Shown here one piece after another: positions 1 through 64,000 of a stretch of 64,000 bases of DNA; positions within the stretch are counted from its first letter, which is position 1, and the number at the start of each line of letters is the position of its first letter. Origin of the DNA: a virus. A program made the position numbers and the translations under genes. The notes beneath the pieces are model-generated. The model did no database searches. It had not been told where the DNA came from and was given only the letters and a program-made list of their open reading frames with translations. The stretch lies in the IMG/VR virus record IMGVR_UViG_3300045988_183134, positions 32,001 to 96,000 of that record; one strand, written 5' to 3'.

Positions 1-2
1 AA

Positions 3-719
3 GTCTATTTCGTCGCCGAAACCCCCGATATCAACAAAGTTATCGAAATCTTCCTACCTAAGGATGACCGCGGCACCATTATGGATTCACACGAAATCCG
101 TGTGGACCTGTGCCGTGCCGTCATTCACATGGAGAAGAAGGGTGTCCGTGTCTTGAAGGTCCGCAACATTGAGGATACCAACAAGGCAAGCATCGACATC
201 TGGCACATGCCGGAATATCAGGAGGCTGCAGAGTCTCCCGTAAGCGATGTGGTCAATGCCTGCATTGAGTCCTGCTTTGATTCCGGTGCAATGTTCAATC
301 TGCCATGCAAAGCCAACCGCAAAACCCATGAAGTTTTTGCTGTCGAATGCTGCGCAAGCCCCGATGATGATGACTCGTTCAGTTATGCAGAAGTGAAAAT
401 CAACGGCAAGGATTATCCTATCAATTTTATTGACGATATTCTTCTCGAAAACAATGTTGATGATGCGCTGGATGAGTTTTATAGAATTCAGCAGACAGGC
501 GAGTATTGGCAGCCTGATGGCAACAAAACGCTGGATGATGCCATTCACGAATGTCGTTGGGCTATCCTGAAGGATGCCATCCAGAAGCGCGGACATGAGG
601 CTGTTGCTGATTTTGTCGGGACCGACATTTCCAGCGATACTTACGACCGCGTGATGGATGAAACCGAAGCCCAAATGCCGGACGAAGAGTTCGAGCGCTT
701 CTGGGAAAAGTACATCTAA
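3..719 (+). CDS. hypothetical acidic protein, probably 5'-partial
   Basis: Track ORF 81..719. The same frame stays open back to nt 3 and no SD precedes ATG81, so the gene likely starts upstream of the window. Confidence 0.5.
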   Translation, partial: VYFVAETPDINKVIEIFLPKDDRGTIMDSHEIRVDLCRAVIHMEKKGVRVLKVRNIEDTNKASIDIWHMPEYQEAAESPVSDVVNACIESCFDSGAMFNLPCKANRKTHEVFAVECCASPDDDDSFSYAEVKINGKDYPINFIDDILLENNVDDALDEFYRIQQTGEYWQPDGNKTLDDAIHECRWAILKDAIQKRGHEAVADFVGTDISSDTYDRVMDETEAQMPDEEFERFWEKYI

Positions 720-754
720 GAAACATCTCACACACAGAAAGGGAGCATATTACT

Positions 755-1081
755 ATGGCTATTTTCAATACCAACGAATTTCTCCACAAAACCTTCAGCA
801 AGACCATCTTTGGTACTGCTGCACTTCGTCCGGAAGCAGTTTGTGCAGACGGCTTCACCCTGTCGATTCAGGCAAGCGGCATGCACTACTGCATACCGAA
901 CGAAGACCTGTCGGACGGCAATTACTCTAAGGTCGAACTCAGCTACTTGTCTGAGGAGGTCGAAGAGTTTCTGCCGTTTGCTGAAGACGACGAGGCACCG
1001 CTGGCTACGGTCTACGGGTATGTGCCCGTAGAAACCGTAGAAGCGGTTCTGGCCAAGCATGGCGGCATCGTCAACGTTTAG
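755..1081 (+). CDS. hypothetical protein
   Basis: Track ORF. SD GAAAGGGAG lies ~8 nt upstream of ATG. TAG stop. Confidence 0.7.
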   Translation: MAIFNTNEFLHKTFSKTIFGTAALRPEAVCADGFTLSIQASGMHYCIPNEDLSDGNYSKVELSYLSEEVEEFLPFAEDDEAPLATVYGYVPVETVEAVLAKHGGIVNV

Positions 1082-1096
1082 GAAGGAGGAATACCA

Positions 1097-1426
1097 ATGC
1101 TAAAGACTTTCACTATCGTCGCCAATGAGGTCATTGGCTTATCCGCAACGGAATGCACACTGATTCAGTTTAGCTACAATCCGGAGCAAATCCGTGACCC
1201 CGAAACGGTCCTGCGCAGTGCTGTCATGGACTATCTCAAGACGGATGAAGGCAAACGACAGCTGGAAATCAACTGTGGTTGCTGGAACTGGGGCGATGTC
1301 GATGACATTCCCGGCTCGTTCTTCTTGAACTATGGTCTGACTAAAATCGCTCCGCCGGATGTGAATGTTGTCGTCGACCGCAACGAGAACTTCATGGACG
1401 ACTACGAGGATTGCGAGGAAGAATAA
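1097..1426 (+). CDS. hypothetical acidic protein
   Basis: Track ORF. SD GGAAGGAGG lies 8 nt upstream. Confidence 0.75.
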   Translation: MLKTFTIVANEVIGLSATECTLIQFSYNPEQIRDPETVLRSAVMDYLKTDEGKRQLEINCGCWNWGDVDDIPGSFFLNYGLTKIAPPDVNVVVDRNENFMDDYEDCEEE

Positions 1427-1444
1427 CAGAAAGGGCATGGAAAA

Positions 1445-2185
1445 ATGCGTATTTATAGCGCAAACAACGTATTCATAGAAGTTACGCGCCGGTGCAATAT
1501 GTGCTGTGCGCACTGCCTGCGCGGAGATGCCGAAAGCATCGATATTCAGGAGAAGTACATCGATGCTTTTCTCGACAGCTTTGAGAAGGGAGCTTATATC
1601 AGCTCTCTTACCTTTACCGGTGGGGAAATCTCTCTGAATATACCGGCAATTCGATACACCTTGAAAGCTGTCAAAGAGCGCGGTATCGCCGTTGGAAGCT
1701 TTTACATGGTCACTAACGGAAAAGCTGTCGATAAGATGGCTGACCTTGCTATGGCGAGTCTGGAGTGGTGGGCCTACTGCGATGAAAAAGATGACTATAT
1801 GTGCGGTCTTTGCATCAGCAGTGATAACTTCCACGAAGTAATCCCATATGAAAGTAAAAGTATCCTTAGTGGCTTGAAATATAACCGTAACGATAAGGTA
1901 ACGGACTTTCATCTGGCTTATTTACTGAACGAAGGGCGTGCTAAGAATCTCGATTCGAATATCTATAAGAAGCGTGAACCTCATGTAGACAAGCTCGAAT
2001 ACGAATTCAACAAAACCGGCGATATCGACTTTTACAGCGGCGAGCTGTACTTGAACGCCATCGGTGATGTCGTTTCCGGCTGCGATTGGTCCTACAAGTC
2101 GCAGAAGAAATATCGTTTTGGTAATGTAATGAACAAAAACTGGCTGGAGAACATTTCCAACAGCGAGTTGTACATTGCAAGCTAA
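1445..2185 (+). CDS. radical SAM domain protein
   Basis: CNMCCAHC (CxxxCxxC Fe-S motif) at aa 17-24, preceded by FIEVTRRC. Followed by terminator 2205-2238. Confidence 0.75.
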   Translation: MRIYSANNVFIEVTRRCNMCCAHCLRGDAESIDIQEKYIDAFLDSFEKGAYISSLTFTGGEISLNIPAIRYTLKAVKERGIAVGSFYMVTNGKAVDKMADLAMASLEWWAYCDEKDDYMCGLCISSDNFHEVIPYESKSILSGLKYNRNDKVTDFHLAYLLNEGRAKNLDSNIYKKREPHVDKLEYEFNKTGDIDFYSGELYLNAIGDVVSGCDWSYKSQKKYRFGNVMNKNWLENISNSELYIAS

Positions 2186-2255
2186 ACCATATCACTTATA
2201 CATTGCCACTGTTTTCCTACAGAAACGGTGGCTTTTTTAGAAAAGGAGACCACAA

Positions 2256-3689
2256 ATGACTGAAACAAAAGACATGTTTGAACAAATCAGCGCCATCTTA
2301 ACCGATAAGAAAGATAAGCCGTTTTCCTATGAGGAGCTTGCAGCAATGCTCAAAACTGACCCTGATGCCCTCAAAACCTTTGATGAGGTCTATAAGACAC
2401 AGGTTCTTGAAAGCGGAGAGCTGCATGAAAATATGCTCCAGTGGGATACAGCTACAGTCAAAGCAATTCTCGACAAAAAGGTCTACTTCCCACCGGAACT
2501 CAATTCGCTCATTGACCGCATCGTCACAGAACTGGTGCTTGAAACGCGTCTGTACATCTACAACGCGGAACGCGGTGGCTATTATGTGACATACTCTGCC
2601 AACCGCGACTTTATGACAGAGGTTACAAACGAGGAGTTGAAACGCTACCCCGAAGAACTCCGTCCGCAGCTCACCGGAAAGTTGATGAAGATTGACATTT
2701 CTGAGCCGTCGTACAAGGAACTGCTTCAAAACTACGCAGGCTACAAGAATGCAAAGAACGACAGCACAAAAATGTTCTACTACAACATGTTCCGTCAAGG
2801 TCTTGACATCCTCGACCTTGATGACTTCACTTATCAGATGCTTGAGATGAACCCCAACTCTATGGGCTTCTGGTTTCCTCCTCTGGTAGAGGGATTGTAC
2901 GGCAGCGCATTTTTCAAGGTTCCGGACACAAAAATTCTTCGCGTACCTATCACCATGCTGCAGCTTACCCGCCTTGGTTTCGAGACGTTGAATCCCGTTA
3001 CAAAGGAAATCGTGAACCGTTATTGCCAGAAAGTCTTCCATCTTGATGGATACGAAGACTATTTTATCAAAACGGGCACGTATTCTTCCAAATACGAATT
3101 CCGCAACGCTCATATCCATAACCCGAAGGAAATCAATGAGATGGGCGAGTATTTCTTGTTTTTGAATCATCTGACATGCTCGATGGCATCCCCTCTGAAC
3201 AATCGCTGCTTCTACGGCGCGAACACCACGAACGAGTGGGTCGTCAGAGAATACATCAAGGACAAAGAAAATAACCCCACCATCTACAACGGTTTGCCGC
3301 TGCACACTGAATATCGCGTGTTTGTGAATTTTGATACAAAGGAAATCCTTGGCGCAAGTCCTTATTGGCGCAGCGATGTTATGAAGAACGAATTCAAAAA
3401 AGTCAGCAGCCCACAGGAACGCCATGATTATGTTGTCTACAAGATGCATGAAGACATTCTGAACCAGCGTTACCACGAAAGCGTTCAAACTGTTCTGGCT
3501 GAGCTGAAGAAGGTTATTCCTCGCATTGAGTTGACAGGGCAGTGGAGCGTCGATGTAATGCGCAACGGCAATGATTACTACATCATTGATATGGCTCTTG
3601 CTGAGAATTCCGCTCTGAATGACTGCGTACCGAAAAATCTGCTTCGCGCTTATCCTCAGCAGTGGCTGCCGGGTGAATCGAACAGCTGA
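2256..3689 (+). CDS. ATP-grasp fold enzyme (phage R2K-like)
   Basis: Ordered ATP-grasp-like motifs: FIKTGTYSSK, WVVREYI, EYRVFV, and SVDVM...YYIIDMALAENS near the C-terminus. Confidence 0.55.
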   Translation: MTETKDMFEQISAILTDKKDKPFSYEELAAMLKTDPDALKTFDEVYKTQVLESGELHENMLQWDTATVKAILDKKVYFPPELNSLIDRIVTELVLETRLYIYNAERGGYYVTYSANRDFMTEVTNEELKRYPEELRPQLTGKLMKIDISEPSYKELLQNYAGYKNAKNDSTKMFYYNMFRQGLDILDLDDFTYQMLEMNPNSMGFWFPPLVEGLYGSAFFKVPDTKILRVPITMLQLTRLGFETLNPVTKEIVNRYCQKVFHLDGYEDYFIKTGTYSSKYEFRNAHIHNPKEINEMGEYFLFLNHLTCSMASPLNNRCFYGANTTNEWVVREYIKDKENNPTIYNGLPLHTEYRVFVNFDTKEILGASPYWRSDVMKNEFKKVSSPQERHDYVVYKMHEDILNQRYHESVQTVLAELKKVIPRIELTGQWSVDVMRNGNDYYIIDMALAENSALNDCVPKNLLRAYPQQWLPGESNS

Positions 3690-3810
3690 TACTCCTAGAA
3701 CGAAACTTTGATTCGGGTTCTTTCAGCAAAAAGCGTAGGAACCAAAATCATACGAAATGATTGTGTTGACACATAAAAACAAGTATAATATATGCAAGGA
3801 AGTGATAATA

Positions 3811-4263
3811 ATGGTTCTGTATCATGGCAGCGATGTAATAGTCCGCAACCCTGAGGTCAGAAAAACAAGGTACGCCAAAGATTTTTCATGGGGATTCTAT
3901 TGCACTAGCAACTACGAACAAGCCGCTCGCTGGTCAAAAAAAGGCAGGTCTCGTGGTATTGTCAACGTGTTTGAATATACAGAATCTCCCATGCTAAATA
4001 TTAAGAAATTCCCCGAAATGAGTGATGAGTGGCTTGATTTTATTGCTATATGTCGCTCGGGCAAACATCATGACTATGATATTGTGGAAGGACCCATGGC
4101 GGATGACACCATTTGGAACTACGTCAACGACTTTCTAAGCGGTGATATTAGCCGTGAAGCTTTTTGGGCGTTGGCAAAATTCAAGCATCCCACGCATCAA
4201 ATCAGCTTTCACACGGAAGTCGCTTTGAAATGTCTCTCTTTTAAGGAGGCGATTGAAGTATGA
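3811..4263 (+). CDS. DUF3990 family protein
   Basis: N-terminus MVLYHGSD...KDFSWGFYCTSNYEQAARW matches the remembered DUF3990 signature. Start moved to ATG3811, which has an AAGGA SD. Confidence 0.7.
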   Translation: MVLYHGSDVIVRNPEVRKTRYAKDFSWGFYCTSNYEQAARWSKKGRSRGIVNVFEYTESPMLNIKKFPEMSDEWLDFIAICRSGKHHDYDIVEGPMADDTIWNYVNDFLSGDISREAFWALAKFKHPTHQISFHTEVALKCLSFKEAIEV

Positions 4264-4709
4264 CTGAAACTGCAACCTACAGCAAAAACGATGTCTTTTA
4301 TACCTGCAGCCTGATTGAATATATCGGCCGCGTTACGAGGAATCATCGCAAGGATGTGGTTTCTGCTCTTGGCACAAACGGAGTCAAGGCAATTCTCGAC
4401 TCAGCGGATGTGTTTCACTGCCAGAGCTTTGAGCAATCTGCCGATGAAATTTGTGAGCTTTTTCCTGTGCCGGAAGGAACGTATGATACGGTGTCTAACT
4501 GCCACTACAAGGTTCCATCTTATACAGATATCGGAAAAGTGTACCAGCGCATCATCTTTGACTGTACTAGCACTCCTGGTGTCCAGGATGTAATTGATGT
4601 ATTTTCCTCGTTCATTAGCGATGACATCTCAGATTTTAATACTGCAACTTACTATTGTAATCCGAGCTATTTGTACCACTCATACAAGGCCGGAAAACTA
4701 CTGGATTGA
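4260..4709 (+). CDS. DUF3791 family protein (usual partner of DUF3990)
   Basis: ATGA overlap with the upstream gene. DUF3990/DUF3791 gene order is typical of Firmicutes. Terminator at 4722-4760. Confidence 0.55.
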   Translation: MTETATYSKNDVFYTCSLIEYIGRVTRNHRKDVVSALGTNGVKAILDSADVFHCQSFEQSADEICELFPVPEGTYDTVSNCHYKVPSYTDIGKVYQRIIFDCTSTPGVQDVIDVFSSFISDDISDFNTATYYCNPSYLYHSYKAGKLLD

Positions 4710-4947
4710 TTTTCAAAAGCAATAGCAATCAAGACCACTGCCCCAAAAAGGGTGGTGGTCTTATTTTTTTGCACAATACTTACCATAAATTACCAGAAAG
4801 AAAAACATTGTGCATCTGTGCGAATTGCATATAATACAAAATATAGAACGAAAGGCATCAAAAAACATCGTTGGTCGGGCAAAATCCGACCGAAAGGCTA
4901 GGGCGGGCTCAGTTTTGAACCTGCTCTTTCTTTTTATCGGAGGCTTT

Positions 4948-5475
4948 ATGTCAAACAAAGAAGAACGCATGAACCGCAATAAAAGCATCATCGAAGATTA
5001 CAAAAATAGAAAGCCGATTTTAGAAATCGCGAGGGAATATAATCTTTCAGAAACGATGTGCTACAAGATTCTAAAAGGTACGCAGGAGCCGCCTCGTTAT
5101 TTTGAAAAAAAGAGGAAGAGACTTACCACTCGAAATGAGCAAATTGTTAAACAGTATAAAGGCGGTATGACGGCCAGAGAATTGGGCAAGATGTACGGCA
5201 TTTCCATGCAGCGTATTTATGCAATCTTGCATTCGAGCGGAGAGTACGAAAGCCAAAAATACAATCATATTGAAACGGCTCTCAAAAAAGAGAAAAAGAT
5301 GCGGAACCAAACTTTTCTTGATGCTTACAAGAAAAATCCTCGAAAATCGATTATCGAGTTGAGCAGGGAGGTAAATATCAGCCCTTCACTAGGTTACCTT
5401 ATCCTTCATCAAAATGGGATTTACCAGTATAACGTAAAAGCCAGAGCTAAGGAGAATAGCGAAAATGCCGATTAA
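4948..5475 (+). CDS. DNA-binding protein with 3 tandem HTH modules
   Basis: Repeats such as ILEIAREYNLSETMCYKIL, ARELGKMYGISMQRIYAIL and IIELSREVNISPSLGYLIL. SD GGAGG before ATG4948. Confidence 0.7.
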   Translation: MSNKEERMNRNKSIIEDYKNRKPILEIAREYNLSETMCYKILKGTQEPPRYFEKKRKRLTTRNEQIVKQYKGGMTARELGKMYGISMQRIYAILHSSGEYESQKYNHIETALKKEKKMRNQTFLDAYKKNPRKSIIELSREVNISPSLGYLILHQNGIYQYNVKARAKENSENAD

Positions 5476-5983
5476 CAAGATTACCCACGTGTGTCTAACT
5501 CATGACAAAGTCAGGGCACGAAATGAAAAGATGCTGGAGGATGCCAAGAACGGTATGTCCCAGGAACAGCTGGCCGAAAAGTATCAAATCTGTGTTTCTA
5601 CTGTCCGATATAGTCTGAAGGACTTTTACGAAGAACAGGCCCGGCAGAGAAAAGCAAAGAAGAAAGCCTGGCAAACCCAGATGATTCATGAATATGAGAT
5701 GGGCGCAAAATCTCCGGAGCTTCAGGAAAAATACGGCATCAGTGGAACGCTCTTTTATCGGATTCTTCATGCGCACGGAAAGAATGGCCGACAAATCCAC
5801 AGCCAAAACCGTATCGAGACCGGCAAGAAAAGAAACGCCGAGATGGTCAGGAAATACAAGAACGGCGTTTCTGTCAAAGAGCTTGCGGAAGAATACGGGC
5901 TCAAAAAGGGAAGCGTATATCGCGCCATGAAGCGGTATAGTCCAGGCCCAGGGGAAAGTAAAAGTTGTCAAAGTGAGGAATAA
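5465..5983 (+). CDS. DNA-binding protein with 3 tandem HTH modules (paralog)
   Basis: Repeats QEQLAEKYQICVSTVRYSL, SPELQEKYGISGTLFYRIL and VKELAEEYGLKKGSVYRAM. SD AAGGAG upstream. Confidence 0.7.
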   Translation: MPINKITHVCLTHDKVRARNEKMLEDAKNGMSQEQLAEKYQICVSTVRYSLKDFYEEQARQRKAKKKAWQTQMIHEYEMGAKSPELQEKYGISGTLFYRILHAHGKNGRQIHSQNRIETGKKRNAEMVRKYKNGVSVKELAEEYGLKKGSVYRAMKRYSPGPGESKSCQSEE

Positions 5984-5987
5984 TTGC

Positions 5988-6941
5988 ATGGCTGCATCAA
6001 AGAAAGATGTTGCGAAGCAGCAGGTCAAAGAAGACCGCGAAAAGGTTCGGGAAATGTATCTTTCTGGCAAAACTGTCAAGGAAATCGCCAAGGAAACGTA
6101 TTTTTCAAGCTCTTATTGCTATGCCATGGTGAGAGACCTAGCAAAAGAAAAGAATCTTGCAAAGAAAGCAAAAAGAGCACCTCTCAACGAAGCTATGATT
6201 CAAGATGCGAAAGCCGGGATGACGGTTGCTGAAATCGCAAAGAAGCATGGCGTGACTTATCAGCAGTGCTACTATACTGTTTCTGAATACGCTCAAGCTA
6301 CGATTAAGAAGAACAAGAAAAAGCAGTCTGCTGCCACGAAAGTTCGCAATGCGGCTATGTTGGAAGATGCGAAAGCCGGAATGACTGATAAGGAAATCGC
6401 CAAAAAATACTTTTTGTCTCGAAGCAGTGTCCGTACCGTCCTTGCAGGGCATTTACATACAAATTCCAAAAAGTTGGATGAAAGGCGCAAGGCGATTCTT
6501 GCGGATTATGAGGCAGGAACGTCCTCAAAAGACATCTGTGAGAAATACGGTATTTCAAAATCCACTCTTTACAAGGACATGCGCCAAGTTGAAAAAACCT
6601 GTCAGGAATACTATCACAAGGCGCTGAAAGACAAGACCAATCAAAGGAATTCCGATATTCGAAGCAAAATCGAAAGAGGGGTCTCGGTCAGCACTATTGC
6701 CAAGGAATACGGAATCTCTAAAACGGCGATTTATGAAACGTTTCATCAGGAAAATGTCAGAGCTGGAATTTTACAGAAACGCGGCCGTCCGCGAAAAAAC
6801 ACGGAACGTAATGCACTGATTGCTAAACGCCACAGGGAAGGCGAGAAGGTGCAGGCGCTTGCCACTGAATATAATCTCTCTGTTTCGACGGTAAACACTA
6901 TTTGCAGTAGAAACAAAAATCAGAATATAACCTCATATTAA
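5988..6941 (+). CDS. DNA-binding protein with 6 tandem HTH modules (paralog)
   Basis: Six ~50-aa repeats of pattern R..I...y..G.s..eIAkeYgiS.stvY. SD GTGAGGA before ATG5988. Terminator at 6943-6972. Confidence 0.7.
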   Translation: MAASKKDVAKQQVKEDREKVREMYLSGKTVKEIAKETYFSSSYCYAMVRDLAKEKNLAKKAKRAPLNEAMIQDAKAGMTVAEIAKKHGVTYQQCYYTVSEYAQATIKKNKKKQSAATKVRNAAMLEDAKAGMTDKEIAKKYFLSRSSVRTVLAGHLHTNSKKLDERRKAILADYEAGTSSKDICEKYGISKSTLYKDMRQVEKTCQEYYHKALKDKTNQRNSDIRSKIERGVSVSTIAKEYGISKTAIYETFHQENVRAGILQKRGRPRKNTERNALIAKRHREGEKVQALATEYNLSVSTVNTICSRNKNQNITSY

Positions 6942-6986
6942 CAGGCTGCCATTTGGCGGCCTATTTCTTTTTTAGGAGGAAATGAA

Positions 6987-7901
6987 ATGACAGACGACGT
7001 ACGTAATTTAATTCGATTTGTGGTGGATGGCGATATTCGTAACGCGCAGACTCAGTGCCGAATCATGCTTGAAAAGAATGTACCCGAAAAGGACGCCAGG
7101 TTCAAAGAAAACGAACTCAGAAAGTTGAATCTTCTGAAACCGGAACTGATTCAGCTGCCCGCCAACCTGGAAAACCTCTTGATTGCGGAGGATGCCACGA
7201 ATTTCCCTGAGAGCCGGTTCCTGCTCCGCGAGGAGGAAGAAACAGTCATCAACAAGCTCTTGGCCACCAGAAAAGCAGCTTTAGCCATCAAGGAGCTTGG
7301 CATCCACTATACTTGCTCTTTGCTTTTGACGGGCCTTCCTGGTGTTGGTAAGACTGAATTGGCCCGCTACATTGCACACAAGGCAAATTTACCGTTTGTT
7401 TTCCTGAAATTTTCTGGCCTTGTCAATTCTGCTCTTGGCCGGACACAGCAGAACATCGGCAGAGTGTTCGATTACGCAAAGCGCACGCCCTGCGTTCTTT
7501 GTGTTGATGAAATTGATGCTATCGGAATGTGCCGTGGCGGCCGTGATGACGTCGCTGAAATGAGCCGCGTCACCATCGCATTGATGCAGGAACTTGACCG
7601 GCTCCCGAATGACGTCATTCTCATTGGCACTACAAACCGCGTCGATAACCTTGACGAAGCCCTCATTCGCCGATTCACTTTCAAACACCGCGTCAAGCCT
7701 TTAGGCGACGATGACATGAAAGAACTGTGCAAAAAGTTCCTTGCTTCGGCAGACTATCCCTTCACGGAATCCGAACTCGACGAACTCTGCCATTCGCTGC
7801 GTGAACAGCGGACGGCCAGCGCCGTTGTCAATGCCTGTACAGAACGTATCGTTGCACATATCGTATCGCAGCTGCCTGAAAATTCGACAGATGCCGTGTA
7901 A
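6987..7901 (+). CDS. AAA+ ATPase (classic AAA, FtsH/Cdc48-like module)
   Basis: Walker A GLPGVGKTELA, Walker B VLCVDEID, sensor-1 GTTN, and SRH-like LDEALIRRF. Confidence 0.85.
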   Translation: MTDDVRNLIRFVVDGDIRNAQTQCRIMLEKNVPEKDARFKENELRKLNLLKPELIQLPANLENLLIAEDATNFPESRFLLREEEETVINKLLATRKAALAIKELGIHYTCSLLLTGLPGVGKTELARYIAHKANLPFVFLKFSGLVNSALGRTQQNIGRVFDYAKRTPCVLCVDEIDAIGMCRGGRDDVAEMSRVTIALMQELDRLPNDVILIGTTNRVDNLDEALIRRFTFKHRVKPLGDDDMKELCKKFLASADYPFTESELDELCHSLREQRTASAVVNACTERIVAHIVSQLPENSTDAV

Positions 7902-7905
7902 AAGT

Positions 7906-8604
7906 ATGATAGCCTGGGAAGAAAGCCCTCGTCAGTTTAAGATGTCAAAGCAACTCGATGAGGGAAAATTCGGAGAAGACTTGGCTCGCAAATTCCTTAA
8001 CGACCCGATTATCAAAGTGAATCATGGCATTAGCCATTACGATGACGTGACTCAGGATAAATCATATCAAGACAAAGATACCGATTTCATTGTCTGGAAG
8101 AAGAATGGTAAGACCTTTGGCCTGGAAGCGAAAGTGGACAGTCACAATACCGGAAATTTCTACCTGGAAACCTCGGTAGACTACTTCTCCATGGTGCCTG
8201 ACGCTCTGTACGAACAACGGGTGGCGCGGCGGTATCGGGATGGCATCGACCCTTTATGGCACACCCCGGGCTGGGTATACAGGAGTGGTGCGGACCAGAT
8301 TCTCTATTATTTCAGAACCACGCAGCTGCTTTACATTTTCTCCCGCGTTGATGTCTGGTTCTATGCTGAAAAGCTGATGCGCGGTGGAATCCATCTCGAC
8401 CCCGGAATCAGAAAGCCAAAAATGTATTCTGCCGAAAATATAAGTGAACGCAATGGTTCCACTCTCTTCTTTGCCAACGGCTTATGCGTGAACGCCGAGC
8501 AGACATACAAGGCTTTAGGAGCTCAAAAAAGAGTCATCAAATACCAGGTTGAAAACCCTGATTCAGACGTTCCAACGTTCAGCTTTTGCCCTTTCAAATT
8601 ATGA
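7906..8604 (+). CDS. PD-(D/E)xK nuclease-fold protein
   Basis: DTDFIVW...GLEAKVD fits a D...(D/E)xK core. Start is uncertain (ATG7906 or ATG7942) and is coupled to the AAA+ gene. Confidence 0.5.
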   Translation: MIAWEESPRQFKMSKQLDEGKFGEDLARKFLNDPIIKVNHGISHYDDVTQDKSYQDKDTDFIVWKKNGKTFGLEAKVDSHNTGNFYLETSVDYFSMVPDALYEQRVARRYRDGIDPLWHTPGWVYRSGADQILYYFRTTQLLYIFSRVDVWFYAEKLMRGGIHLDPGIRKPKMYSAENISERNGSTLFFANGLCVNAEQTYKALGAQKRVIKYQVENPDSDVPTFSFCPFKL

Positions 8605-8684
8605 ATTTTTCGCTAACAATCGTCAAGAAATCACATTTCAGTTTATCGGAAGAGTATAATTGTAGTAGAAAGAGAGAAAAAAGC

Positions 8685-8894
8685 ATGAACCAAATCAACG
8701 TTGTCACGATTGGGAAACTCATTGAAGCGCATCGTGAAGGTGACGAGCAGAAGTTCAAAACTTACGTCGATTTTATTGTAAAAGCCTACGAAGAGCAGGA
8801 GAACGGCCGTGCCGCACGAATCATCCGAAGCAGCTATACGGGTGACTACGGTGAGCAGGGGAAAGTTGTTCTGGATGAAGCAAACGGACTCTGA
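8685..8894 (+). CDS. hypothetical protein
   Basis: Internal ATG of track ORF 8586..8894. A TATAAT box lies at 8655-8660 upstream. Confidence 0.5.
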   Translation: MNQINVVTIGKLIEAHREGDEQKFKTYVDFIVKAYEEQENGRAARIIRSSYTGDYGEQGKVVLDEANGL

Positions 8895-9030
8895 GGAAGA
8901 GGCCCTGCAACAGCTGCAAAAGCACGCAGCAAACTATGCACAACGTATCACGATATATAAGATAGACGGTAGAACCGTGAAACGGGAAGTTGCCGAATAC
9001 GACCAGTGGGAAAAGAAGTGGATGAGTTAA
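8875..9030 (+). CDS. hypothetical small protein (51 aa)
   Basis: Internal ATG of track ORF 8809..9030. It overlaps the upstream gene by 20 nt and has a weak SD. Confidence 0.3.
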   Translation: MKQTDSEEEALQQLQKHAANYAQRITIYKIDGRTVKREVAEYDQWEKKWMS

Positions 9031-9032
9031 TC

Positions 9033-9509
9033 ATGAAGCACAAAATCTCGGAAACCGGCGCTCGGATGCTTAAATATCAAGAGCAGCTTGCCCGCGAATA
9101 CAAATACAAGCCTATTCCGCGTACCTTTTTCAAGGATGTGCGAGCAGAGTTCAAAGAAGCTCTGCCAGAATGGTGCAACGTATCCGGTGGTACGACCAAA
9201 CTCGAAACCAGTAACGGCACAGTCATTACCAGCGGGTACAACCGTATCGTGATTGGCGACTACGGCGCATTCGTTGAGTTTTCGCGTGCCCAAGCAAATG
9301 CACGTCATTTGAAAATCAAAGAGGGGCAGAGCTATCGTATCGAAGACCCGCGCTATGCTGAGCACGTCAAGTATCTTTGGCTCACGGCGGACGATGACTC
9401 AGACGTGAAAGTATACGACCAAAAGCGCTCGGTTGAGTACGCTGACTACAAGCCGGGGATGCTGTATGTCAGCGTGTACGAGGTGTTTCCGGCAGAAGAA
9501 GGTCACTGA
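9033..9509 (+). CDS. hypothetical protein
   Basis: Track ORF 9006..9509. ATG9033 lies 2 nt after the previous stop. Confidence 0.6.
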   Translation: MKHKISETGARMLKYQEQLAREYKYKPIPRTFFKDVRAEFKEALPEWCNVSGGTTKLETSNGTVITSGYNRIVIGDYGAFVEFSRAQANARHLKIKEGQSYRIEDPRYAEHVKYLWLTADDDSDVKVYDQKRSVEYADYKPGMLYVSVYEVFPAEEGH

Positions 9510-9736
9510 AAAGAAAGCCGAACCACGGGACGAATGGGGACAGGGTGATTCCATTGCCGACCTGTACGCGAAAAGTGGCGCTGTGGTTTCCATGGTAGGT
9601 TCGGCTAAAGATTTGCTGACTTCCCTGCAATCTGCCGGAACCACAAGACATTTGTGATGCGCTTGCCTCAACCACAAGATATAGTGGTATCTTAATGTTT
9701 GTTTACAATTTAGACACTATATATTGTGTCTTTTCA

Positions 9737-9765
9737 TTGACCGGATACCACATATATGGTATAAT
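9737..9765 (+). promoter_or_regulatory. strong sigma-A-type promoter of the first tRNA operon
   Basis: TTGACC (9737-42), 17 nt spacer, TGgTATAAT (extended -10, 9757-65). Confidence 0.7.
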
Positions 9766-10011
9766 ACAATTGTTCTCAGGAAGAGGAACGGCTCCTGAGA
9801 CATCAAGGTTTTCCTTTCCCCAATCTTGGTCGCATGGCTTCATTTGAGCTGACACAGGTGAAGCGTGAAAATCATCCGTTTCATAGTAATATCCTTCCTT
9901 TCTTTGGCGTGGGTAACTCCGCGCCAGCCGTCCAAGTAAACAGCCTCCACGCGGCGGACGGTGGACAACAGATGTTTCCGTGTTCCGGGCATCTGGCTAA
10001 TGTTTGTATTT

Positions 10012-10087
10012 GCTGGTTTAGCTCAGCTGGTAGAGCAACTGATTTGTAATCAGTCGGTCATCGGTTCAAGTCCGATTTCCAGCTCCA
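10012..10087 (+). tRNA. tRNA-Thr (TGT)
   Basis: Cloverleaf: gctggtt ta gctc agctggta gagc a actga tTTGTaa tcagt cggtc atcgg ttcaagt ccgat ttccagc t CCA. Two U-U mismatches at the base of the acceptor stem. Confidence 0.75.
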
Positions 10088-10560
10088 GACGCTATCCGTT
10101 GGATGTATCGAAATCACATGATACGATGCTATACACAACATCTGGCGGACAGCATGCCACCCATTAAGGCGGCCTCCTCGTGGCGGGTGGCGGACAGCGG
10201 CTCTTGCGGCTGCTGACGAATGTCTTAGAAGCATGCAAACGTACGAGCATCCCCGTCAAGTCGGGGCGCATCCAGACGCGACACAGCCGTAAAGGCGAGA
10301 TTGCTGCACGGCAACTGGTAAGTTTCGCCGCAGTCTCACACACAGCCCAACGACAACCGTTAACCCGATTTGACAGGGAATCAACGACAGGGCTCAAAAT
10401 TTGAAGTTGACCAACACCCAAGCGCTTTCTTGGATTCTCGCGTATCGTCAACGATGAGGTTCGCAAGATTGTCAGGTGGTGTGAAGATGACATCCGGGGA
10501 TGACGACCTACTAAACGGATGTCATGGCGGGGCTAAGTGAGGGTTCACCCGCAATCTTAT

Positions 10561-10635
10561 GCAGGTATCGTATAACGGCTAATACTCCGCCCCTCCAAGG
10601 CGGAGACGCGGGTTCGACCCCCGCTACTTGCTCCA
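10561..10635 (+). tRNA. tRNA-Gly (TCC) with C at position 33
   Basis: Cloverleaf: gcaggta tc gtat aacggcta atac t ccgcc ccTCCaa ggcgg agac gcggg ttcgacc cccgc tacttgc t CCA. The loop is CCUCCAA rather than CUUCCAA. Confidence 0.8.
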
Positions 10636-10907
10636 CACGTCGCAGTCACCGTACGCCACGACGTTAAACTTGGTGAGCATGGTCCACTTGTGGTCCGCTG
10701 TCCGAATGTCGATGAGACAGCCTCAAAAATAATAGACAAACAGGTGCTGTGCCTGAAAGTATTCGAAAGTCCCGGTGTTAGTCGCGAATAAGACCGGAAA
10801 ACGGTGAATAGGGTACAATACAGAATCTATCGGCGTGGCTGCCGAATGGTGCTGGATGCGAGTTGGCTTCTCGCTCAAGGGGTGACCAGCATAAAACACC
10901 CTATCGT

Positions 10908-10983
10908 GCTCGATTAGCTCAGTTGGTAGAGCAGCGCATTCGTAACGCGCAGGTCGGCAGTTCGAACCTGCCATCAAGCCCCA
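10908..10983 (+). tRNA. tRNA-Thr (CGT)
   Basis: Cloverleaf: gctcgat ta gctc agttggta gagc a gcgca ttCGTaa cgcgc aggtc ggcag ttcgaac ctgcc atcaagc c CCA. One mismatch each in the acceptor and anticodon stems. Confidence 0.7.
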
Positions 10984-11021
10984 TTACCCAATGAAGCGAC
11001 AATAGAAAGGAGATGAAACTT

Positions 11022-11405
11022 ATGGAACAGGCAATTATCAATGTTGAAGGTACGACTACCATTGAAACCGCTGCAGCGGCAAAAAAGCTGATTGAAATGT
11101 TTGGCAATCAGAACGTCCGCGCCATCGCTGTCAACCGTGTAAACGACAAGAGCGACGAGGTCATTGTTGAACTCGATTTCGTTCCCGGTTTGGCACCGCA
11201 TCTGCACGGCTTCACGCTTCAGGTTAATGGCTTGACCTGTGGTTATGCTGGTACTGGTCCTTCCAATCTGTATGAAGTCCTGCAGGCGGCTGGCGTGAGT
11301 GAAGCTCAGGTAGCACGCGAGGACATCACTCAGAAGAGCACAAAAACCATTCCTCTGCGCCTGGAACGCGCCGTGACTCAGTACGGCGACTTCCAGTTTG
11401 CGTAA
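11022..11405 (+). CDS. hypothetical protein embedded in the tRNA region
   Basis: Track ORF 11013..11405. The SD GAAAGGAG abuts ATG11013, so ATG11022 (9 nt spacing) is preferred. Confidence 0.6.
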   Translation: MEQAIINVEGTTTIETAAAAKKLIEMFGNQNVRAIAVNRVNDKSDEVIVELDFVPGLAPHLHGFTLQVNGLTCGYAGTGPSNLYEVLQAAGVSEAQVAREDITQKSTKTIPLRLERAVTQYGDFQFA

Positions 11406-11434
11406 CGCTATTTGGCGGGCTTGACCCGCCATCA

Positions 11435-11510
11435 TGGAGGGATAGCTTAGCTGGATAAAGCACCTGCCGCAAAGCAGGGTATCGATGGTTCGAGGCCATC
11501 TCCCTTCTCC
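11435..11510 (+). tRNA. tRNA-Cys (GCA)-like with a 6-nt anticodon loop
   Basis: Cloverleaf: ggaggga ta gctt agctggata aagc a cctgc cGCAaa gcagg gtatc gatgg ttcgagg ccatc tcccttc t CCA. U73 fits Cys identity. The loop is one nt short. Confidence 0.55.
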
Positions 11511-11870
11511 ATCCAGACACCCTTTCGCTTCCTTTCGCCAAAGGTATCTGGGGTATTGTACTGCATTGCGTGTAGTACGGCCAATCAGGCGCGGAACTCC
11601 GAAACCATACCACGAAGAATTTTATCCTCTCCGCGCAGCATGGACATGCGATTTTACGGGGATAAATTCAAACCGAAATTGTGTCGAGTGGCGAAGACGG
11701 TTGCGACACTGGCGAAGCACATATCTGCTTCGTCAACCATCCATGAGAAAGCCTCCACGTGGCAGATGGTGGGCAACGCAGCAAAGCTGCGGCTGATTTC
11801 TTTCAAACCGGTATCTGAATAAATGCAGATAAATAGACGAAAAAATCAAAAAAGCAAAGGAGTACACAGC

Positions 11871-13004
11871 ATGAGTAATCAGAAAATCATCAAAGCAATC
11901 GCAGGGATTGCAGCAGCCGGTATGATGGCAACTTGTCTGCCTGTCGCAGCATTCGCAGCCACCGGCGACACCTATCATTTCTCTTTCAGCAACGGTTCTT
12001 CCCAGGACCTGGCTCCGGGCGGCTCTATGACGTTCCCGGCAAGCCAGTATGACTACGGTTACTGGATTACCCTGCAGGGCCACGGCGGCTACACCTACAA
12101 CTACTATCCCGGCGACACTCTGCCGTACGATGCAGTTGACCAGTGGTTCACCGCTGACGGCATCACTTCCTGCTATGCGGCCGAAGGTAATCCGCGTTCC
12201 ATCACCATCAACTATCAGATTGACGGCAACACTGTGCTGACCGAAACTGACACCGCCACTTTCCCCGGCAGCGTTGATGGTCAGAGCGTTGAAGCCTGGA
12301 CCACGGATTCCGGTGATACTTACACCGCATCCAGCAAGAGCCTGAACCATGACCGCCTGTTCTACTACCTGGGCGACGACATCCACGACAATGTCCTGAC
12401 CCTGAAAGCCACTTCTGCATCCACTCCCGATGACGGCAAGGATGACAACAAGGGCGATGACAAGGGCGATGTCACCAACCCCGACGATAAGGGCGACAAC
12501 AAGGGCGACAATACCGGCGACAGCGGCACCACCACTCCCGATGACAAGGGCGACGTAGTGGCCCCCGATAAGGACAACACCGGTAAGGACAACACTTCTA
12601 CCGGCTCCAACAAGGGCAACGGTACTACCACCACTACTCCGACCGCTCCTCGCAAGAACGTTGAAGTCTCTGAGCACGGTGAAATTGCCGCCGCTATTGC
12701 CAATGGCACCTGGGGCAATGAGTACACCGTCTGCACCAGCTGTGGCTATCACAACTGGACCCGCAAGGGTAACGTTTACGTCTGTGACCATTGTGGTCAT
12801 GAAGTTCTGACTGTTAAGGGCGCTGATGGCGTCAAGGGCTATGCTGGCACTCTGGCTGGCAACGAGCCCCAGTACGCTTCTACCTCTGAAGCTCAGGCTG
12901 CTGCTGAAAAGCGTGAAGCCGCTTATGCCGCTTCCATCGCTGCTTTGCAGGCACAGGTTGCCGCTCGTGAAGCTGCTTATGCTGCTTCCCTGGGCATCCA
13001 CTAA
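11871..13004 (+). CDS. secreted protein with D/K/G-rich low-complexity linker and C-terminal CxxC zinc ribbon
   Basis: Signal peptide MSNQKIIKAIAGIAAAGMMATCLPVAAFA-A. Repeats DDKGDNKGD. CTSCGYH...CDHCGH. SD AAAGGAG before ATG11871. Confidence 0.8.
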   Translation: MSNQKIIKAIAGIAAAGMMATCLPVAAFAATGDTYHFSFSNGSSQDLAPGGSMTFPASQYDYGYWITLQGHGGYTYNYYPGDTLPYDAVDQWFTADGITSCYAAEGNPRSITINYQIDGNTVLTETDTATFPGSVDGQSVEAWTTDSGDTYTASSKSLNHDRLFYYLGDDIHDNVLTLKATSASTPDDGKDDNKGDDKGDVTNPDDKGDNKGDNTGDSGTTTPDDKGDVVAPDKDNTGKDNTSTGSNKGNGTTTTTPTAPRKNVEVSEHGEIAAAIANGTWGNEYTVCTSCGYHNWTRKGNVYVCDHCGHEVLTVKGADGVKGYAGTLAGNEPQYASTSEAQAAAEKREAAYAASIAALQAQVAAREAAYAASLGIH

Positions 13005-13041
13005 TTTGCCATCCTCTAACTAACGGTAATCGATAGTTATT

Positions 13042-13115
13042 CGAGGATTCGCCAAACGGTAAGGCATCAGGCTTTGACCCTGACAACGGTTGTTCGACTC
13101 GACCATTCTCGGCCA
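13042..13115 (+). tRNA. tRNA-Gln (TTG)
   Basis: Cloverleaf: cgaggat tc gcc aaacggtaa ggc a tcagg ctTTGac cctga caac ggttg ttcgact cgacc attctcg g CCA. Confidence 0.8.
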
Positions 13116-13195
13116 ACGCTCACTTTCATGCGCATCGGAAGTGAGATTCCTCAAAGCTGTGTTCCCATAAGCAAGGCACGGAAGATGCGCGACAA

Positions 13196-13271
13196 GTGCT
13201 CGTAACTCAATCGGTAGAGTACCCGACTTTTAATCGGGGTGTTCGGGATTCGATTTCCCGCGAGCGCACCA
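13196..13271 (+). tRNA. tRNA-Lys (TTT)
   Basis: Cloverleaf: gtgctcg ta actc aatcggta gagt a cccga ctTTTaa tcggg gtgtt cggga ttcgatt tcccg cgagcgc a CCA. Confidence 0.85.
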
Positions 13272-13302
13272 TGCCCGGCAGAGCATTATCTGCCACTTTT
13301 GT

Positions 13303-13378
13303 GGGTGTATAGCTCAGTAGGCAGAGCGGCGGACCGTTAATCCGTTTGTCGCAGGTTCAAATCCTGCTACGCCCGCCA
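13303..13378 (+). tRNA. tRNA-Asn (GTT) with C at position 33
   Basis: Cloverleaf: gggtgta ta gctc agtaggca gagc g gcgga ccGTTaa tccgt ttgtc gcagg ttcaaat cctgc tacgccc g CCA. Confidence 0.8.
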
Positions 13379-13381
13379 TAA

Positions 13382-13459
13382 GCTCCTCTGGTGAAATTGG
13401 CAGACACAGTGCGCTCAAACCGCACCGTTTTGAGGGTTCGAATCCCTCGGGGAGTACCA
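13382..13459 (+). tRNA. atypical tRNA, anticodon CAA (Leu-type D-arm but short variable region)
   Basis: Cloverleaf: gctcctc tg gtg aaattggcaga cac a gtgcg ctCAAac cgcac cgtttt gaggg ttcgaat ccctc ggggagt a CCA. G1-U72 pair. Confidence 0.6.
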
Positions 13460-13488
13460 TGTCCGGCAGTACAACAACTGCCATTTAT

Positions 13489-13564
13489 GGGTTGTTAGCT
13501 CAGCTGGTAGAGCAACGGACCGTTAATCCGTGGGCCGCAGGTTCAAACCCTGTACAACCCGCCA
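13489..13564 (+). tRNA. tRNA-Asn (GTT), second copy, also C33
   Basis: Cloverleaf: gggttgt ta gctc agctggta gagc a acgga ccGTTaa tccgt gggcc gcagg ttcaaac cctgt acaaccc g CCA. Confidence 0.8.
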
Positions 13565-13567
13565 TAT

Positions 13568-13642
13568 GCTCCAGTGGCGAAACTGGCAAACGCGGCGGCT
13601 TTATGTCCCGTTTTACTCTGGGTTCGACTCCCAGCTGGAGTA
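13568..13642 (+). tRNA. atypical tRNA-like gene, anticodon ambiguous (TAT if the loop is 7 nt)
   Basis: Cloverleaf: gctccag tg gcg aaactggcaaa cgc g gcggc ttTATgt cccgt tttact ctggg ttcgact cccag ctggagt a. C-C mismatch at 31-39 (or a 9-nt loop). No encoded CCA. Confidence 0.45.
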
Positions 13643-13649
13643 TCTATAT

Positions 13650-13725
13650 AGGGGTGTAGCTCAAGTGGTAGAGCAGCGGTCTCCAAAACCGCTTGTTGCA
13701 TGTTCGAGTCGTGTTACCCCTGCCA
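13650..13725 (+). tRNA. tRNA-Trp (CCA)
   Basis: Cloverleaf: aggggtg ta gctc aagtggta gagc a gcggt ctCCAaa accgc ttgtt gcatg ttcgagt cgtgt tacccct g CCA. Confidence 0.8.
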
Positions 13726-13735
13726 CAATAAGAAA

Positions 13736-13769
13736 AGCCGTCCTCACATAAGAGGCGGCTTTTTGTTTT
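13736..13769 (+). terminator. rho-independent terminator ending tRNA array 2
   Basis: AGCCGTCCTC-acataa-GAGGCGGCT followed by TTTTTGTTTT. Confidence 0.8.
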
Positions 13770-13807
13770 GGAGAGTATACAGACCAAAAAACTAAACCAC
13801 AAGTTGA

Positions 13808-13835
13808 TTGCAGATGTGCAAAAACATGGTATAAT
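13808..13835 (+). promoter_or_regulatory. sigma-A-type promoter
   Basis: TTGCAG (13808-13), 16 nt spacer, TGgTATAAT (13827-35). Confidence 0.55.
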
Positions 13836-13869
13836 AATATCAGAACGAAACGAAAGGAGATACCCCAAA

Positions 13870-14010
13870 ATGCTGTGCAACACTGTTAATGTCATGTCGT
13901 ATGAGTATAGTTACGAATATTCTGAGTTCATGTCCTTTGAACGCAGTTTTATTTCTCATACTCCTCGACAGGCAAAAACAGACCATGTACAGATGCGGTG
14001 CGTCTTCTAA
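13870..14010 (+). CDS. hypothetical small protein (46 aa)
   Basis: Strong SD GAAAGGAG 8 nt before ATG13870, inside track ORF 13768..14010. Confidence 0.45.
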   Translation: MLCNTVNVMSYEYSYEYSEFMSFERSFISHTPRQAKTDHVQMRCVF

Positions 14011-14095
14011 GCGATAACTGCATGTCATAGCTGCTTGTCGAGATTTCGGCAGGCAGCTTTTTTGTTGCCTGCAATACAGAAAGGCAGCAAGAAAA

Positions 14096-14317
14096 ATGAA
14101 CGTTCCTACTATTGATATCCAGCAGACAGGTGCCAATATCAAGGCCCTGCGAAAGGCAGCAGGCATCAAGGTGAAGGATGTGGCAGACATGCTCGGTGTA
14201 TCTCCGCAGGCGGTTGCTAAATGGCAAGCCGGAACAGCGCTTCCCACCATCGATAACCTTGTGATATTAGCAGCAATGCTCGATACGAAAATTGATGACA
14301 TCCTTGTCATCGCATAA
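14096..14317 (+). CDS. XRE-family HTH transcriptional regulator
   Basis: IKALRKAAGIKVKDVADMLGVSPQAVAKWQAGTALPTIDNLVILAAML is a canonical HTH_3/Cro-C1 pattern. Confidence 0.85.
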   Translation: MNVPTIDIQQTGANIKALRKAAGIKVKDVADMLGVSPQAVAKWQAGTALPTIDNLVILAAMLDTKIDDILVIA

Positions 14318-14346
14318 ACCCTCGCCGCAGGATTGCGGCTATATAT

Positions 14347-14426
14347 GGCCCGTTGGACGAATTGGTAGAGTTGCCGCCCTTTCACGGCGGAGGTTATTGT
14401 GGGTTCGAAACCCACACGGGTCACCA
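14347..14426 (+). tRNA. tRNA-Glu (TTC)
   Basis: Cloverleaf: ggcccgt tg gac gaattggtaga gtt g ccgcc ctTTCac ggcgg aggttatt gtggg ttcgaaa cccac acgggtc a CCA. Confidence 0.75.
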
Positions 14427-14427
14427 T

Positions 14428-14503
14428 GCTTCTGTAGCTCAACAGGTAGAGCAGTGGTCTGAAGAGCCACGTGCAGCTGGTTCGAATCCAGCCGGAAGCA
14501 CCA
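14428..14503 (+). tRNA. tRNA-Phe (GAA)
   Basis: Cloverleaf: gcttctg ta gctc aacaggta gagc a gtggt ctGAAga gccac gtgca gctgg ttcgaat ccagc cggaagc a CCA. Confidence 0.85.
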
Positions 14504-14527
14504 TCGAGGTTTTATACCTCATTCTAT

Positions 14528-14612
14528 GTGTCGGTATGCAAGTGGTTAAAGCAAACGGTCTGTAAAACCGCTCCGTTACGGTTCACTGGTTCGAATCCAG
14601 TCCGACACACCA
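14528..14612 (+). tRNA. tRNA-Tyr (GTA), class II
   Basis: Cloverleaf: gtgtcgg ta tgc aagtggttaa agca a acggt ctGTAaa accgc, long variable arm tccgttacggttc, actgg ttcgaat ccagt ccgacac a CCA. Confidence 0.85.
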
Positions 14613-14615
14613 TAA

Positions 14616-14689
14616 GGCCCCTTCGACAAGTTGGTCTAAGTCGCCAGCCTCTCAAGCTGGAGTCGGCAGTTCGAGTCTGCCAGGGGTCA
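14616..14689 (+). tRNA. tRNA-Glu (CTC)
   Basis: Cloverleaf: ggcccct tc gac aagttggtctaa gtc g ccagc ctCTCaa gctgg agtc ggcag ttcgagt ctgcc aggggtc a. No encoded CCA. Confidence 0.75.
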
Positions 14690-14725
14690 TACAAGCACCT
14701 ATGTTATGTCAAAAAGGTGCATTAT

Positions 14726-14815
14726 GCAGAGGTCGCCTAACGGTAGGGCAGCAGCTTGCTAAGCTGCCGTCGCGGAAATCGCGGCATGTGAGTTCGAATC
14801 TCACCCTCTGCGCCA
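14726..14815 (+). tRNA. tRNA-Ser (GCT), class II
   Basis: Cloverleaf: gcagagg tc gcc taacggtag ggc a gcagc ttGCTaa gctgc, long variable arm cgtcgcggaaatcgcggca, T-arm gtgag ttcgaat ctcac, cctctgc g CCA. Confidence 0.85.
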
Positions 14816-14818
14816 TCT

Positions 14819-14906
14819 GCTTGCTTGTTCGAGTGGTTGATGAAATCGGTCCAGAAAACCGACGATGGGAGACTGTCCGAAGGTTCGAATCCTTCAGCAA
14901 GCGCCA
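14819..14906 (+). tRNA. tRNA-Ser-like, class II, unusual loop CCAGAAA (anticodon AGA with C33)
   Basis: Cloverleaf: gcttgct tg ttc gagtggttgat gaa a tcggt ccAGAaa accga, long variable arm, gaagg ttcgaat ccttc agcaagc g CCA. Confidence 0.65.
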
Positions 14907-15265
14907 CTGCCCTCATTCTGTGCGGTATCCGTGCAGGTGAGGGCTTTTTCTTTTGCTTTTCGCTTCGAATTTCGGACTCGAATGGCGTTAATGGTCGGAT
15001 ATTCTTGATTATACATGCCTTTGCTGTATGGCAAATAGCTCCAAACAGTATTGGTTTTTACACCCAATTCTTCTGCAATTTCAGGAACTGACATACCGTT
15101 CGCACGCAGCTTCCCGATTTTTTCTGATGTTTCATCTGACCATGCCCCGGCTGTAATCAGTATTTTGCGCACTTTCTGCAATGAGATGCCTGCACGTTTG
15201 GCAATGGTTCTTCTAGGTATACCTTGCTCATGGAGCCGGAGAACCGTCTGCATTGTCGCGTCCAT
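14894..15265 (-). CDS. DNA-binding protein with 2 HTH modules; the only convincing minus-strand gene
   Basis: IPRRTIAKRAGISLQKVRKIL and SVPEIAEELGVKTNTVWSYL. SD GAGGT 9 nt upstream on the minus strand. The C-terminus runs into the terminator and tRNA-Ser 3' end. Confidence 0.7.
   Translation of the reverse strand: MDATMQTVLRLHEQGIPRRTIAKRAGISLQKVRKILITAGAWSDETSEKIGKLRANGMSVPEIAEELGVKTNTVWSYLPYSKGMYNQEYPTINAIRVRNSKRKAKEKALTCTDTAQNEGSGAC
14909..14949. terminator. hairpin terminator shared by tRNA array 3 (+) and the convergent minus-strand gene
   Basis: GCCCTCA...TGAGGGC stem with a T-run on the + side. Confidence 0.65.
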
Positions 15266-15430
15266 TTGTCAGTACCTCGCCGTTATCGATTTTTGTATTG
15301 CCCTAATTGTTGTACTTTAATCATACAGCAAAGCAACAAAATTGTCCAGGAAGCAAAAGTGCCTTCATTTGCCACTGATTCATCTATTGCAAAAGAATGT
15401 GTATAAACTGTTACCATTTAACGCTTTCCG

Positions 15431-15459
15431 TTGTGAGAAATTGCGAATCGCGGTATAAT
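15431..15459 (+). promoter_or_regulatory. promoter of the TGCGAA-spacer class (no leader module)
   Basis: TTGTGA-gaaat-TGCGAA-tcgcgg-TATAAT. Divergent from the minus-strand HTH gene. Confidence 0.65.
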
Positions 15460-15491
15460 TAAAGTGTAGAAAATGAAAGGATTTTTGCCGT

Positions 15492-16163
15492 ATGTACATT
15501 GATTTCACGAGCAAGCAGTACTCTTTCATCCTGCACGCTCTTGCCATCATGATAACGTTTTATAGCAACGATTTTTCCTCTATCTGCAAAGAGGTTGGAG
15601 AGGCTTATGGAGCAAGCGAGGCAGACATTGCAAGTGCTTGCGCTACTCTGACGGCTATCAACGTAACGGCTCCTGTTAAAAGCTATTCCGACAAGTGCAG
15701 CGAAATACTGGAAGATATGCTGCATCATGCACGGGAACTGCCGGAAAAGGATGCTCCGTATAAATACAGTATCGGCTTAGATACTCCTTCCTGGAAAGTC
15801 GTTGCCAATGCGTTGGATACATACTCTCGCATTCTAATGGGTCAATTTGGTGTCATTTATGAAGCCCTCGATATTTCTGGTAACGATGAACAGCACTTTC
15901 AGGCGTATCATGATGCACGCTGGAACGGAACAGGCGTCATCGAAGCCCGTGACCTTCTAATTCCGCAGCTCAAAAGGATGGGAATTGGCTGGAACGGAAA
16001 CTTCGGTATTTCCAACGCAGGGCTTGCCTACAACAGCAAGCTGGCATACGAGATTCTTAAAACCATTCGATATACGACAGAGAAACGAGATAGCTCCGTT
16101 CTGAAAGTGACAAACGAGCCGCTGCCGCATGTCGAGGGCTCTTTCCAAATCAAAGCACTGTGA
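15492..16163 (+). CDS. hypothetical protein
   Basis: Track ORF. SD AAAGGA upstream. Confidence 0.7.
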   Translation: MYIDFTSKQYSFILHALAIMITFYSNDFSSICKEVGEAYGASEADIASACATLTAINVTAPVKSYSDKCSEILEDMLHHARELPEKDAPYKYSIGLDTPSWKVVANALDTYSRILMGQFGVIYEALDISGNDEQHFQAYHDARWNGTGVIEARDLLIPQLKRMGIGWNGNFGISNAGLAYNSKLAYEILKTIRYTTEKRDSSVLKVTNEPLPHVEGSFQIKAL

Positions 16164-16185
16164 ACAAGATTGGAGGTTTTCCAGG

Positions 16186-16398
16186 GTGGGCGACCACATT
16201 ATTTCTTTTCTCGACATCTGCGCCATGCGCGGTCAGCTGGTTTTGGCAAAAGCACCGTCCATCCCGGCTATCAATAACAAAACTGTGTATTGTACCGGCG
16301 CTCACAAACACGGAGAGGACCGCTGCATCGTTCTTGACGGTGAGAAGTACAGCCAGATTCTCTTTGTTGACGGAACAATAAAATTATGCTGGCAGTGA
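16186..16398 (+). CDS. hypothetical small protein (GTG start)
   Basis: SD TGGAGG 9 nt before GTG16186, inside track ORF 16129..16398. Confidence 0.4.
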   Translation: MGDHIISFLDICAMRGQLVLAKAPSIPAINNKTVYCTGAHKHGEDRCIVLDGEKYSQILFVDGTIKLCWQ

Positions 16399-16407
16399 GG
16401 TGGCATT

Positions 16408-17484
16408 GTGGATAATATCATTGTGAACAGTGCTCTCTGGTATGCCGAGCAGAGCAGTCAATTTCTTGCGAATTCTGGGGCCAACAAGCTGCTGGATAAA
16501 GGCTATGACTACTATGTAAGTGAATTTATTCCGCTTGGGCACCGCCTTATCCAAAATGGTCAAATTGCTGCCAATGCGATGGATGGAGAGCTTGCCGCAC
16601 AGTTCTCGATGGCATACGTTGCAAACTATTGGCGTGCAGCAAAAACCGTATATAATTTTGCGCCGGAGTTTCTCAGAACATTGGCTGAGACTGAGGACGC
16701 ACCTATTTATTCTGACATTATGATGCGGTTGCCATACAGAGATTTTGTCATGAATCTGCCCACTGGCTCTCATCATGATGCGATGTTCGTACACATTGAA
16801 TTCGATGCTTCCCACGGGCCAAATGATGTGGATACGCTCTTCCTGATTGTTCCTTTTAAGGCGAACCCGAATGTCGATAACATCGAACTTTGCCAGTGCA
16901 TGCAGTGGTGTCTCAACGGCAAAAAGCTGATTGAATCTTATCGGCGCAACAATGATGCTCGCGAGCAGGCATTTCAGAACGGAACTGATTCTGCAACTGT
17001 CAATGACGCCACGGTTTCAAACGTACCAGGTGCCGTTCTCAGCGAGGAAGAGCTGCAAAAGCAGCGAGAATTCAACGCCGGTATTGAGCCGTATCTTCGT
17101 ATCGCGGTCTCTGCCGCTTATTATCTTGCATCAAAAAACGCAGAAATCAAAGAGGTAAAAATCCCGAAAGAGAAGCGGCCCGTCCTTGTTTCCAAACCCG
17201 GTGCTACTCCTAAAAAAGTAAATGTCAAAACTTACAATGTGGGCTTTGTAATCGGCAAGAGCTTTGAAATGCAGCTGGTTTCCGGTGCAGAATATCAGAA
17301 ATCCACAGCAACTGGCACAGGCCGTACGGTCAGACCACATGTCCGCCGTGCTCATTGGCACCACTACTGGGTTGGAGAAGGTCGAACTCGCTTAGAAGTC
17401 CGCTGGATTGAGCCAACTTTTGTGCTGCCGGAAGGGAAACGTGAGATAAAAATTGCAACAGTAAGACGCGTCATGGGCACTTAA
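16408..17484 (+). CDS. hypothetical protein with conserved C-terminal RRAHWHHYWVGEGR...RWIEP motif
   Basis: Track ORF with GTG start and SD GAGGTGG. The C-terminal ~85 aa are duplicated at 18536-18793. Confidence 0.75.
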   Translation: MDNIIVNSALWYAEQSSQFLANSGANKLLDKGYDYYVSEFIPLGHRLIQNGQIAANAMDGELAAQFSMAYVANYWRAAKTVYNFAPEFLRTLAETEDAPIYSDIMMRLPYRDFVMNLPTGSHHDAMFVHIEFDASHGPNDVDTLFLIVPFKANPNVDNIELCQCMQWCLNGKKLIESYRRNNDAREQAFQNGTDSATVNDATVSNVPGAVLSEEELQKQREFNAGIEPYLRIAVSAAYYLASKNAEIKEVKIPKEKRPVLVSKPGATPKKVNVKTYNVGFVIGKSFEMQLVSGAEYQKSTATGTGRTVRPHVRRAHWHHYWVGEGRTRLEVRWIEPTFVLPEGKREIKIATVRRVMGT

Positions 17485-17495
17485 AGGAGATTCAT

Positions 17496-18032
17496 ATGAA
17501 AGCAAACTACAAAGTAATCGCAAACAAGCAGAAAATTCTTGAAAAAGAAATTGAAAATTTCGAGCCAACATCAACAATGTCAGTGCTTCTGATGCGCTAC
17601 AGCATCATACAAGGGCTACTCCAGGTTAAACTGAACGAAAAAGACGCGAATGGTAGCCCTAACATCAGCCCTTCCGATATGGCATACGATATGACTACAT
17701 TTTTTAGCGATGCCGTCAATACTGCGGCCGATGATTTCACAGATGATGATGACGACCGCACAATAAAATTTGATGGCACCGTTGATGAATTCCGGCAAGA
17801 ACTGGCTAATCGGGTTCTGATAACACTCAGCCTGGCGTTTGAACATGAATTCATAAATTTTACAGAACAAACCGGGATTACCCGCGCCCAGTATGAGATT
17901 CTTGCCGCTGAATACATCGCCCACGCTGAAGATGATGGCAGCAAAGTATCCGAAATGTTCAAAGGTGACGATTCTGAAAAAACCAAGCCCAAAGGTTGGA
18001 CCAGCGCCACACCACAAAACAGACGAAGCTAA
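17496..18032 (+). CDS. hypothetical acidic protein
   Basis: Track ORF. SD AAAGGAG 7 nt upstream. Confidence 0.75.
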   Translation: MKANYKVIANKQKILEKEIENFEPTSTMSVLLMRYSIIQGLLQVKLNEKDANGSPNISPSDMAYDMTTFFSDAVNTAADDFTDDDDDRTIKFDGTVDEFRQELANRVLITLSLAFEHEFINFTEQTGITRAQYEILAAEYIAHAEDDGSKVSEMFKGDDSEKTKPKGWTSATPQNRRS

Positions 18033-18041
18033 AAAAGCCAC

Positions 18042-18171
18042 TTGCACGAATGTGCGAACCGCCTAAAATAATAATTGCATAACAGATACCATCACTTACC
18101 TCCTAACTGAACATTAACAATCTGTCATGCTTGTAAGCAGACTCTCTTTTGAGGGCCTGCTTCTTTTTTTG
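18042..18171 (+). promoter_or_regulatory. promoter-leader-terminator module, copy 1 (variant leader)
   Basis: TTGCAC-gaatg-TGCGAA-ccgcc-TAAAAT. Leader ATTGCATAACAGATACCATCAC. Hairpin GCAGACTCTC-tttt-GAGGGCCTGC followed by a T-run. Confidence 0.6.
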
Positions 18172-18216
18172 TATGTATTGATTAGAAACAAAATTATTTT
18201 AGAAAGGATGAATACC

Positions 18217-18456
18217 ATGACGAATACCAAAAACAGCTTCACCAGGTTCGCAGCTGCCGCAAAAGATTGCTTCTATGTGAACTCTTTTCGAGCAGACTTA
18301 GTTCAGTGCGACAGGGCCTTGAAAATGGACGGTGAAATGCGCGTCGAAGCGGAATGCTGGATGAACATTTTGGATGCCCTGGACGATAACGACATCAAGA
18401 TGTATGTCGATAACGAATACCGTCCCGGACTTTTGAACCCGTTCCATAAATGGTAA
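18217..18456 (+). CDS. hypothetical protein, paralog of 32467..32712
   Basis: Shared AECW(M/L)N/D.L.A....I..YV...Y.P.LLNPF motif. SD GAAAGGA 8 nt before ATG18217. Confidence 0.7.
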   Translation: MTNTKNSFTRFAAAAKDCFYVNSFRADLVQCDRALKMDGEMRVEAECWMNILDALDDNDIKMYVDNEYRPGLLNPFHKW

Positions 18457-18535
18457 CGTTCCCAAAAAAACAAATGAATCACAACCCATTACTCATGCGG
18501 TAGGGCAGCATTGCTGTTCTGCCGCTATTTTTGTT

Positions 18536-18793
18536 TTTGATGTCGGTTACGTTATCGGGAAAAGCTTTGAGCAGCAAATGCGTTCTGCTAATGCAACCTG
18601 TGCCGAAAGCTTTTCCCATTGTGGCAGCAGTCACAGCGTTCGCCCTTATGTGCGCCGCGCTCACTGGCATCATTACTGGGTCGGGGAAGGCCGCACAAGA
18701 CTCGGAGTCCGTTGGATTGAACCGGCCTTGGTTCTTACCAACAGCAAAAACGAAGCCGATGCGGCTATTGTAAGAAACGTGAAAGGAGCATGA
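18536..18793 (+). pseudogene. 5'-truncated duplicate of the C-terminal domain of 16408..17484
   Basis: Translation VGYVIGKSFEQQ...VRPYVRRAHWHHYWVGEGRTRLGVRWIEPALVL aligns with aa ~272-345 of the full gene. It begins right after a hairpin and T-run and has no SD. Confidence 0.55.
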
Positions 18794-18795
18794 CA

Positions 18796-19278
18796 ATGCT
18801 TAATCCAAATATCAATAATGCTCTCGAAACCAATTCAAGCAAAGCGGTGCTTCTCAGCATCAAAAAGCAATGGCTTGAAAAGATTCTGAGCGGAGAAAAG
18901 ACCATTGAGGTCCGAAAAACCATGCCGTGGGAAATCAGCTATCCTTTTGTGGTGTTTTGCTACGAGACAAAAGCTGATGGTGGTGCCGGAAAAGTAACTG
19001 CTGCATTTGTTTGCCGAGACATCGATACGCTCGACTGTCTGCGTGAACTCCCGGCATATGCTATTGGCACAAAAGTAACCGAAAAGACCGCTCGATTCGT
19101 CAAGGATAGCTGCCTTACCGCAAACGAGCTGATTGCATACGGCAATAAGTCTGGCACTCTATATGGTTGGAACGTCTCTGACATCCAATCTATGGATATG
19201 TCACTGCGAGAGCTTGGCGTTAAGCGAGCACCACAGTCCTGGATGTATCTGCAAGTTCCCAACGACAAGACGTTCTGA
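18796..19278 (+). CDS. ASCH domain protein
   Basis: LLSIKKQWLEKILSGEKTIEVRKT matches the ASCH N-terminal pattern. SD AAGGAG 7 nt before ATG18796 (the track starts at 18790). Confidence 0.6.
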   Translation: MLNPNINNALETNSSKAVLLSIKKQWLEKILSGEKTIEVRKTMPWEISYPFVVFCYETKADGGAGKVTAAFVCRDIDTLDCLRELPAYAIGTKVTEKTARFVKDSCLTANELIAYGNKSGTLYGWNVSDIQSMDMSLRELGVKRAPQSWMYLQVPNDKTF

Positions 19279-19299
19279 ACGATGCCTGTTGGGGCTGGC

Positions 19300-19392
19300 T
19301 GCATGTGCGGACCAAGCAAAACATCTACTGCACGATAGAATAAATCGTGCAAACAAAGCAGACTCTCAATTCTTGAGGGCCTGCTATTTTTT
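19300..19392 (+). promoter_or_regulatory. module copy 2 (degenerate promoter, minimal leader)
   Basis: GCACGA-tagaataaa-TCGTGC is a compensated version of GTACGA/TCGTAC. Hairpin GCAGACTCTCA-attc-TTGAGGGCCTGC followed by a T-run. Confidence 0.5.
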
Positions 19393-19411
19393 ATTTCAGG
19401 AGGAAATAACC

Positions 19412-19951
19412 GTGATTCTTTATCATATCATGGCAGACACCGGATGCCTGCCGGACGATGTCATTCCACAGATACCTACGAATCGGATGAAAGGGGAGGA
19501 CCAGGAAATCCCAAGAATTTGTCTTGGGCATACCCTTGACGACTGCCTGACCAGCATCGGCATTGCGCATTTTGTCTCAAAATTCCTGCTCGCTGAGCTG
19601 CGTCAGAACAAAAAATACTCCAAGGACATGCCGTTACCGTTCATTGTCCGAATGTACAACATCAAGGACGAAGACCCGAATCTCTTGACCGAGGAAGAAA
19701 CACAGAAATATGTGGCGGATTCTGTCGTGACCAGTGAATGCTGGCTCACAAGATACGAGAAACCCGTCAAAATCCAGAAACTTTGGCTTGTGGGCGGCGA
19801 AGTGGTGCTTTGGCCCTATATCGTTGACGGCGTTGTATACAATTACCCAATCGTCCGTAACTCAATTTGGGCAGACAGCAAAACCTTGCCGGACCCGGAA
19901 TTTCAGAATCAAATCATGGATATCACTCAGAAATGGCTTAACGAAGCCTGA
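19412..19951 (+). CDS. hypothetical protein (GTG start)
   Basis: SD AGGAGG 8 nt before GTG19412. The track ORF 19133..19951 extension overlaps the module and the upstream gene. Confidence 0.65.
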   Translation: MILYHIMADTGCLPDDVIPQIPTNRMKGEDQEIPRICLGHTLDDCLTSIGIAHFVSKFLLAELRQNKKYSKDMPLPFIVRMYNIKDEDPNLLTEEETQKYVADSVVTSECWLTRYEKPVKIQKLWLVGGEVVLWPYIVDGVVYNYPIVRNSIWADSKTLPDPEFQNQIMDITQKWLNEA

Positions 19952-19982
19952 AAAAGAAGCACATCAAAAGCTCTTGCACATC

Positions 19983-20121
19983 CTTGCGAATTCCATAGTA
20001 TTAAAGTTGTACGACAGATAACATCTACTTGGCACGCCGCGTGCTCGTACAATTCATAATTCTGTTCTCATTCAAGGCAGACTCATCTTCATGATGGGCC
20101 TGCCTTTTTTGTTTACAGAAA
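19983..20121 (+). promoter_or_regulatory. module copy 3
   Basis: TTGCAC-atcct-TGCGAA-ttcca-TAGTAT. Leader TTGTACGACAGATAAC...TCGTACAATTCATAAT. Hairpin GGCAGACTCATC...GATGGGCCTGCC followed by T6. Confidence 0.7.
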
Positions 20122-20202
20122 AAGGAGGAATTAAAAACAAACCACAAATCTCAAATCACAATCTTCCGCTACAAGGAAAAGACACAAAAAAGGAGTCACA
20201 AA

Positions 20203-21030
20203 ATGAAAGTCGAAAAGAATAATAACAGCATTTTTCGGAACAAGCATGTCCTGGTTGTCGTCGCGGTGATGTGTATTTTTACCATCATCGCCTGCATGGG
20301 TTTTATGCTTTCTGTTCCTGCACACGCAGAGGAAAACATAGCTCCCAAAACCGAACCTATCGCTTTTTCCACTCCCATTGAAACGGTGAATGAGCTCGAT
20401 AAAGCGTTCCCGATAACGGAAACTTCCGAAGAAGCACAGGAGGAAATTACAACTGCTGAGGTCGAATCTTCCGATGCTGCAGAACCGGAACCACGGATTG
20501 AGACCGCAGAAGCAGCCATCGAAGAAGCCAAACCGAAACCCGAGACAATCCCAGATAATCTCAACGACAATGAGCTTGAAATCTACACAGCTCTGCGGTC
20601 CGCTGGCCTTTCCAAGGCCGGTACTGCCGCAGTGATGGGCTGCATGTCGATGGAGAGTGGTCTTAACGCTTCAGCCGAAAACCCTTCGGATGGCGGCTAT
20701 GGACTCCTGCAATGGACTTATAGCCGAAAGACAGACCTTTTCAACTGGTGTTATGGCAATGGCTATGACACCAACACCGTTACGGGACAGGTGATGTTCT
20801 TCGTGTATGAGCTCAATAGCACATACAGCAAGGCCGCCAAATACTCATATCCGGTGTACGAAACTCTTACTACAAGCGACAGCCTGGAAGATTGCCTTTC
20901 GATGTTCTTCTCCCATATGGAAGCAGGAACCAACGTGATAATCTCTTCCCGCAAAGTCTATGCAGGAGGGCTGACCACGTTAGACCTGTACCGCAAACGC
21001 TTAACTGCCGCTTACAAATACTTCATTTGA
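20203..21030 (+). CDS. membrane-anchored or secreted peptidoglycan-hydrolase-like protein (phage tail-lysozyme-like domain)
   Basis: N-terminal TM VLVVVAVMCIFTIIACMGFML. AVMGCMSMESGLNASAENPSDGGYGLLQW resembles the phage tail lysozyme family. Confidence 0.5.
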   Translation: MKVEKNNNSIFRNKHVLVVVAVMCIFTIIACMGFMLSVPAHAEENIAPKTEPIAFSTPIETVNELDKAFPITETSEEAQEEITTAEVESSDAAEPEPRIETAEAAIEEAKPKPETIPDNLNDNELEIYTALRSAGLSKAGTAAVMGCMSMESGLNASAENPSDGGYGLLQWTYSRKTDLFNWCYGNGYDTNTVTGQVMFFVYELNSTYSKAAKYSYPVYETLTTSDSLEDCLSMFFSHMEAGTNVIISSRKVYAGGLTTLDLYRKRLTAAYKYFI

Positions 21031-21047
21031 ATTAGGAGGAAATCACA

Positions 21048-21383
21048 ATGAAAACAACCGTTTATCTGTCCCGAAAACTCTTGAACCAGTTAAAGGTAAA
21101 AGAAACCGAAAGCAAAGACCTTATGCTAACCCATAACCTACACAACATCATCATCAACGGTAAGCGTGTTGGCTGCTCAGGCCACATTCAGAACGTTCTC
21201 AACAATAAGTGCGTTTACGTCAGCACCGAAAAGAGTTGCTATCAGCCCTTGTCTGACAAGAACCTGGTTCGCTATGCCGCCAGTATGAAAGATTACTCCT
21301 CTGTATCGCTCGGTGCAAAAGGACGTAATCAGTTCGTGACCAATGATGAGTTGGTTGGAAAAATCATTGATATGCTCCGATAA
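21048..21383 (+). CDS. hypothetical protein
   Basis: Track ORF. SD AGGAGG 8 nt upstream. Confidence 0.75.
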   Translation: MKTTVYLSRKLLNQLKVKETESKDLMLTHNLHNIIINGKRVGCSGHIQNVLNNKCVYVSTEKSCYQPLSDKNLVRYAASMKDYSSVSLGAKGRNQFVTNDELVGKIIDMLR

Positions 21384-21410
21384 GGGCATAAACAGAAAGA
21401 GAAAAAGCTC

Positions 21411-21581
21411 ATGAAAACCGGCATCAAGAGTCAGATAGTAATAGTATCTGCTGTGGCAGCTGTTCTGCTCATTGTTATGAGTGGCTGTGCAATTGCGGAG
21501 AGCATTACCTTTGAGAAGGTTGCTGTTCTCGCTGCAAGCGTACTTGCCTTGAACAAATGCTGCGGCATCCTGTTAAACTAA
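21411..21581 (+). CDS. hypothetical small lipoprotein-like or membrane protein (56 aa)
   Basis: Not in track (<60 aa). MKTGIKSQIVIVSAVAAVLLIVMSGC has a lipobox-like VMSGC. It fills the gap between two genes. Confidence 0.4.
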   Translation: MKTGIKSQIVIVSAVAAVLLIVMSGCAIAESITFEKVAVLAASVLALNKCCGILLN

Positions 21582-21593
21582 GGAGAAAAAATC

Positions 21594-22178
21594 ATGAAGA
21601 ATAAATACAAAGTTGTTGCCTTAGTTCCTTTGGAGTTCTCTGTTGAGGGAAGCTCCGATTCCAAAGAGGCAATCGAATCCATCAAAAACATTTTCGAAGC
21701 GTGTCGGGATGATAAAGACTACGCGGACATCGTTTTTGATGGTATCGAAGAGTCACTTCGTCACAACAGTATCGAGTACAAAGTTGAAGCCGTCCAGCAT
21801 GAACCTGAGGTGAAGGTAAATTCCGATATCCGTTCTGTTGCCTTCGATATCTGCGACTTCTTCGAGAACTATCTCGACGAAAACGGTATTTGCATCGTTT
21901 GCGATGATGCAGATGAGGAGCGGGAACGGAAAGACAATGAAAGCGGCGCGATGCTGTACGGCATGGAATATTGGCATCTCGTTGAGGATGTCGAGTTCTG
22001 GCTGAGTCACATGAGTGCGCAGGGAAAGCCGGTCATTACTTCTAAAATTTTGAAGGCGTTCGACGAACTTCTCGTATCCAAAAACCTCGGTAACTCCGTG
22101 CCAAGCGGCGATAATCGCTATCAACTGCACTCAAAGATTCTGAGTTGCTTGCGTTCTCGTGAGGAGGGGTTGGAATGA
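21594..22178 (+). CDS. hypothetical acidic protein
   Basis: Track ORF. SD AAGGAG upstream. Confidence 0.75.
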   Translation: MKNKYKVVALVPLEFSVEGSSDSKEAIESIKNIFEACRDDKDYADIVFDGIEESLRHNSIEYKVEAVQHEPEVKVNSDIRSVAFDICDFFENYLDENGICIVCDDADEERERKDNESGAMLYGMEYWHLVEDVEFWLSHMSAQGKPVITSKILKAFDELLVSKNLGNSVPSGDNRYQLHSKILSCLRSREEGLE

Positions 22179-22705
22179 GCGCGAAAGGCTGGAACAGTCT
22201 GAAACCTATTACGACCCCTGACCAGATGTCCGCACCAATTCATTGGAACCCAATGAACGAGGATTGGAAAATGCGGCTTACCAAAAGCCAGATTTACAAC
22301 ACCTCTTCTGGTTTCGATACTCAAACGCTCGATGCTATGAAGAAGCTGCATGACAAAATCCTCACATTTGGCGGGGATGAAGTCTGCATGACGGAATTTG
22401 ACGAAGACGCCCCAAAAATCCTCAAACGCGGCCAATTCTTTTATGGCAGCAGCTATATGAGGAAAGGCCAGGATTGCCAGTGCCATTACAATTCTGCACG
22501 GCTTTGGTATAAAAACAAAGACCGGTGCTTTATTGCAACGGGCTATGCTCTTTCCGAAGACGGGCTCTGGCGCTGTCATTCCTGGGTCGTTCAGCCAATG
22601 GCACGCACCGTTCGCGTGTGGGAAACCACCGTCAAGCGTGTTGCCTATTTTGGCGTGGTTTTGACCAGCGAGGAATGCGAAGACTTTGTCGAGAACAACA
22701 CATAA
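22175..22705 (+). CDS. hypothetical protein
   Basis: Track ORF. ATGA overlap with the upstream gene. Confidence 0.7.
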   Translation: MSAKGWNSLKPITTPDQMSAPIHWNPMNEDWKMRLTKSQIYNTSSGFDTQTLDAMKKLHDKILTFGGDEVCMTEFDEDAPKILKRGQFFYGSSYMRKGQDCQCHYNSARLWYKNKDRCFIATGYALSEDGLWRCHSWVVQPMARTVRVWETTVKRVAYFGVVLTSEECEDFVENNT

Positions 22706-22726
22706 CAATTGGGGAGGTTACCCAAC

Positions 22727-23728
22727 ATGGGTGAACAACTACATTTCAGTATGGATGGTGAGTTCCTCACCGCCATTGCACGTGACTGGTTCTGGAAGAT
22801 GGACAAGCCGTATAAAAAGTGTGAGGAGCTGCTGCTCTCCTGCATGATGGGTGGCAACGAGGAAGAAAAAAGGCATGTTTGCCAGGACATTATCGAAGGC
22901 CGGAAAAAACTTGTTGGTGTCAATGAGTTTGAACTTGTCGATGACAATGTTCATGTTCGTCCCCTCGGGCAGAAGGTTGAGGAGCTTCAACACAAGATGC
23001 TGGTCAATCAAATTCGTGAGGATATGATTGCACATCCGCTCAATTATGTTGACCGCTTTGCTATGACTGATAGCTATGAAACGCTCTGCACCAATGCAAA
23101 ACATCATTATATCGATTGCAGCTATGACGGTATCAAGTGCTTCCTCTATGGGAAAACGGGTTATTCTGATGCATTCAACAACGGTGCATGGCTTTTTACC
23201 CACCCAGACCTTGTTGCAGAATTCAATGGCGAACCGCTTCCTGAGCAGGAATCCAACCCGGAATTCTACAAAACCGATTTTTGGACCAAGCTTGCCTCTT
23301 GGATTGAAGCAAACATGAAAGGCACATCCGTTGAACGCCGTCAGCGACTGTACAACAGCTATATCAGTGATAGACCCATTCAGCATCAGCTGACCGAATA
23401 TGGTCTGATTGCTCCCGATGGCACCTGGTATGCCTGCGAGTTTGGCGAGCACGCTGCCCTGGCTGGCCGCATCATCATGCGCAATCGAGAAGCGTTTGGT
23501 CTTTCTGACCATGAAGTTCTCAATATGGCGTATGACTGGAGCGGCAAGGGTCTCGATTTCCTATATAAACGCGGTTGGATTGCCATTCGTAATCCTTCGA
23601 TGGGCAATACATTCCTCGATATGGATGAGACCAAAACCGCAACAAAAGCTCAAGTAAATACCATTTTTGACTATATTTCTAAATTCAACCGCTATGACAT
23701 GAATATTTCTAAAGTTATGGTTGACTAA
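22727..23728 (+). CDS. hypothetical protein
   Basis: SD GGGGAGG before ATG22727, inside track ORF 22709..23728. Confidence 0.7.
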   Translation: MGEQLHFSMDGEFLTAIARDWFWKMDKPYKKCEELLLSCMMGGNEEEKRHVCQDIIEGRKKLVGVNEFELVDDNVHVRPLGQKVEELQHKMLVNQIREDMIAHPLNYVDRFAMTDSYETLCTNAKHHYIDCSYDGIKCFLYGKTGYSDAFNNGAWLFTHPDLVAEFNGEPLPEQESNPEFYKTDFWTKLASWIEANMKGTSVERRQRLYNSYISDRPIQHQLTEYGLIAPDGTWYACEFGEHAALAGRIIMRNREAFGLSDHEVLNMAYDWSGKGLDFLYKRGWIAIRNPSMGNTFLDMDETKTATKAQVNTIFDYISKFNRYDMNISKVMVD

Positions 23729-23743
23729 GAAGGAGATTTTATT

Positions 23744-24319
23744 ATGACTTCCAATATGACTATGACCGCTATTTCCATCTGTAATTTTCTGAAACTCATC
23801 GTGAAAAGCACGGTTGAGCATTACACCGAGGATTTCAAGCTGGACATAAAGATTTTTAAGCGCTATGCAAAAGAAGCGCAGGAAACTGGAAAGCCCGTAT
23901 CGATGCTCTGGTTCTGCCGCTCTTGTGGAACGTATCTCTGCCCTGAGGAAGATGCGTACAAGAAAGATACTCCCATGTTCATCACGTTCAAATACTATGA
24001 TGAGCAGGAAGAGGAAGAAGCCCGGACCATTAAGGCTTTTCTGGTCACTGTGACAGGGATGGAAGGACAAAAGCCAGTTGGCTATATCACTCCCATCAAC
24101 TATGCGGATGAATGTGACCGCATTCGCCGTTACGCAGTACCTGCCGAAAAGGTCGAGCTTGTCTATGATAAAGGTTCCCTTGTCCAGAACAATGGCAACT
24201 ATACGATTCTGAAGCATCCCAAGCTTGGTACACTTCAGAAAACGAAATTCTTGGCCGATGACCCTGACGCGCTTGATTATGCGCTGCATATGGCTCGCAA
24301 TGAGAGAAAGGCAGGGTAA
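23744..24319 (+). CDS. hypothetical protein
   Basis: Track ORF. SD GAAGGAG upstream. Confidence 0.75.
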   Translation: MTSNMTMTAISICNFLKLIVKSTVEHYTEDFKLDIKIFKRYAKEAQETGKPVSMLWFCRSCGTYLCPEEDAYKKDTPMFITFKYYDEQEEEEARTIKAFLVTVTGMEGQKPVGYITPINYADECDRIRRYAVPAEKVELVYDKGSLVQNNGNYTILKHPKLGTLQKTKFLADDPDALDYALHMARNERKAG

Positions 24320-24324
24320 CAGCC

Positions 24325-24600
24325 ATGAAAACGATGGTTACATTGACTCACGAAGAAGCCCAAAGCTATTTGGCGTACGCTCTGATTTGCGAAACGATGG
24401 AAGGAGCCTTTTGGAATTCCGGACGCCGTCGCAGACTATACAGCAAGACGTTTACCGAAGCCGAACAGAGGCAGATTCCCCGCATCAAAGCCATTGCTCA
24501 CAAATGGTGTTTGGTTACTGGTGTTCCTGAAAAGGTACGCATGAGATACAGCACCTATTTGCTGTGGCAGAAACTCGCGATGTTCTGCGCTGAAATTTAA
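24325..24600 (+). CDS. hypothetical protein
   Basis: Track ORF, followed by terminator 24610-24638. Confidence 0.65.
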   Translation: MKTMVTLTHEEAQSYLAYALICETMEGAFWNSGRRRRLYSKTFTEAEQRQIPRIKAIAHKWCLVTGVPEKVRMRYSTYLLWQKLAMFCAEI

Positions 24601-24609
24601 TTTTTCATT

Positions 24610-24638
24610 ACCGCTGCCCATTTGGGTGGCGGTTTTTT
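24610..24638 (+). terminator. rho-independent terminator of 24325..24600
   Basis: ACCGCTGCCCA-ttt-GGGTGGCGGT followed by T6. It lies immediately upstream of module copy 4. Confidence 0.8.
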
Positions 24639-24639
24639 G

Positions 24640-24771
24640 TTGCGGATTTATGCGAACGGCCTATAATCAAAAATGTACGATAGATAACAGATATCGAAAA
24701 GGCATCCTGCCCTTCGCACACTTAACAATGCGCTTTAGGCGAACTTCCCATTTGGGCGGTTCGCCTTTTTG
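24640..24771 (+). promoter_or_regulatory. module copy 4
   Basis: TTGCGG-attta-TGCGAA-cggcc-TATAAT. Leader TGTACGATAGATAAC...CGCACAC. Hairpin GGCGAACTTCCC-attt-GGGCGGTTCGCC followed by T5. Confidence 0.7.
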
Positions 24772-24802
24772 CGTATAATATAAAAGAAAGGACGTAATCC
24801 AA

Positions 24803-25042
24803 ATGAATGAGTACGAAGCAACAATACAAATCAACCCAACCGACGATATCAAGTTCATACTTGAGGAGTCCGGCTGCTATGAGTCTGAAATTGAAATGAT
24901 GAAGGCCGGTGGCACCTATGATGCGTTTGTCAAGCGTGTCTATGATGCCATCGACTGGTCTCATCTGTTTGAGCGTATTGCTCAGATGGAAAACGAAGCC
25001 ATCACGACAGCTATCGACAAATTGTCTGATAGCATAATTTGA
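24803..25042 (+). CDS. hypothetical acidic protein
   Basis: Track ORF. SD AAAGGA upstream. Confidence 0.7.
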   Translation: MNEYEATIQINPTDDIKFILEESGCYESEIEMMKAGGTYDAFVKRVYDAIDWSHLFERIAQMENEAITTAIDKLSDSII

Positions 25043-25061
25043 TTGTTAGGAGGTAAATACT

Positions 25062-25634
25062 ATGTACATTCTCATTAAAAACCAGGAAGGCGAAAGCATG
25101 AACTTGCTTTCCCAGAATACCGATTTCAACGCTCTACTGACAGCCATGAAAACTGACATTGAGGCAGAGTACGAAAAGGCAACAGGTTATGCGATTGACC
25201 TTGACGAGGATTCCGGCAGCGATTATGAAGTCGGTATCAACGTTGAGGACAGTGCAGCAGACGGTTTCTGCCTTGCGTCCGGGTATATGTACGGCGCAGA
25301 CAGCAACTTTGACTGGGGCATTTTCAAAGTAAAGTCTCAGAAAAACAATGTCGCAGCGAAACCCTACATTAGCTTGGATATGAACAAGTTCTTTCGGCAG
25401 AAAATGCTGCTGATTGACCTCTCGGCAAAAGTAAAGGACCTCGGCTATGACCATCTGGCCGATGAGCTTTGGGGCGCAATCGGTGTCTTCGACGCTGTAC
25501 AGGATTCAGCTGAAGGAGACGGTGTTTTCACTGCTCCGGAAGCGGATGAAGAAACCGGTCTGTTCCTTGACGATTTTTATAACGACGTTCTGGAAAAGAT
25601 TCTGAACGCCGACAAGAAAAAGGAGGAAAAGTAA
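25062..25634 (+). CDS. hypothetical acidic protein
   Basis: Track ORF. SD AGGAGG 8 nt upstream. Confidence 0.75.
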   Translation: MYILIKNQEGESMNLLSQNTDFNALLTAMKTDIEAEYEKATGYAIDLDEDSGSDYEVGINVEDSAADGFCLASGYMYGADSNFDWGIFKVKSQKNNVAAKPYISLDMNKFFRQKMLLIDLSAKVKDLGYDHLADELWGAIGVFDAVQDSAEGDGVFTAPEADEETGLFLDDFYNDVLEKILNADKKKEEK

Positions 25635-25637
25635 GCC

Positions 25638-26123
25638 ATGAGACTCTACATCCAAGGCGAACACGGTAAGCTCCTAACTTTCACCCCGGAAGAAATCAAG
25701 GAAAAGCTCGGTATTCCATTCGATATCGCTGCTCTTGGCATCGAGGTAGATGATGGCGACACCACCATCAGGGCTCAGTCATACCCCAAATGGGATTATC
25801 AGAACGGGAACCCGCCCATTGACCTCTGTGTCAATGAAATGCAGGTTGGCTCACTGGCTATTCCGACGCCCAACATTCCGGCTCCCGTCATTTATCTTTA
25901 TGATGAACAGGGGCAGGATGAATTGGATTGGTTTGCATGTACCAGCTTTGCACCCCGTGCATCTGGTGACGAAAGTTCTCACGTCGTCTTCTGTGACATG
26001 AGTTTTGGCAATGCGTTTGCTACCACAGACGTTTTTGTGAATCCGCGCAAGGGAATTCCTTTCGTGCAGTGTTCCACTGAGAATCAACTTTCTGATTTCA
26101 GGAAAGCTGATTCCCATGAATAA
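25638..26123 (+). CDS. hypothetical protein
   Basis: Track ORF. SD AAGGAGG upstream. Terminator at 26142-26180. Confidence 0.75.
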   Translation: MRLYIQGEHGKLLTFTPEEIKEKLGIPFDIAALGIEVDDGDTTIRAQSYPKWDYQNGNPPIDLCVNEMQVGSLAIPTPNIPAPVIYLYDEQGQDELDWFACTSFAPRASGDESSHVVFCDMSFGNAFATTDVFVNPRKGIPFVQCSTENQLSDFRKADSHE

Positions 26124-26141
26124 TATCTGACTCGTATCTTT

Positions 26142-26180
26142 GCGGTCGTTCCTTTTGGAGCGACCGCTTTTTTGTTTTTT
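26142..26180 (+). terminator. rho-independent terminator
   Basis: GCGGTCGTTCC-tttt-GGAGCGACCGC followed by TTTTTTGTTTTTT. Confidence 0.8.
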
Positions 26181-26187
26181 AGTTTTG

Positions 26188-26215
26188 TTGCACAAATGTG
26201 CGACTCTCTTAAAAT
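26188..26215 (+). promoter_or_regulatory. promoter of the TGCGAA-spacer class (no leader module)
   Basis: TTGCAC-aaatg-TGCGAC-tctct-TAAAAT, then directly SD GGGAGGTG. Confidence 0.65.
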
Positions 26216-26236
26216 AGAAATTAGGGAGGTGCTGTT

Positions 26237-26533
26237 TTGAAAATTCAGAGAATCGTGCCTGCAACTGCTCATTCTATGAAGGATGCTTTGCCACTTGGCA
26301 CTATCCTGACGGTGAAAAATGTTGCAGACCAGAAATATATTGTAGTGGGTTACGATACCAGTGCTGTTCCACACAACTACTACGCGGTTCCCTGGCCGCA
26401 GGGGTACATGGGCGAAGAAAACATGTACCTGGTAGGATTTGATGATATTGCGAAAGTTCTGTGTCGCGGCGGAATCAATGAGGAATCCAGAGTTTTCTTG
26501 CAGGCACTGGATGATGTGTTGAACGGGAGGTGA
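26237..26533 (+). CDS. DUF4176-like protein (TTG start)
   Basis: LPLGTILTVKN...YIVVGYD...YYAVPWPQGYMGEENMYLVGFDDIAKVLCRG resembles the DUF4176 pattern. Confidence 0.45.
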   Translation: MKIQRIVPATAHSMKDALPLGTILTVKNVADQKYIVVGYDTSAVPHNYYAVPWPQGYMGEENMYLVGFDDIAKVLCRGGINEESRVFLQALDDVLNGR

Positions 26534-26537
26534 CACG

Positions 26538-26753
26538 GTGACGGTAAAAGAGCTGAAGCATATGCTTGAGAACGCGGACGACAATGCTATCGTCGTTGTG
26601 CGAAATAACTGGGCTCCGGCGGAATTCCTGAATACCTCTGCTCGGAAGATGGTGCTTGTGAAAGCAAATGGCAAGCTCATGACGCCGAAACGGGCCGAGG
26701 CGAGCGGGTATATCTGCGAAGGCCCTGCTATGTCGGCAATTTTATTCGATTGA
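26538..26753 (+). CDS. hypothetical protein (GTG start)
   Basis: Track ORF. SD GGGAGGTG upstream. Confidence 0.6.
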   Translation: MTVKELKHMLENADDNAIVVVRNNWAPAEFLNTSARKMVLVKANGKLMTPKRAEASGYICEGPAMSAILFD

Positions 26754-26766
26754 GGTGAGAAAAATC

Positions 26767-27096
26767 ATGCCCGATAAAAAAGTGGCCACGCAGGCATCTG
26801 ATGGACCCTGGGAACGCGAAACCATCATCACATTCAATGATGCAGAGAAGAAAGCATCCTACTACACCTGCAACAAAGCTCGTATGGAACAGCTAAAAGA
26901 GCTTGCCAAAGAATACCCTGATGCTGTTAAAATCACGCGGGATGAGGACTGGTGTATGGAGGCAGATATGCCCAAGAAATGGGTCAAAATCAAGCCGCCT
27001 CGCAAGCTGACCGAAGAGCAATATGCGGAACTGGTCAGACGCGGCAAAGAACTTGCAGAGCGGCAGCGACAGGCAAAGAACTTAGTGAAGGAATAA
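26767..27096 (+). CDS. hypothetical protein
   Basis: SD GAGGTG 9 nt before ATG26767 (the track starts at 26755). Confidence 0.65.
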   Translation: MPDKKVATQASDGPWERETIITFNDAEKKASYYTCNKARMEQLKELAKEYPDAVKITRDEDWCMEADMPKKWVKIKPPRKLTEEQYAELVRRGKELAERQRQAKNLVKE

Positions 27097-27130
27097 TCCG
27101 GCTTCATATGCCGGAAGAGGAGGATATAAA

Positions 27131-27748
27131 ATGTATAATTCTTACAGCGCATTGAATCTTTTGGGCGGTATGCTCTACACGGTGATTCTTTTGGTAGTGG
27201 CGTATTTTGTGCTCAAAATCGTCGCCAATTGGAAAATTTTTGAGAAGGCCGGGCAGCCTGGCTGGGCATCCATCGTCCCGTTCTACAGCAACTACATCGA
27301 ATTCAACATTTACTGGGGGAACGGCTGGTTGTTTCTGATTCCGGTCGTGCTGAGCCTTTTGTCTGGCATCCCGCTGCTCGGCAATCTGTTCCTGGTTGTT
27401 GCTCTCATCATCGGTGCTATTACCAACTACAAGAAAGCTGTTGCGTTCGGTGAAGGTATTGGTTTCACGATTGGTCTTTGCCTTCTGAATCCGGTGTTCA
27501 ACATGATTCTTGCTTTCGGCCATTATGAGTATCACGGTATCCCGCAGGATGGCTATTCCTATTCTCAGCTCAAGACCAAATATGAGGAAAAGAAAGCCGA
27601 ACAGCAGAACAACCCCAGTACTGTTCAGTACCAGGCCCCCGAAACTCCCAAAGAGCCGAGCCAAAATGTTCAGTATCAGACTCCGAATGCTCCTGCTGAA
27701 GTCAAGACCCAGCCGACTCAGCAAAATCAAAATCAGGACAATGGCTGA
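27131..27748 (+). CDS. DUF5684-like integral membrane protein with Q/P-rich tail
   Basis: IVANWKIFEKAGQPGWASIVPFYSNY motif and multiple TM segments. Confidence 0.6.
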   Translation: MYNSYSALNLLGGMLYTVILLVVAYFVLKIVANWKIFEKAGQPGWASIVPFYSNYIEFNIYWGNGWLFLIPVVLSLLSGIPLLGNLFLVVALIIGAITNYKKAVAFGEGIGFTIGLCLLNPVFNMILAFGHYEYHGIPQDGYSYSQLKTKYEEKKAEQQNNPSTVQYQAPETPKEPSQNVQYQTPNAPAEVKTQPTQQNQNQDNG

Positions 27749-27941
27749 TATTATTTGGGTCGTTGTGTTTCTCTGCGTTCTCATCGCGTCCTGCTTTGGA
27801 ATGTACTATTTCCAGGGTGAGAACAAACAAAAATTTGTGTTTTGCTTTTTGCTGGTAGCATTATCTTTTGGAGTTCTTGCGTTTCGACTCCTGGATATTG
27901 CCTACACAATGATAAACGCAGCTGTCAAAGCCGCACAATGA
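27741..27941 (+). CDS. small membrane protein (66 aa)
   Basis: ATG27741 overlaps the upstream stop by 8 nt. Two hydrophobic helices. Confidence 0.5.
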   Translation: MADIIWVVVFLCVLIASCFGMYYFQGENKQKFVFCFLLVALSFGVLAFRLLDIAYTMINAAVKAAQ

Positions 27942-27948
27942 CCTTTTT

Positions 27949-28006
27949 GCAATTCTCAAACTGTTTTTTTGGCAGACCTTCCAACCGAGGGCCTGCCCTT
28001 TTTATT
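27949..28006 (+). terminator. relic of the module: linker plus terminator, no promoter
   Basis: GCAATTCTCAAA, then GGCAGACCTTCC-aaccga-GGGCCTGCC followed by a T-run. Confidence 0.55.
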
Positions 28007-28025
28007 GTTGCCAGGAGGAAAATCT

Positions 28026-28907
28026 ATGAAAATCCGATTCTATACAACCAACAAGGAAGCTATTGTATTCGACCTTGAGGATATTTTGAAGCAGCTCAAC
28101 ATTGAAGAGCAGGTAGCCACTGTCGGTCTTGTCATTGAAAAAGACGAGGCCGAGGTTGAGGCAATCGCTCAGACAATACAAGACGATTATCCGAACATGT
28201 ATCTCCAGGCAAAAGAATACGGACGGAATCTGACCTTGGCTTGTGCGGAGCTTCCGAACCCTACTAACCCAGATATTGTAACCTACCTCTATGCGGGCGA
28301 TGATGCTACGGAAACTGACAGTTGGATTGCGAAAGTGAACAACACAATTCGTGCGCAAGGGGATAACAGTGAACGGCTCATCCATATTGACTCGAATCTC
28401 GCTGCCGTGGTAGAAGCAAACGAAACGGAACAAGGATACTATGCTTCCACCGTGTCGCAGCATGACAAGGCCACAAACGAAATGCTGAGTTTTCGACAGA
28501 TTGCAGAGTCGTTGGAAGCTGTTGGGGATAACTACAAGTACCAGAGCGCAAGCAACATTCTGACTGCAAGAACCAAAGCAGAGCGGAACTATATTGTCCG
28601 GCTTATCAAGATGTATTGCGACGATACTAAATACCTTGCTGGTTCTATGCCGCAAAGTGAGAACCCGTTCTGTGTCCAGAACGTTGACGCTCTGAACCAG
28701 CGCGATGCGCAGTGGTCCGAAATCAAAGAGTATCTTGCACAGGACGAGAATCGCAACAAGCTGGATGTGATTCTTGGCTTCGTGCCGGATGAGGAGAGCG
28801 ACAAGACTCTAATTCTGCGCAGCATTGAAGAAAAAGGGAAGGCCATGTCTGATTCTGAAATCGAAAAAGCATATAATTTGCTGTTTGGTGACTGTAGCAA
28901 TGGATGA
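28026..28907 (+). CDS. hypothetical protein, shares a domain with 46413..46898
   Basis: Shared ELPN.TN....YLYAGDD.TETD...R....D.S.R motif. SD AGGAGG before ATG28026. Confidence 0.75.
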   Translation: MKIRFYTTNKEAIVFDLEDILKQLNIEEQVATVGLVIEKDEAEVEAIAQTIQDDYPNMYLQAKEYGRNLTLACAELPNPTNPDIVTYLYAGDDATETDSWIAKVNNTIRAQGDNSERLIHIDSNLAAVVEANETEQGYYASTVSQHDKATNEMLSFRQIAESLEAVGDNYKYQSASNILTARTKAERNYIVRLIKMYCDDTKYLAGSMPQSENPFCVQNVDALNQRDAQWSEIKEYLAQDENRNKLDVILGFVPDEESDKTLILRSIEEKGKAMSDSEIEKAYNLLFGDCSNG

Positions 28908-28913
28908 ATAATC

Positions 28914-29044
28914 TTGCGCTTTCGTGCGAGACCCGTATAATTTAGCTTGTACGATAGATACCATCTACTAAGCACACTGTGTGCTCGTACAATTCACACT
29001 TCGCTTTAAGGCGGACTTCCCACACCGGGAGGTTCGCCTTTTTG
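28914..29044 (+). promoter_or_regulatory. module copy 5
   Basis: TTGCGC-tttcg-TGCGAG-acccg-TATAAT. Leader TTGTACGATAGATACCATCTAC..AGCACActgTGTGCT CGTACAATTCACA. Hairpin GGCGGACTTCCC...GGGAGGTTCGCC followed by T5. Confidence 0.75.
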
Positions 29045-29067
29045 CGTACAAAAAAAGGAGTGTTATA

Positions 29068-29472
29068 ATGGGTAGTATATGGACGGCTCTTGGCAACCGA
29101 CTTGAAACCGCTTGGAAGAGACCTACTAAGCCCAACTCTAAACGCCCGAAAGACGGTGAAATCATCGACGAAGAGAAATCGGTGCGCTGGAACAGGGAAG
29201 AGGTCGTTCGCCGACAGAAAGCCTGGGATGCGGAATGCTCTCGGCTGAAGAAGGCGCAGAATGCAGAAATCGAACACATCTCGGAAGCTATCGAACTTCA
29301 AATTCAGGAAGACATCAAAGCCAAAACGAAACGCAGCATTTCCAAAAAGGCTGCAACCATCCTCTGGCAAAAAGCCTACGACCGTGGCCACGCCTATGGT
29401 TTCGCTGACATCTACTGTGCCATCGAGGACTACGAGGAGCTGGTTGTTGCCGTACTCACAAACGCTCGTTGA
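29068..29472 (+). CDS. hypothetical basic protein
   Basis: SD AAAGGAGTGT before ATG29068, inside track ORF 28981..29472. Confidence 0.7.
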   Translation: MGSIWTALGNRLETAWKRPTKPNSKRPKDGEIIDEEKSVRWNREEVVRRQKAWDAECSRLKKAQNAEIEHISEAIELQIQEDIKAKTKRSISKKAATILWQKAYDRGHAYGFADIYCAIEDYEELVVAVLTNAR

Positions 29473-29488
29473 AAGAAAGGAAAATACC

Positions 29489-30298
29489 ATGAAGCTGAAT
29501 GAATACCTCGCTAAAAATGCCGTCAAGCTGATGATTAAGGGCTCTGGAGAAAAGAATCCTACGCGCCAGACCAATGACCTCGGCATGTACGATTATGTTG
29601 AGAACCTTGAAAGCGTCCTCGGCAAAATGGTCTGGATTTGCGATTATCGCGCAAATGCGGACCCGACCAAAAAGCCGATTCGTAACATCAAACCTACCCC
29701 GGTTGTTGTAACGGACGCAAAAGAAACGAGCAAAACCATCTATTATTCTCCGGTCTATTTTCGGCCGGTAAATCGGGGTAAGATTTCTTCAACCGTCATT
29801 GCCCCATTGGACAACACCGGGTATCGCTGCTGCTCCGGCACTTCCGTCAACATCTTCTACACGAAAGAAGAGTGCGTGAAGTGCTATCGGGAGCAGGTTC
29901 GACAGGCAGACGAGATTTATGAGAAAGAGAAGGCTCGCATCATCAAAGAGTTCGACGCTCGCATGCAGATTCTCAATGATTCTCTCACGCCGTTCAACGA
30001 TGTCCCGCAGAGCGATTACACCGTTGTTGCAAAAATGGATGTTACGAACGATTCTCTCGGATACAATGAGAAAAATCGGCATTTTTATCTCGAGACGACC
30101 CGAACCATGATTCCGACTCGCTATACCATCGAAATGCTCAAGATGCAGGCACTGATTGGCCTGGTGGATGAACTCCGTGCAAACACCACCTGGCAAAAGG
30201 GCGTTCCTTTCCGTATCCTTATCAGAACAACAGTTTTCGTGGATGGTATTGAAGATGTCAGCCAGGCCACAACGGAATCTCAAACCATTACCCTTTGA
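29489..30298 (+). CDS. hypothetical protein
   Basis: SD GAAAGGAAA before ATG29489, inside track ORF 29261..30298. Confidence 0.7.
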   Translation: MKLNEYLAKNAVKLMIKGSGEKNPTRQTNDLGMYDYVENLESVLGKMVWICDYRANADPTKKPIRNIKPTPVVVTDAKETSKTIYYSPVYFRPVNRGKISSTVIAPLDNTGYRCCSGTSVNIFYTKEECVKCYREQVRQADEIYEKEKARIIKEFDARMQILNDSLTPFNDVPQSDYTVVAKMDVTNDSLGYNEKNRHFYLETTRTMIPTRYTIEMLKMQALIGLVDELRANTTWQKGVPFRILIRTTVFVDGIEDVSQATTESQTITL

Positions 30299-30387
30299 TG
30301 AACTATGAAGAGCGCACGCCCCGTCTATAGCCGTAAGGCTTAGGTGGGGAGGTTCACAAAAAACAAAACAATACATATGTGAGGTAA

Positions 30388-32454
<2,067 letters not shown>

Positions 32455-32466
32455 GGAGGTCTCGGA

Positions 32467-32712
32467 ATGTACGACTTTGACCGCATCGTTAAGGCTGCGG
32501 AGTCCTGTGACTTTCACGGCGAATTTGCCTCCGACATCAAGCACTGTGAAAATGCACTTAGCATGGGTGGTCTCATGGCCATCAATGCTGAATGTTGGCT
32601 TGACGTTCTGAACGCAATGCCGGATACCGAAATCGCAGAGTATGTCCGCACCAAGTACAAGCCCGACCTCTTGAATCCGTTCAAGGGTACGTCGCTTTAC
32701 ATCATATCTTAA
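32467..32712 (+). CDS. hypothetical protein, paralog of 18217..18456
   Basis: AECWLDVLNAMPDTEIAEYVRTKYKPDLLNPF versus AECWMNILDALDDNDIKMYVDNEYRPGLLNPF. Confidence 0.7.
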   Translation: MYDFDRIVKAAESCDFHGEFASDIKHCENALSMGGLMAINAECWLDVLNAMPDTEIAEYVRTKYKPDLLNPFKGTSLYIIS

Positions 32713-32740
32713 CCTCTTGCCGCTTGCCCTTTACCGGGTG
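32709..32740 (+). terminator. rho-independent terminator
   Basis: GCCGCTTGCCC-tttacc-GGGTGGGCGGC followed by TTTT. Confidence 0.7.
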
Positions 32741-32766
32741 GGCGGCTTTTGCTAATATGTGCAAAT
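32739..32766 (+). promoter_or_regulatory. promoter of the TGCGAA-spacer class (variant TGCAAA, no leader)
   Basis: TTGCTA-atatg-TGCAAA-tcgcg-TACACT. Confidence 0.5.
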
Positions 32767-32802
32767 CGCGTACACTAAAATAATAGAAAGAAGGTATCAA
32801 TA

Positions 32803-33405
32803 ATGAAATCACATGAAGCTCCTGTTACCGAAAGCATGCAACAATGTATCGACTATATCAAGCAGAATGAAGATGAAATCGCAGAATATGTGAATTCGCT
32901 TTTTCTTGCTCAGAAGGATGTAATTAGAGAGCAGCTTTTGGAGAGTTTGGCAGCAATGCTGAACCCCATTCCCACTCATTATGAATGGCGCAGCAATGAT
33001 TGCCCGTATGATTATTCTGGTGAATTGTACGAAGATGGAAAGGTATCTTTGGAGCAGACTGTTAGTGAATTTCTCGAGAGCGAATATACTGGTGCAAGCC
33101 GCGCAACCTATGTATCTCACTATGGTCTATCATATAACACATATGGGGATAGCCTCTCGGACGACACCCTTGAGATTGGCTGCTCCATTATGACCGATGG
33201 AATTAAAGATTTCGTACAGAGGAATGCAGGGATTCCGTGTGAACGATTCTCCCGTGAAGAATTTTTCGACATCAAAACCGAATGTAACGAATTTGACCCG
33301 ATATACGACGAATGCCGCGCCAGCGATTTCTTTTGGGCTACTGCCGCTGTAGAATTTGCAGGCATTGACAAAATGACTTTGAAAGAAGTTCTCGCCGCAG
33401 TATAA
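32803..33405 (+). CDS. hypothetical acidic protein
   Basis: Track ORF. SD GAAAGAAGG upstream. Terminator at 33417-33450. Confidence 0.7.
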   Translation: MKSHEAPVTESMQQCIDYIKQNEDEIAEYVNSLFLAQKDVIREQLLESLAAMLNPIPTHYEWRSNDCPYDYSGELYEDGKVSLEQTVSEFLESEYTGASRATYVSHYGLSYNTYGDSLSDDTLEIGCSIMTDGIKDFVQRNAGIPCERFSREEFFDIKTECNEFDPIYDECRASDFFWATAAVEFAGIDKMTLKEVLAAV

Positions 33406-33450
33406 ATTGTCACAAAAGCCGTTCACCGTTTGGTGGACGGCTTTTTCTTT

Positions 33451-33478
33451 TTGACATTTTTTGCGATTTCCCGATAAT
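33451..33478 (+). promoter_or_regulatory. promoter of the TGCGAA-spacer class
   Basis: TTGACA-ttttt-TGCGAT-ttccc-GATAAT. No ORF follows for >500 nt. Confidence 0.55.
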
Positions 33479-33684
33479 AGTGGAAACACCCAAAACAACG
33501 TGGAAACGTGACGATGCCTTGGCTAGTATCACCTCAAACTATACGGTAAAAGCTAATCTTACTTCCGGTGATTGGAGCGGCACGGTGTCTTTTGCCTGCA
33601 CCATTTCAGGAAACTAAATATCCGGTCTTCTAAATTGTACGATGTGCCGTATATATTATTTTCGTAAAAACTTGGTATTTTGGG

Positions 33685-33803
33685 TTGACGGCACGTGCGA
33701 TACCCATAGAATAGATAATGTAACAGAGATATCATTGATTTGCCATAGTTCATATACCTCCTGGAAGAAGGACAGATGCCCATATTGGGTTTCTGTCCTT
33801 TTT
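33685..33803 (+). ncRNA. orphan module (promoter, ~85 nt RNA, terminator) with no downstream CDS
   Basis: TTGACG-gcacg-TGCGAT-accca-TAGAAT. Variant leader GTAACAGAGATATCATTG. Hairpin GGACAGATGCCC-atatt-GGGTTTCTGTCC followed by T5. Confidence 0.45.
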
Positions 33804-34163
33804 CTTTTTGAGGATTCCCGCAGATTTTCTGCGTTTTATATAGATTTATCCCACGGAATGTGGACTTCTGGCAGCCGAAGAAAAGGCTGATTATATAGAA
33901 TTGCTATGCTAATCAACATAGCACGCGTACACAGCGTCAATGTGTTTATATAAATGTTCCTGCACGCGAACGCCGCGTTAAGAGCGTATTTATATACCGT
34001 ATAACAATTACAAACCTTTAAGGAGGACATTACCATGATTCGAAACATAATTTAGCGAGTAGACACCATCATTAGCAACCACGAAGCCAAAGCTAAGCAA
34101 TATGCAGTTAGCTATGGTTCATTCGTTCACGGTCTAATTAAGACCTAGCTGAGCAAAGATGGT

Positions 34164-34403
34164 GTGATACTCGCGCTCCTGCTGGAGCAAGTGAAACTGA
34201 CCGAGGCCGCGAAAGCTCTGCTGCTTTTGGCAGTAGTATCAATCGTTGGCGCATTTATTGTGAAGAAAGTCTTCAAAAACTACAGCCACATCAAAGGATT
34301 GGCAGAAAACTTTCTGAAATCAACCGATGTTTTCGGGGCTATCAAAGAGGCAGTTTCTGATATTGCCGATAGCTCCTGCAAAACAGACAACAAAAAAGAA
34401 TAA
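34164..34403 (+). CDS. small membrane protein; probably part of a longer frame 34035..34403 interrupted by two in-frame TAG codons
   Basis: The track ORF starts at GTG with no SD. A perfect SD and ATG sit in-frame at 34020-34037. TAG codons lie at 34053 and 34146. Confidence 0.4.
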   Translation: MILALLLEQVKLTEAAKALLLLAVVSIVGAFIVKKVFKNYSHIKGLAENFLKSTDVFGAIKEAVSDIADSSCKTDNKKE

Positions 34404-34485
34404 TTACATCCCCATATATGGGGCTTACTTGCTGTGGAGATAAATTCGAGAGCAGCACGACAGCCCCACGTTACGGGGTTATATT

Positions 34486-36066
34486 ATGGCTAAGAAGAAT
34501 AACAACGTCACTTTCAACGTCGGCATCACCAACCATTACTTTGACGCTATTTCGCGCCAGAAGTTACCCATGAGCGATGCCGCTTGTGAGCCGGTTGATA
34601 ATGCCATCTCTAATTGCAAAGATGCCATTAACATCTTGGTCGCGATTGTGAAAGGCCATGCCAAAAACCTAATCGGTGTGGTTATTGCCGACTGGGGCAA
34701 TGGTATGTCTAAGGAAAAGCTGCCGGAAAACCTACAGTTTGGCAACGGCCACAGCAATGAGGGCCCGCTGTGCATCCATGGCGTTGGCCTGAATAATTTC
34801 ATTTTGGTTGCCACCCGCAACAAGTATCCCTGGTTCATCGCTTCCAAGCAGCCTGGAGAGGACAGCTATCACCGCGTTGACGGCCCGTTCGCCACGACCA
34901 TGACGATGTCCGAGCAGGAAGAGATTCCTATGGCAGATGTCGTTATGCGTGAGCAGTTTAAGGCTCTTGGCGCTCCTTCTACCATCATCTATGTGGAGAT
35001 GGACAAGGCTACCGCCAGCACCATGCTGACCAAGAACGGCAGCTGCGCTGAGAGCCGGGTCACCAGCCTGAACGTGCTGCGTACCTGCCTGGCTGAGCAC
35101 TTTGGTGTCAAGTACCGCAATTACTTGGCACCTGACGCTACCGGCGTTGCTCCCGCCCGTATCCTGATTCCTGATTTCCATATGGCGAATGGCAAGACGT
35201 GCGATGTGCTCGTCAAGCCTATTTTCCAGCCGTATAAGGAGAAACAGAAGGAAAAGAACTTCACTGTTGACTATGATGGGTACGAGATTCCTGTCAAGGT
35301 TGAGTGTGGTCAGCTGGATACGGATGCGACCAAAGGTGTTGTTACTGGTGGCTATGACTTGAAGCATTTCTACCAGAACAACATGCTTACGCAGGGCTTG
35401 GATATCCAGCTCGGCGAGCGTGTTATCGCCACCGCTCAGTTTGATACCATCTGGGACAAGGCTCGTCACCCGGCCTTCAACGCTTTCACCGGCGTTGTTG
35501 CTGTTGATATTTCCGGTCTGCCGCGTGGGTTCTTGAATACCCTCGCCAACAAGTCGGATATCGACCTGAGCGACAAGGGATGGCGTAAAATTTTCGACGC
35601 TATTGCCGAAAACGTGAAGCCTCTCGAAAGCGAGCCTCTCACTCTTGAGAAATATGCGCAGGATTTTGCAAATCGGCTGGTTGCAGACACCGGGAATGAA
35701 GTTGAACTCCAGTTCCCTCTGTACGCAAACCGGACTCGTATCGACGTTCTGGAACATATCGACGAGTCCCACTGCAAGATTTATGACTTCATGAGCGGCG
35801 TTGCTACTTTGAAGTCTGTAACCGAGCTGCGGACTCATTGGGATGGCATGGTTGCACAGGGCATTCAGCCTGTTTCGGCTGTGATGTTCTGCAATAAGCG
35901 CGGTCCTATGCTCAAACATACCTGCGACGAGATGAACACTCTCGTGCAGGCTATGAATGACGAGGACTTCTACATGACCCTCGAAGCTGCTGGTGGTGAT
36001 GCGTCTAAGATGCCACACTACAACTTCGATGTTATTCTTGACCAGAATATCCCCGTGAAGAAATAA
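34486..36066 (+). CDS. GHKL-superfamily ATPase (HATPase_c_3 / MORC-MutL-like N-terminal domain) with unknown C-terminal region
   Basis: N-box EPVDNAISN, G1 box ADWGNGMS, G2-like IHGVGLNNF, in the canonical order within the first ~110 aa. Confidence 0.65.
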   Translation: MAKKNNNVTFNVGITNHYFDAISRQKLPMSDAACEPVDNAISNCKDAINILVAIVKGHAKNLIGVVIADWGNGMSKEKLPENLQFGNGHSNEGPLCIHGVGLNNFILVATRNKYPWFIASKQPGEDSYHRVDGPFATTMTMSEQEEIPMADVVMREQFKALGAPSTIIYVEMDKATASTMLTKNGSCAESRVTSLNVLRTCLAEHFGVKYRNYLAPDATGVAPARILIPDFHMANGKTCDVLVKPIFQPYKEKQKEKNFTVDYDGYEIPVKVECGQLDTDATKGVVTGGYDLKHFYQNNMLTQGLDIQLGERVIATAQFDTIWDKARHPAFNAFTGVVAVDISGLPRGFLNTLANKSDIDLSDKGWRKIFDAIAENVKPLESEPLTLEKYAQDFANRLVADTGNEVELQFPLYANRTRIDVLEHIDESHCKIYDFMSGVATLKSVTELRTHWDGMVAQGIQPVSAVMFCNKRGPMLKHTCDEMNTLVQAMNDEDFYMTLEAAGGDASKMPHYNFDVILDQNIPVKK

Positions 36067-36074
36067 CATCACTT

Positions 36075-36105
36075 GCCGTCATCCGAAAGGGTGGCGGCAT
36101 TTTTT
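36075..36105 (+). terminator. rho-independent terminator
   Basis: GCCGTCATCC-gaaa-GGGTGGCGGC followed by ATTTTTT. Confidence 0.8.
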
Positions 36106-36199
36106 GTTGAGCTATTGCTTAAACATCAAGATTCCTCATGTGGAGTGTAGCGTTTTGTACCGATATATGCTATAATTGGCACAAAAAGGAGGAACCGAC

Positions 36200-36580
36200 A
36201 TGGCAGAAAATAATAACAACGGTGGCAAAAACACTAATATCATCACCAAAATTAACGATACCATTTCCAAAGTCCTGGGCGATTTCCCGCCCGTTGTTCA
36301 GACAATCGCAAAAATCGTTGTCTTCGGTGGGCTCATCCTGCTTATCGCCAAAGCCATCGGCTATATTTTCCCGGTTATTGTGAACGTTCTTTTCAACCTC
36401 TTAGTCAAAATCGTTGGCTTCTGCATTCTGGCAGCCTTTCTTTACGGCTGCTGGTACGAGGTAAAACTGCAAATGACTCGCGATGAAAACTCCTTCCTGC
36501 TGAATGAACGACTCAAGTATCAGAAAAAAGAATACGAGGAACGTGAGCACAGAAGACAAGAACGAGATAACAGACGATAA
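36200..36580 (+). CDS. membrane protein with basic coiled C-terminal tail
   Basis: SD AAGGAGG before ATG36200. Two or three TM helices, then KKEYEEREHRRQERDNRR. Confidence 0.7.
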   Translation: MAENNNNGGKNTNIITKINDTISKVLGDFPPVVQTIAKIVVFGGLILLIAKAIGYIFPVIVNVLFNLLVKIVGFCILAAFLYGCWYEVKLQMTRDENSFLLNERLKYQKKEYEEREHRRQERDNRR

Positions 36581-36637
36581 TACATAATCATACATAGGCT
36601 GTCCAGCTTCGGTTGGGCAGCTTTTTTTATTTTCCTG

Positions 36638-36665
36638 TTGCAGGCTCTTGCGAATCGTATACCAT
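36638..36665 (+). promoter_or_regulatory. promoter of the TGCGAA-spacer class (no leader)
   Basis: TTGCAG-gctct-TGCGAA-tcgta-TACCAT. Preceded by terminator 36598-36628. Confidence 0.55.
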
Positions 36666-36688
36666 AAAAAGTATGAAAGGAGTTTATC

Positions 36689-36919
36689 ATGAAAACACTT
36701 GAATCCTTTTTTAGCAGAACTGCACAGTTTGGCTTGCTCATTTATCTGACCGGCTGCTTTGGCCTGTTGATTGTTTTAGGCGCTGCAGTCGCAAAATGGC
36801 TTAAACTCATCGACGTAATTCAATATATTGCCTTTGCTTTTGGACTTGGACTCCTCACTTTGCTTATCGGCATGGTGGGTCTCTCACTCCTCGGCATTAG
36901 GGGTATTGAAGAATTTTAG
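36689..36919 (+). CDS. small membrane protein (76 aa)
   Basis: Track ORF. SD AAAGGAG upstream. Two TM helices. TAG stop. Confidence 0.65.
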   Translation: MKTLESFFSRTAQFGLLIYLTGCFGLLIVLGAAVAKWLKLIDVIQYIAFAFGLGLLTLLIGMVGLSLLGIRGIEEF

Positions 36920-37103
36920 TGGAATGACCCCATCCCACTAAGTTCCTTCAATATCACAGGCGGATGTACTTTTGTACATCAAGATGACGAGCTGCACTTG
37001 TACGGTTTTCCCAGCTTGCAACCATGCGAAGGCGTCATCTAGCCAAGGGAAACACAACCTCCTGCTTCGGCAGGAGAGATTTATCGTAAAGGAGGTGGCG
37101 AAT
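36920..37103 (+). ncRNA. candidate omega-RNA scaffold (or part of it) upstream of IscB
   Basis: Non-coding and densely paired: GATGACG...CGTCATC (36983/37033), CTCCTGC-ttcg-GCAGGAG, and ACCTCC complementary to the IscB SD GGAGGT. The position fits IscB loci. Confidence 0.35.
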
Positions 37104-38642
37104 ATGTCCACTGTTTATGTACTTAACAAAGACGGTAAACCTTTGATGCCTACGACTCGCGGCGGACATGTGCGCCACCTGCTTAAAGAGCAAAAAGCAC
37201 GAGTCGTAAGAGCAAAACCGTTTACCATCCAACTGCTGTATGAAACCAATGATGTAGTGCAGCCCCTATATTTAGGCATTGACCCTGGTAGAACCAATAT
37301 CGGCGTTGCCGTTGTTAAAGCAAATGGAACGGCAGTCTTTACGGCACATCTGGAAACTCGCAACAAAGAGGTTCCAAAATTGATGCAAGACCGTAAAAAA
37401 GCCCGCCGTGCAAGACGCACAAACGGCAGACGTTGTCGCCGTCAGCGGAGAGCTAAGGCAAATGGCACCATTTCTAAGAAGTGCGTGAAGCAAGATACTG
37501 CTCAAAGTAAGAATCCTAGCAAACGTGCAAAAGAAATTGGCATCATCAAACGTCGCCTTCCGGGTTATAAGAAAGATGTACTCTGCATTGGTATTAAAAA
37601 CAAAGAAGCAAAGTACACCAATCGCACAAGACCGGAAGGATGGCTTACGCCTACCGCGAATCAGTTGCTCCAAACACACATCAATTTGGTGAGAAAAATG
37701 CAAAAGTTCCTTCCTATCAGTGATGTTGTGCTTGAAGTAAACAAATTTGCGTTCATGCGGCTTGATAATCCTGACATTCAGAAATGGCAGTACCAACAAG
37801 GCCCACTCTACCAAAAAGGGAGTCTTGAAAATGCTGTTTCTGAAATGCAGGAACACCATTGCCTGTTCTGTGATAAACCCATCGACCATTACCACCATGT
37901 AGTGCCGCAATCCGAGAATGGCAGCAACACCATTGCCAATATCGTTGGTCTATGCGCGGAGCATCATAACCTTGTTCATAAAGATGCTGCCTGGCAAAAG
38001 AAACTTGCCAAAGAAAAAGTTGGACTTAACAAAAAGTACGGCGCTTTGAGTGTATTGAATCAAATCATTCCGGCACTGACGAATAAATTGAGTGTGCTAT
38101 TTCCAAAGCACTTTTTTGTGACAGCAGGAAAGAGCACCCATGACTATCGTGCAGCGCACGGTGTAAGTAAAGACCATTGGCTCGACGCTTACTGCATTGC
38201 TTGTTCTGTCTTGCCGAGCAATGTCTGTGATAGCAACATCAACAATCATATGCCGTATGAGCTTAAACAGTTCCGCCGTCATGATAGAAGAGTGTTAAAC
38301 AATGAAAATATGAACCGCGTGTACACACTCGATAATAAGGCAGTTGCTATAAATCGGCATAAAGCAACGGAACAAGAAGCTGCCAGCCTAGAAGAATTTC
38401 GCAAAGAGCATCCGAATGATGTTTGCAAGCTTAAAGTTAAAGAGCACCATCCAACATACAGAAACATGAACCGTAACTATCCAGGAAGCATATTTCTTGT
38501 TGGAAAGCATGTTCATATAATGCAAGGAATAGCTGGCTCTAAAGACGGAAAAGCAACAACATACAAAGACTCTAACGCAAACTCAATAACGGCGAGTAAA
38601 TGCAAATTTGTTGCAAAAAATTCTGGCATATTGTTTGTGTAG
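37104..38642 (+). CDS. iscB: IscB-type RNA-guided nuclease (OMEGA system effector)
   Basis: N-terminal PLMP domain (NKDGKPLMPT), RuvC-I LGIDPGRTNIG, Arg-rich bridge helix RKKARRARRTNGRRCRRQRR, RuvC-II VVLEVNKF, HNH CLFCDKPIDHYHHVVP...NIVGLCAEHHNLVH, and RuvC-III KDHWLDAYCIA. SD AAGGAGG before ATG37104. Confidence 0.85.
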   Translation: MSTVYVLNKDGKPLMPTTRGGHVRHLLKEQKARVVRAKPFTIQLLYETNDVVQPLYLGIDPGRTNIGVAVVKANGTAVFTAHLETRNKEVPKLMQDRKKARRARRTNGRRCRRQRRAKANGTISKKCVKQDTAQSKNPSKRAKEIGIIKRRLPGYKKDVLCIGIKNKEAKYTNRTRPEGWLTPTANQLLQTHINLVRKMQKFLPISDVVLEVNKFAFMRLDNPDIQKWQYQQGPLYQKGSLENAVSEMQEHHCLFCDKPIDHYHHVVPQSENGSNTIANIVGLCAEHHNLVHKDAAWQKKLAKEKVGLNKKYGALSVLNQIIPALTNKLSVLFPKHFFVTAGKSTHDYRAAHGVSKDHWLDAYCIACSVLPSNVCDSNINNHMPYELKQFRRHDRRVLNNENMNRVYTLDNKAVAINRHKATEQEAASLEEFRKEHPNDVCKLKVKEHHPTYRNMNRNYPGSIFLVGKHVHIMQGIAGSKDGKATTYKDSNANSITASKCKFVAKNSGILFV

Positions 38643-38718
38643 TATGAATTAAAAGTAATAAAACCACGAAAAATCTTCAATAGCCGCAAAACCGCAAACA
38701 TAAGGAGGCAAAACACGT

Positions 38719-39933
38719 ATGAGTAAAAAGATTATCAATATCACCGCAGCTGCCATGGCACTCGCCGTGACACTTTCCGGCTGCGCCACAGCTGTGGTTC
38801 AGGAACGGAAAGACCAGGCAGCCGCAGTAGCAAGCGCAGAAGCAGCACAGGCTGCCGCAACAGCAACACCGGAACCGACAGCAGAACCGACCCCGGAACC
38901 CATCAATGCCTGGTCTTTGTTGTCGAATCTCCCGGATTTCACGCCCGGCACGCTGGACAATCCTGACACTACCTGGCCGGACGGTATTCCGATGGGGCAG
39001 AGTCCTTTGTCTTACGATGACGGCAGCAAGTTCTATTCGCTGCGCAGCGTTGATACCGGCAAGACACTGGATATCACGGACGTTGCATTACAGGATGTAC
39101 GGGATTTGCCTGTAAAGGGATATCTGAAATTGAACGAACTTGAAAACGGTGATACAGTCATTGGTGAAATCAATGCAGAATCCACAGGCGAAGGCGTAGA
39201 AAAGGAAATCAGTGATTTTTCCATTCACACTGCCAGCAAGGATGACGGCTGTGACTATTATCCGATTGGATATAACGGCGGTTCACTGACCTTGATGCTG
39301 GACGGTCGTGCAGCCAATGATGATGGCATCAATATCGGCGATGCGTTCCTTGACGGTCTCTATTATTCGTCTGTCACTCCGGACAAATTCGACGGCTATC
39401 CGACCGACGGAGAGCCGGAGGAACAGTTCAACTTCCTGTATGGTTTGTTTGGCAATCCGTCCGGTCTCTACTGGACAAACAACGATTCTGTCGCTTTCAA
39501 TTCCAGCAAGCAGTATCGTACCTTTGAAGATTTCCGAGATGCAGATTATGATGTTGAAATTGGCGGCAAGAACTTCTATCTGGTTTGGAACTATGACGGG
39601 TATAGTGTTGTTGCGGCGTGCAACGATACCTTTGACAGCGCTAATGTGAAGGGCACTACGATTCAGGATATTTACTTGTTCCCGAACATGACAGAAACCA
39701 AGTACCTAGTCGAAAATTCCGGCAGCCTGATTAGCGGTTATCTGGGTTATGGTGAAGTTCCCGTCATCTTGACTGGTACATACACATCAGTCAACAGTGA
39801 TTCGACTGTCGAACAGGATACAAGCGCAGAAGAAAACACCGACGCTGAATCTGGTGACAATTCCACGGCGGACGAAAACGCTGAGTCCAGTTCCGATGAT
39901 AACAGCAACAGTTCGGAAAATTCCGATTCTTAA
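38719..39933 (+). CDS. lipoprotein with acidic low-complexity C-terminus
   Basis: Signal and lipobox MSKKIINITAAAMALAVTLSGC. SD AAGGAGG upstream. Confidence 0.8.
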   Translation: MSKKIINITAAAMALAVTLSGCATAVVQERKDQAAAVASAEAAQAAATATPEPTAEPTPEPINAWSLLSNLPDFTPGTLDNPDTTWPDGIPMGQSPLSYDDGSKFYSLRSVDTGKTLDITDVALQDVRDLPVKGYLKLNELENGDTVIGEINAESTGEGVEKEISDFSIHTASKDDGCDYYPIGYNGGSLTLMLDGRAANDDGINIGDAFLDGLYYSSVTPDKFDGYPTDGEPEEQFNFLYGLFGNPSGLYWTNNDSVAFNSSKQYRTFEDFRDADYDVEIGGKNFYLVWNYDGYSVVAACNDTFDSANVKGTTIQDIYLFPNMTETKYLVENSGSLISGYLGYGEVPVILTGTYTSVNSDSTVEQDTSAEENTDAESGDNSTADENAESSSDDNSNSSENSDS

Positions 39934-39949
39934 TTCTAAAAAATAGTTA

Positions 39950-40066
39950 TTGCGTATTCGTGCGAAACGCATACAATAAAAATTGTATGATAGATAACAG
40001 CACACATACGCTATAATTTCACAATTCTGAGAAGCAGACTATCCGTTTGGAGGTCTGCTTTTTTTG
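39950..40066 (+). promoter_or_regulatory. module copy 7
   Basis: TTGCGT-attcg-TGCGAA-acgca-TACAAT. Leader TTGTATGATAGATAAC..CATAC (compensated P1). Hairpin GCAGACTATCC-gttt-GGAGGTCTGC followed by T7. Confidence 0.65.
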
Positions 40067-40128
40067 TTGGAATTTTGCGGTGCTTTGCTGACGTTTATCG
40101 TAACTAAACACTACAAGGAGAAAGAAAA

Positions 40129-40452
40129 ATGACCGTAACGAACACTGTAACAGAAACAGAACACTTAACTCCCCTGCGTTCCGCTGTAGAGCACATCAAC
40201 TGGAATACTTTGTACCAGCAGAAAATGGCTCTCGAAGAAGTCTCTGACATGCTCTATGCCAAGAGAAAAGAGGATGACACGTTTGGCAAGGCTTCCGCCT
40301 GGCTCGAAAGCGTCATTGCACTCATGGAACGCTTGGGGGATGCAGCAGAAGAGGAAGGAAAGTTTAATTATCCCGAGCGGGACGAAAACGATGAACATCT
40401 GGATAACAGGTTCAATCATGTGTTGAATCAGTACCCGGATGTGGATATCTGA
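40129..40452 (+). CDS. hypothetical acidic protein
   Basis: Track ORF. SD AAGGAG upstream. Confidence 0.75.
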   Translation: MTVTNTVTETEHLTPLRSAVEHINWNTLYQQKMALEEVSDMLYAKRKEDDTFGKASAWLESVIALMERLGDAAEEEGKFNYPERDENDEHLDNRFNHVLNQYPDVDI

Positions 40453-40473
40453 CCAGTTCATATCAGGAGGACA

Positions 40474-40719
40474 ATGATGCGGATTAACAGCAGTTGTGTG
40501 CTTCACAGCACCACGAGTCTCAACGCAAGAGTTCTTCCGCTCATTGGACGGGTCGGAACTCTTGAGCTGTCAAGTGGGCAGCCACTCGTATTCAAAACAA
40601 CAACACCAAAGCAACAAGACGTCCTGCGTACCAGCACAGTAAAAGCTATTGGCTTTGCAGGAAGCAGAATTTTTGTCAAAACCGAAAGAGGAACCCAATA
40701 CACATTTGAATTCCAATAA
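40474..40719 (+). CDS. hypothetical protein
   Basis: Track ORF. SD AGGAGG 3-6 nt before ATGATG. Terminator at 40727-40775. Confidence 0.65.
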   Translation: MMRINSSCVLHSTTSLNARVLPLIGRVGTLELSSGQPLVFKTTTPKQQDVLRTSTVKAIGFAGSRIFVKTERGTQYTFEFQ

Positions 40720-40802
40720 CACCCAAGCGGCCACTAATCTCATTTTTTATAGATTGGCGGCCGCTTTTATTTTTATCATTTTTTTGAAAGGAAGTTTTTA
40801 AC

Positions 40803-41687
40803 ATGAATTTCATCAATGCCGCCACCAAGAAAGAACGCACCCATGTAGAAGAAATTATCAAGTCTCAGCCTGTTATGCCTCATGAAGGCATAACTGCCAC
40901 TGAGATTGGTATTTGCGGCAAGCAGAATCTTTTCATGGACGTTTATCGCCCGGATAACGATGCCGAAAAGCATCCGATTATCATCGATATCCATGGCGGC
41001 GGCTTGATTGCTGGCCGGAAAGAACAGAATCAGAACCTGGCAACCTGGCTCGCTAAGGAAGGCTATCTCACCTTTGTACCGGATTACCGTCTGGTCCCTG
41101 AAACCAACATCTTTGGTCAAATCACTGATGTCATCAATGCGTTTGCTACTGTAGCTGAATGCGCTGAAGACTTCGGTGGTGACTTGAATCAGGTCTTTGT
41201 AGTAGCCGACAGCGCTGGCGCATTCCTTGCCTGCATGGCAAGCTCTATTCTCCGCTATCCTGTCAAGATGCAGCCGGTAGAGGACGAACTGGAAGAGAAC
41301 GTACCCGAGGCAGCCAAGAAGCTCGTCATCAACGCGATGGGCCTGCAGAGCGGTATGTATTACATCTACAAGGGCCAGGTAGGTTTGCTTCAGAACTACT
41401 ATATGTCTAAGGGCTGGAAGAATCACAGTTATGCTGAGTTCATCAAGCCTGAAACCTATTCCAAACTCATCCCCCCGTGCTATATCTGCACCGGGAAAAA
41501 GGACTTTCTCAAGAAACAGACTTTTGGGTTTAAGAAATGCCTCGAAAACGAGCGCGTTCACCACGACTACGGTTTTGTTTCCAAGAGAGAAACGGTCCAT
41601 GCTTTTGCAGCGCTCTATCCTGAGACTGAATCTGCAGTCGGTGTGAACCGCGAGATGATTCGATTCTTTGACACCTTCAAAAAATAA
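40803..41687 (+). CDS. alpha/beta hydrolase (HSL/Aes-type carboxylesterase)
   Basis: Oxyanion motif DIHGGGLIAG (HGGG) and nucleophile elbow VVADSAGA (GxSxG-type GDSAG). Confidence 0.75.
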   Translation: MNFINAATKKERTHVEEIIKSQPVMPHEGITATEIGICGKQNLFMDVYRPDNDAEKHPIIIDIHGGGLIAGRKEQNQNLATWLAKEGYLTFVPDYRLVPETNIFGQITDVINAFATVAECAEDFGGDLNQVFVVADSAGAFLACMASSILRYPVKMQPVEDELEENVPEAAKKLVINAMGLQSGMYYIYKGQVGLLQNYYMSKGWKNHSYAEFIKPETYSKLIPPCYICTGKKDFLKKQTFGFKKCLENERVHHDYGFVSKRETVHAFAALYPETESAVGVNREMIRFFDTFKK

Positions 41688-41702
41688 CAAGGAGCATATT
41701 TT

Positions 41703-42113
41703 ATGACTCACAACGAAATGGTTCATGGTCTCTGCACGCAGGAAACTATTACCGTACAGGACTTTGCTGAACTGATACGATTCACGCTCGATGCCAATGA
41801 AGAAGTCATCTACGACGGATGGATTAACGTCTACGTCCCTATCTGGTTCGATGCAGACAAAGCATTTGGCCTTGATTTGAACTCAGAAGAAAATGCAGAT
41901 TGGATTAACATGTACATTGACTGGCATCCGGACGATACCATTCGTACATACATTTCCTACTGCAACAATTCCACCGATGACCCCGACTTCAATCTCGAAA
42001 TCATCATGAGCCCTCACCACCGGGAATTGTTCAATGCGTATTTCAAAGAACAGTTTAAGGCGGTTTATCACATGAGTGTCGAAGAAGCGTGGGCTAAATT
42101 CGGCACCGAATAA
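41703..42113 (+). CDS. hypothetical acidic protein
   Basis: Track ORF. SD AAGGAG upstream. Confidence 0.75.
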   Translation: MTHNEMVHGLCTQETITVQDFAELIRFTLDANEEVIYDGWINVYVPIWFDADKAFGLDLNSEENADWINMYIDWHPDDTIRTYISYCNNSTDDPDFNLEIIMSPHHRELFNAYFKEQFKAVYHMSVEEAWAKFGTE

Positions 42114-42132
42114 TATAGTGAGGAGATATATC

Positions 42133-42621
42133 ATGGCACGTAAAGAAATCAAAATTTTCATGGACGCCAAGGAAGCTGCCAGTTTCCTGAAAACTATCGA
42201 TTGGTCCTGGCTGTTCGGCTTTCTCAGTGAGCGCTATAACGTTTCGCTCAGCCCTCACAAAGAGCTGAAAGACAACGGCGCAGCAATCATCAAGGTCGAA
42301 TGGCCTGATGAACTGATTGAAAAGTGCGGAATGATGGCTGATGTCTTCTCGTCAGTCAAGCTCGTCACGTTCGATTCGTATTTCAAGGAAATCGTGGAAT
42401 ACGATGAAGATAAGTTCAATGAAGAACGTGAAGCATGGCTTACCAATCCGACAAAGACGTTCAGCTATCTCGATTGCGAGGGCATCGTCAAGGAACGGAC
42501 TCTTGCGCTGAACATCTCCCTTCGCTATACGCTGTATGACGGAGGCTACAATTTCGCAACGCTGCTCTATGCGGTTTATTCCGATGTGAACGGCTGGACT
42601 GTACAGATGAAAAAGGAGTAA
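42133..42621 (+). CDS. hypothetical protein, paralog of 54771..55286
   Basis: Shared IDW..LF.F..RY...WP(D/E).L..KCG...GGYNFA.L....Y....GW motif. SD GAGGAG before ATG42133. Confidence 0.75.
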   Translation: MARKEIKIFMDAKEAASFLKTIDWSWLFGFLSERYNVSLSPHKELKDNGAAIIKVEWPDELIEKCGMMADVFSSVKLVTFDSYFKEIVEYDEDKFNEEREAWLTNPTKTFSYLDCEGIVKERTLALNISLRYTLYDGGYNFATLLYAVYSDVNGWTVQMKKE

Positions 42622-42626
42622 TAGCA

Positions 42627-43169
42627 ATGGTTGAAATGGCATTCAAAGTAAATCCCGGTTCCGAATTCTACAAGAATTATTTTTCGACAAAGGAGGAAAA
42701 AGCGCACTTCGTTGAAATTGCAAAGCAGTTCTTCGACAAATATTTCCCTGATGAGAAGCTTTCGTATGTTTTGAATGACCGGTTGACGGTCGAATTGACA
42801 CCAGAGCTGCTCGCCAAATACGAATCTCAGGTCATGAAACGCCGTGACCCTCACGGTTTTGTCATCTTCAAACAGCGTTCGCCCATGAACTGCCTGTGGG
42901 AAGATGAGGTCTGTAAGAACGTGAACGGCAAGAAATTCCTTGCCAACCAGTTCTGGTGGGCCAACTTCAACGGTTTTGGCCGCATCACTACGGAGCTGTG
43001 GGATGATGAGCAGGGAAATATCTACGGATATTATTCCTGCGAATATGCAACTCGCAGCACCAAGGTTCCAGACACCGTTACGCAGATTAAGCTGAGTGAA
43101 TATCACGCGGCTTGCGAAGCATACACGGAAGCCAAAAAAGCAACTGCTGACGCCGCTGCTACAGCTTGA
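42627..43169 (+). CDS. hypothetical protein
   Basis: Track ORF. SD AAGGAG upstream. Confidence 0.75.
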   Translation: MVEMAFKVNPGSEFYKNYFSTKEEKAHFVEIAKQFFDKYFPDEKLSYVLNDRLTVELTPELLAKYESQVMKRRDPHGFVIFKQRSPMNCLWEDEVCKNVNGKKFLANQFWWANFNGFGRITTELWDDEQGNIYGYYSCEYATRSTKVPDTVTQIKLSEYHAACEAYTEAKKATADAAATA

Positions 43170-43296
43170 CGCTGCTTGCGATGCCGGTAAAATTGTGAAT
43201 GTACGATAGATAGCATCTGCGCATTTCAGCACTCGTACAATTCACAAACTGATACAACTAGGCAGACTCATCACCACGATGGGCCTGCCTTTTTTG
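43166..43296 (+). promoter_or_regulatory. module copy 8
   Basis: TTGACG-ctgct-TGCGAT-gccgg-TAAAAT. Leader TGTACGATAGATAGC...TCGTACAATTCACAA. Hairpin GGCAGACTCATC...GATGGGCCTGCC followed by T6. Confidence 0.75.
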
Positions 43297-43319
43297 TTTA
43301 CAGAAAAAGGAGAAAAAAT

Positions 43320-43889
43320 ATGAACACAAAACGAATCAAAGAATTGGCTGCACTGACCGATGGAGAACTCGCAAGGAAACTTCTCATCCAGGAGTTTGGC
43401 AATGACTCTGAAACCCATTGGGGAAACAACGCACACGATGAACGTGTGATGGTTACTATCAATCCAGACGGAATCGCTCAAAGGACCTGGGAATCCGACC
43501 ATTGGGTTCGCCTTGACGAATTCGACAAAGACGGTTTCTATGCCCGTGAGATTTACGAGGGAAAATGGGTCGATGAGCCATTGCCCAAAAACGTCATTGC
43601 ACGAAATGTCACAATTGCTGCACCGAAACCTATTCAGCAGGAATCCAAAGACACTGAAATTCTTCGAGCGGCACAAGTCCTGTGCAAGCAGCTGACCGGA
43701 GATGACACCTTTGGATGGAATCCTGAGCTTCTTGCACAGATTGCGGATTGCACGGCAGCTTTGCTTGCCACCAACGGAATCAGCTCTCATTTTCCGAGCG
43801 CCAATACTGAACCCATCTGCTCTTGGGAAAAGCCGGTCGTCGAATATCAGCGTCCGGATTACGCCCTGGAGTATGGTACTAACTACTAA
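43320..43889 (+). CDS. hypothetical protein
   Basis: Track ORF. SD AAAGGAG upstream. Confidence 0.75.
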   Translation: MNTKRIKELAALTDGELARKLLIQEFGNDSETHWGNNAHDERVMVTINPDGIAQRTWESDHWVRLDEFDKDGFYAREIYEGKWVDEPLPKNVIARNVTIAAPKPIQQESKDTEILRAAQVLCKQLTGDDTFGWNPELLAQIADCTAALLATNGISSHFPSANTEPICSWEKPVVEYQRPDYALEYGTNY

Positions 43890-43904
43890 AACGAGGAGGA
43901 TATC

Positions 43905-44292
43905 ATGGCAAAAAAACTATTTTGGTGTCGTTCTGACCACCAAGGAACACGATAAATATCGTCTTGTAGTATACCGCTATAAGGACCCTGGCATCCTTAA
44001 TACCTGCCCGATGTGTCAGCTGCTTCGGGCCATTCACAAATTCCAGCAGGAATACACTGAAATTCACCGCGAACATTGCAGCCGTATCCCGCCTCGCAAG
44101 TGGTATGAGCTTGGCAGAGTAATGCCGAGTATCGTTCTGCGGAAATACGGCCTGGAAAAGCATTACGAGATGTCATTTGAGCCGAGCCGCGTACCTCCGG
44201 CCTCTGCGCTGAAACTCATCCCTGGTGCGACCGCTTCTAACTGGAAGCAGTACATCTGGTACGTTGATGGTGATGTGACGATGCTTGGCTAA
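43905..44292 (+). CDS. hypothetical Cys-containing protein, frame broken at an A7 run just after the start codon
   Basis: SD GAGGAGGA then ATG43905-GCA-AAAAAA stops after 16 codons. The long ORF (track 43702..44292) is in the +1 frame, and removing one A joins them. Confidence 0.5.
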
Positions 44293-44298
44293 AGACCA

Positions 44299-44432
44299 TT
44301 GCACATTCGTGCGAGACTCATACAATTAGAATTGTACGATAGATACCAGCAATCGAAAAGGTGCTTTGCCTTTCGTACAATTCACATTTCGCTTGAAGGC
44401 GGACTTCCAATATCTGGAGGTCCGCCTTTTTG
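44299..44432 (+). promoter_or_regulatory. module copy 9
   Basis: TTGCAC-attcg-TGCGAG-actca-TACAAT. Leader TTGTACGATAGATACCAGCAATCG..TCGTACAATTCACA. Hairpin GGCGGACTTCC...GGAGGTCCGCC followed by T5. Confidence 0.75.
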
Positions 44433-44460
44433 CGTACTTACAAAAAAAGGAGTGTAAATT

Positions 44461-44751
44461 ATGTTTATCATCACAAAAACTTTTACCGATGACGAGGGCC
44501 ATCTTTTCACAAAGGTAAATCCAAAGCAGTATTCCACTCCCGGAGAAGCATACGATGCTATGCGTGAGGATTACCTCAACGAGCTCAAAAGCCGAGGTCT
44601 TGAGGACAACGGTAGTTCCAATGACGATGGCGAATCCTGCCCTGGCGGATACATCATCAGCGATGAGGCTCAAATCTACGATTTTGCCCAATACACCCCG
44701 TATGAACAGCTTCTTCCTGCTGTTTTGTTCGGAGTCCATCGGATTGGTTAA
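44461..44751 (+). CDS. hypothetical acidic protein
   Basis: Track ORF. SD AAAGGAGTGT upstream. Confidence 0.75.
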   Translation: MFIITKTFTDDEGHLFTKVNPKQYSTPGEAYDAMREDYLNELKSRGLEDNGSSNDDGESCPGGYIISDEAQIYDFAQYTPYEQLLPAVLFGVHRIG

Positions 44752-44762
44752 GGAGAATCGCA

Positions 44763-45569
44763 ATGGCTAAGAAAAGTGCAAGAAAAGAAATCACAAAAAT
44801 CAACCTGAAACAAGCTGCGCTCGAAGGTCTTTCCTACGAGAGAGCCTGTGAAACTGCCAAGCGTGCAGGGACCCCCTCTTATCGCTTCACGGTCGGCGAC
44901 AAAGTACAGGTTGGTCACCTTCTAAACTGCGTTGTTGACGAGGCTCTGGAAGGCGGGTACATGTATCTTATCCGCAGTGGTGCAAATTGTGACGACTATT
45001 CCTGCTGGGCCTGGACAAGTGTTCGCCCACTGGATAATGGCAATAGCACGCATTTTGCCAAGCGCAATTCTGCACTGTCCCGCCTGCACTACTCAAACCG
45101 CAGCATGTACTCTCTGCTCAGCTTCCAATACCTGTTCGGCATTGATTTCAACCCTGATTATCAGCGTGGTTCTGTTTGGGGTGATGAGGACAGGGAAAAG
45201 CTGTTGGACAGCATCTTTATGGGTCGCGAGATTGGTCGTTTCGTCTTTAAGCAGCTGCCATTCACTCGCACAAGCAACGATGGCAACTACTATGAAATCG
45301 TTGATGGCAAGCAGCGTATGTTGACCTTGCTTGCTTTTTACGAAAACCGATTCCCGTACAAAGGTGTATTTTACAACGACCTTTCCGTTCTGGATAAAAA
45401 CTGGTTCATGGATGCTTCCATTGGTGTTGCTGAACTTGACCAGAATGCGACCCGTGCGGAGGTCCTGGAAGTATTTCTCGCTCTGAACGAAGGCGGTAAG
45501 CCTGTCACAAAGGAAGTCCTCGACCATGCACGCGAATTGCTGAACGAAGAGAAGGGAGAAGGATTATGA
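44763..45569 (+). CDS. DUF262 (ParB/GmrSD N-terminal-like) domain protein
   Basis: YQRGSVWGDEDREKLLDSIFMGREIG...YYEIVDGKQRMLTL matches the DUF262 YQR..vW / DGQQR signature. Confidence 0.7.
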   Translation: MAKKSARKEITKINLKQAALEGLSYERACETAKRAGTPSYRFTVGDKVQVGHLLNCVVDEALEGGYMYLIRSGANCDDYSCWAWTSVRPLDNGNSTHFAKRNSALSRLHYSNRSMYSLLSFQYLFGIDFNPDYQRGSVWGDEDREKLLDSIFMGREIGRFVFKQLPFTRTSNDGNYYEIVDGKQRMLTLLAFYENRFPYKGVFYNDLSVLDKNWFMDASIGVAELDQNATRAEVLEVFLALNEGGKPVTKEVLDHARELLNEEKGEGL

Positions 45570-46243
45570 GTCCCATGTTCAAACAAAAGGTCGGTATGAC
45601 GAAAATTTATGCAAAAGGAATCGCAGAACTCTTTCTTATTCGCTGCAATCCCTATCATTGGGACGGCAGCGGGGAAGTGCCTGATAACATCAGCTTCGAT
45701 GTGTACAAGCGAAAAATCGATGAAACATACGATGGCTGCACACTCGAAATTCAGCTTTGCAAACCTGATGGTTGTCTTTGCTATGCGGCTTCTGTTCACC
45801 TGTATGAAGGCGGATTCTGGACAGGGCACGGCATTGGCTGTTTCGACAAGACTGCGATTTGCAACGACCCTGGTTCTGTCGATGCCTTGACAAGCGCCAT
45901 CATGCGAGTGTGCATGATATACGAAAATCTCACAAATTTCCGCAAGGTTTTCGTCAAGTGCCTTACCATCAGCCAGAAACGAATGAACGAAATCAAGCAG
46001 TATACCGATGACGGCAAAGAGCAGGATGAGATTGAGTTCGAATCCGTTGTCTTCGCCGATGGTATGCACATGGATGTTCGCTGCATCCCACGCCACAATG
46101 GACCTTCCTGGTGCGAAGCGGCTATTTATCGTGAGGATGAGGATATCGTCACGTCTGAGCCGAGCAACTCGTTCTACAGCCATTGGGTTTGCCAGACGGC
46201 AAACGCCACCTACCATCTTTATATAGGTATTGCTGACGAATGA
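45566..46243 (+). CDS. hypothetical protein, translationally coupled to DUF262; shares a C-terminal domain with 51291..52601
   Basis: ATGA overlap. FADGMHMDVRC...SWCEAAIY...F.SHW...TYHL versus FSDGYSMDIRC...SWAEAILY...F.GYW...TYRV. Confidence 0.7.
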   Translation: MSPMFKQKVGMTKIYAKGIAELFLIRCNPYHWDGSGEVPDNISFDVYKRKIDETYDGCTLEIQLCKPDGCLCYAASVHLYEGGFWTGHGIGCFDKTAICNDPGSVDALTSAIMRVCMIYENLTNFRKVFVKCLTISQKRMNEIKQYTDDGKEQDEIEFESVVFADGMHMDVRCIPRHNGPSWCEAAIYREDEDIVTSEPSNSFYSHWVCQTANATYHLYIGIADE

Positions 46244-46246
46244 AAC

Positions 46247-46383
46247 TTGACGCGCCTTGCGAACAGCATATCATAGAAATTGTACGATAGATACCAATAA
46301 TCGAAAGGGCATTTTGCCTTTCGTACAATTCACAATTTCGCATGAAGAGCGGACTTCCCACATCGGGAGGTCCGCTCTTTTTG
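46247..46383 (+). promoter_or_regulatory. module copy 10
   Basis: TTGACG-cgcct-TGCGAA-cagca-TATCAT. Leader TTGTACGATAGATACCAATAATCG..TCGTACAATTCACAAT. Hairpin AGCGGACTTCCC...GGGAGGTCCGCT followed by a T-run. Confidence 0.75.
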
Positions 46384-46412
46384 CGTTATAACAACAAAAG
46401 GAGTGTATTTTT

Positions 46413-46898
46413 ATGAAAATGACAATCACAGGCCAAATTGATGGCAAATCCGTGCCGATAACTATTCCGATTGAAAAAGTTATCGAAGCTTTCTGGCCTT
46501 ACGCCACCAAACCTTCTGCTCTCTCTGTTTCCACTGAGCTTGACGCAGACGGCATCAGTGCTAACTTTATGCTCGGCCAGGAAACGAAGGATTCTTATCC
46601 CGGTATCTGGCTCACCAGCAAAAACAGCAATACCGGTCGTGCAGGTTTCTGGTTCTGTTTGGAGCTGCCGAACGAAACCAACGACATGGTAAAAGGCTAT
46701 CTGTACGCTGGCGATGATGAAACAGAGACGGACCAACCTCTAGCTGTTATCGCTGATGGCGTTCGCAACGACGACGATGACTCAAAGCGCATGCTTTGGG
46801 TGGATGAGTCGTTGACTCACGTTGAACCTCTAACCGACAACTATCTGAAACGCCAAGGCGCTGCCACCGAAAAGCAACTCGATGAGTACGACGCTTAA
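46413..46898 (+). CDS. hypothetical protein (domain shared with 28026..28907)
   Basis: Track ORF. SD AAAGGAGTGT upstream. Confidence 0.75.
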   Translation: MKMTITGQIDGKSVPITIPIEKVIEAFWPYATKPSALSVSTELDADGISANFMLGQETKDSYPGIWLTSKNSNTGRAGFWFCLELPNETNDMVKGYLYAGDDETETDQPLAVIADGVRNDDDDSKRMLWVDESLTHVEPLTDNYLKRQGAATEKQLDEYDA

Positions 46899-46955
46899 AC
46901 TGATACCATAAATTTCCCCACCTAACCAAAAATAACAAATAAGGAGAGTAAAACT

Positions 46956-47984
46956 ATGTATCTCGAAACTATTGATGAAAAAGCGTTCCGCTCTTTTCTT
47001 TCTAATCCTGCTATTTCCGTTCTGGACGGTAACGTTCTGGATAAGCACCACAACTCGAATTTCTACCGTTTTGTCCGCGTTCCTCTTTCCGATGGCGAGC
47101 ATAGTGTCGAGGCATTATTTGGGCAAATGTGCAGTAACTATCCCACCAGCATGAGCAAAAACCATTTTTATGAACAGCATAACCTTGAGTTTATGGCTTA
47201 TGTTGTGGACCACGAAAAGACCTATGCTGAAAGCTATGAGTTCCTGCGATTGTTTGATGTCACCTCTGCTTACACTGGTCCCCATTCCGCAATGGGTGAG
47301 ATGACGAAAACGCTGTGGGATTATCTGGAGCAGAAAACAGTTCTCGACCCTGACTATCTGAACACGCCCGAATTGCAGAACGAGGCTTATGAAAACGCTG
47401 TCAAACAGTATGTCCTGCAAAAGAAAGACACCGCATTTGAAGAAAGCCTTCGTAAATTTCTTGAGCACATTGATGACACCGCGACCATCGAGTTCTTTGC
47501 TAATCCTACCGGATGGGCGGAAAGGGTAGTCAATGTCCTCGATAAGAATCTCACTTCTCGCGATGGCACACCTTTCAGCGAAAGCATCGGGAAAAAATTC
47601 GTTGCCGTCCAACGTCTTACCCAATCAAGGATGCTGGAGTTCCAGTCCAAGCCACATTGTTGGGAAAGTGAGTGCCGTAGTTTGTTTGCTGCGACTGCAA
47701 AAGCAAAAAAAATTCGGCTCGTTATTGAAGCCAATGGAAAAGAAATGCAGGTGCAATATCCTGTTTCCAACCTGATTACTTTTGAAATGATTAAGAATAA
47801 GGTCATTTCTGCATGGGCTATTGCACCGCGCAAGCTCAGCGATGAGGTGAAAGAATTTCTTGCGGAGAACTGCGCTGGCTACAGTAAATACTGGTCTGAT
47901 ATTCCCATGAAGACTGTCTCTCGCATTGAAAGTGGTCGCAAGGTTCTTTGGAAGAATCCTTGCTTTGAGGGAGACAGAAAATAA
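46956..47984 (+). CDS. hypothetical protein
   Basis: Track ORF. SD AAGGAGAG upstream. Terminator at 48031-48062. Confidence 0.75.
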   Translation: MYLETIDEKAFRSFLSNPAISVLDGNVLDKHHNSNFYRFVRVPLSDGEHSVEALFGQMCSNYPTSMSKNHFYEQHNLEFMAYVVDHEKTYAESYEFLRLFDVTSAYTGPHSAMGEMTKTLWDYLEQKTVLDPDYLNTPELQNEAYENAVKQYVLQKKDTAFEESLRKFLEHIDDTATIEFFANPTGWAERVVNVLDKNLTSRDGTPFSESIGKKFVAVQRLTQSRMLEFQSKPHCWESECRSLFAATAKAKKIRLVIEANGKEMQVQYPVSNLITFEMIKNKVISAWAIAPRKLSDEVKEFLAENCAGYSKYWSDIPMKTVSRIESGRKVLWKNPCFEGDRK

Positions 47985-48062
47985 TGATAGCCGTCAGAAC
48001 AAATTGTGCCGACACTTGATTTATTTCACCAGAGTCCCGCAGAAATGCGGGGCTCTTTTTTA

Positions 48063-48203
48063 TTGCCAAAATATGCGATTCAGCTAAAATGAAAATTGTA
48101 CGATAGATACCATCTACTTGGCGCGTTTTTTTTGCGTTCGTACAATTCACAATTCTGCAAGCAAAGAGCAGACTCACCGTCTTGGTGGGCCTGCTTTTTT
48201 TGT
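48063..48203 (+). promoter_or_regulatory. module copy 11
   Basis: TTGCCA-aaata-TGCGAT-tcagc-TAAAAT. Leader TTGTACGATAGATACCATCTAC..TCGTACAATTCACAATTCTGC. Hairpin GCAGACTCACC...GGTGGGCCTGC followed by T7. Confidence 0.75.
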
Positions 48204-48229
48204 TTGCACATCTAAAAAGGAGGAAAATT

Positions 48230-48784
48230 ATGAGTCCTACAAATGATATGAAGGCACGTTTATTCGTCGATATGGATGGCACTCTCGCCGTCTGGAAGCA
48301 GGCGGCCTGCTTTGAGGACCTGCTTCAGCCGGGGTATTTCAGAGATTTGCCGCCCTATCAGACGGTTTTGGACGCCGTGAAGATTCTTTGCAACACAAAA
48401 CCAGAACTTGATGTGTATGCACTTTCCGCCTATATGCCGGAAAACCCATATGCAGTTCATGAAAAGAACGCCTGGCTCGACGCTTATCTTCCGGAAATTG
48501 ATTCCGAACACCGCATCTTCGTTGCGTGCGGCAGCAGCAAAGCCAGAGCTGCAGCAAACCGCCTGAAAACGCCGTGCATCGACAGCTCTTTTGTGTTGCT
48601 GGACGATTACTCGGTGAACCTGCATGAATGGAAAGCCAATCGTGGCAGCTGCATTAAGCTCCGCAACGGCATCAACGGCAACGGCGGGACCTGGAAAGGT
48701 GAATCTGTCACTCGATTCGATACCGCCGAAAACATCGCAGACCGTATTTGGAGTATCATCAAAAAAACAAATGCAATGAGCTAA
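48230..48784 (+). CDS. HAD-family 5'(3')-deoxyribonucleotidase-like phosphatase
   Basis: ARLFVDMDGTLAVW carries the DxDxT motif at the N-terminus, and size and layout resemble NT5C. SD AAGGAGG before ATG48230. Confidence 0.6.
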   Translation: MSPTNDMKARLFVDMDGTLAVWKQAACFEDLLQPGYFRDLPPYQTVLDAVKILCNTKPELDVYALSAYMPENPYAVHEKNAWLDAYLPEIDSEHRIFVACGSSKARAAANRLKTPCIDSSFVLLDDYSVNLHEWKANRGSCIKLRNGINGNGGTWKGESVTRFDTAENIADRIWSIIKKTNAMS

Positions 48785-48796
48785 AGGAGAAATACT

Positions 48797-49012
48797 ATGT
48801 TTCCAAATATCAAAATTGTCGAAGCCATCCGCAAAGAATACCCCGCTGGAACGCGGGTTCGGCTTGTCAAAATGGATGACATCCAGGCACCACCTCTTGG
48901 TACAGAAGGTACGGTTGTTGGTGTCGATGATACCGGCAGCCTCCTGATGCACTGGGACAATGGTTCACATTTGAACATTGTTTATGGTTCGGATGAGGTT
49001 GAGAAAGTCTGA
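48797..49012 (+). CDS. DUF4314-like small protein
   Basis: GTRVRLVKMDDIQAPPLGTEGTVVGVDDTGSLLMHWDNG resembles the DUF4314 pattern. Confidence 0.45.
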   Translation: MFPNIKIVEAIRKEYPAGTRVRLVKMDDIQAPPLGTEGTVVGVDDTGSLLMHWDNGSHLNIVYGSDEVEKV

Positions 49013-49021
49013 CAAGCAGAC

Positions 49022-49151
49022 TTGCTCAAACGTGCGATTCCACTAAAATTGAAATTGTACGATAGATAACAGCCCTATGGCCGAAATGCGTACAATTTAC
49101 AATTCTGCAAGACAATCAGCAGACTCACCATCTCGGTGGGCCTGCTTTTTG
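49022..49151 (+). promoter_or_regulatory. module copy 12
   Basis: TTGCTC-aaacg-TGCGAT-tccac-TAAAAT. Leader TTGTACGATAGATAAC..CGTACAATTTACAATTCTGC. Hairpin GCAGACTCACC...GGTGGGCCTGC followed by T5. Confidence 0.75.
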
Positions 49152-49179
49152 CTTTCAAACAATAAAAGGAGAAATAATT

Positions 49180-50025
49180 ATGTATTGCATTCAGTATGAC
49201 GAAATCTGCAAAAAGCACAATTTTGAGCTGAAACACGATGCCCTTGGTGAACGCGTAACCCTCGAGTACCCAGCCGATTCTGTCCCGAAAGATACCATTC
49301 GTCTTTTTCAAAATCATCTTCCTGAGGGAGTATCGGCTATGGCTGAAAAGTACAGCAGCGACCGTTTTGCCATATTCAAGTACAATGCTGCAGCGGCAGC
49401 AGGGAACACCATCGGTCTTACTGAGACCCTGGAAAAAAACAAAAAGGTCTCCGCAGCTCTCTCTGATTTGGCGGACGACCTGAAACAGGCAGAGCTGGAA
49501 GCCAAGACTTGGGTTTGCACCGACCCTGATACATGCCAGTGGCGACGTCAGGTTGGCGGAACCCGATACGAGCTATACGACATTTTCGAAGCTCCAAATG
49601 GCACCTATTTTGTCGTACACGGTGAAGTAGACCCGACCGAGCTTGACCCGGATGACTACGACCAGCTGCTGGAGGCATATTCCGGTTTGCTGGACTCTGC
49701 CAACTGTGAAAGCGAACGCTGGGCATTGATTGCTGAGGCGCAGTTTGAGACCGAAGAACTCTCGATGGAGCGCGAACGCTTTTCAACTTATGAAGGAGCC
49801 GAAAGGGCAATTTGGAAAAAGGTTGGGGCTGACGTTTCAGATGAGAATTCTGCGACCGAAACCCGCCTTGATGCGATTCGGAAACTCGATAAGTTTCATC
49901 TTGCCGTCTTTCTGAACGATGTTCACAGCGGTGCAAAAGACTTTCCTTCCAACAACATGAGCTGGTGTGACTGGCTCAATAAGCCTGATGATGGTCATTT
50001 GTTGGATGTGAAGACTGCTCGATGA
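49180..50025 (+). CDS. hypothetical acidic protein
   Basis: Track ORF. SD AAAGGAG upstream. Confidence 0.75.
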   Translation: MYCIQYDEICKKHNFELKHDALGERVTLEYPADSVPKDTIRLFQNHLPEGVSAMAEKYSSDRFAIFKYNAAAAAGNTIGLTETLEKNKKVSAALSDLADDLKQAELEAKTWVCTDPDTCQWRRQVGGTRYELYDIFEAPNGTYFVVHGEVDPTELDPDDYDQLLEAYSGLLDSANCESERWALIAEAQFETEELSMERERFSTYEGAERAIWKKVGADVSDENSATETRLDAIRKLDKFHLAVFLNDVHSGAKDFPSNNMSWCDWLNKPDDGHLLDVKTAR

Positions 50026-50510
50026 AACAAGTATGCGTTAAAGCTGATGATAGCCAAACCATCACTGCTATATATGAATTTCTGCACGACTTGGATAATG
50101 AGTATAGCAATTTTAGTAAATGGTACTATAGTACAGTCGTTCCCGGATTGGCAAGTGAAAATCGGATAATTTATACTGTTCTGGACGATGGGAAAATAGT
50201 TGCCGTTCTAATACTAAAAGATTCTGATGAAAAGAAAATTTGTACATTAAGAGTAGCTGAACATTACCGCTGCCAAGGGATTGCTACAAAATTGCTAAAA
50301 ATCGCACATCAGGCATTACAATGTACAAATCCACTCATTACCGTTTCATCAATTCATATCAACGAATTTGAATTTCTGCTAAAGAAAAACGGCTTTACCC
50401 TTTATAAAAAATACGAAAACTACTACAAGCAAGGAATTGTAGAATATGCTTTTAACGGCTTATTGCCTGAAAAGCAAAACGATTGCCGCTTGTCGCAAAA
50501 TGTGGTATAA
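50022..50510 (+). CDS. GNAT-family N-acetyltransferase
   Basis: VAVLILKD...LRVAEHYRCQGIATKLLKIA (acetyl-CoA-binding R/Q-x-x-G-x-A/G motif) and ...KKNGF. ATGA overlap. Visibly lower GC. Confidence 0.65.
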   Translation: MKQVCVKADDSQTITAIYEFLHDLDNEYSNFSKWYYSTVVPGLASENRIIYTVLDDGKIVAVLILKDSDEKKICTLRVAEHYRCQGIATKLLKIAHQALQCTNPLITVSSIHINEFEFLLKKNGFTLYKKYENYYKQGIVEYAFNGLLPEKQNDCRLSQNVV

Positions 50511-50528
50511 TAGTAAAGAGGTGATACC

Positions 50529-51086
50529 ATGAAAATTTACACTCTGATTGGCGGCGTGAATGGCGCAGGAAAATCCAGCTTAACCGGTTCTTTGCGTTCT
50601 GAGCGTAACGATTTCGGCATTGTGGTTGACCCCGACAAACTAACCATTCAGTGTGGCGGTGACGAATACGAAGGCGGCAAACTCGCTGTTGAGCGTATCG
50701 AGCGTGCCTTAATGGACGGTGTGAATTTCACACAAGAGACGACGCTTTCCGGTGGATATCCCAAGCGGCTTTGCAAACGTGCAAAAGAAGCTGGATATTA
50801 TATTCGTCTGTACTATGTCGGTCTTGATACCGCCGAAGAAAGTATTCGACGAATTCGAAACCGTGTAGAGCGTGGGGGGCATGATATTCCCACTAAGGAT
50901 GTCAACGCCCGTTTTTCTCACCGTTTTGAGGATGTCCTCAAAATTTTGCCATACTGCGATGAAGCTAAGTTTTTCGATAATGACAATGGATTTGTACTTG
51001 TTGCAGAATATCGCAACGGGCAGCTTCTTCCTATTGGAACATATCGACCAACTTGGCTCAGTCAACTTCTGAATCAAGCCCAATAA
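50529..51086 (+). CDS. zeta-toxin-like P-loop kinase / COG4185-type ATPase
   Basis: Walker A GGVNGAGKSS at aa 8-17, ETTLSG, and a small (~185 aa) zeta-like layout. Confidence 0.6.
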   Translation: MKIYTLIGGVNGAGKSSLTGSLRSERNDFGIVVDPDKLTIQCGGDEYEGGKLAVERIERALMDGVNFTQETTLSGGYPKRLCKRAKEAGYYIRLYYVGLDTAEESIRRIRNRVERGGHDIPTKDVNARFSHRFEDVLKILPYCDEAKFFDNDNGFVLVAEYRNGQLLPIGTYRPTWLSQLLNQAQ

Positions 51087-51093
51087 CATTTTT

Positions 51094-51125
51094 GCCGCTC
51101 ATTCTCGGATGGGCGGCACTTTTTG
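51094..51125 (+). terminator. rho-independent terminator of the 49180-51086 operon
   Basis: GCCGCTCAT-tctcgg-ATGGGCGGC followed by a T-run. It lies immediately upstream of module copy 13. Confidence 0.8.
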
Positions 51126-51126
51126 T

Positions 51127-51261
51127 TTGCCAGGCTGTGCGAATGGCATAGAATAATAACTGTACGATAGATACCATTCTACCAAGGCGCATCCTGCGTT
51201 CGTACAATTCACAATTCTGCTTTAAGGCGGACTTCCCGAATTTGGGAGGTCCGCCTTTTTG
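51127..51261 (+). promoter_or_regulatory. module copy 13
   Basis: TTGCCA-ggctg-TGCGAA-tggca-TAGAAT. Leader CTGTACGATAGATACC..TCGTACAATTCACAATTCTGC. Hairpin GGCGGACTTCCC-gaattt-GGGAGGTCCGCC followed by T5. Confidence 0.75.
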
Positions 51262-51290
51262 CGTTCAAAAAAGGAGTGTATTAGAAAATT

Positions 51291-52601
51291 ATGAAAATTC
51301 AAAAAAACAACACAGGCATCCTTATCACCAAAACCGCGAAGCAGCCGAGCGCGAAAATCGAGTTTTCTCTGGATGAGCTCGATGCGCTTTCGGAGTTCTG
51401 CGAGAGGTTGCAGGATGAAAAGGATATCAGAGAATACCTCAACACTGCGGTGACTATTCCGGATTCTGCTGAGGTATCGGCTCCCATTGCCGTCAAGTAT
51501 CTGCACGATGCAGCCCTCTTTGAGCAGCTCATGGACGAAACCAGACGGAATCAGGAAGAGAACCAGAGCAATTTCCTCACTGCCGTCAGCGATGCGGTTT
51601 CTTCCATCGAGAAAAGCCGCGATGTCAAAGAATGGCATGGTTTGACGAAGGAGACTGCGGAGCGTTTCGCCCGTGAATTCATGGCAGAACGGAATCCCGG
51701 TCGTTGGTCGGGGTTTGGTGAGGTTCCTGAAAGTGTCAGCCTTGACCCCCTCAATTTTCCCATCAATGACATTTATCCCAAAGGCAACAAACCCGCCCTT
51801 CGTATGCAGCTTATCAGTGTGACCTATCCCAGCCTTCACAGAGTTTGTGAGTGCAGCATTATTGAGGATGGTGTTGACTTGTGGGCTCGCCGTACGCTGG
51901 ATTCTATGACTGCCGGAACTGTCGAGGACTTGGTCGAGACTGTTCTGTATGTGGCACGCATGTACGAGAGGAGCAAGTGCTTTGAACGCATCTTTGTAAA
52001 CCACATCCAGATGGAGAAATCGGTATACGATGCTCTTATCCGCCATCTCAACGACCCTGACAGCATCAACGACGAGTATCGAATCAGTGATGTCGTATTT
52101 GCCGCAGACAACACCATTGTTTCCGTCCTTTGGGAAGGAAACAGCAAAGATGGTGTTTCTGGTATGGCAACGCTTGCCGTGAACGGCAAGACGGTATACA
52201 AGACAAAGAACACCAAGGTATTCTGCAACCATTGGGTCATCCCATACAACGGTGCCGAATACCATGTTCTTGTCGATGTACTTCCCGAACAAATCATCTT
52301 GGAAGAAACTCTGTACATCAGCAAATCGTCCTCCAAGAAACTCGAAAAGTATCTTTGCGGCGAGGAAGTCCAAGGTTTTGGCTCTTCACTGAGCGAGACT
52401 GCGAAATTTTCTGACGGGTATTCGATGGATATCCGTTGCTGTGGCGATGAGGATACTTCATGGGCCGAAGCTATCCTGTACGACAATACCGGTGTGCAGG
52501 TCGCTATCACCGAAACCTACGAAACCTTCATTGGTTATTGGGAGTTGGATGATGAGACCACCGGCAAGACATATCGTGTCAATGTTGTGACAGTTAAGTG
52601 A
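51291..52601 (+). CDS. hypothetical protein with internally repeated domain shared with 45566..46243
   Basis: Track ORF. SD AAAGGAGTGT upstream. Confidence 0.75.
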   Translation: MKIQKNNTGILITKTAKQPSAKIEFSLDELDALSEFCERLQDEKDIREYLNTAVTIPDSAEVSAPIAVKYLHDAALFEQLMDETRRNQEENQSNFLTAVSDAVSSIEKSRDVKEWHGLTKETAERFAREFMAERNPGRWSGFGEVPESVSLDPLNFPINDIYPKGNKPALRMQLISVTYPSLHRVCECSIIEDGVDLWARRTLDSMTAGTVEDLVETVLYVARMYERSKCFERIFVNHIQMEKSVYDALIRHLNDPDSINDEYRISDVVFAADNTIVSVLWEGNSKDGVSGMATLAVNGKTVYKTKNTKVFCNHWVIPYNGAEYHVLVDVLPEQIILEETLYISKSSSKKLEKYLCGEEVQGFGSSLSETAKFSDGYSMDIRCCGDEDTSWAEAILYDNTGVQVAITETYETFIGYWELDDETTGKTYRVNVVTVK

Positions 52602-52707
52602 GGACTACATATAAATACGATGAGCCGTGACAATTTGTACGGTACGCAGGATTTGAAGAAAAAGTTTTCAAACTAAACACCTACAAAAACAAAGGAGAAT
52701 TTGAAAA

Positions 52708-53040
52708 GTGAAATATCATAACAATGAATACACCATTGTGACAGAACCACCTCTAGGGTATGAAATTTGGAACATTAAAGATGCTCCAAATGGATGTCTA
52801 CCGTTTTGCAGATTGAAAATGATGCAGCCTTTTGGCGGAGCAAGGGAAATCGAACCCGATACTTTGAAGGCAATGAAGTGTGATGGCGCACAAGTGATTT
52901 TGGATGCTATCGGTTTCGGCCCTCAGACTTCGGATGCAATGCAGAAATATATTGCAAAAAACGGGAAGAAAGAAAACGAAAAGTGGATTTGCGAACGTAT
53001 GAAAAAAGCTATCCCTTTTATGAAGAAAATTGGTCTTTAA
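52708..53040 (+). CDS. hypothetical protein (GTG start)
   Basis: Track ORF. SD AAAGGAG 11 nt upstream. Confidence 0.6.
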   Translation: MKYHNNEYTIVTEPPLGYEIWNIKDAPNGCLPFCRLKMMQPFGGAREIEPDTLKAMKCDGAQVILDAIGFGPQTSDAMQKYIAKNGKKENEKWICERMKKAIPFMKKIGL

Positions 53041-53223
53041 GAAGCTGGTCAAACGCGACAGCAAAGGTCGTATCGACTATTCGTACAGCGATGGGTTTGA
53101 CGGTTTTCGATATGGTCAGGAGCTTCTGTGATTCTGCGATATCGAGACTGCCGCTCAGCGCCTAGGCATCTGACGCCTATACCACAAACCTGAAACCATT
53201 CAAATAAAAAGGAGTGCCATACC

Positions 53224-53883
53224 ATGAGTTACGGTTTTGACATGGGCTTTGCGCAGGCGAACAGTTTGCAGGAAGCCATGGCGATTGCGCTGGAATACAC
53301 GCAATCGCAAATGACCGAAAAAAATATCAGGCAAGCCATCAGGAATAATCGGTATTATATTCCCTCGGTTCGTACCGGATACATTGCGGATGAGGAGAGC
53401 AAAAACTACAGAGCCGATGTACTTGCGGATACCGCTGACCGGTATTGGTTTGAGGCATTGTTTACCTTCCGTTTTCTGTATTGGGAAGAGCACAAGCTGC
53501 TCGGTATCATCATGATGCCGCCAGAAAGCGCAAGCGAGAAATGGCCGCTGAGTGTATATTTTCAGAACTCCTGCGACCAGGATTATCCGTTTTTCGAATG
53601 GAAGGAAGGCAATATCCCGTTCTTTGCGAACGCCGCCGCAAAAGCCGAAAACTATACGGAGGAAGAAATCCGCGCAAAGTTCGACTACGAAATCGAAGAT
53701 GAAGACCTCGAATATTATCGGCGCAATACTTGCTACAATGATATTTTTGAGGCACTCGCCCTCGAATCGTGGCTGGACAATCATTGCACGGATGTGCCGT
53801 TCGTAACTTTTGCTTTGCAGGGAATTCAGAACGAAGCCGAGCGATACCGGTATCTGCAATGGCTGAAAGCCGAAATCCAATAG
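53224..53883 (+). CDS. hypothetical protein
   Basis: Track ORF. SD AAAGGAGTG upstream. TAG stop. Confidence 0.75.
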   Translation: MSYGFDMGFAQANSLQEAMAIALEYTQSQMTEKNIRQAIRNNRYYIPSVRTGYIADEESKNYRADVLADTADRYWFEALFTFRFLYWEEHKLLGIIMMPPESASEKWPLSVYFQNSCDQDYPFFEWKEGNIPFFANAAAKAENYTEEEIRAKFDYEIEDEDLEYYRRNTCYNDIFEALALESWLDNHCTDVPFVTFALQGIQNEAERYRYLQWLKAEIQ

Positions 53884-53890
53884 CTGGTAC

Positions 53891-54022
53891 TTGCCCCAGT
53901 GTGCGAACCGCATAAAACAGTAACTGTACGATAGATACTATCTAAAGCACAATTCGTGTTCGTACAATTCACAATCTGCAAACAGGCGGACTTCCCGAAT
54001 TTTGGAGGTCCGCTATTTGTTT
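53891..54022 (+). promoter_or_regulatory. module copy 14
   Basis: TTGCCC-cagtg-TGCGAA-ccgca-TAAAAC. Leader CTGTACGATAGATAC..TCGTACAATTCACAATCTGC. Hairpin GGCGGACTTCCC..GGAGGTCCGC. Confidence 0.7.
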
Positions 54023-54041
54023 TACTATGAAAGGAGTTTTT

Positions 54042-54764
54042 ATGAGCAACCCAAAAAGACCAGTTTCTACGGTCGAAGAGTTTATCAAGGTTTTCCATGA
54101 GATGAGCGCCCGATACGGTCGCAGCGAACTCTGGTATGACTACATCGACATGCATGCCATTGCACTTGCGAATACCTGTGATTTACGGTGCAGGGATGCA
54201 AGAGAGGAACAGTACAATGCCATCGTCCAGAAATACGACGAGAAGACCGTACAGCAGTTTGCGGTGCTTACCGCCATCACAATGGCCGCGCTCTTGGAAA
54301 ACCCTGAGCAGGATTTTCTTGGCACCGTTTACCATAATCTCGGATTAAGCAAAAGCCAAGCAGGGCAGTTTTTCACGCCGTACAATGTCGGACAGATGAT
54401 GGCACGCATAAACATGCCGGATTCTCTTGTTCTGGACAAGTCCCGTATCCTGCGGGTAAACGACCCGTGCTGTGGTGCCGGATGCCTGCTTCTGGCGGGG
54501 TACAATGTGATGCGCGAGCAGTTGGAATCCACTGACCCGGACTGGGACAAGTATGTTCTGTTTGTGGCACAAGACATTGACCCTCTGGTCTGCAAGATGT
54601 GCTACATTCAAATGTGCTGTATTGGCGTTCCTGGAGTTGTCGTAGTTGGCAACTCTCTGTTACCGGACGCAGAACGGACACCGACAGATTTTTGGTTCAC
54701 GCATAAGTATTTTGCTTTGGACGAGAAAGCTCTCGAAAATACATACCAACAAAAAAAGGAGTAA
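54042..54764 (+). CDS. N6-adenine MTase-like SAM-binding protein lacking the catalytic (D/N)PP(Y/F) motif
   Basis: AGQFFTP (motif X), NDPCCGAGCLL (motif I), and VVVGNSL (pre-motif IV). The ORF ends ~30 aa later with no NPPF/NPPY. Confidence 0.6.
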   Translation: MSNPKRPVSTVEEFIKVFHEMSARYGRSELWYDYIDMHAIALANTCDLRCRDAREEQYNAIVQKYDEKTVQQFAVLTAITMAALLENPEQDFLGTVYHNLGLSKSQAGQFFTPYNVGQMMARINMPDSLVLDKSRILRVNDPCCGAGCLLLAGYNVMREQLESTDPDWDKYVLFVAQDIDPLVCKMCYIQMCCIGVPGVVVVGNSLLPDAERTPTDFWFTHKYFALDEKALENTYQQKKE

Positions 54765-54770
54765 TGACAA

Positions 54771-55286
54771 ATGCATATGGTAACCGAAACCCGCCAGCTC
54801 CGCGATGGCGAGAAACTGACTGAATTTTTCAACCGCATCGATTGGAAGCCGCTGTTTGAGTTCGTCCGACGCTATTTCGGTATCGGCGTGGAACAGCCTC
54901 CTACAACATGCCTCAAACCCAATGGTCGCATCGAGGTGAATTGGCCGGAGAATCTGCGCGATAAGTGTGGTCTTTTCGGCCATACGTACCGCGAAGTATA
55001 TCTGCAGACATTCTCGTCCTGCTGCTTCCACGACATCACCTACGACAAGGACATTGTCGATAAGTACCTCGCTCGTCCGGACTTTTATCGTTTGAATATT
55101 TCTTTGGAAAACGACTGCAACGGCACTTCTTCGGATGCTTATTTGCAGCTGACATTTTCGCTGAAACACATCGAATTTTCCGGAGGGTACAACTTCGCAA
55201 ACCTGTTCAGTGCTGAATACCGTAAAGATACAGGCTGGTTCGTTGTATCCGGAGAAGGCGAAGTCCTCATGGGAGCGAAGAAATAA
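54771..55286 (+). CDS. hypothetical protein, paralog of 42133..42621
   Basis: Track ORF. SD AAGGAG 9 nt upstream. Terminator at 55293-55323. Confidence 0.75.
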   Translation: MHMVTETRQLRDGEKLTEFFNRIDWKPLFEFVRRYFGIGVEQPPTTCLKPNGRIEVNWPENLRDKCGLFGHTYREVYLQTFSSCCFHDITYDKDIVDKYLARPDFYRLNISLENDCNGTSSDAYLQLTFSLKHIEFSGGYNFANLFSAEYRKDTGWFVVSGEGEVLMGAKK

Positions 55287-55325
55287 AAAGTCGCCGCTCA
55301 TCTTCGGATGGGCGGCATTTTTTGC

Positions 55326-55462
55326 TTGCCAAAATGTGCGAACCGTATAGAATGGTATTTGTACGATAGATACCATCTACTAAGGCACTATTTGCGTTCG
55401 TACAAAAATTCATAATTTCGCTGAGGCGGACTTTCCGAAAAATCGGGAGGTCTGCCTTTTTG
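55326..55462 (+). promoter_or_regulatory. module copy 15
   Basis: TTGCCA-aaatg-TGCGAA-ccgta-TAGAAT. Leader TTGTACGATAGATACCATCTAC..TCGTACAAAAATTCATAAT. Hairpin GGCGGACTTTCC...GGGAGGTCTGCC followed by T5. Confidence 0.75.
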
Positions 55463-55480
55463 CGTAGAAGGGAGTATTTT

Positions 55481-56191
55481 ATGGCAACCAGAAAAATCTT
55501 ATTCCGTGGTCAGACTCGGCGCAAGGGTGAACGGACCTCCATATCCGGTATCCCACTGCCAGGCATCTGGGTCGCGGGCGGCGTCTTTCCTCAGAACAAG
55601 GGATATGATTACGCGATAATCTACCAGCAGAACCCGAAGGTTGAGAAGTACGTTGTACATGCGGACACTATTGGCCAGTATACTGGCATCAACGATTCTC
55701 TCGGCAATTTCATCTTTGAAGATGACATCATCACTTTCTGGCTGAAGAATGATGCGACCCGAACACGCCGCAAGGGTGTAGTCGAGTATTCTGAATCGTC
55801 GGCCCGTTTTATGGCTCGCGTTTGCGAATCCACGGACGTTGTCATGCTCAAGGATTGCTGCTGCATTCACGTGATTGGGAATGTCTTTGACGGTGAATTC
55901 GACAAGAGTGAAAGCGAAATGAAGCAACTTTATACTGAATGCTTGAACCTTGCAAAATCCATTGACGCTATCATGCTCTGCTACAACCCGGACATCGACG
56001 CTCTCAAGGCTGAAAATCTTTCTGATATGGCTGTGCGCTTGCTCGATGGAGTTTCCCGCCGTGACGTTGTCAAGGACTTAGAGGATTTTCGTGACAAGTG
56101 GAGGCATTACAACGAACAGGCAGCAGCAGAATCTCAAGTGATTCTTGACAAAATTTCTGAGCTGTTCGAAAAGGATGGTGATAGCAAATGA
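55481..56191 (+). CDS. YopX-family protein with extra C-terminal helical region
   Basis: KILFRGQT...VVHADTIGQYTGINDSLGNFIFEDDII matches the YopX core. Confidence 0.75.
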   Translation: MATRKILFRGQTRRKGERTSISGIPLPGIWVAGGVFPQNKGYDYAIIYQQNPKVEKYVVHADTIGQYTGINDSLGNFIFEDDIITFWLKNDATRTRRKGVVEYSESSARFMARVCESTDVVMLKDCCCIHVIGNVFDGEFDKSESEMKQLYTECLNLAKSIDAIMLCYNPDIDALKAENLSDMAVRLLDGVSRRDVVKDLEDFRDKWRHYNEQAAAESQVILDKISELFEKDGDSK

Positions 56192-56460
56192 CGACCGAAA
56201 CTGAATACCAAAATGCCGTGAACTACCTTACCAAGCTCCTGAATGGCGGCTTGATGGGGGAGCGAGGCAGTAAACCTTTGCGTATAGCCATCGAGGCTTG
56301 TGAGCTGCAAATTCCAAAGCAGCCCATCTCGAAAAGCTGGTCTCCGAACCTCTGCCCACATTGCGATGCGGACTTAGGCGGGGACTACAACGATGGGTAC
56401 TACCAGAATCCACATTATGAGCGATGCCCTGTTTGCGGACAAAAACTCAAATACATCTAA
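56188..56460 (+). CDS. small zinc-ribbon protein
   Basis: CPHCDADL...CPVCGQKL. ATGA overlap. Confidence 0.65.
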   Translation: MTTETEYQNAVNYLTKLLNGGLMGERGSKPLRIAIEACELQIPKQPISKSWSPNLCPHCDADLGGDYNDGYYQNPHYERCPVCGQKLKYI

Positions 56461-56553
56461 CCGGCAGGGAGCAATCGTTCCCTGGAAATCATTACCCCGC
56501 ACAGGCCCCAATGCTGCCTGTGCATGATTTTTTTATATTGCAAGGAGACTATC

Positions 56554-56802
56554 ATGGAATACAACAAGAAGTTTGACCCTGTAGCTCGTATGAGACACGA
56601 AATTGAGCACAGCAAAGAAACTGTCTTGCTCTCGCGTGACGGCAAGATGGTTGGCAAAATTGTCAATCGTCATTCTTACCGCTGCCGAATGGAAGGATGT
56701 CGGGGCTGGCGCATCTGCGTCAAATGGCCAGATGGACACCACACTTACCCCTGCTCCTGCGGCTGCCGGAGCATCGACAAAAACACGCTGCAAATTGTTT
56801 AG
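56554..56802 (+). CDS. small Cys-rich protein
   Basis: SD AAGGAG before ATG56554, inside track ORF 56524..56802. TAG stop. Confidence 0.6.
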   Translation: MEYNKKFDPVARMRHEIEHSKETVLLSRDGKMVGKIVNRHSYRCRMEGCRGWRICVKWPDGHHTYPCSCGCRSIDKNTLQIV

Positions 56803-56821
56803 CAGAAAAGGAGAATGTATC

Positions 56822-57202
56822 ATGACTTTACCGACCAACCATCCATACTTTTTCACTTGCCCGCAGTGTGGCTGCAAGCTTATTTCCGTATCCAGCGGTG
56901 TAAAGGCTAAACCGCATTGTCCGGAATGTGACTATTCTGCTGATGACGCATTCGTGGTCAAGGACCGCGTCATGAACGAAGCTATGAATGTCATCGCCGA
57001 TAACGCAGAACTGGCTGAAAATTTTGCCGAAACTGTCAAGAACGAAATTGCAAGCGATGATGATGCCTATGCACACATCGGGTTTCATCTGGCAAACGAT
57101 ATCCGGAATCAGAGTCCTGCATCCGAGGTGCTCTTGACCCTTTGCGGCTGGAACATTGACACGCTACTCGACAAAACGCCTCCCATCGCTATCGAGGACT
57201 GA
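56822..57202 (+). CDS. zinc-ribbon protein
   Basis: SD AAAGGAG before ATG56822. CPQCGC...CPECDY. Confidence 0.65.
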   Translation: MTLPTNHPYFFTCPQCGCKLISVSSGVKAKPHCPECDYSADDAFVVKDRVMNEAMNVIADNAELAENFAETVKNEIASDDDAYAHIGFHLANDIRNQSPASEVLLTLCGWNIDTLLDKTPPIAIED

Positions 57203-57249
57203 CGCCATTGGTACTGTCCAGAACGTCAAAACTTTGGCACAAATACGCC

Positions 57250-57388
57250 TTGCTGATACGTGCGAATCAGAGATAATAATATTTGTACGATAGATATCAT
57301 TTGTCTTTGACAAGGTCTCTTGTGCATGTACTATTCACAATTTCGTTGAAGAGCGGACTTCTTGTTATTCAGGAAGCCCGCTTTTTAT
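57250..57388 (+). promoter_or_regulatory. module copy 16 (divergent leader)
   Basis: TTGCTG-atacg-TGCGAA-tcaga-GATAAT. Leader TTGTACGATAGATATC...GTACTATTCACAAT. Hairpin AGCGGACTTCTT...AGGAAGCCCGCT followed by T5. Confidence 0.65.
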
Positions 57389-57414
57389 ATTAAATTTTAA
57401 GGAGTGTATTATCT

Positions 57415-58473
57415 ATGTCTAACAAAACAAACCAATCCGTTCTGGTCAATGACACCAGCAGCTACTACCTCAAGCAGTATGCAGCTCTGCAGTTCCCGGG
57501 CTCCGTTGACAATTTCGGGACCAAGACACCCATTCATCTTTTGCAGCAACAAGAAGAATCTGAGCACAGCGTATCCTTACGTGAAGCTTGCGATTCGGAC
57601 TATGACCTCGATGGTGCGCAGTTCTTGTTCGAGGGCGCGACTTATGACTCGGTGACAGATTTGGTCAAGGACAATCTGTGCCTTGACGACGAAGAATCGA
57701 TTCAGAAATACAATGAGCATCCTCGGTTTGACCCGTTTATTCCGTACGATGAACTGGTTGACAAAAAGAATGCCGACAGGGAAGACATCCGCGATATTCG
57801 TGATTCGCACCGTCTCGACACGATGGCCGACTATGTCGATATGTACTCCACGGCAAGCGGGTATGATACAGCAGATGATATCACGGTTCTGCTTCCTTCT
57901 TCCTCGTATGAAACTGTGGGTATGGCGTTCACACATCAGGCTCTCAAGCAGTATGAGAAGTCGATTGACAATCATCTGTTCCGTAAGCACCGCTGCTATG
58001 CGGCGTGCGGAGAAGGCTATGGCCGTGAAGCTGGCGACTACTACCCCATCATGAATTTCATTCGTGATGCAGGGGAGCAGCTGCTGATTCAGGACCTCGA
58101 GAACTTCGATGTCAAAGTGATGGAGCTCGCTTCCGACGATGAAGTCGCTGACTTTTATTGCGAACATCCTCACGAGTTGTTTCGAGCTGCTTATATCAAA
58201 GTCTCTGAAAAAGACACCATTGGCAAATGCTATTCTCGTCTGTACGTCTTTTGCTCCGGTCACGAGGAAACCTTCTCTGACGGAAGCAGTTTCCCGGTTT
58301 GCGACAGCCATTATGTCAAGGCCGTCAAGGAAGGGAAGGAATACAAAGTTCCTTATCCTTTTGACTGCAACCGTTTCGCCGATGAACTGAACAAAAAGTT
58401 CAATGAAAAGGAACGCTTGACACCCGCTCAGCGCCTTTTCTTCTGGACTGAGTACAAAAAACCTATCGAATAA
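57415..58473 (+). CDS. hypothetical acidic protein
   Basis: Track ORF. SD AAGGAGTGT upstream. Confidence 0.75.
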   Translation: MSNKTNQSVLVNDTSSYYLKQYAALQFPGSVDNFGTKTPIHLLQQQEESEHSVSLREACDSDYDLDGAQFLFEGATYDSVTDLVKDNLCLDDEESIQKYNEHPRFDPFIPYDELVDKKNADREDIRDIRDSHRLDTMADYVDMYSTASGYDTADDITVLLPSSSYETVGMAFTHQALKQYEKSIDNHLFRKHRCYAACGEGYGREAGDYYPIMNFIRDAGEQLLIQDLENFDVKVMELASDDEVADFYCEHPHELFRAAYIKVSEKDTIGKCYSRLYVFCSGHEETFSDGSSFPVCDSHYVKAVKEGKEYKVPYPFDCNRFADELNKKFNEKERLTPAQRLFFWTEYKKPIE

Positions 58474-58491
58474 CAAAGAGGAGAAATTGCT

Positions 58492-58692
58492 ATGAAAAGC
58501 TTTAATGTTGTTGTGACCGTTTCCACTACCATCTGCGTTGATGCCAACACCCCTGAGGATGCCATCAAGAAAGTACAGAAGGCACTTGACGCCAACGATG
58601 CTGGGACTGCCATGCAGCTTGGCGAAAACCTGTCGTGTGCTTTGCGCGATGGCGGCTATCAGGTGACGAATGCCGTTGAAGTGGACGAGTAA
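58492..58692 (+). CDS. hypothetical small protein
   Basis: Track ORF. SD AGAGGAG upstream. Confidence 0.65.
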   Translation: MKSFNVVVTVSTTICVDANTPEDAIKKVQKALDANDAGTAMQLGENLSCALRDGGYQVTNAVEVDE

Positions 58693-58705
58693 GGGGAGAT
58701 GCGAT

Positions 58706-58894
58706 ATGACAATCCCTTCGATTCCTTGTCCTTCCTGTGACTTTACGCTCAAGCCTGTCTGGTTCTTAGAAAAGGAGCTGGACAATCACGGCATCCCGAC
58801 CGGACGCACTCGCAAGGCTTGCAGTTGCTTGCTCTGTGATGCGTGCGGGCACAAGGAAACGGTAGATGATACATTTGATGAGCCATACAAATAA
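58706..58894 (+). CDS. small zinc-ribbon protein
   Basis: SD AAGGGGAG before ATG58706. CPSCDF...CLLCDACGH. Confidence 0.6.
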   Translation: MTIPSIPCPSCDFTLKPVWFLEKELDNHGIPTGRTRKACSCLLCDACGHKETVDDTFDEPYK

Positions 58895-58910
58895 ACATGA
58901 GGTGACAAAA

Positions 58911-59078
58911 ATGGTTCGTTTTTATACGCCAAGCTTGTATGGGGCATGCGATGCTCTTGACCTTTACGACATCGACTACGATTTGGATGATGGCGACCGC
59001 ATTATGGTAGACGATTCTCTCTACGATGCTGCTCTCGACGCATTCGATGAGTATGACATTGAGTATGAGGAGGTGTAA
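58911..59078 (+). CDS. mini-protein, family member 1 (55 aa)
   Basis: SD GAGGTG before ATG58911. MVRFY...ALDLYDIDYD...VDDSLY..ALDAFDEYDIEYE. Confidence 0.55.
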   Translation: MVRFYTPSLYGACDALDLYDIDYDLDDGDRIMVDDSLYDAALDAFDEYDIEYEEV

Positions 59079-59080
59079 GC

Positions 59081-59290
59081 ATGCCGCGCCCTAACAAAAT
59101 CAATCCTAAGAAGCCTTGTCCGTTTTGTGGCGCTTTCCTCGAAAACGAAGCACCCAGCACCATCTGGTGTCATCCGCACAACAGTTGCTTGCTGAGTCTC
59201 CGTGGCATTGTCGGAGCTGACCAAATCGTTCAGTGGGATACGCGATACGGCGAGATGACTGGCAAAGACAATGCGATTTGTGAGGAATGA
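59081..59290 (+). CDS. small zinc-ribbon protein
   Basis: Track ORF. SD GAGGAGG upstream. CPFCGA...C. Confidence 0.6.
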   Translation: MPRPNKINPKKPCPFCGAFLENEAPSTIWCHPHNSCLLSLRGIVGADQIVQWDTRYGEMTGKDNAICEE

Positions 59291-59292
59291 TA

Positions 59293-59460
59293 ATGGCCAG
59301 ATTTTTCGTTTATAGCACGAAGGAAGCTGCTGCGGCTTTGAAAGAAGCGCATATCCCTTACCGGGTACACGGCGAGTACTGTATATCGGTGAACAATAAT
59401 GATTACAGCACCGCTGTTGAGGCTTTCTTTCGCAACGATGTAAGTTTTCAACCGGAATAA
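59293..59460 (+). CDS. mini-protein, family member 2 (55 aa)
   Basis: Not in track (<60 aa). MARFFVYSTKEAAAALKEAHIPYRV...VNNNDYSTAVEAFFRNDVSF shows the same pattern as 58911. Confidence 0.45.
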   Translation: MARFFVYSTKEAAAALKEAHIPYRVHGEYCISVNNNDYSTAVEAFFRNDVSFQPE

Positions 59461-59474
59461 AGGAGGTATTTCTC

Positions 59475-59651
59475 ATTACAAGATTCTTGGCGTTTGGCCT
59501 TGCTGCCGCATGCGCCGCACTTGCTCAAGAAGCGATTCCGTATTCACTTGACTGCCATCGACTGATTCTGGTTGATGAAAGCCATTACTTTGAAACCATT
59601 GATATTTTCGATGATTACGACATCGATTTCGATGTTATCGGAAATTTTTGA
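59475..59651 (+). CDS. mini-protein, family member 3, apparent ATT start
   Basis: SD AGGAGG 8 nt before ATT59475. ITRFLAF...ALAQEAIPYSL...VDESHYFETIDIFDDYDIDFD. No canonical start lies near the SD. Confidence 0.35.
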   Translation: MTRFLAFGLAAACAALAQEAIPYSLDCHRLILVDESHYFETIDIFDDYDIDFDVIGNF

Positions 59652-59664
59652 AAGGAGAACTGTT

Positions 59665-59940
59665 ATGTTTACAAAAGAACTCTATAAAATCACATGTACC
59701 CGCAACGGTGAAACCAGCGATATCGGCACTTATTTGCTCAAGCCCGGCCCGGAGGCTCCAATGGACTGCTACCGCAACTTTTTGAACAAAACGGATGTGG
59801 CCGTTTCCATCAAAAGCGTGCCGGACGGATTTATCATCACTGATAATTCTGAACCTGACACCAGCTACCACCTGATGTTTATCCCGATGGACGACGATTT
59901 CTGGGCCCGCTGCGCGGCTGAAAAAGAAACGAAACAATAA
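59665..59940 (+). CDS. hypothetical protein
   Basis: SD AAAGGAG before ATG59665, inside track ORF 59572..59940. Terminator at 59946-59981. Confidence 0.65.
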   Translation: MFTKELYKITCTRNGETSDIGTYLLKPGPEAPMDCYRNFLNKTDVAVSIKSVPDGFIITDNSEPDTSYHLMFIPMDDDFWARCAAEKETKQ

Positions 59941-60013
59941 TATTTGCCCCTTCACTCCTTTTGGAATGAGGGGGCTTTTTTAGTGCAAAAGCTCTCATAT
60001 TTGAGGTGAAAAC

Positions 60014-60451
60014 ATGCCGGAAAAAGTCAAAAAGCCCGCTAAACCCACGACTAACTTGTTGCAAAATATCAGGTCGCCGCGACCGTCACAAATCGATGAA
60101 AATGTTCCAAAATCGAAGCACTATCGTTCGGAACTTGAACCCTTGCTTGGTGCTGCCATCACACTCAAATGCCCCGACTGGACAATTTTTCACGAGGAAC
60201 ACTATACAAAAATTTTGCTAAAAGCTGCTTCTGTGATGAAAGCTCCATCCGGCAGATGCGTGCCTCTGCCAATTGCCGTGGACCATGTTTGGGTTGCTGT
60301 TGACCTTGGATGGGAGCAGCGGAACAACCCGCAAGAAGGCTGTTGTTTACTCGTTCGTGGGTTTGTGGAGGAATATGTATCCCTGCTGCACAATACCAGG
60401 AACATCGGTGTACGAGCGTTATCGATACACATTGTTTTTTCTGGGAACTAA
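60014..60451 (+). CDS. hypothetical protein (weak call)
   Basis: Track ORF. SD GAGGTG upstream. Overlapped by an equally long antisense ORF. Confidence 0.4.
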   Translation: MPEKVKKPAKPTTNLLQNIRSPRPSQIDENVPKSKHYRSELEPLLGAAITLKCPDWTIFHEEHYTKILLKAASVMKAPSGRCVPLPIAVDHVWVAVDLGWEQRNNPQEGCCLLVRGFVEEYVSLLHNTRNIGVRALSIHIVFSGN

Positions 60452-60552
60452 GCGTTAGTCGCGTTCGGGCAGCTTCTTTGTTGACAGCCAGGCTGTGCTG
60501 CTGTACGATAATTTCATCGCATCCGAGTCTTAATATTTCTCGTGTTTTTGTT

Positions 60553-60671
60553 TTGACTTCGCTTGCAACCGCCATATACTCTTTAGTGTACAATTGACGA
60601 CATCCTAATCGTCCGTATTCACAATTCTGCAGACAATGGCAGACTTACCGCTTTGGTGGGCCTGTTTTTTA
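60553..60671 (+). ncRNA. orphan module, copy 17 (promoter, ~85 nt RNA, terminator), no CDS
   Basis: TTGACT-tcgct-TGCAAC-cgcca-TATACT. Leader GTGTACAATTGACGA..TCGTCCGTATTCACAATTCTGC. Hairpin GGCAGACTTACC..GGTGGGCCTG followed by T6. A second terminator and the next module follow directly. Confidence 0.5.
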
Positions 60672-60710
60672 TGCATTGATGCCGCTTGCTGTTAAGCAGG
60701 TGGTTTTTTG

Positions 60711-60850
60711 TTGACGCTGCTTGCGAACGGCATAAACTTTTAGTTGTACGATAGATATCATCTACCAGGCGCGTTTTGCGTTCGTACAATTCACAATCTC
60801 GTACAATGAAGGCAGATTCACTTTCGGGTGAGTCTGCCTTTTTTGTTTGT
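60711..60850 (+). repeat. module copy 18; left copy of a near-identical direct repeat
   Basis: TTGACG-ctgct-TGCGAA-cggca-TAAACT and the full leader and terminator. It differs from 61821-61960 at only ~5 positions. Followed by an SD and ATG-ATA-TAG only. Confidence 0.75.
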
Positions 60851-60913
60851 GATAAAGGAGGAAAACGTATGATATAGCAACGCTAAAATACTTTGTGTCA
60901 ATGTTGTTTTTTG

Positions 60914-60942
60914 TTGAACCGAGAACTTTTTTGTGCTACAAT
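60914..60942 (+). promoter_or_regulatory. ordinary sigma-A promoter of the inserted 60996-61776 module
   Basis: TTGAAC, 17 nt spacer, TGcTACAAT. It lacks the TGCGAA element. Confidence 0.6.
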
Positions 60943-60995
60943 AAATGTAAAGACAAAAGAGCTCTCCTAAATTTTGAAAGAAAGGAGAGTCCGTA

Positions 60996-61229
60996 ATGAG
61001 CGAGGAACTTACAATGAAAAAATATCATTTTATCATCACGCCTACTGGCGAAAGAAAGCTCGTTTTTTCACCTGATGTTACATACATCGATGGTAAAGAT
61101 GCTGAGTGTCTTTATAATCAAATCATGAATGGCGAACCTTCTACCGAAACCGATGAACAAGCTATGAAAAAAATCGCAGAAGAGGACGCACGTTTGCGGA
61201 CACTTGAAGCAAATGGAGCTCAGATTTGA
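60996..61229 (+). CDS. small protein upstream of and overlapping the GNAT-like gene (possible antitoxin-like partner)
   Basis: Track ORF. SD AAAGGAGAG upstream. Overlaps the next gene by 17 nt (26 nt with the TTG61204 start). Low GC. Confidence 0.6.
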   Translation: MSEELTMKKYHFIITPTGERKLVFSPDVTYIDGKDAECLYNQIMNGEPSTETDEQAMKKIAEEDARLRTLEANGAQI

Positions 61230-61776
61230 GCCAAAATTTTATCGGGAACATCTTGGCGAAAAAAGTGACCACAAATCCCTTATCCAAGATTTCCAACCTA
61301 CTAGGCCAGAAGGCTATGGCTTGACAAGATATCTGCAAGACCAAGCTTTCGTTGATGAAGAATCCGGAAATATCCGCACCTATTTGATTCGTCAAAAAGG
61401 GACCGGCGAACTTGTTGGATATTATTCGATTCGTGCAGGAAATATCTTGTTGAGGCAAAATGAATCGACGAATGTCATCTCTGGAATCGAGCTTACGAAT
61501 TTTGCTGTAAACGGCAAATACAGAGTGCGTCACCCTAAAGTTACAATGGTCGGAGCACGAATTTTCTATGGATTTATCATGCCTCAGATAAGAGAAATTC
61601 GTGAAACACTTGGTGTAAAAATTTTGTATATTTTTGCTCTTGACCAAGTTCCTTTGTTAAACTACTACAAACGATTAGGCTTTTTGTCCCTACAAAAGCA
61701 AGACGAACAATTTGTTTATCAAACATGCAAACCGTCCTATGATGTAACTTGCATTTTCATGTATAAACTGTTGTGA
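61213..61776 (+). CDS. GNAT-like acetyltransferase (putative)
   Basis: GELVGYYSIRAG...IELTNFAVNGKYR...GARIFYGFI...LNYYKRLGF has a GNAT-like layout. The start could be TTG61204. Confidence 0.45.
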   Translation: MELRFEPKFYREHLGEKSDHKSLIQDFQPTRPEGYGLTRYLQDQAFVDEESGNIRTYLIRQKGTGELVGYYSIRAGNILLRQNESTNVISGIELTNFAVNGKYRVRHPKVTMVGARIFYGFIMPQIREIRETLGVKILYIFALDQVPLLNYYKRLGFLSLQKQDEQFVYQTCKPSYDVTCIFMYKLL

Positions 61777-61820
61777 TTTTCGCCCGTTTACCGTATCGGT
61801 AGGCGGACTTTGCTTTTTTG

Positions 61821-61960
61821 TTGACGCCGCTTGCGAACGGCATAAACTTTTAGTTGTACGATAGATATCATCTACCAGGCGCGTTTTGCGTTCGTACAAT
61901 TCACAGTCTCGCACATTGAAGGCAGATTCACTTTCGGGTGAGTCTGCCTTTTTTTGTTTG
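61821..61960 (+). repeat. module copy 19; right copy of the direct repeat
   Basis: TTGACG-ccgct-TGCGAA-cggca-TAAACT. Near-identical to 60711-60850. Confidence 0.75.
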
Positions 61961-61988
61961 CGCGAACACAAGAAAGGAATTAACAACA

Positions 61989-62210
61989 ATGATTGCAAAC
62001 CTAAAAATCGGTCCGTGCCCTAAGTGTGGAAGCACTACGTTCCATGCGACAGCACACGTCACTCAGACCTGGCTTGTTGATGAGGACGGCGAGTTCATCA
62101 AGGCCGAGACCAACTGCGATGAGGTAACTCATTCTCCCGACACTGAGGACTTGTTTGAGTGCTCTAAATGCGGGGCTGAGGTTCCAGCAAAGTATGTGTA
62201 CAGCGAATGA
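61989..62210 (+). CDS. small zinc-ribbon protein
   Basis: CPKCGS...CSKCGA. SD GAAAGGA before ATG61989. Confidence 0.65.
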   Translation: MIANLKIGPCPKCGSTTFHATAHVTQTWLVDEDGEFIKAETNCDEVTHSPDTEDLFECSKCGAEVPAKYVYSE

Positions 62211-62305
62211 TTCCGCGACTACTTTTGCAAAACTATTCGTACATACCATCGTTAAAAAACAGGCATGACCTAACGATTTGTTAGGGTACTATTGGAGGAA
62301 ATACT

Positions 62306-63067
62306 ATGAACAACCGTGTACCTGAAGTCTTTTTGTCCGAGATGTTCGGTGAATTGCGCATTATGAAGGATGACAACAAATTCTATTTTTGTGCCGCAGA
62401 TGTTTGCTCGGCCTTGGGCTATTCAAACCCAAGCCATGAGCTGAACATACATTGCCGCCATGATGGCATCAAGGCTGGCAGGACGGATGTGAACGGCGTT
62501 CCCCGCATCATCAAGTTCATCTCAGAAGGTAACGTGTATCGCCTCATTTGCCGCTCCAACAAACCCGAAGCGGAAAAGTTTGAGACCTGGGTTTTTGACG
62601 AACTCTTGCCCCGGATTCGCCAGACCGGCGGTTATGTGAATGACCCAGTAGTCTTTGTCGATAATTGGCTTCCGAACACGGACGCCAAAACTAAGGCTTT
62701 GCTTGTCACTTCTCTGGAAGCTGTCAAGAATCAGGACAACATTATCGGCGTGCAGCAAGAGAGCGTCGAGTTCCACCGCGCGGTGAGTGCATCTGTGAAC
62801 AGCGTTGATTTCGGCGAGTTTGCAAAGTGCCTTGCCAACGACCATATCAACATCGGCCGCAATCGTCTGATGGCGTGGCTGCGCAAAGAAAAATATATTG
62901 ACTCTGCAAATGTTGCTTACCAGCGCTACATCGAGCAGGGAATTTTTGAGGTCAAAGAAACGGTATACTATGTTGGCACCACTTACCATACTTCTCGAAA
63001 GACCCTGATTACTCCCAAGGGCCAGGTGTATTTGGCCAAAAAAGTATCCAAAGGATACAAAGGTTAA
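62306..63067 (+). CDS. phage antirepressor (Bro-N plus KilAC domains)
   Basis: FGELRIMKDDNKFYFCAADVCSALGY...NVYRLICRSNKPEAEKFETWVFDELLPRIRQTGGY is the Bro-N part. The C-terminal EFAKCLA...IGRNRLMAWLRKEKYI is the KilAC part. Confidence 0.85.
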   Translation: MNNRVPEVFLSEMFGELRIMKDDNKFYFCAADVCSALGYSNPSHELNIHCRHDGIKAGRTDVNGVPRIIKFISEGNVYRLICRSNKPEAEKFETWVFDELLPRIRQTGGYVNDPVVFVDNWLPNTDAKTKALLVTSLEAVKNQDNIIGVQQESVEFHRAVSASVNSVDFGEFAKCLANDHINIGRNRLMAWLRKEKYIDSANVAYQRYIEQGIFEVKETVYYVGTTYHTSRKTLITPKGQVYLAKKVSKGYKG

Positions 63068-63073
63068 TTTTGC

Positions 63074-63192
63074 TTGACCGCGCTTGCGGAATGAATAAAA
63101 TCAGTCTTGTACGATGGATACCAGCAAATCCATAGTTATTCACAACCTGTAGCAGAAAGCAGACTCATCTTCGGATGGGCCTGCTTTTTTTG
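63074..63192 (+). promoter_or_regulatory. module copy 20 (variant leader)
   Basis: TTGACC-gcgct-TGCGGA-atgaa-TAAAAT. Leader TTGTACGATGGATACC..ATCCAT (compensated P2). Hairpin GCAGACTCATC-ttcg-GATGGGCCTGC followed by T7. Confidence 0.7.
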
Positions 63193-63220
63193 TTTACATG
63201 AAAAAGAAAGGAACGATTTC

Positions 63221-63685
63221 ATGAATTTTAACCCTAATAACCAGAACACTCTTCTTACAAAGAAAGTCGCAGCACTATACGAAGCAATGCAGAAGGCTGG
63301 TGATAGTGGTCTCGCCTTTATGGTCGTTGACAGTCTCAATAGTCTTGCAAATTATGCCAGGTTTTTGGCTGAACAAGAAATCTTAATTCAGCAAGCTCGT
63401 ATCACGATGGATGCTGCAAGCTACCTCATTTTTTATCACAGCGTCGATTCTGCCCGTACCAGTTTGCTCGAAAACGCGGCTGCCAATGTCGCTTTACTCA
63501 ACCGGCTGTGCAAGAAATACAACACAGACCAGATTGCTGGAAATGTGGCAGACGCAATTGAAGCCGAAATGAACTCCGGCAACATGTATTCTCTTGCTAA
63601 TTCCCCGGCCTACACTGCATTCGCCAAAGAGGTTCTCAACACCTATTATACGACCGGTTCAGCCGGAAGCATCTGTAACAAGTAA
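63221..63685 (+). CDS. hypothetical protein, paralog of the next gene
   Basis: SD GAAAGGAA before ATG63221, inside track ORF 63107..63685. Confidence 0.7.
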   Translation: MNFNPNNQNTLLTKKVAALYEAMQKAGDSGLAFMVVDSLNSLANYARFLAEQEILIQQARITMDAASYLIFYHSVDSARTSLLENAAANVALLNRLCKKYNTDQIAGNVADAIEAEMNSGNMYSLANSPAYTAFAKEVLNTYYTTGSAGSICNK

Positions 63686-63771
63686 ATCAATCCAAGCCCT
63701 TTACGGGGTCCACATTGCGGTGGAGGCAAAAGCCAAGAGCCGCACGATGACCCCGCGTTAAGGGGAGACGT

Positions 63772-64000
63772 ATGAGTATCAATCTGAATAGCCGCAACAA
63801 CACCCTCTGCTGCAAGGTCAACGACCTGTACACCGCCCTCATGGCCTCTGAACTGCTGAACGACTGCGTTGATGACGTTGTCGTGATGCTCAAAACCTGT
63901 GTTGATTACGTCAACATAGTGTCGAGTCAGGAAGTCCAGATACAGCACGCGCGTTTCACGATGGACGGTGAGGAGTTTCGACAGTACGTCATGGAACTCG
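63772..64000 (+). CDS. hypothetical protein, 3'-partial, paralog of 63221..63685
   Basis: SD AAGGGGAG before ATG63772. The frame is open to the window end. Shared N...L..KV..LY.A...Q.(I/V).IQ.AR.TMD pattern. Confidence 0.6.
   Translation, partial: MSINLNSRNNTLCCKVNDLYTALMASELLNDCVDDVVVMLKTCVDYVNIVSSQEVQIQHARFTMDGEEFRQYVMEL

Follow-up and report, generated by a model that had tools for sequence, protein, structure and literature searches.

Four of the 17 tRNA genes in a viral tRNA array encode a cytosine in place of U33, the base just 5' of the anticodon that is near-universal in tRNAs, and we tentatively suggest that their products may be working, selectively kept decoders that U33-dependent host anticodon-loop enzymes fail to recognise. 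The array covers positions 10012..14906 on the plus strand of the window, the 64,000-nucleotide stretch of viral DNA analysed here, and was delineated with ARAGORN and the Rfam tRNA covariance model. U33 was canonical in 12 of the 17 tRNAs according to ARAGORN, as expected from the preliminary description, in which the other array tRNAs were normal at this position.

The C33 genes, all on the plus strand and all with an encoded CCA, comprise a tRNA-Gly(UCC) (10561..10635; 56.0 bits with the Rfam tRNA model), in which the loop CCUCCAA is held by the anticodon stem CCGCC/GGCGG; two copies of tRNA-Asn(GUU) with the loop CCGUUAA, located at 13303..13378 (68.5 bits, stem GCGGA/TCCGT) and 13489..13564 (67.1 bits, stem ACGGA/TCCGT); and a class II tRNA-Ser(AGA) with G73 (14819..14906; 47.6 bits), in which the loop CCAGAAA is closed by the stem TCGGT/ACCGA and the long variable arm is an insert relative to the Rfam model. 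The two Asn copies are paralogues that differ from each other in both the acceptor and the anticodon stem, and they are the top-scoring tRNAs of the window. Apart from position 33, the C33 tRNAs are the most canonical in the window (47.6-68.5 bits). The four loops had been read in the same way, with C33 in each, in the preliminary description; ARAGORN, consulted as a second tRNA finder, gave identical loops, Rfam concurred, and all five aberrant tRNAs, including the Cys-like tRNA described below, scored well in excess of the 29-bit gathering score (46.4-68.5 bits). Assembly errors can be ruled out because about 10 metagenome data sets yielded contigs with these same sequences. Among the seven-base loops of the window, 4 of 16 contain C33, as compared to 2 of 97 tRNAs in six cultured phages that were not selected for C33 (binomial P ~3e-4).

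The fifth aberrant gene (11436..11511, plus strand; 46.4 bits) has a six-base loop, C-GCAAA, within the anticodon stem CCTGC/GCAGG, and was reported by ARAGORN as tRNA-??(ca), with a two-base "anticodon". Its sole gap relative to the Rfam model falls at position 33, and since it also has the anticodon GCA and the discriminator base U73, it reads as a tRNA-Cys without U33. The six loop bases and the intact stem had been described before, with a start at 11435 that is here corrected to 11436. Of 71 related copies, 70 keep this six-base loop, and the gene is identical in an Oscillospiraceae provirus locus (L394) where the adjoining protein is only 86% identical. In four loci of a sister clade (L070 and L072-L074), the syntenic site is occupied by a normal tRNA-Ala(UGC). 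The Cys-like tRNA may represent the C33 change taken to an extreme, or else a relic that is no longer active. Where tRNA arrays have other loops of six or eight bases, these look idiosyncratic.

The phage family to which the window belongs is a temperate provirus of about 120 kb in a gut bacterium of the Oscillospiraceae (Clostridia). The window has a GC content of 47%, contains no suppressor tRNAs, and nearly all of its array tRNAs encode CCA. An HDV-like (theta-type) ribozyme (9927..10007, plus strand; Rfam RF02682, 47.9 bits with a gathering score of 44) ends 4 nt upstream of the first array tRNA, and weaker RF02682 copies were found at 10156-10227 (34.1 bits) and 11736-11803 (40.7 bits). 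The position of the ribozyme beside the array probably reflects transcript processing. Gut phage tRNA clusters with HDV-like ribozymes have been described for theta ribozymes (Kienbeck et al. 2024, PMC10879173), but those ribozymes are located directly downstream of tRNAs that are mostly suppressors, mostly lack CCA and mostly belong to phages with Bacteroidota hosts, whereas the best ribozyme in the window is upstream of the first tRNA. Dense many-gene clusters with unusual features are also typical of the tRNA arrays of bacteria and mobile elements, from which the array studied here differs by its location on a provirus of Oscillospiraceae and by the genes and ribozymes scattered among its tRNAs. 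No gene for a tRNA-modifying enzyme or a tRNA nuclease was recognised in the window, nor was a deaminase gene found there.

We surveyed related phages and found C33 to be fixed across 74 gut-phage contigs. The Gly(UCC) loop is invariant in 73 of 73 related loci, the Ser(AGA) loop CCAGAAA is present in 45 of 45, and the Asn loop CCGTTAA is shared by 117 family copies, which represent 21 distinct sequences with varied stems. C33 is thus kept while the acceptor, anticodon and T stems covary, as exemplified by Gly stems of CCGCC/GGCGG versus TCTGC/GCAGA. Damaging point changes in the anticodon itself, by contrast, are rare in the same arrays (Gln UUG to UUC in 6 loci, Leu UAA to UAU in 3). Some relatives hold one C33 and one U33 copy of tRNA-Asn side by side, as would be expected of an escape variant.

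The change also recurs outside the family. Asn-C33 was identified in viral loci unrelated to the family, at least 62 in number, and in bacterial tRNA arrays. Its 136 distinct sequences fall into at least 57 clusters when grouped at 80% identity, and they have 69 different anticodon stems. Several C33 tRNAs were also found together in arrays of Acidimicrobiaceae, Myxococcota, Planctomycetes, Sarcina and a Collinsella prophage. The Collinsella array, which is unrelated in sequence, has C33 in the same trio of Asn, Gly(UCC) and Ser(AGA), and its near-identical Gly and Ser(AGA) genes toggle between U33 and C33. Every isoacceptor tested has some C33, at a low frequency (at least 117 stretches for Asn, 54 for Thr, 35 for Lys, 24 for Phe and 15 for Ala, as counts without denominators). 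At position 33, a set of 1,650 distinct co-resident tRNAs has U in 1438 cases, C in 208, G in 3 and A in 1, so that 208 of 212 replacements are C; a control showed that ARAGORN detects A33 and G33 variants equally well. Arrays picked for one C33 tRNA have C33 in 8-15% of their remaining tRNAs. The distribution over isoacceptors is uneven, with C33 in 8 of 25 distinct Gly(UCC) sequences as compared to 0 of 134 for Tyr, Phe, Trp, Cys and Leu(UAA) (Fisher P ~1e-7). Since the replacement is restricted to a pyrimidine and biased among isoacceptors, the genes are predicted to encode functional tRNAs rather than products of decay. At least 14 species of gut Bacilli form a clade in which the chromosomal tRNA-Asn, which adjoins proS and has a covarying acceptor stem, also has C33, which indicates that this base is compatible with normal translation. 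No mention of C33 as a trait of tRNA arrays was found in the literature searched.

Published effects of U33C suggest what the replacement might achieve. The t6A37 synthase of E. coli, TsaBCDE, fails to modify U33C tRNA, and C33 is an anti-determinant for both bacterial and yeast t6A enzymes (PMC8887486). UGU is cited as the minimum for the E. coli tRNA-guanine transglycosylase (Nakanishi 1994, cited in PMC1635277), and because U33C removes the U33-G34-U35 element, this requirement of the queuosine enzyme is lost. The sole replacement tolerated by evolution here leaves a pyrimidine where the anticodon loop turns, and takes away a base read by several anticodon-loop enzymes. The phage tRNA-Asn would have no queuosine at G34 and no t6A at A37, and the tRNAs for Asn, Gly(UCC) and Ser(AGA) supplied by the phage would form a pool unlike the host cognates, a difference deduced from the negative genome scan described below. 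Such a pool would be insensitive to a host defence, toxin or regulatory enzyme keyed on U33 or on those modifications. Both the selective advantage of escaping a host factor and the identity of that factor are inferences. Gly(UCC) and Ser(AGA) normally lack t6A and queuosine, and avoidance of these modifications, while it covers Asn, leaves the other two unexplained.

The preliminary description had proposed that the tRNAs may be nuclease-resistant replacements for host tRNAs. On this reading, an anticodon nuclease of the host or of a competing element would read U33 or cut beside it, leaving the C33 Asn, Gly and Ser tRNAs as uncleavable spares. Several observations stand in favour of this proposal: the changes are specific, conserved, under selection and carried by a provirus, and an arms race is consistent with their conservation and recurrence in mobile elements, with the toggling in Collinsella and with the pairing of C33 and U33 copies of Asn. 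That phage tRNAs can escape through substitutions at tRNase sites is established (PMC10264068), T5 tRNAs counter the PARIS nuclease AriB (PMC12409363), and CdiA-CT EC536 is an enzyme that cleaves between positions 32 and 33 (PMC11724271). However, both nucleases that have been tried on U33C cleave normally. Colicin E5, the type of enzyme given as an example, cleaves the U33C substrate as well as the wild type (PMC1635277), and the K. lactis gamma-toxin is indifferent to the change (PMC2275089), while AriB cuts at 40/41 (PMC12409363), distant from position 33. The indifference of these two characterised nucleases also counts against the escape that we favour. Neither the window nor the loci retrieved revealed an enzyme of the required kind, and we know of no candidate nuclease that would act on Gly(UCC) or Ser(AGA). 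Direct evasion of a nuclease is therefore doubtful; resistance would at best be indirect, or act via a nuclease not yet characterised, and the better-supported form of the earlier proposal is escape from host anticodon-loop enzymes.

The pattern could in part reflect tolerance rather than advantage, as no type of mutation is commoner than U-to-C and no replacement is less harmful. Accessory tRNAs redundant with those of the host could have fixed this mild change in some lineages by near-neutral drift, as the low-frequency C33 in every isoacceptor tested and among the other tRNAs of the selected arrays would suggest. The family also has other odd tRNAs (anticodon point variants, the six-base loop and short "Leu" tRNAs), the Collinsella toggling could itself be drift, and the family is not diverse enough to reveal a tighter constraint on the tRNAs than on the spacers. 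Yet drift is an unlikely source for a base present in all 73, 117 and 45 copies despite remodelled stems, for hits on the same three isoacceptors in the unrelated Collinsella array, for the strong isoacceptor bias, and for an incidence in the window that contrasts with about 2% in unselected cultured phages. It is very improbable that the phage copies match the translation and modification apparatus of a host whose own tRNAs have C33. The GC content of the Bacilli with chromosomal Asn-C33 (38-51%) is near that of the window, and one member has C33 in the neighbouring Glu as well, but the family is a provirus of Oscillospiraceae, its Asn sequences are dissimilar to those of the Bacilli, and a scan of 185,579 species identified no chromosomal Asn-C33 in Oscillospiraceae, only prophage-like arrays. 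Equally far-fetched are dead or non-decoding genes, be they pseudogenes, processing signals, primers or substrates for C-to-U editing. For the Cys-like gene, above all, poor decoding is expected from the six-base loop, and the normal tRNA-Ala at the syntenic site and the idiosyncratic loops elsewhere point the same way. Nevertheless, all five genes have intact stems, conserved D- and T-loop bases, an encoded CCA and high covariance-model scores, the C33 genes show compensatory stem evolution, the Cys-like gene is unchanged beside a diverged protein, and the window has no recognisable deaminase.

Escape from host factors that read U33 would place these tRNAs beside known systems. Cognates altered in the anticodon arm are central to the hypothesis that phage tRNAs evade tRNases (van den Berg et al. 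2023, PMC10264068), and the theme is shared by the T5 tRNA-Lys, tRNA-Thr and tRNA-Asn that counter AriB, where Asn is a known target of immunity (PMC11464382, PMC12409363), and by phage tRNA-Tyr and retron effectors (PMC11555353). Evading phage tRNAs and C33 tRNAs alike are kept beside, or in place of, host-like copies. The known evaders change the bases that the nuclease recognises or cleaves (39 and 41 for AriB) and retain U33, as in all 23 T5 tRNAs bar one dubious call, whereas here U33 itself is changed; also unlike them, C33 recurs in phage after phage and in many isoacceptors, and is not known to defeat any nuclease. A natural and functional C33 tRNA is the cytoplasmic initiator tRNA-Met of multicellular eukaryotes (PMC8887486), but the phage-encoded Asn, Gly and Ser tRNAs are bacterial-type elongators without initiator features. 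What would be new is the loss of U33 as a variant of the known escape theme of phage tRNAs, recurrent in unrelated phages. If the favoured explanation is true, these phages would have tRNAs that are hidden from host anticodon-loop enzymes via position 33.

ARAGORN identified 17 tRNA genes in the window, all of which are located on the plus strand between positions 10012 and 14906, and thus within 4.9 kb on a provirus, as in the tRNA gene arrays of mobile elements. Stems and loops were taken from the ARAGORN anticodon positions. Four of the tRNAs have a C at position 33, namely tRNA-Gly(UCC) (10561-10635, stem CCGCC/GGCGG, loop CCTCCAA), two copies of tRNA-Asn(GUU) (13303-13378, stem GCGGA/TCCGT, and 13489-13564, stem ACGGA/TCCGT, both with the loop CCGTTAA) and a class II tRNA-Ser(AGA) (14819-14906, stem TCGGT/ACCGA, loop CCAGAAA). 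A fifth tRNA, to which no type was assigned by ARAGORN (11436-11511, stem CCTGC/GCAGG), has a loop of six bases, CGCAAA. U33, which is among the least variable bases known in biology and gives the anticodon U-turn its shape, is present in the remaining 12 tRNAs of the array, including those for Lys, Thr and Tyr.

The same folds were obtained for the five tRNAs with the Rfam tRNA covariance model (RF00005), which is independent of ARAGORN and of the type used by tRNAscan-SE. The two Asn tRNAs had the top two scores in the window (68.5 and 67.1 bits), followed among the five by Gly (56.0), Ser(AGA) (47.6) and the six-base-loop tRNA (46.4), as compared to a gathering score of 29 bits. Hence, all five are called by ARAGORN and form cloverleafs that score above the threshold, and none of them has the canonical seven-base loop with U33. 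The sole gap of the six-base loop in the covariance model falls exactly at position 33 (C-GCAAA). Given the discriminator U73 and the anticodon GCA, the six-base-loop tRNA can be read as a tRNA-Cys minus U33, and all five deviations thus fall on one nucleotide. The preliminary description, which had noted C33 in the Gly, Asn and Ser tRNAs, six loop nucleotides in the Cys-like tRNA and normal loops in the other tRNAs, is confirmed by the two methods, with the loops placed as claimed and scores far above the gathering score.

C33 was found in 4 of the 16 seven-base loops in the window, as compared to only 2 of 97 tRNAs in six cultured phages fetched regardless of position 33, so the frequency in the window is far beyond chance (P ~3e-4). 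In pooled and isoacceptor samples, which are phylogenetically non-independent and without denominators so that the figures are indicative only, position 33 was U in 1,438, C in 208, G in 3 and A in 1 of 1,650 distinct tRNAs (excluding those targeted by the scan with which they were retrieved), and among co-resident viral tRNAs C33 was present in 8 of 25 distinct Gly(UCC) sequences and in none of 134 Tyr, Phe, Trp, Cys and Leu(UAA) sequences together. Since A33 and G33 mutants of the window tRNAs made in silico were detected equally well by ARAGORN, the near-absence of purines is real, which implies selection for a pyrimidine.

The phage gene content of the window includes an NAD-dependent ligase, an RRXRR-HNH protein, a tail lysozyme, YopX, a Bro/KilAC antirepressor and members of several PHROG families; no close relative of the window was found among cultured phages. 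A search with a 130-aa ORF located within the array yielded 74 relatives in human-gut IMG/VR contigs of up to 222 kb, and its exact sequence was matched only in a metagenome contig. The product of a 477-aa ORF (2256-3689) is similar to proteins from SPbeta-like Staphylococcus phages and from further phages of Bacillota, and a homolog with 86% identity is annotated in Oscillospiraceae bacterium SCCA1 (GCA_021730695.1) and also lies within a labelled provirus of 120,666 bp in a 267-kb contig of ERZ25067748. This provirus locus (L394) is syntenic with the window, and its Thr, Gly(C33), Thr and six-base-loop tRNAs are the same. The provirus homolog and this synteny indicate that the family, comprising the window and 74 related contigs, is a large temperate phage of Oscillospiraceae (Clostridia). 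The phage genes, the IMG/VR relatives and the syntenic provirus place the aberrant tRNAs on a phage or prophage, as is the case for escape tRNAs. Gut Bacilli were suggested as the host by a matching GC content and by chromosomal tRNA-Asn genes with C33 (see below), but the provirus evidence points to Oscillospiraceae instead.

Possible toxin-like or counter-defence genes in the window include a GNAT acetyltransferase directly upstream of a zeta-toxin/AAA_33-like P-loop kinase (50022-51086) and a DUF3990 protein with a weak ADP-ribosyltransferase match (3757-4263). In L394, the part in common with the window is preceded by genes (1-7400) for a Cas7-family protein, a UvrD-like helicase and a protein with a metallo-beta-lactamase fold that faintly matches the anti-Pycsar protein Apyc1. 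TAG is a rare stop codon in the 57 predicted plus-strand genes of the window (3, as compared to 33 TAA and 21 TGA), in which Asn codons account for 5.6% of all codons; codon usage for Asn, Gly and Ser revealed nothing decisive.

A survey of related phages for C33, as proposed in the preliminary description, showed that the Gly(UCC) loop CCTCCAA is present in 73 of 73 copies and the Ser(AGA) loop CCAGAAA in 45 of 45 copies from the 74 loci, with the Asn(GUU) loop CCGTTAA in 117 copies and the six-base loop in 70 of 71 copies. Seven extra Asn copies in some family members have the normal loop CTGTTAA, and U33 and C33 versions of tRNA-Asn thus occur together in some phages. About one third of the positions have changed in the Gly gene of L394 and of four more distant relatives (L070, L072-L074), with compensatory changes in the acceptor, anticodon and T stems and with the loop unaltered. 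Likewise, the Asn genes with C33 in the family comprise 21 distinct sequences, with the anticodon stems GCGGA, ACGGA, ACAGA and GCGGG/CCCGT. Clearly damaging variants of the anticodon do occur in other tRNAs of the array, yet these are rare, unlike C33: the anticodon of tRNA-Gln (UUG in the window, 13042-13115) is UUC in only six loci, with the rest of the sequence identical, and the tRNA at 13567-13644 has the anticodon UAU (called Ile) in the window and two other loci as compared to UAA (Leu) in 56 relatives. The fixation of the loops across remodelled stems and the rarity of damaging variants argue that C33 is old and fixed rather than a segregating defect. A comparison of nucleotide diversity in tRNAs and spacers for purifying selection had no power in the 74 relatives, in which divergence is 2-5% everywhere.

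Several other tRNAs in these arrays are unusual. The tRNA at 13567-13644 has G37 and no encoded CCA. This tRNA and a second one with a Leu anticodon (13382-13459, CAA) are only 75-78 nt long and differ from bacterial Leu tRNAs, which are of class II, in that the variable region is short and the D stem has three pairs. Most relatives have an additional, normal tRNA-Ser(UGA) with the loop CTTGAAA downstream of the six-base-loop tRNA (8075-8163 in the related locus L001, with equivalents in 64 relatives), which ARAGORN did not find in the window. Other six-base loops in the arrays, considered as U33 deletions, were idiosyncratic and followed no general pattern.

We searched one genome each of 185,579 species for a tRNA-Asn pattern with C33 (D-arm GCTCAG, loop CCGTTAA, T-loop GGTTCRA) and obtained 101 matching stretches, which ARAGORN resolved into three settings. 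The first consists of very large tRNA arrays with several further C33 tRNAs in soil Acidimicrobiaceae, Myxococcota, Planctomycetes and Sarcina. The metagenome-assembled genomes of Acidimicrobiaceae (loci L078, L081, L085, L097, L104, L106, L107, L110, L112, L113, L126, L139, L143, L146, L151, L167, L168 and others) have as many as 30 tRNA genes within 8 kb, on contigs of megabase size, and C33 is common here among the four queuosine tRNAs (Tyr, Asp, His and Asn) and is also found in Glu, Leu(CAA), Val(GAC) and Thr(GGU).

The second setting is an array of 10-11 tRNA genes in Collinsella genomes with a GC content of about 59% (L091, L120, L136, L142, L144, L149, L152, L159, L162), which recurs in IMG/VR viral contigs (L189, L195, L202, L271, L281, L284) and thus belongs to a prophage. 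In this array, Asn always has C33, while near-identical Gly(UCC) and Ser(AGA) genes toggle between C33 and U33 (CCTCCAA or CTTCCAA, and CCAGAAA or CTAGAAA, respectively). C33 is found here in the three isoacceptors that also have it in the window, in genes whose sequences are unrelated to those of the window. Further peculiarities of the Collinsella array are G32 in the loops of Phe and Cys and a long extra arm in a Trp tRNA.

In the third setting, Asn(C33) and Glu form an isolated pair, which is conserved among 14 or more species of gut Bacilli and shows covariation in the acceptor stem (L093, L096, L098, L109, L116-L118, L122, L125, L130, L135, L141, L153, L160, L169, L171; labelled as Bacilli, Bacillales, Enterosoma, Mollicutes or Coprobacillus). 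In L116, the tRNA-Asn is flanked by genes for prolyl-tRNA synthetase (proS), an aminopeptidase and a SpoU methylase. The conserved pair, the covariation and these flanking genes indicate that it is a chromosomal and presumably working tRNA-Asn. It has G1-C72 and adjoins tRNA-Glu(UUC), which in L122 also has C33.

In viral contigs, C33 was identified in at least 117 stretches for Asn(GUU), at least 62 of which are outside the family, and in 54 stretches for Thr(UGU), 35 for Lys(UUU), 24 for Phe(GAA) and 15 for Ala(UGC), with 42, 30, 18 and 14 loci, respectively, confirmed by ARAGORN. A scan for Gly(UCC) with C33 demanded a pyrimidine at position 39, which left out the family of the window, and its seven true matches provide no usable count. 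The Asn-C33 genes comprise 136 distinct sequences in at least 57 clusters at 80% identity, with 69 different anticodon stems. The cultured roseophage DSS3_MAL1 has two C33 tRNAs and T5 has none.

The preliminary description had proposed that the aberrant tRNAs are nuclease-resistant replacements for host tRNAs, and this interpretation is partly supported. The general premise that changes in the anticodon arm let phage tRNAs escape tRNA-directed defence is established in the literature (PMC10264068; PMC12409363), and C33 is specific and fixed. However, colicin E5 cuts a U33C minihelix as readily as the wild type, with only a pyrimidine needed before GU (PMC1635277), and the suggested escape from colicin E5-like enzymes is rejected on these data. 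The kinetics of gamma-toxin cleavage are likewise normal with C33 in the substrate (PMC2275089). Lys(UUU), Thr(UGU) and Asn(GUU) are targets of the PARIS effector AriB, which however acts at positions 40/41 (PMC12409363), and CdiA-CT EC536 cleaves between positions 32 and 33 (PMC11724271). The modification enzymes respond differently: t6A37 is not installed on U33C tRNA by TsaBCDE of E. coli (PMC8887486), and the tRNA-guanine transglycosylase of E. coli requires UGU (U33-G34-U35), according to Nakanishi 1994 as cited in PMC1635277. By analogy with these two enzymes, the phage tRNA-Asn is predicted to lack t6A37 and queuosine, both of its usual anticodon-loop modifications.

Because U33C blocks modification enzymes but not the two tested nucleases, we favour a model in which C33 would keep decoding while taking away a handle that is read by host anticodon-loop enzymes; nuclease escape would then be either indirect, via the missing modifications, or from an uncharacterised enzyme. 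The weak points of this model are that Gly(UCC) and Ser(AGA) normally carry neither t6A nor queuosine, that the Lys, Thr and Tyr tRNAs of the array keep U33, and that the window has no relevant enzyme gene: searches of about 60 ORFs against Pfam, PHROG and NCBIfam identified no tRNA-modifying enzyme, queuosine-pathway gene, RNA ligase/kinase repair pair, deaminase or tRNA nuclease. A radical-SAM protein (1445-2185) was considered as a candidate QueE and had no match to QueE.

The C33 tRNAs differ from the eukaryote-type initiator tRNA with C33, which has the anticodon CAU, three G-C pairs closing the anticodon stem and initiator features in the acceptor, whereas those of the window have the anticodons UCC, GUU and AGA and ordinary stems. 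Three plus-strand matches to the HDV-like (theta-type) ribozyme RF02682 were found, at 9927-10007 (47.9 bits), 4 nt upstream of tRNA-Thr(UGU), at 10156-10227 (34.1 bits), about 70 nt downstream of this tRNA, and at 11736-11803 (40.7 bits), 225 nt downstream of the Cys-like tRNA; no C33 tRNA directly adjoins any of these matches. Theta ribozymes have been described immediately downstream of tRNAs, where they process the 3' end, whereas the best match in the window is located upstream; unlike most tRNAs associated with theta ribozymes, nearly all of those in the window encode CCA, and no suppressor tRNA is among them.

It is plausible that C33, the mildest possible substitution, is nearly neutral and simply tolerated in redundant accessory tRNAs, but this reading is weakened by the fixation of C33 despite covariation in the stems, by the bias among isoacceptors and by the recurrence of the Asn, Gly(UCC) and Ser(AGA) trio. 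Mimicry of host tRNAs that themselves have C33 is unlikely, since the host belongs to Oscillospiraceae and the only matches from Clostridia in the genome scan were prophage-like arrays; no chromosomal Asn-C33 gene was found in Oscillospiraceae among the 185,579 species, an indirect result that depends on the pattern used. That the four C33 genes are pseudogenes, which would be expected to have low scores, broken stems, base losses in the D- and T-loops and no conservation, is contradicted by their high scores, intact stems and compensatory stem changes around an invariant loop. For the six-base-loop gene, which also has a high score and intact stems, the test is less certain because the relatives are nearly all identical, and this gene may be a pseudogene; a normal tRNA-Ala(UGC) with G3:U70 takes its syntenic position in a sister clade. 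Beyond the favoured model of a removed handle, a broader and rather doubtful reading is that the change of U33 to C, and perhaps the loss of U33, marks a widespread and previously unremarked class of "stealth" tRNAs on phages, prophages and bacterial arrays. Such tRNAs would keep decoding, be unreadable by U33-dependent enzymes (t6A37 synthase, queuosine transglycosylase) and escape an undescribed modification- or U33-dependent tRNA-targeting immunity system or toxin, with the trio of the two unrelated gut prophages as the target set.

A full-text literature search found no description of C33 in phage or array tRNAs, although the subscription literature may differ. The finding is best filed under the known theme of phage tRNAs that are built to differ from those of the host; what is unusual here is that the altered base is the near-universal U33 and that the change is widespread. 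For annotation, it means that C33 genes should not be thrown out as pseudogenes. If C33 elongator tRNAs are selectively maintained across numerous phages and tRNA arrays, they would provide a natural test of what U33 is needed for, and C33 would be a simple sequence mark for phage tRNAs built to differ from those of the host. It would also raise the questions of whether C33 tRNAs lack t6A and queuosine and which host factor is thereby avoided, both of which bear on the long-standing problem of why phages carry tRNAs.

Follow-up and report, generated by a model that had tools for sequence, protein, structure and literature searches.

The window, by which we mean the whole analysed stretch of 64,000 nucleotides, belongs to a group of uncultivated gut phages whose genomes measure roughly 220 kb and carries 20 cassettes (14 canonical and 6 degenerate, each ~135 bp), all on the + strand. 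The cassette order is a predicted sigma-A-type promoter, a ~48-nt 5'-terminal leader with the helices P1, P2 and P3, the box AAUUCAYAAU, a strong intrinsic terminator, a Shine-Dalgarno (SD) sequence and a start codon. The copies and one partial remnant are listed below with their covariance-model scores.

18042..18167, + strand: degenerate module; remnant leader between the promoter at 18042-18069 and a terminator of GCAGACTC type (24.8 bits, for the terminator part)
19300..19391, + strand: degenerate short module with a weak promoter; of P1 one compensated hairpin (TGCACGAT/ATCGTGCA) remains, then terminator (31.8 bits)
19974..20110, + strand: canonical module; promoter 19974-20001, leader and terminator 20007-20110 (94.9 bits)
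24640..24771, + strand: module with variant 3' box (CGCACACTTAACAAT) (46.3 bits)
27947..28003, + strand: partial remnant; 3'-box-like GCAATTCTCAAACTG and GGCAGAC-type terminator, no promoter or P1 (24.7 bits)
28914..29044, + strand: canonical module (96.9 bits)
33685..33804, + strand: degenerate module; promoter, TGTAAC-AGAGATATC, terminator, no P1 3' strand (24.4 bits)
39950..40065, + strand: degenerate module; P1 compensated (GTATG/CATAC), P2 and P3 lost (24.9 bits)
43166..43295, + strand: canonical module, P3 weak (67.4 bits)
44299..44432, + strand: canonical module, P3 of AAAGG/CCUUU type (75.2 bits)
46247..46382, + strand: canonical module; recombination partner of the 55326 copy (72.2 bits)
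48063..48201, + strand: canonical module; own upstream terminator 48031-48056 (95.7 bits)
49022..49152, + strand: canonical module, short insert (50.6 bits)
51127..51261, + strand: canonical module; separate terminator 51093-51118 before it (99.4 bits)
53891..54020, + strand: canonical module, weakened T-run (TATTTGTTTT) (74.6 bits)
55326..55462, + strand: canonical module; separate terminator 55293-55316 before it (81.8 bits)
57250..57388, + strand: module in which UUGUGCA is the alternative P1 partner and the inner hairpin differs (48.9 bits)
60553..60672, + strand: degenerate module, downstream gene absent; second terminator 60681-60704 after it (26.9 bits)
60711..60844, + strand: canonical module, followed only by an SD and the 2-codon ORF ATGATATAG (100.6 bits)
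61821..61954, + strand: canonical module; separate terminator 61784-61806 before it (97.7 bits)
63074..63191, + strand: degenerate module; P2 compensated (AUGGAU/AUCCAU), P1 3' strand lost, terminator present (31 bits)

All 20 sites of the preliminary description were recovered with their elements in the claimed order and on the + strand (20/20); the start of the third copy was corrected from 19983 to 19974, where the -35 begins. The repeated strings are far more frequent than chance predicts: TGTACGATAGATAYC matched the window 21 times against 1.5 expected (≤3 mismatches) and CGTACAATTCACAAT 21 times against 2.2 expected, and for neither did any of 100 shuffles produce as many. A covariance model of leader and terminator scored 14 window copies at 46-101 bits and the degenerate copies at 18042, 19300, 33685, 39950, 60553 and 63074 at 24-32 bits. 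The modules had been placed in front of most genes, which is incorrect, as they precede ~20 operons of 1-9 genes. The proposed span of 18042-63192 stands for the sites within it but not as the limits of the array, which reaches further because related genomes carry a module directly before the position homologous to window position 1. No start codon was found close to the 33685 module, and the gene downstream of the 60711 module has been lost. Among bacterial genomes, matches were confined to Clostridiales MAGs, which probably contain the phage itself.

The cassette promoter (TTGnnn, a 16-nt spacer with a conserved kTGCGA, and TAnAAT) is predicted to be of the host's sigma-A type and precedes 149 of the 152 unique leaders at constant spacing. 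The leader begins at about +1, P1 thereby being built from the first transcript nucleotides at a fixed distance from the -10; transcription start sites, terminator efficiency and any regulation are here deduced from sequence. At no fewer than six places in the window this promoter type occurs with neither leader nor terminator:

26188..26215, + strand: leaderless promoter TTGCAC-N4-GTGCGA-N6-TAAAAT, in the layout terminator, promoter, short UTR, SD
4808-4835, 15431-15459, 32749-32776, 33451-33478 and 36638-36665: further leaderless promoters

The kTGCGA spacer element also occurs in these leaderless promoters and is not module-specific. Leader and terminator are thus an optional addition to this promoter type.

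In the leader RNA the first 8 nt (UUGUACGA) pair with UCGUACAA to form P1, which closes a ~48-nt domain containing P2 and P3 and is followed by the invariant, single-stranded AAUUCAYAAU and a short linker. The inverted-repeat complementarity described earlier for P1 holds, including the compensated variants at 19330/19345 and 39985/40005; canonical copies are invariant in P1, and compensated P1 and P2 variants occur in degenerate copies. For the 5' domains the computed folding energies lie between -8 and -14 kcal/mol, and z was negative in 11 of 11 cases. More than 100 distinct copies from related viral contigs revealed abundant compensatory changes in P3 and the terminator, and covariation accordingly supported these two helices (5/5 pairs in P3 and 11/12 in the terminator, 101 distinct sequences). 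The covariation score was 0.293 compared with 0.05-0.08 for slid partners and was reached by 0 of 500 shuffles, although these statistics are not strict probabilities, given the common descent of the copies and the fitting of the large alignment to the covariance model. An alignment-free analysis of 84 distinct variable inserts gave a mean z of -1.66 (Wilcoxon p 1.5e-14), and a helix abutting P1 was present in 65 of these 84 with 19 different sequences. The inserts measure 17-29 nt, so that the spacing of the two boxes varies by 12 bp, and the P3 loops vary freely in length and sequence. The claim that both inner hairpins are variable yet complementary holds but needs to be qualified for P2, which is paired in only ~75-80% of copies and whose 5' strand never varies.

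Invariant in sequence are P1, the P2 5' strand, the 3' box and the terminator base, and the invariant blocks (GAUAGAUA, AAUUCAYAAU and the terminator base GCRGACU) add up to ~40 nt. Both a clade with 60-64% identity in the core ATPase and the related genome L112, with 65-72% DNA identity in flanking genes, retain them intact, which suggests purifying selection. That P1 and the boxes never vary argues for recognition by a sequence-specific reader and not just for a structural role; concerted evolution, driven by frequent recombination among copies, could also make them alike. Since the blocks are invariant rather than covarying, the DNA itself might be read, with the RNA fold being secondary. 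In this improbable alternative a phage DNA-binding protein, for example one of three tandem multi-HTH proteins, would recognise the blocks at +1 to +15 and ~+40 to +60 as oriented sites, causing promoter shut-off or an elongation roadblock in a logic resembling the stoperators of cluster A mycobacteriophages; multi-HTH and Mor-like genes do occur in the window. Alternatively, TACGAT, TACAAT and CACAAT would act as -10-like elements that keep sigma on the polymerase for a promoter-coupled loading similar to that of lambda Q. In Q-type systems a promoter element goes together with a -10-like pause site close to the promoter and with a terminator further downstream (PMC9378689). The leader of the cassette is always fused to the promoter at a fixed distance, and TACGAT was scored as a -10 hexamer at 60481. 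However, the compensatory changes in P3, between the boxes, are explained only by a single-stranded fold, and the 12-bp variation in box spacing, the lack of module specificity of kTGCGA, the absence of a Q-like protein from the window and the fact that three TANNNT hexamers in 60 nt barely exceed chance all weigh against it.

A terminator hairpin follows the leader in 151 of 151 cases, with the T-run 38-47 nt past the 3' box. Folding energies computed for terminators were -19.5 to -27.6 kcal/mol (z -4.6 to -7.4). The terminator sequences fall into the two main families already reported. With a three-helix junction ahead of an intrinsic terminator, both within a 5' UTR, the cassette is reminiscent of a riboswitch. 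The junction of P1, P2 and P3 would then form an aptamer whose small-molecule ligand is a metabolite or a signalling nucleotide, the terminator would serve as expression platform, and many copies would yield a genome-wide response. We consider this very improbable, given that conservation lies in the stems (P1 and the P2 5' strand) and not in junctions or the freely varying P3 loops, that P1 and terminator are separated by a spacer of ~15-25 nt, and that Rfam returned no match. Furthermore, neither a switching sequence shared by P1 and terminator nor covarying alternative pairs were seen, and a mutual-information scan revealed no extra covarying pair, antiterminator pairing included. The suggested alternative pairing of linker and terminator arm was not borne out either, its co-variation amounting to one position that is inseparable from shared ancestry, and, since the cassette lacks a long duplex, nothing speaks for RNase III processing.

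An SD, a start codon and an ORF follow 149 of 159 unique copies, with a median of 29 nt from the T-run end to the start codon, which indeed leaves no room for another promoter. Separate terminators directly before module promoters were detected at 48031, 51093, 55293, 60681 and 61784 in a scan of 44-64 kb. At 24640, reading of the sequence showed a separate terminator hairpin upstream, whose 3' end and T-run adjoin the promoter. As already proposed, the module hairpin is consequently not simply the terminator of the previous gene, and the module terminator would act on module-initiated transcripts, because several upstream operons possess their own. Lying between promoter and SD, it implies that the downstream genes need read-through, a conclusion that the layout supports.

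Such read-through might be constitutive. In this view, which we regard as unlikely though worth serious consideration, a leaky terminator scales down a very strong promoter with neither factor nor regulation, while the cassette serves as mRNA stabiliser or insulator. Firmicutes employ RNase J-type 5'-dependent RNA decay. The 5'-terminal P1, with its fixed position relative to the -10, would protect the read-through mRNA and the short RNA from such decay; only ~6 of the 20 modules come with a separate terminator upstream, and in the other ~14 the module terminator would also end the previous operon. Some leak is plausible since the U-run of GCGGAC-family terminators stops at five residues, with G next, and no factor was found among the ~70 window proteins. 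Yet a stabiliser needs just a 5' hairpin, which leaves the ~40 nt kept invariant across divergent clades and the tight leader-terminator spacing unexplained, and the leaderless promoters show that the phage can tune expression without the module. With respect to the terminated RNA of ~100 nt, this could itself be the main product, an abundant multi-copy sRNA serving as decoy, sponge or guide, with AAUUCAYAAU as seed and a terminator tail. Its target would be an RNA of the host, a defence system or an RNA-binding protein, and the downstream genes would simply profit from terminator leak. The layout is a classical one (structured 5' domain, conserved single-stranded tract, terminator and U tail), twenty strong promoters would give high abundance, and the 60553 and 60711 copies have no real downstream gene. 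We nevertheless give this possibility little credence: a real ORF with its SD lies at a fixed short distance from nearly all copies, the two orphans look like deletion remnants, and no complementary target stood out in the window, where antisense matches were at chance level.

The cassettes are also recombination hot spots. They comprise 7.7% of the region and contain 25 of 78 synteny breakpoints (p 4e-10), module duplicates border the extra cassettes of relatives, and in the related genome L091 a chimeric module joining the 46247 and 55326 copies marks the junction of a ~9-kb deletion. The repeats are thus portable homology through which recombination inserts, deletes and swaps gene cassettes, in the manner of the PeSLs that serve as recombination substrates in T4-like phages (PMC2839356, PMC4122927). 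Breakpoint enrichment, chimeric module, cassette indels and this precedent would also suit a selfish repeat that promotes its own duplication and recombination, its copies kept alike by concerted evolution and its leader devoid of a specific regulatory role. This explanation appears very unlikely, because homogenisation would not free P3 and the distal terminator stems to change in a compensated way while fixing other blocks, and because crossovers fall at many positions, so that no specific crossover site is maintained.

The leader RNA is a family not previously described, which agrees with the initial impression: Rfam gave no match at gathering or permissive thresholds, and the motif strings appeared in no paper of the literature search. 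The reading we prefer, to which we assign about an even chance, is a leader-dependent conditional terminator gating ~20 accessory-gene operons. Polymerase starting at a cassette promoter would meet the terminator ~95-105 nt downstream, so that the default product would be a stable RNA of ~100 nt, and the operon would be expressed solely via read-through. The conserved leader would be the recognition element that sets this read-through, its candidate partner being RNA polymerase, a protein or a ligand. Either it would bind the elongating polymerase itself, as put-type RNAs do, or it would recruit a phage or host factor in an N/nut-like or LoaP-like manner. No antiterminator, NusG-like, sigma or RNA-binding domain was detected in the ~70 proteins of the window, which covers ~30% of the genome. 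Against a conditional terminator speaks that a processive mechanism would also pass the next cassettes, so that 20 internal promoters and terminators are only partly explained. In phage LUZ7, read-through of terminators is reported to be time-dependent (PMC9163698). Under the conditional-terminator reading the ~20 accessory-gene operons would be released together as a single class, while expression of the operons served by the leaderless promoters would be unconditional, and the cassette family probably constitutes a genome-wide on/off or dosage switch.

The cassette, a ~135-bp unit of promoter, folded leader RNA, terminator and Shine-Dalgarno sequence (SD), had been described at 20 sites of the window, and at each of these the elements were indeed found in identical order, on the + strand and alignable over their full length. 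Within the window TGTACGATAGATAYC matched 21 times at ≤3 mismatches versus 1.5 matches expected, and CGTACAATTCACAAT 21 times versus 2.2; neither count was reached by any shuffle. A covariance model, for which 17 canonical copies were used and P1, P2, P3 and the terminator were specified, yielded scores of 46–101 bits for 14 window copies with filters off, the remaining six (18042, 19300, 33685, 39950, 60553 and 63074) being degenerate with 24–32 bits; a partial cassette remnant lies at 27947–28003. Two details of the preliminary description had to be corrected: the cassettes do not stand in front of most genes, but head ~20 operons of 1–9 genes each, and for the third copy the promoter starts at 19974.

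In IMG/VR the exact motif was present in more than 118 stretches of contigs (20–222 kb), and the covariance model retrieved 217 copies from 75 sources. Among bacterial genomes the motif was encountered in two Clostridiales MAGs only, one of which (‘Clostridiales bacterium HRGM_Genome_2451’) carries many modules on contig DYBQ01000001.1 (223,830 bp; loci L119–L126 of our comparison). This contig is probably the phage genome, binned as a bacterium, and therefore affords no independent evidence of the host. The strict pattern occurs at seven sites on this 223,830-bp contig and at nine in the window, from which we infer that one region of ~50–70 kb probably houses most cassettes of a genome. Megablast of 12 kb returned nothing from cultured or deposited phages, and the ligase encoded in the window is at most 45% identical to any of their proteins; a close cultured relative is absent.

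The promoter takes the form TTGnnn, 16-nt spacer, TAnAAT, with a conserved (G/T)TGCGA in the spacer. This hexamer, located at about −23 to −18 and 4 nt past the TTGnnn −35, was seen in every promoter of the phage group, with or without leader (e.g. window 26188–26215 and 28914–28941, and loci L188–L206 of a second clade); the promoter resembles a direct repeat TTGCnn-N4-kTGCGA. A sigma-A promoter element located there is not known to us. Six promoters of the module type, including kTGCGA, occur without the leader and terminator:

Module-type promoters lacking the leader and terminator (window positions)
4808: promoter followed by its own ~110-nt hairpin-rich leader
15431: ordinary layout of promoter, short UTR and SD
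26188: ordinary layout of promoter, short UTR and SD
32749: ordinary layout of promoter, short UTR and SD
33451: promoter with no ORF nearby
36638: ordinary layout of promoter, short UTR and SD

Three of the four promoters with ordinary layout lie directly 3′ of a terminator. Since the promoter type also occurs on its own, leader and terminator are an optional add-on that marks a class of operons. Past promoter 33451 (33451–33685) there are ~200 nt without a convincing ORF and with two GTGGAAAC repeats, and a similar sequence was found 3′ of a module in two related loci (L028 and L119); the stretch may represent a separate non-coding RNA. A TAG-recoded ORF near 34036 was rejected, as the frame is full of mixed stop codons. 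Inside gene 32803–33405, which lies behind a leaderless promoter, GTGAATTGTACG at 33017–33031 (+) is a perfect 12-nt complement of the leader 3′ box (CGUACAAUUCAC), a match at chance level after multiple testing over the possible 12-mers, so that an antisense target was dismissed. At 60481–60509, just 5′ of the degenerate module 60553, TTGACA-17 nt-TACGAT was scored as a promoter, its −10 hexamer being the core of the leader string TGTACGAT.

UUGUACGA starts 5–6 nt past the −10, and promoter geometry would place the beginning of P1 at the predicted +1 or within 1–2 nt of it. Single-sequence folds concur on an architecture in which P1 (UUGUACGA/UCGUACAA) encloses P2 (UAGAU-AYC-AUCUA) and the variable P3, followed 3′ of P1 by the single-stranded AAUUCAYAAU and a linker of 5–15 nt. 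In an alignment of 101 distinct sequences 94% of the cells were paired versus 34–43% for slid partners, and the covariation score was 0.293 versus 0.05–0.08, a value reached by none of 500 shuffles. Compensatory changes were observed in this set at five of five pairs of P3 and at 11 of 12 pairs of the terminator, while P1 is invariant in it and hence neutral with respect to pairing; the 5′ strand of P2 is likewise invariant, its partner strand being unpaired in ~20–25% of the copies. Because this alignment had been fitted to the covariance model, an alignment-free test was added: the 84 distinct variable inserts between the boxes folded better than their shuffles (mean z −1.66, 88% below 0, Wilcoxon p 1.5e-14), and 65 of them form a helix of ≥4 bp next to P1, built from 19 different sequences. 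Among the degenerate copies P1 is compensated at 19330 (TGCACGAT/ATCGTGCA) and at 39985 (GUAUG/CAUAC), and P2 at 63115 (AUGGAU/AUCCAU). The compensated P1 pattern TGCACGA...CGTRCA gave no match in the sequence collection.

A scan of the leaders for mutual information recovered the annotated helices only, with neither a pseudoknot nor an antiterminator pairing. This bears on the alternative pairing that had been suggested between the linker and the first arm of the terminator. Their association is strong (39, 36 and 19 copies of the three compatible combinations versus 2 of the incompatible one), but it stems from one single position and from three of four haplotypes, as a plain tree gives, and was consequently not accepted as evidence. 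RNase III processing, also proposed in the preliminary description, was discarded, as no long duplex besides the terminator is present, and a leader peptide was rejected because the small ORFs across the modules lack an SD and their frames are broken by P3 indels. The further suggestion that the motif falls outside the described RNA families was borne out: Rfam 15 gave no module match over the whole window at gathering thresholds, and at E≤1 (43–64 kb) and E≤10 (single modules) only chance matches to the terminator hairpin. No family fits, and the motif strings are absent from the searchable literature. A riboswitch, in which a leader fold would switch the terminator, is highly improbable; covarying complementary pairs are missing outside the annotated helices, and conservation resides in the stems whereas the loops vary. 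The lack of a P1/terminator switch and of conserved junctions argues against it and fits mechanisms which modify the polymerase or bind the RNA.

The terminator consists of a 10–15-bp GC hairpin followed by U5–U8 and folds at −19.5 to −27.6 kcal/mol (z −4.6 to −7.4). It begins ~60 nt past the predicted +1 and ends at about +100, behind the conserved leader. The parts are tightly coupled: the promoter stands at a fixed distance in 149 of 152 unique leaders, a terminator hairpin follows all 151 unique leaders, 147 of them with a canonical T-run, starting 38–47 nt past the 3′ box, and SD, start codon and an ORF of ≥35 codons follow 149 of 159 unique copies at a median distance of 29 nt. There is no space for a second promoter between the module hairpin and the SD. 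The regular presence of SD, start and ORF points to an operon leader and not to a free-standing sRNA gene. By the same count it is very unlikely that the short terminated RNA itself is the product, for an sRNA gene would have no obligatory coding partner.

Directly 5′ of five module promoters a separate terminator was found (48031, 51093, 55293, 60681 and 61784), resulting in the layout gene, terminator A, promoter, leader, terminator B, SD, gene. As terminator A already precedes the module promoter, terminator B would act on transcripts begun at that promoter. Terminators A at 51093–51118 (TGCCGCTCATTCTCGGATGGGCGGCA) and 55293–55316 (GCCGCTCATCTTCGGATGGGCGGC) are near-identical, so the repeated unit sometimes reaches upstream to include terminator A. 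A leader with terminator was also seen in one single contig, at 5341–5392 of locus L024 (corresponding to L135 18139–18190), where a perfect ~38-nt palindrome (GTGAACTACTCGGCAATTCAATTGCCGAGTAGTTCAC) takes the place of the promoter and connects the leader to the tRNA region, skipping ~15 kb. It may be a real rearrangement or an assembly fold-back; given the single contig, the perfect palindrome and the possible artefact it was not taken for a true promoter-less leader.

Promoter-like sequence, folded leader and strong terminator are combined in an order and at a spacing that are obligate, and the element is real, multi-copy, conserved and easily testable. For its mechanism we make a proposal. 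Transcripts would start at UUGUACGA, the U tract would halt most polymerases, and the operons would depend on read-through. The ~40 invariant nucleotides imply a sequence-specific partner that would read them, and the leader may act via modification of the polymerase or via an RNA-binding partner in a put-, nut- or LoaP-like manner. With about even confidence we read the cassette as gating a class of operons through conditional, leader-dependent termination. The same order of parts could also make up a constitutive attenuator with a 5′ stabiliser, which we regard as unlikely next to the partner implied by the invariant nucleotides. Processive antitermination by itself leaves unexplained why each operon has its own promoter and terminator. 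A more specific form of leader-dependent termination, decidedly unlikely in our judgement, would make the leader a new class of cis-acting antiterminator RNA that, in ~20 copies, binds host RNA polymerase directly in the manner of HK022 put, or polymerase together with sigma held by −10-like boxes, such that only cassette-initiated polymerases pass the cassette terminators. If true, no such element would have been seen before in a phage of Gram-positive bacteria, nor one used genome-wide. Antiterminator, NusG, sigma or RNA-binding domains were not found among the ~70 proteins of the window, which covers ~30% of the genome, and the small basic proteins behind leaderless promoters are non-diagnostic for a factor.

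Known systems resemble the cassette in part. The promoter-early stem-loops (PeSLs) of T4-like phages (Arbiol 2010, PMC2839356; Comeau 2014, PMC4122927) share with it dozens of ~100-bp cassettes of near-consensus host-sigma promoter, terminator stem-loop and SD, their concentration in a hyperplastic region before ORFans and accessory genes, and the insertion, deletion and replacement of cassettes by recombination between copies (PMC2839356, PMC4122927). The PeSL stem-loop sits inside the promoter or upstream of it, ahead of the start site, and stops incoming transcription only (PMC2839356), whereas here the terminator follows ~60–100 nt past the start site and must be passed by the cassette's own transcripts; moreover, PeSLs have no conserved leader RNA. 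The agreement thus extends to composition, location and recombination but not to stem-loop position, any upstream terminator being additional. We classify the cassette as PeSL-like and mobile, with a promoter-proximal control unit of leader and terminator fused into it.

Lambda N/nut is defined by boxA, a boxB hairpin with GNRA-like pentaloop and the N protein, while the put RNA of phage HK022 acts in cis on RNA polymerase (beta′ zinc-binding domain) with no protein factor. Inspection of the leader gave no boxA/boxB-like sequence (P2 has an AYC triloop), and no N-like Pfam match was obtained among the ~70 window proteins. Both lambdoid systems share with the cassette a host-type early promoter, a structured RNA and terminators to be overridden, and put, ~70 nt long and just downstream of PL, consists of two tandem stem-loops (PMC9378689). 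By description its position matches and its architecture differs, as the leader has a P1-closed domain with two inner hairpins and a conserved single-stranded tract. Further differences are the two sites per genome in lambdoids against ~20 here, the leader start at +1 and the terminator at a fixed 38–47 nt; antitermination activity is only proposed here. The cassette shares the logic of lambdoid early antitermination and none of its defining sequences.

The lambda Q system at PR′-tR′ (6S RNA) offers a likeness in its conserved spacer element, in a strong terminator 100–200 nt downstream, which gives a short default RNA in lambda and would do so here, and in a −10-like hexamer near the transcript start (AACGAT in lambda; in the cassette TACGAT, a putative pause element at about +3 to +8). 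The Q paradigm does not involve a covarying RNA fold, however, lambdoids have one unit per genome, and no Q homologue was seen in the window. Mycobacteriophage stoperators (cluster A) and SAS/ESAS (cluster K), which are known or believed to be signals at the DNA or translation level, similarly comprise tens of invariant, oriented motif copies in short intergenic regions of one genome, ESAS with inverted repeats and a variable spacer; unlike the cassette they are unfused to promoter and terminator and without covarying RNA hairpins. A role at the DNA level, as operator, stoperator or Q-like loading site, has but a slim chance, and kTGCGA, common to the six leaderless promoters, is not the promoter-specific element that Q binding would call for. 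LoaP leaders and EAR RNA confer leader-RNA-dependent processive antitermination in Firmicutes as single-copy cellular operon leaders; they share the Gram-positive host lineage and the order of promoter, small conserved leader hairpin(s), intrinsic terminator and operon, but Rfam gave no match and no NusG-like protein was found in the window. Type III toxin-antitoxin loci combine a promoter, ~36-nt tandem RNA repeats, a terminator and a conserved toxin gene, and were rejected on the grounds of one leader per cassette and diverse downstream genes (lysozyme, methylase, YopX, many ORFans). A literature search on promoter-proximal terminators in jumbo phages found nothing relevant.

In a second clade, whose clamp-loader-like ATPase is just 60–64% identical, the promoter type and the invariant blocks are retained and the P3 stems are compensated. 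Similarly, in the related locus L112 TTGTACGATAGATA, CGTACAATTCA and GCAGACT are intact although the flanking coding DNA is 65–72% identical to the window. Intact blocks in diverged DNA, together with the free, compensated variation of P3 and of the distal terminator stem, argue that the blocks are under purifying selection; neither recent ancestry nor homogenisation would by itself yield this pattern. Transfer of cassettes between the clades is possible, the genomes being mosaic.

Relatives at 90–99% identity differ by indels and replacements of cassettes. Of 78 breakpoint clusters 25 fall inside cassettes, which make up 7.7% of the region (p 4e-10), intergenic positions being favoured anyway. 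At the junction of a ~9-kb deletion the related locus L091 carries a chimeric module with the crossover within P3, its promoter and 5′ leader deriving from the 46247 copy and its 3′ leader and terminator from the 55326 copy. Two further loci (L105, L073) contain extra cassettes flanked by module duplicates, and genes have been lost behind copies 60553 and 60711. A purely selfish repeat, spread by such events, is barely credible beside the combination of fixed blocks and compensated stems. The RRXRR/HNH gene 36972–38642 is precisely missing (junction 36901|38686) in many relatives that are otherwise 90–98% identical, as a mobile homing endonuclease would be.

Accessory functions and many ORFans make up the module region; recognisable products are a tail lysozyme, an NAD-dependent ligase, the RRXRR/HNH endonuclease, an esterase, a GmrSD-like protein, an N6-methylase, YopX, Bro/ANT, GNAT, a zeta-toxin-like kinase and NT5C. 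The region is preceded by three multi-HTH Mor-like genes, an HDV-like ribozyme and an array of 17 tRNAs:

Features upstream of the module region (window positions)
4808–6941 (+): genes 4810–5475, 5465–5983 and 5973–6941, encoding basic proteins of repeated HTH units, like Mor-type late transcriptional activators
9927–10007 (+): 47.9-bit Rfam match (gathering score 44) to the HDV-like ribozyme of F. prausnitzii
10012–14906: 17-tRNA array, headed by tRNA-Thr (10012–10087)
11436–11511 (+): ARAGORN tRNA with an abnormal two-base ‘anticodon (ca)’

The multi-HTH genes are driven by a leaderless module-type promoter, and their products are candidate phage transcription regulators. The ribozyme, immediately 5′ of tRNA-Thr, matches the ‘theta ribozymes’ linked to tRNAs that were described in gut phages (PMC10879173). 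The abnormal tRNA, with the arm cctgc-cgcaaa-gcagg and a loop of apparently 6 nt, could be of frameshift type, of suppressor type or a pseudogene.

Next to nothing is known of the way in which large lytic phages of Gram-positive gut bacteria control the timing and dosage of early and accessory genes, as these phages are uncultivated, and a single ~100-nt element gating ~20 operons would be a compact and directly testable handle. If the leader alters termination, a new RNA family would join the very few antitermination RNAs on record (put, EAR, nut), and a portable promoter/leader/terminator part would become available for Firmicutes engineering. Irrespective of how they work, the cassettes account for much of the mosaicism in gene content among these phages and extend the PeSL idea beyond the T4-like phages of Gram-negative hosts.

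Follow-up and report, generated by a model that had tools for sequence, protein, structure and literature searches.

OMEGA nucleases, among them the Cas9 ancestor IscB, are usually explained by the scarless excision of Y1 and serine transposases: the nuclease brings back the copy that has gone. ISC elements lack terminal inverted repeats and insert at a specific 4-bp target without duplicating it (Kapitonov et al. 2016, PMC4810608), and for most IscB genes there is no TnpA in the vicinity (Meers et al. preprint, 10.1101/2023.03.14.532601). A 2026 review of OMEGA systems cites TnpB genes in inverted-repeat, DDE-type prokaryotic transposons and gives no IscB example; the OMEGA-DDE association in prokaryotes is described there as rare and limited to TnpB cases (PMC13565253). 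OgeuIscB, an enzyme from a human-gut metagenome (PDB 7XHT, 7UTN), recognizes an NNRR TAM (PMC9640706). Against this background we describe an iscB gene whose carrier has the ends of another kind of transposon.

The gene lies in a 64-kb window, by which we mean the whole stretch of DNA analysed (64,000 nucleotides). All genes in the window are on one strand, 17 tRNAs are present, and PHROG and Pfam matches include Ant, late activators, a tail lysozyme and a ligase, in keeping with the phage context proposed by a sequence-only reading of this DNA. We take the carrier to be a large phage of the gut that is uncultured.

The iscB coding sequence (37104–38642, plus strand) starts at ATG 37104, with a directly legible AGGAGG Shine-Dalgarno sequence (37090–37095, plus strand) 8 nt 5' of the start codon, and encodes 512 aa followed by a TAG stop (the mechanical ORF from TTG 36972 has 556 aa). 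The 512-aa protein scored 227.7 bits (E = 1.8e-67) against the NCBIfam equivalog guided_IscB, which has a curated cut-off of 175 bits, and Pfam matched both RRXRR (1e-48) and HNH. Every IscB hallmark previously claimed could be located, in order: PLMP (residues 13–16), GIDPG with RuvC-I Asp60 (58–62), the Arg-rich bridge helix (97–119), VVLEVN with RuvC-II Glu211 (208–213), HNH (CLFC...DHYHH, 253–265, and N...HH..H, 272–292) and RuvC-III (KDHWLDAYC, 356–364). Solved OgeuIscB chains align with the protein over their full length (E about 1e-167, 52.8% identity); GIDPG, LE.N, DHYHHVVP, GLC.EHH.LVH and KDH.LDAYC are identical, and no catalytic residue is substituted. With a dN/dS of 0.07–0.12 against relatives, the gene is judged to be under purifying selection. 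We conclude that the protein is an intact OMEGA-class IscB, for which sequence logic (a guide equal to the flank, with GCAA after it in the empty allele) predicts RNA-guided, TAM-dependent dsDNA cleavage.

Upstream of the gene, 184 nt (36920–37103) contain no ORF, and the structured RNA begins a further 19 nt before, at 36901, within the last codons of a 76-aa ORF. The 203 nt from 36901 to 37103 (plus strand) fold with an MFE of -71.7 kcal/mol (z = -4.97), a stability equalled by none of 200 shuffles; the upstream DNA is indeed non-coding and rich in pairings, as had been noticed. The predicted scaffold comprises, all on the plus strand, a guide-adaptor hairpin (36902–36955), a nexus stem (36959–61 with 37042–44), a stem-loop (36963–80), a central stem (36982–89 with 37033–40), a pseudoknot hairpin (36994–37027) and a terminal UUCG hairpin (37059–76). 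In alignment A3 of the omega-RNA, 87% of cells were paired vs 33–40% in slid controls, and 21 pairs had changed on both sides, a count reached by 0 of 500 shuffles. The arms of the guide-adaptor hairpin are 83% complementary, with many compensatory changes between subfamilies. The loop of the pseudoknot hairpin contains a CCC (37010–37012, plus strand) whose predicted partner is GGG 37047–37049, both triplets being invariant in 9/9 sequences; because they never vary, we infer their pairing in a nexus pseudoknot, the positional equivalent of the essential C93-C96:G155-G158 pseudoknot of OgeuIscB (PMC9640706). The ACCTCC at 37058–37063, earlier read as a partner of the iscB Shine-Dalgarno sequence, forms instead the 5' arm of the local UUCG-capped hairpin (37059–37076), which is preserved in relatives; covariation gives no support to an anti-SD element. 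An Rfam search of 36000–39500 that included HEARO RF02033 (E ≤ 10) returned only chance miRNA and snoRNA matches, HEARO had no match at its gathering score in the whole 64-kb window, and no sigma-70-like promoter was found upstream of the guide. From fold, covariation and layout we conclude that the ~200 nt upstream of iscB are its cognate omega-RNA, with the architecture of OgeuIscB. An omega-RNA directly 5' of the gene had been expected, and the element boundary falls exactly at scaffold nucleotide 1.

That boundary is the left end of a 1,785-bp mobile element (36901–38685, plus strand), delimited by homology limits and empty alleles and ambiguous by 1 nt, one G fitting either junction. About 30 elements that sit in unrelated flanks are homologous to the window from ~36901 to ~38685, and in three related phage contigs (L038, L043 and L071) the site is uninterrupted, CGGCATTAG running directly into GCAAAACC. 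Terminal inverted repeats of 22 bp lie at both ends: the left one, GGGTATTGAAGAATTTTAGTGG (36901–36922, plus strand), is matched at 19/22 positions by the right one (38664–38685, minus strand; reverse complement GGCTATTGAAGATTTTTCGTGG). The two element ends are the sole matches in the 64-kb window, no match was obtained in 100 shuffles, and the repeats are also present in a 54%-identity clade. Exact boundaries, the inverted repeats and the empty allele seen in sister phages thus overturn the statement that no IS ends are recognisable. The first omega-RNA hairpin is at once the left transposon end; as DNA it has a z of -5.4, and it is kept in IscB-less cargo elements. The right end forms no hairpin on either strand (z = 0.2–0.3). 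The upstream 76-aa phage ORF (36689–36919, plus strand) takes its last five codons (GIEEF) and stop from the element, so that it ends ...IRGIEEF in the window, whereas in the empty allele it ends ...IRQNRKHKEAKRA, overlapping the ATG of the next gene. The window insertion is perfectly additive, with no target duplication (flanks matching at 2/8). In one phage lineage 16 contigs are occupied and 3 are empty; contig L024, considered as a further instance of the window site, has no flank similarity to it.

IMG/VR holds at least 136 relatives of the element, which occupy more than 20 distinct sites in phages, with 2 copies in several contigs; all comparison sequences are metagenome assemblies, and the flank combinations look chimeric in L014, L028, L029, L033, L062 and L065. 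A wider set of relatives numbers 1,730, and the element-bearing phages, whose hosts would be Oscillospiraceae or Clostridia, include contigs of 160–300 kb. In GenBank phage records, megablast and blastn gave no DNA match, and at the protein level only 23–32%-identical IscB-like "HNH endonucleases" appeared, in Staphylococcus, Clostridium and Ralstonia phages. Target-site duplications of 8 bp were found at 12 independent sites, their flanks matching at 8/8 or 7/8, vs mostly 1–4/8 for non-cognate flank pairs, among which the rare 8/8 cases are sites entered more than once. Two duplications are confirmed by empty alleles that carry the 8-mer in single copy (L124 and L125–127). Besides the window copy, about 4 other sites have no duplication, L024, L015 and L051 among them. 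No 4–5-nt target is conserved, the last 4 nt on the left and the first 4 nt on the right differing at every site. The same ends also flank an unrelated 253-aa phage gene, in elements of 910 and 978 bp with duplications of their own. By its ends and fixed-length duplication, the element would be a non-autonomous TIR/TSD transposon resembling the DDE type, the exceptions being the window copy and the other sites that have no duplication. The inverted repeats and 8-bp duplications contradict the rule for IS200/IS605 elements, which have neither and use a 4-bp target.

The omega-RNA position also points to a target. The predicted 16-nt guide, CACTCCTCGGCATTAG (36885–36900, plus strand), is phage flank at the 3' end of the 76-aa ORF; it lies directly 5' of scaffold G1, as in OgeuIscB, and is identical to the empty allele of L038/L043/L071. 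The expectation that the guide segment would identify the target is borne out by this identity. What follows the guide match is GCAA in the empty allele and GGGT in the occupied one. The candidate TAM GCAA (38686–38689, plus strand) thus adjoins guide-matching sequence only in the empty allele; its assignment as a TAM is inferential, the motif being borrowed from a 53%-identical enzyme. In the empty alleles of L018 and L050 the target is followed by GCAA and ATAG. Position +3 was A in 13/13 entries for sites of the duplication type, which stand for 12 independent sites, and the left side showed no mirror pattern; the purine-rich stretch after the duplications could alternatively result if insertions immediately 5' of a ribosome-binding site were selected. 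Presence/absence polymorphism, with guide match and GCAA intact only in the empty allele, is the pattern of a homing endonuclease.

We consider it probable that 36901–38685 is a non-autonomous transposable cassette in which IscB and its omega-RNA home on empty sites, and which is mobilised in trans by a DDE-transposase-like enzyme and not by a Y1 enzyme. Read-in transcription from the upstream phage gene would yield an omega-RNA carrying 16 nt of the left flank as its guide, as its position and the OgeuIscB precedent suggest. Because the guide is flanking phage DNA, the complex would be programmed against the uninterrupted form of its own insertion site: an empty allele, with the NNRR-type GCAA, would be cut, and an occupied one, where the scaffold start GGGT follows, would be spared. 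The nuclease would cut empty alleles in co-infected cells or among genome copies as they replicate, and recombination with an occupied copy would copy the element in, amounting to homing, or super-Mendelian drive; damage to competitor genomes would be a side effect. New sites would be reached by the enzyme, which would work in trans at the inverted repeats and normally leave an 8-bp duplication. The most likely function is accordingly an RNA-guided homing drive among co-infecting phages, and of the roles first suggested the data fit homing or inter-phage competition best.

An enzyme acting in trans is part of this model, and transposase searches came back empty. None was found among the 90 ORFs of the 64-kb window (Pfam and NCBIfam summaries), next to the copies examined or inside repeat-bounded units, or beside any of the right ends that two subfamilies have in IMG/VR. 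NCBIfam matches were also listed for the longer ORFs (230 aa or more, 185 cluster representatives) of element-bearing phage loci totalling about 1.85 Mb, and those listed included no transposase; a crude scan of the locus ORFs below 230 aa showed no obvious Y1 TnpA. Two candidates were set aside: an IS630/HTH_Tnp match belongs to a tandem trio of HTH-only regulators (4810–6938), and the 253-aa cargo ORF has no Pfam domain and is in most contigs an ordinary phage gene without inverted repeats. The earlier observation that TnpA is missing therefore stands for the window and for the copies examined, but it is no special feature, nearby TnpA being missing from most IscB genes.

This usual lack, and the standing of IscB as the ISC signature gene, would also suit an ordinary non-autonomous ISC element of the IS200/IS605 type, peeled out and pasted by a Y1 TnpA in trans, with IscB re-cutting the scarless donor joint and so restoring the element. 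We regard this as unlikely. The left end does have a strong hairpin, but the right end has none; the window copy is additive and without a duplication, but genuine 8-bp duplications exist at 12 sites, and for two of these an empty allele is known. The phage loci also contain an IS200/605-type TnpB (L136:5674-6828), the one confirmed TnpB gene there, but a crude scan for an ORF with the HUH motif of Y1 TnpA found no obvious one beside it. The 22-bp inverted repeats and the lack of a conserved 4–5-nt target in either flank are likewise at odds with the ISC elements of Kapitonov et al., which have neither repeats nor duplications and use 4-bp targets (PMC4810608).

Less likely again is a domesticated phage weapon that has lost mobility and carries a fixed guide against host, plasmid or rival-phage DNA. 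Such a role would fit an intact gene under purifying selection and a family found in phage contigs only: 185,579 bacterial and archaeal species genomes contain no close relative (best full-length matches 26–29% identical, together with a few 50-aa N-terminal remnants). Rival phages would also be harmed by cutting of empty alleles. However, the guide is whatever flank the element has landed beside and differs at every site, and the element is present or absent within one phage lineage. Domestication, which the sequence-only reading had put forward, is further contradicted by a spread over more than 20 phage sites with target duplications, deletion derivatives and solo ends left behind, so that the element behaves as an active selfish element. 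As for the targets then proposed, phage DNA holds, as the element's own flank, whereas host or plasmid DNA finds no support.

It would be very surprising if IscB and its omega-RNA inserted the element directly, by staggered RNA-guided cuts that are filled in to an 8-bp duplication with no separate transposase. The empty transposase searches, the equality of the duplication length with the 8-nt seed of the OgeuIscB guide and the TAM-like sequence after every duplication would fit such a route. A guide copied from the donor flank, however, cannot specify new sites. Target sequences, duplications and 16-nt flanks alike, resemble neither one another nor the right-end terminus, and on inspection we rejected both a donor guide and a guide spanning the junction of a circle (the right-end terminus) as the chooser of new sites. 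IscB-less cargo elements with the same ends, moreover, have transposed and left duplications. Least credible is an old insertion that has decayed into an inactive relic, a reading that the missing nearby transposase and missing duplication of the window copy would allow but that a dN/dS of about 0.1, fully intact catalytic motifs, omega-RNA pairs maintained by compensatory changes and 98–100% identical copies in many contigs oppose.

For the homing cassette we tentatively propose, as a possibility, that it is the first described IscB-omega-RNA family on an inverted-repeat, 8-bp-duplication (DDE-like) transposon and not on IS200/IS605, met only in large gut phages, in which the guide-adaptor hairpin doubles as an end, the same ends shuttle phage genes, the drive reprograms itself and persistence is favoured where a TAM follows the duplication. 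If true, an abundant IscB family with inverted repeats and duplications would mean that acting purely as a homing drive against naive alleles, in this case in phage populations, is a further way for the nuclease to earn its keep. Public data already show occupied and empty alleles, so the homing idea lends itself to a direct test. The family would also give the OgeuIscB clade, which is used in genome editing, a natural transposon context and supply dozens of natural guide/TAM pairs, and minimal ends of ~45 nt and ~65 nt are apparently enough to move cargo genes between phage genomes.

Compared with OgeuIscB, the window protein is 52.8% identical over its full length, with all catalytic motifs in common, and its omega-RNA has nearly the same size (203 nt before the ATG vs a 206-nt scaffold) and the same order of parts: adaptor hairpin, nexus, central stem, CCC:GGG pseudoknot, A-rich linker and UUCG hairpin. 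The natural flanks fit the OgeuIscB NNRR TAM, although that TAM is borrowed here and TI-domain residues differ between the two enzymes. Other differences are a guide-adaptor hairpin of about 23 bp vs 14 bp, a third helix of the junction that lies, in the window subfamily, on the 5' side of the central stem, unlike in OgeuIscB, and a 19-aa insertion after the bridge helix. A native transposon context is known for the window IscB, unlike OgeuIscB, which was itself not found in IMG/VR. HEARO RNA (Rfam RF02033) occupies the same position 5' of an IscB-type HNH ORF, its covariance model being unmatched here.

The element resembles non-autonomous ISC elements in its size class (roughly 1.3–1.8 kb), in having IscB as sole product, in a boundary at the guide/scaffold junction, in its left-end hairpin, in being multicopy and in having no TnpA in cis; unlike them, its family has 22-bp inverted repeats and, at most sites, 8-bp duplications, and has neither a conserved target nor a right-end hairpin. 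With DDE-type TnpB transposons it shares an OMEGA nuclease on an inverted-repeat/duplication element that is neither IS605 nor IS607; those transposons encode a transposase, whereas this one carries IscB and no transposase and resides on a phage replicon. Like phage homing endonucleases (SegF, Mob, I-TevI-type), the nuclease gene sits between conserved phage genes, is polymorphic among relatives, and is predicted to cut the allele without it and to spread by co-infection recombination. Unlike them, it would use a guide RNA copied from the flank, reprogrammed automatically at each insertion, and it has discrete transposon ends.

We found that the iscB gene lies within a discrete element of 1,785 bp (36901-38685, + strand). 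Homology between the window and its relatives, of which IMG/VR holds at least 136 (80 loci were fetched for comparison), starts at ~36901 and stops at ~38685 regardless of the flanks. Contigs L038, L043 and L071, which belong to this phage lineage, have the uninterrupted site, ...CTCGGCATTAG|GCAAAACC..., and the window therefore carries a 1,785-bp insertion. The termini are 22-bp inverted repeats identical at 19 of 22 positions; matches to them in the 64 kb were confined to the two element ends, with none in shuffled sequences. The left repeat forms the 5' arm of the omega-RNA guide-adaptor hairpin, and the left end of the element also supplies the last five codons and stop of an upstream 76-aa ORF. 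The sequence-only reading had reported no recognisable IS ends, which is contradicted by these exact boundaries, the repeats and the empty site in three contigs.

The iscB CDS (37104-38642, + strand) runs from an ATG at 37104, preceded 8 nt upstream by AGGAGG as read from the sequence, to a TAG stop at 38640-38642, and encodes 512 aa. Pfam detected RRXRR (1e-48) and HNH, and the NCBIfam equivalog guided_IscB matched at 227.7 bits (cut-off 175). The solved chains of OgeuIscB, from a human-gut metagenome, align over the full length (E ~1e-167, 52.8% identity), with the same motif residues in PLMP, RuvC-I GIDPG, the Arg-rich bridge helix, RuvC-II VVLEVN, the HNH motifs and RuvC-III KDHWLDAYC. The intact IscB initially placed at 36920-38642 thus stands with small corrections. 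Comparison with five relatives gave dN/dS values of 0.07-0.12, which indicates purifying selection on the protein. A 26-nt pairing (81% complementary) between the SD/start region (37084-37109) and codons 21-29 (37164-37189) could occlude the iscB start site, or may be due to chance, since its second arm encodes the conserved GGHVRHLLKE.

The 203 nt preceding the gene (36901-37103) fold far better than shuffled sequences (-71.7 kcal/mol, z = -4.97). The equivalent stretch was aligned from 26 and from 9 diverged elements, and pairs were counted on a hand-written structure including a pseudoknot, using slid partners and 500 shuffles as controls. In the written structure 87% of alignment cells were paired, against 33-40% with slid partners, and two-sided changes at 21 pairs were matched by 0/500 shuffles, in agreement with the structured RNA previously proposed upstream of iscB. 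The layout resembles that of the OgeuIscB omega-RNA (Kato et al., PMC9640706): a guide-adaptor hairpin directly 3' of the guide, a nexus stem, a central stem around a long hairpin whose loop CCC is able to pair with GGG just past the nexus strand, an A-rich linker, and a terminal hairpin with a UUCG cap. As the CCC and GGG triplets are invariant among the aligned elements, we only infer their pseudoknot pairing in the window. Rfam, including HEARO, gave no match to this region. An ACCTCC once proposed to pair with the iscB SD instead makes up the 5' arm of this terminal hairpin, and covariation lends the anti-SD pairing no support.

A strong intrinsic terminator (36596-36623, + strand; 12-bp stem, UUCG loop, T-run) follows ORF 36176-36580. 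The 76-aa ORF, omega-RNA and iscB all lie downstream of it, and no sigma-70-like promoter was detected upstream of the guide. Just upstream of this block, a 526-aa ORF (34486-36066, + strand) has a weak HATPase_c_3 match below cut-off (8.5e-05) and no PHROG match.

At 12 independent sites, spanning three sequence subfamilies, the 8 nt that flank the element on the left recur on its right (8/8 or 7/8). Other contigs supplied empty alleles, with the 8-mer in single copy, for two of these sites (GCCGAAAT in L124, TCTAAACC in L125-127). No conserved 4-5-nt target motif was observed across the family's insertion sites. The window copy, despite being an exactly additive insertion, lacks a target duplication, as do the copies in L024, L015 and L051. 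Six contigs (L014, L028, L029, L033, L062 and L065) combine the left flank of one site with the right flank of a different one across an IscB element; they are either products of inter-phage recombination at that element or chimeras of metagenome assembly.

The claim that no transposase lies near IscB was confirmed: none was detected among the 90 window ORFs (Pfam, NCBIfam), beside any copy examined, or among the NCBIfam matches listed for 185 representative ORFs (at least 230 aa) from ~1.85 Mb of element-bearing loci. IS630/HTH_Tnp matches were spurious, coming from three multi-HTH paralogues encoded in tandem at 4810-6938 (+ strand; 221, 172 and 322 aa; CD3324 family, Mor-like), which lack a catalytic domain. 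No TnpA was found around a 57%-identical IscB relative, whose neighbours are UvrD, RecJ and RtcB genes.

The same ends (~45 nt left, ~65 nt right) flank, in place of IscB and omega-RNA, a 253-aa gene of unassigned function that is elsewhere an ordinary phage gene. These elements (L018:8855-9764; also L097-L100 and L115-L117) measure 910 and 978 bp, each with its own 8-bp duplication (AATAATTT; TATTTTTW). Decay products of the family comprise an 84-bp mini-element (L153:12436-12519), a 495-bp deletion derivative sharing its site with a full copy (L136, ending at 12020; IscB codons 1-78 only), and solo right ends fused to phage-gene 3' ends (L160, ending at 8635; L137; L144). Phage lineages with the element also carry further OMEGA nucleases close to IscB copies, namely an IS200/605-type TnpB (L136:5674-6828, + strand; 385 aa, 2.1e-98) and a second, divergent IscB (L154:5657-7063, - strand; 469 aa, 6.4e-78).

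The window corresponds to the 64,049-nt IMG/VR contig L001, with sister contigs of up to 161 kb. Its genes all lie on one strand, with PHROG and Pfam matches to anti-repressors, late activators, tail lysozyme and NAD ligase. No DNA-level similarity was found in GenBank phage records, and the IscB protein had no close relative in 185,579 bacterial species genomes; a 5.8-billion-protein collection yielded 1,730 IscB relatives, on contigs of up to ~300 kb. Seventeen tRNA genes form two arrays (10012-11511 and 13042-14906, + strand), including a tRNA-??? (11436-11511) with an abnormal anticodon loop that Rfam did not call. An HDV-like ribozyme (RF02682, HDV-F-prausnitzii; 9927-10007, + strand; Rfam 47.9 bits, gathering score 44) is separated by 4 nt from the downstream tRNA-Thr(UGU) at 10012, which hints at a host of the Faecalibacterium or Oscillospiraceae type and at tRNA processing aided by a ribozyme. 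An IteA_antiphage ATPase match (NCBIfam 2e-49, with Pfam AAA) probably belongs to ORF 6987-7898 (+ strand), assigned only by its Walker A motif GLPGVGKT.

The predicted guide corresponds to 16 nt of flanking phage sequence (36885-36900) that directly precede scaffold nucleotide 1. Next to it comes GCAA in the empty allele and GGGT in the occupied one, and OgeuIscB requires an NNRR TAM (PMC9640706); the L018 and L050 sites show the same pattern, with GCAA and ATAG, respectively, in their empty alleles. A occupies position +3 beyond the duplication in all 13 duplication-type entries (from 12 independent sites), and +1 to +7 are rich in purines; the left flank shows no mirror of this pattern. Such right-side asymmetry fits selection for a TAM; alternatively, it could reflect selection for insertion just 5' of a ribosome-binding site. 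Most likely, the element spreads by homing: the IscB RNP would cut element-free alleles, and recombination would then copy the element into the formerly empty allele. Classical restoration of the element by the nuclease after excision is less likely, because a cut-and-paste footprint keeping both duplication copies would leave the guide match followed by a TAM at only ~3/11 sites, on inspection of the site list.

IscB and its omega-RNA are already known, as are IscB genes without TnpA and the occurrence of IscB-like genes in phages. A transposon type with inverted repeats and duplications was not reported for IscB in the literature searched, and a 2026 OMEGA review (PMC13565253) lists only TnpB inside inverted-repeat/DDE elements. 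ISC elements (Kapitonov et al., PMC4810608) insert at a 4-bp target and carry a hairpin at each end, without inverted repeats or target duplication, whereas the present family has 22-bp inverted repeats and 8-bp duplications, and the right end of the window element forms no hairpin. On these features, the element does not fit the IS200/IS605 type. Like free-standing phage homing endonucleases, it is predicted to cut alleles without the element and to spread by recombination; unlike them, IscB would have its target re-programmed at each new site.
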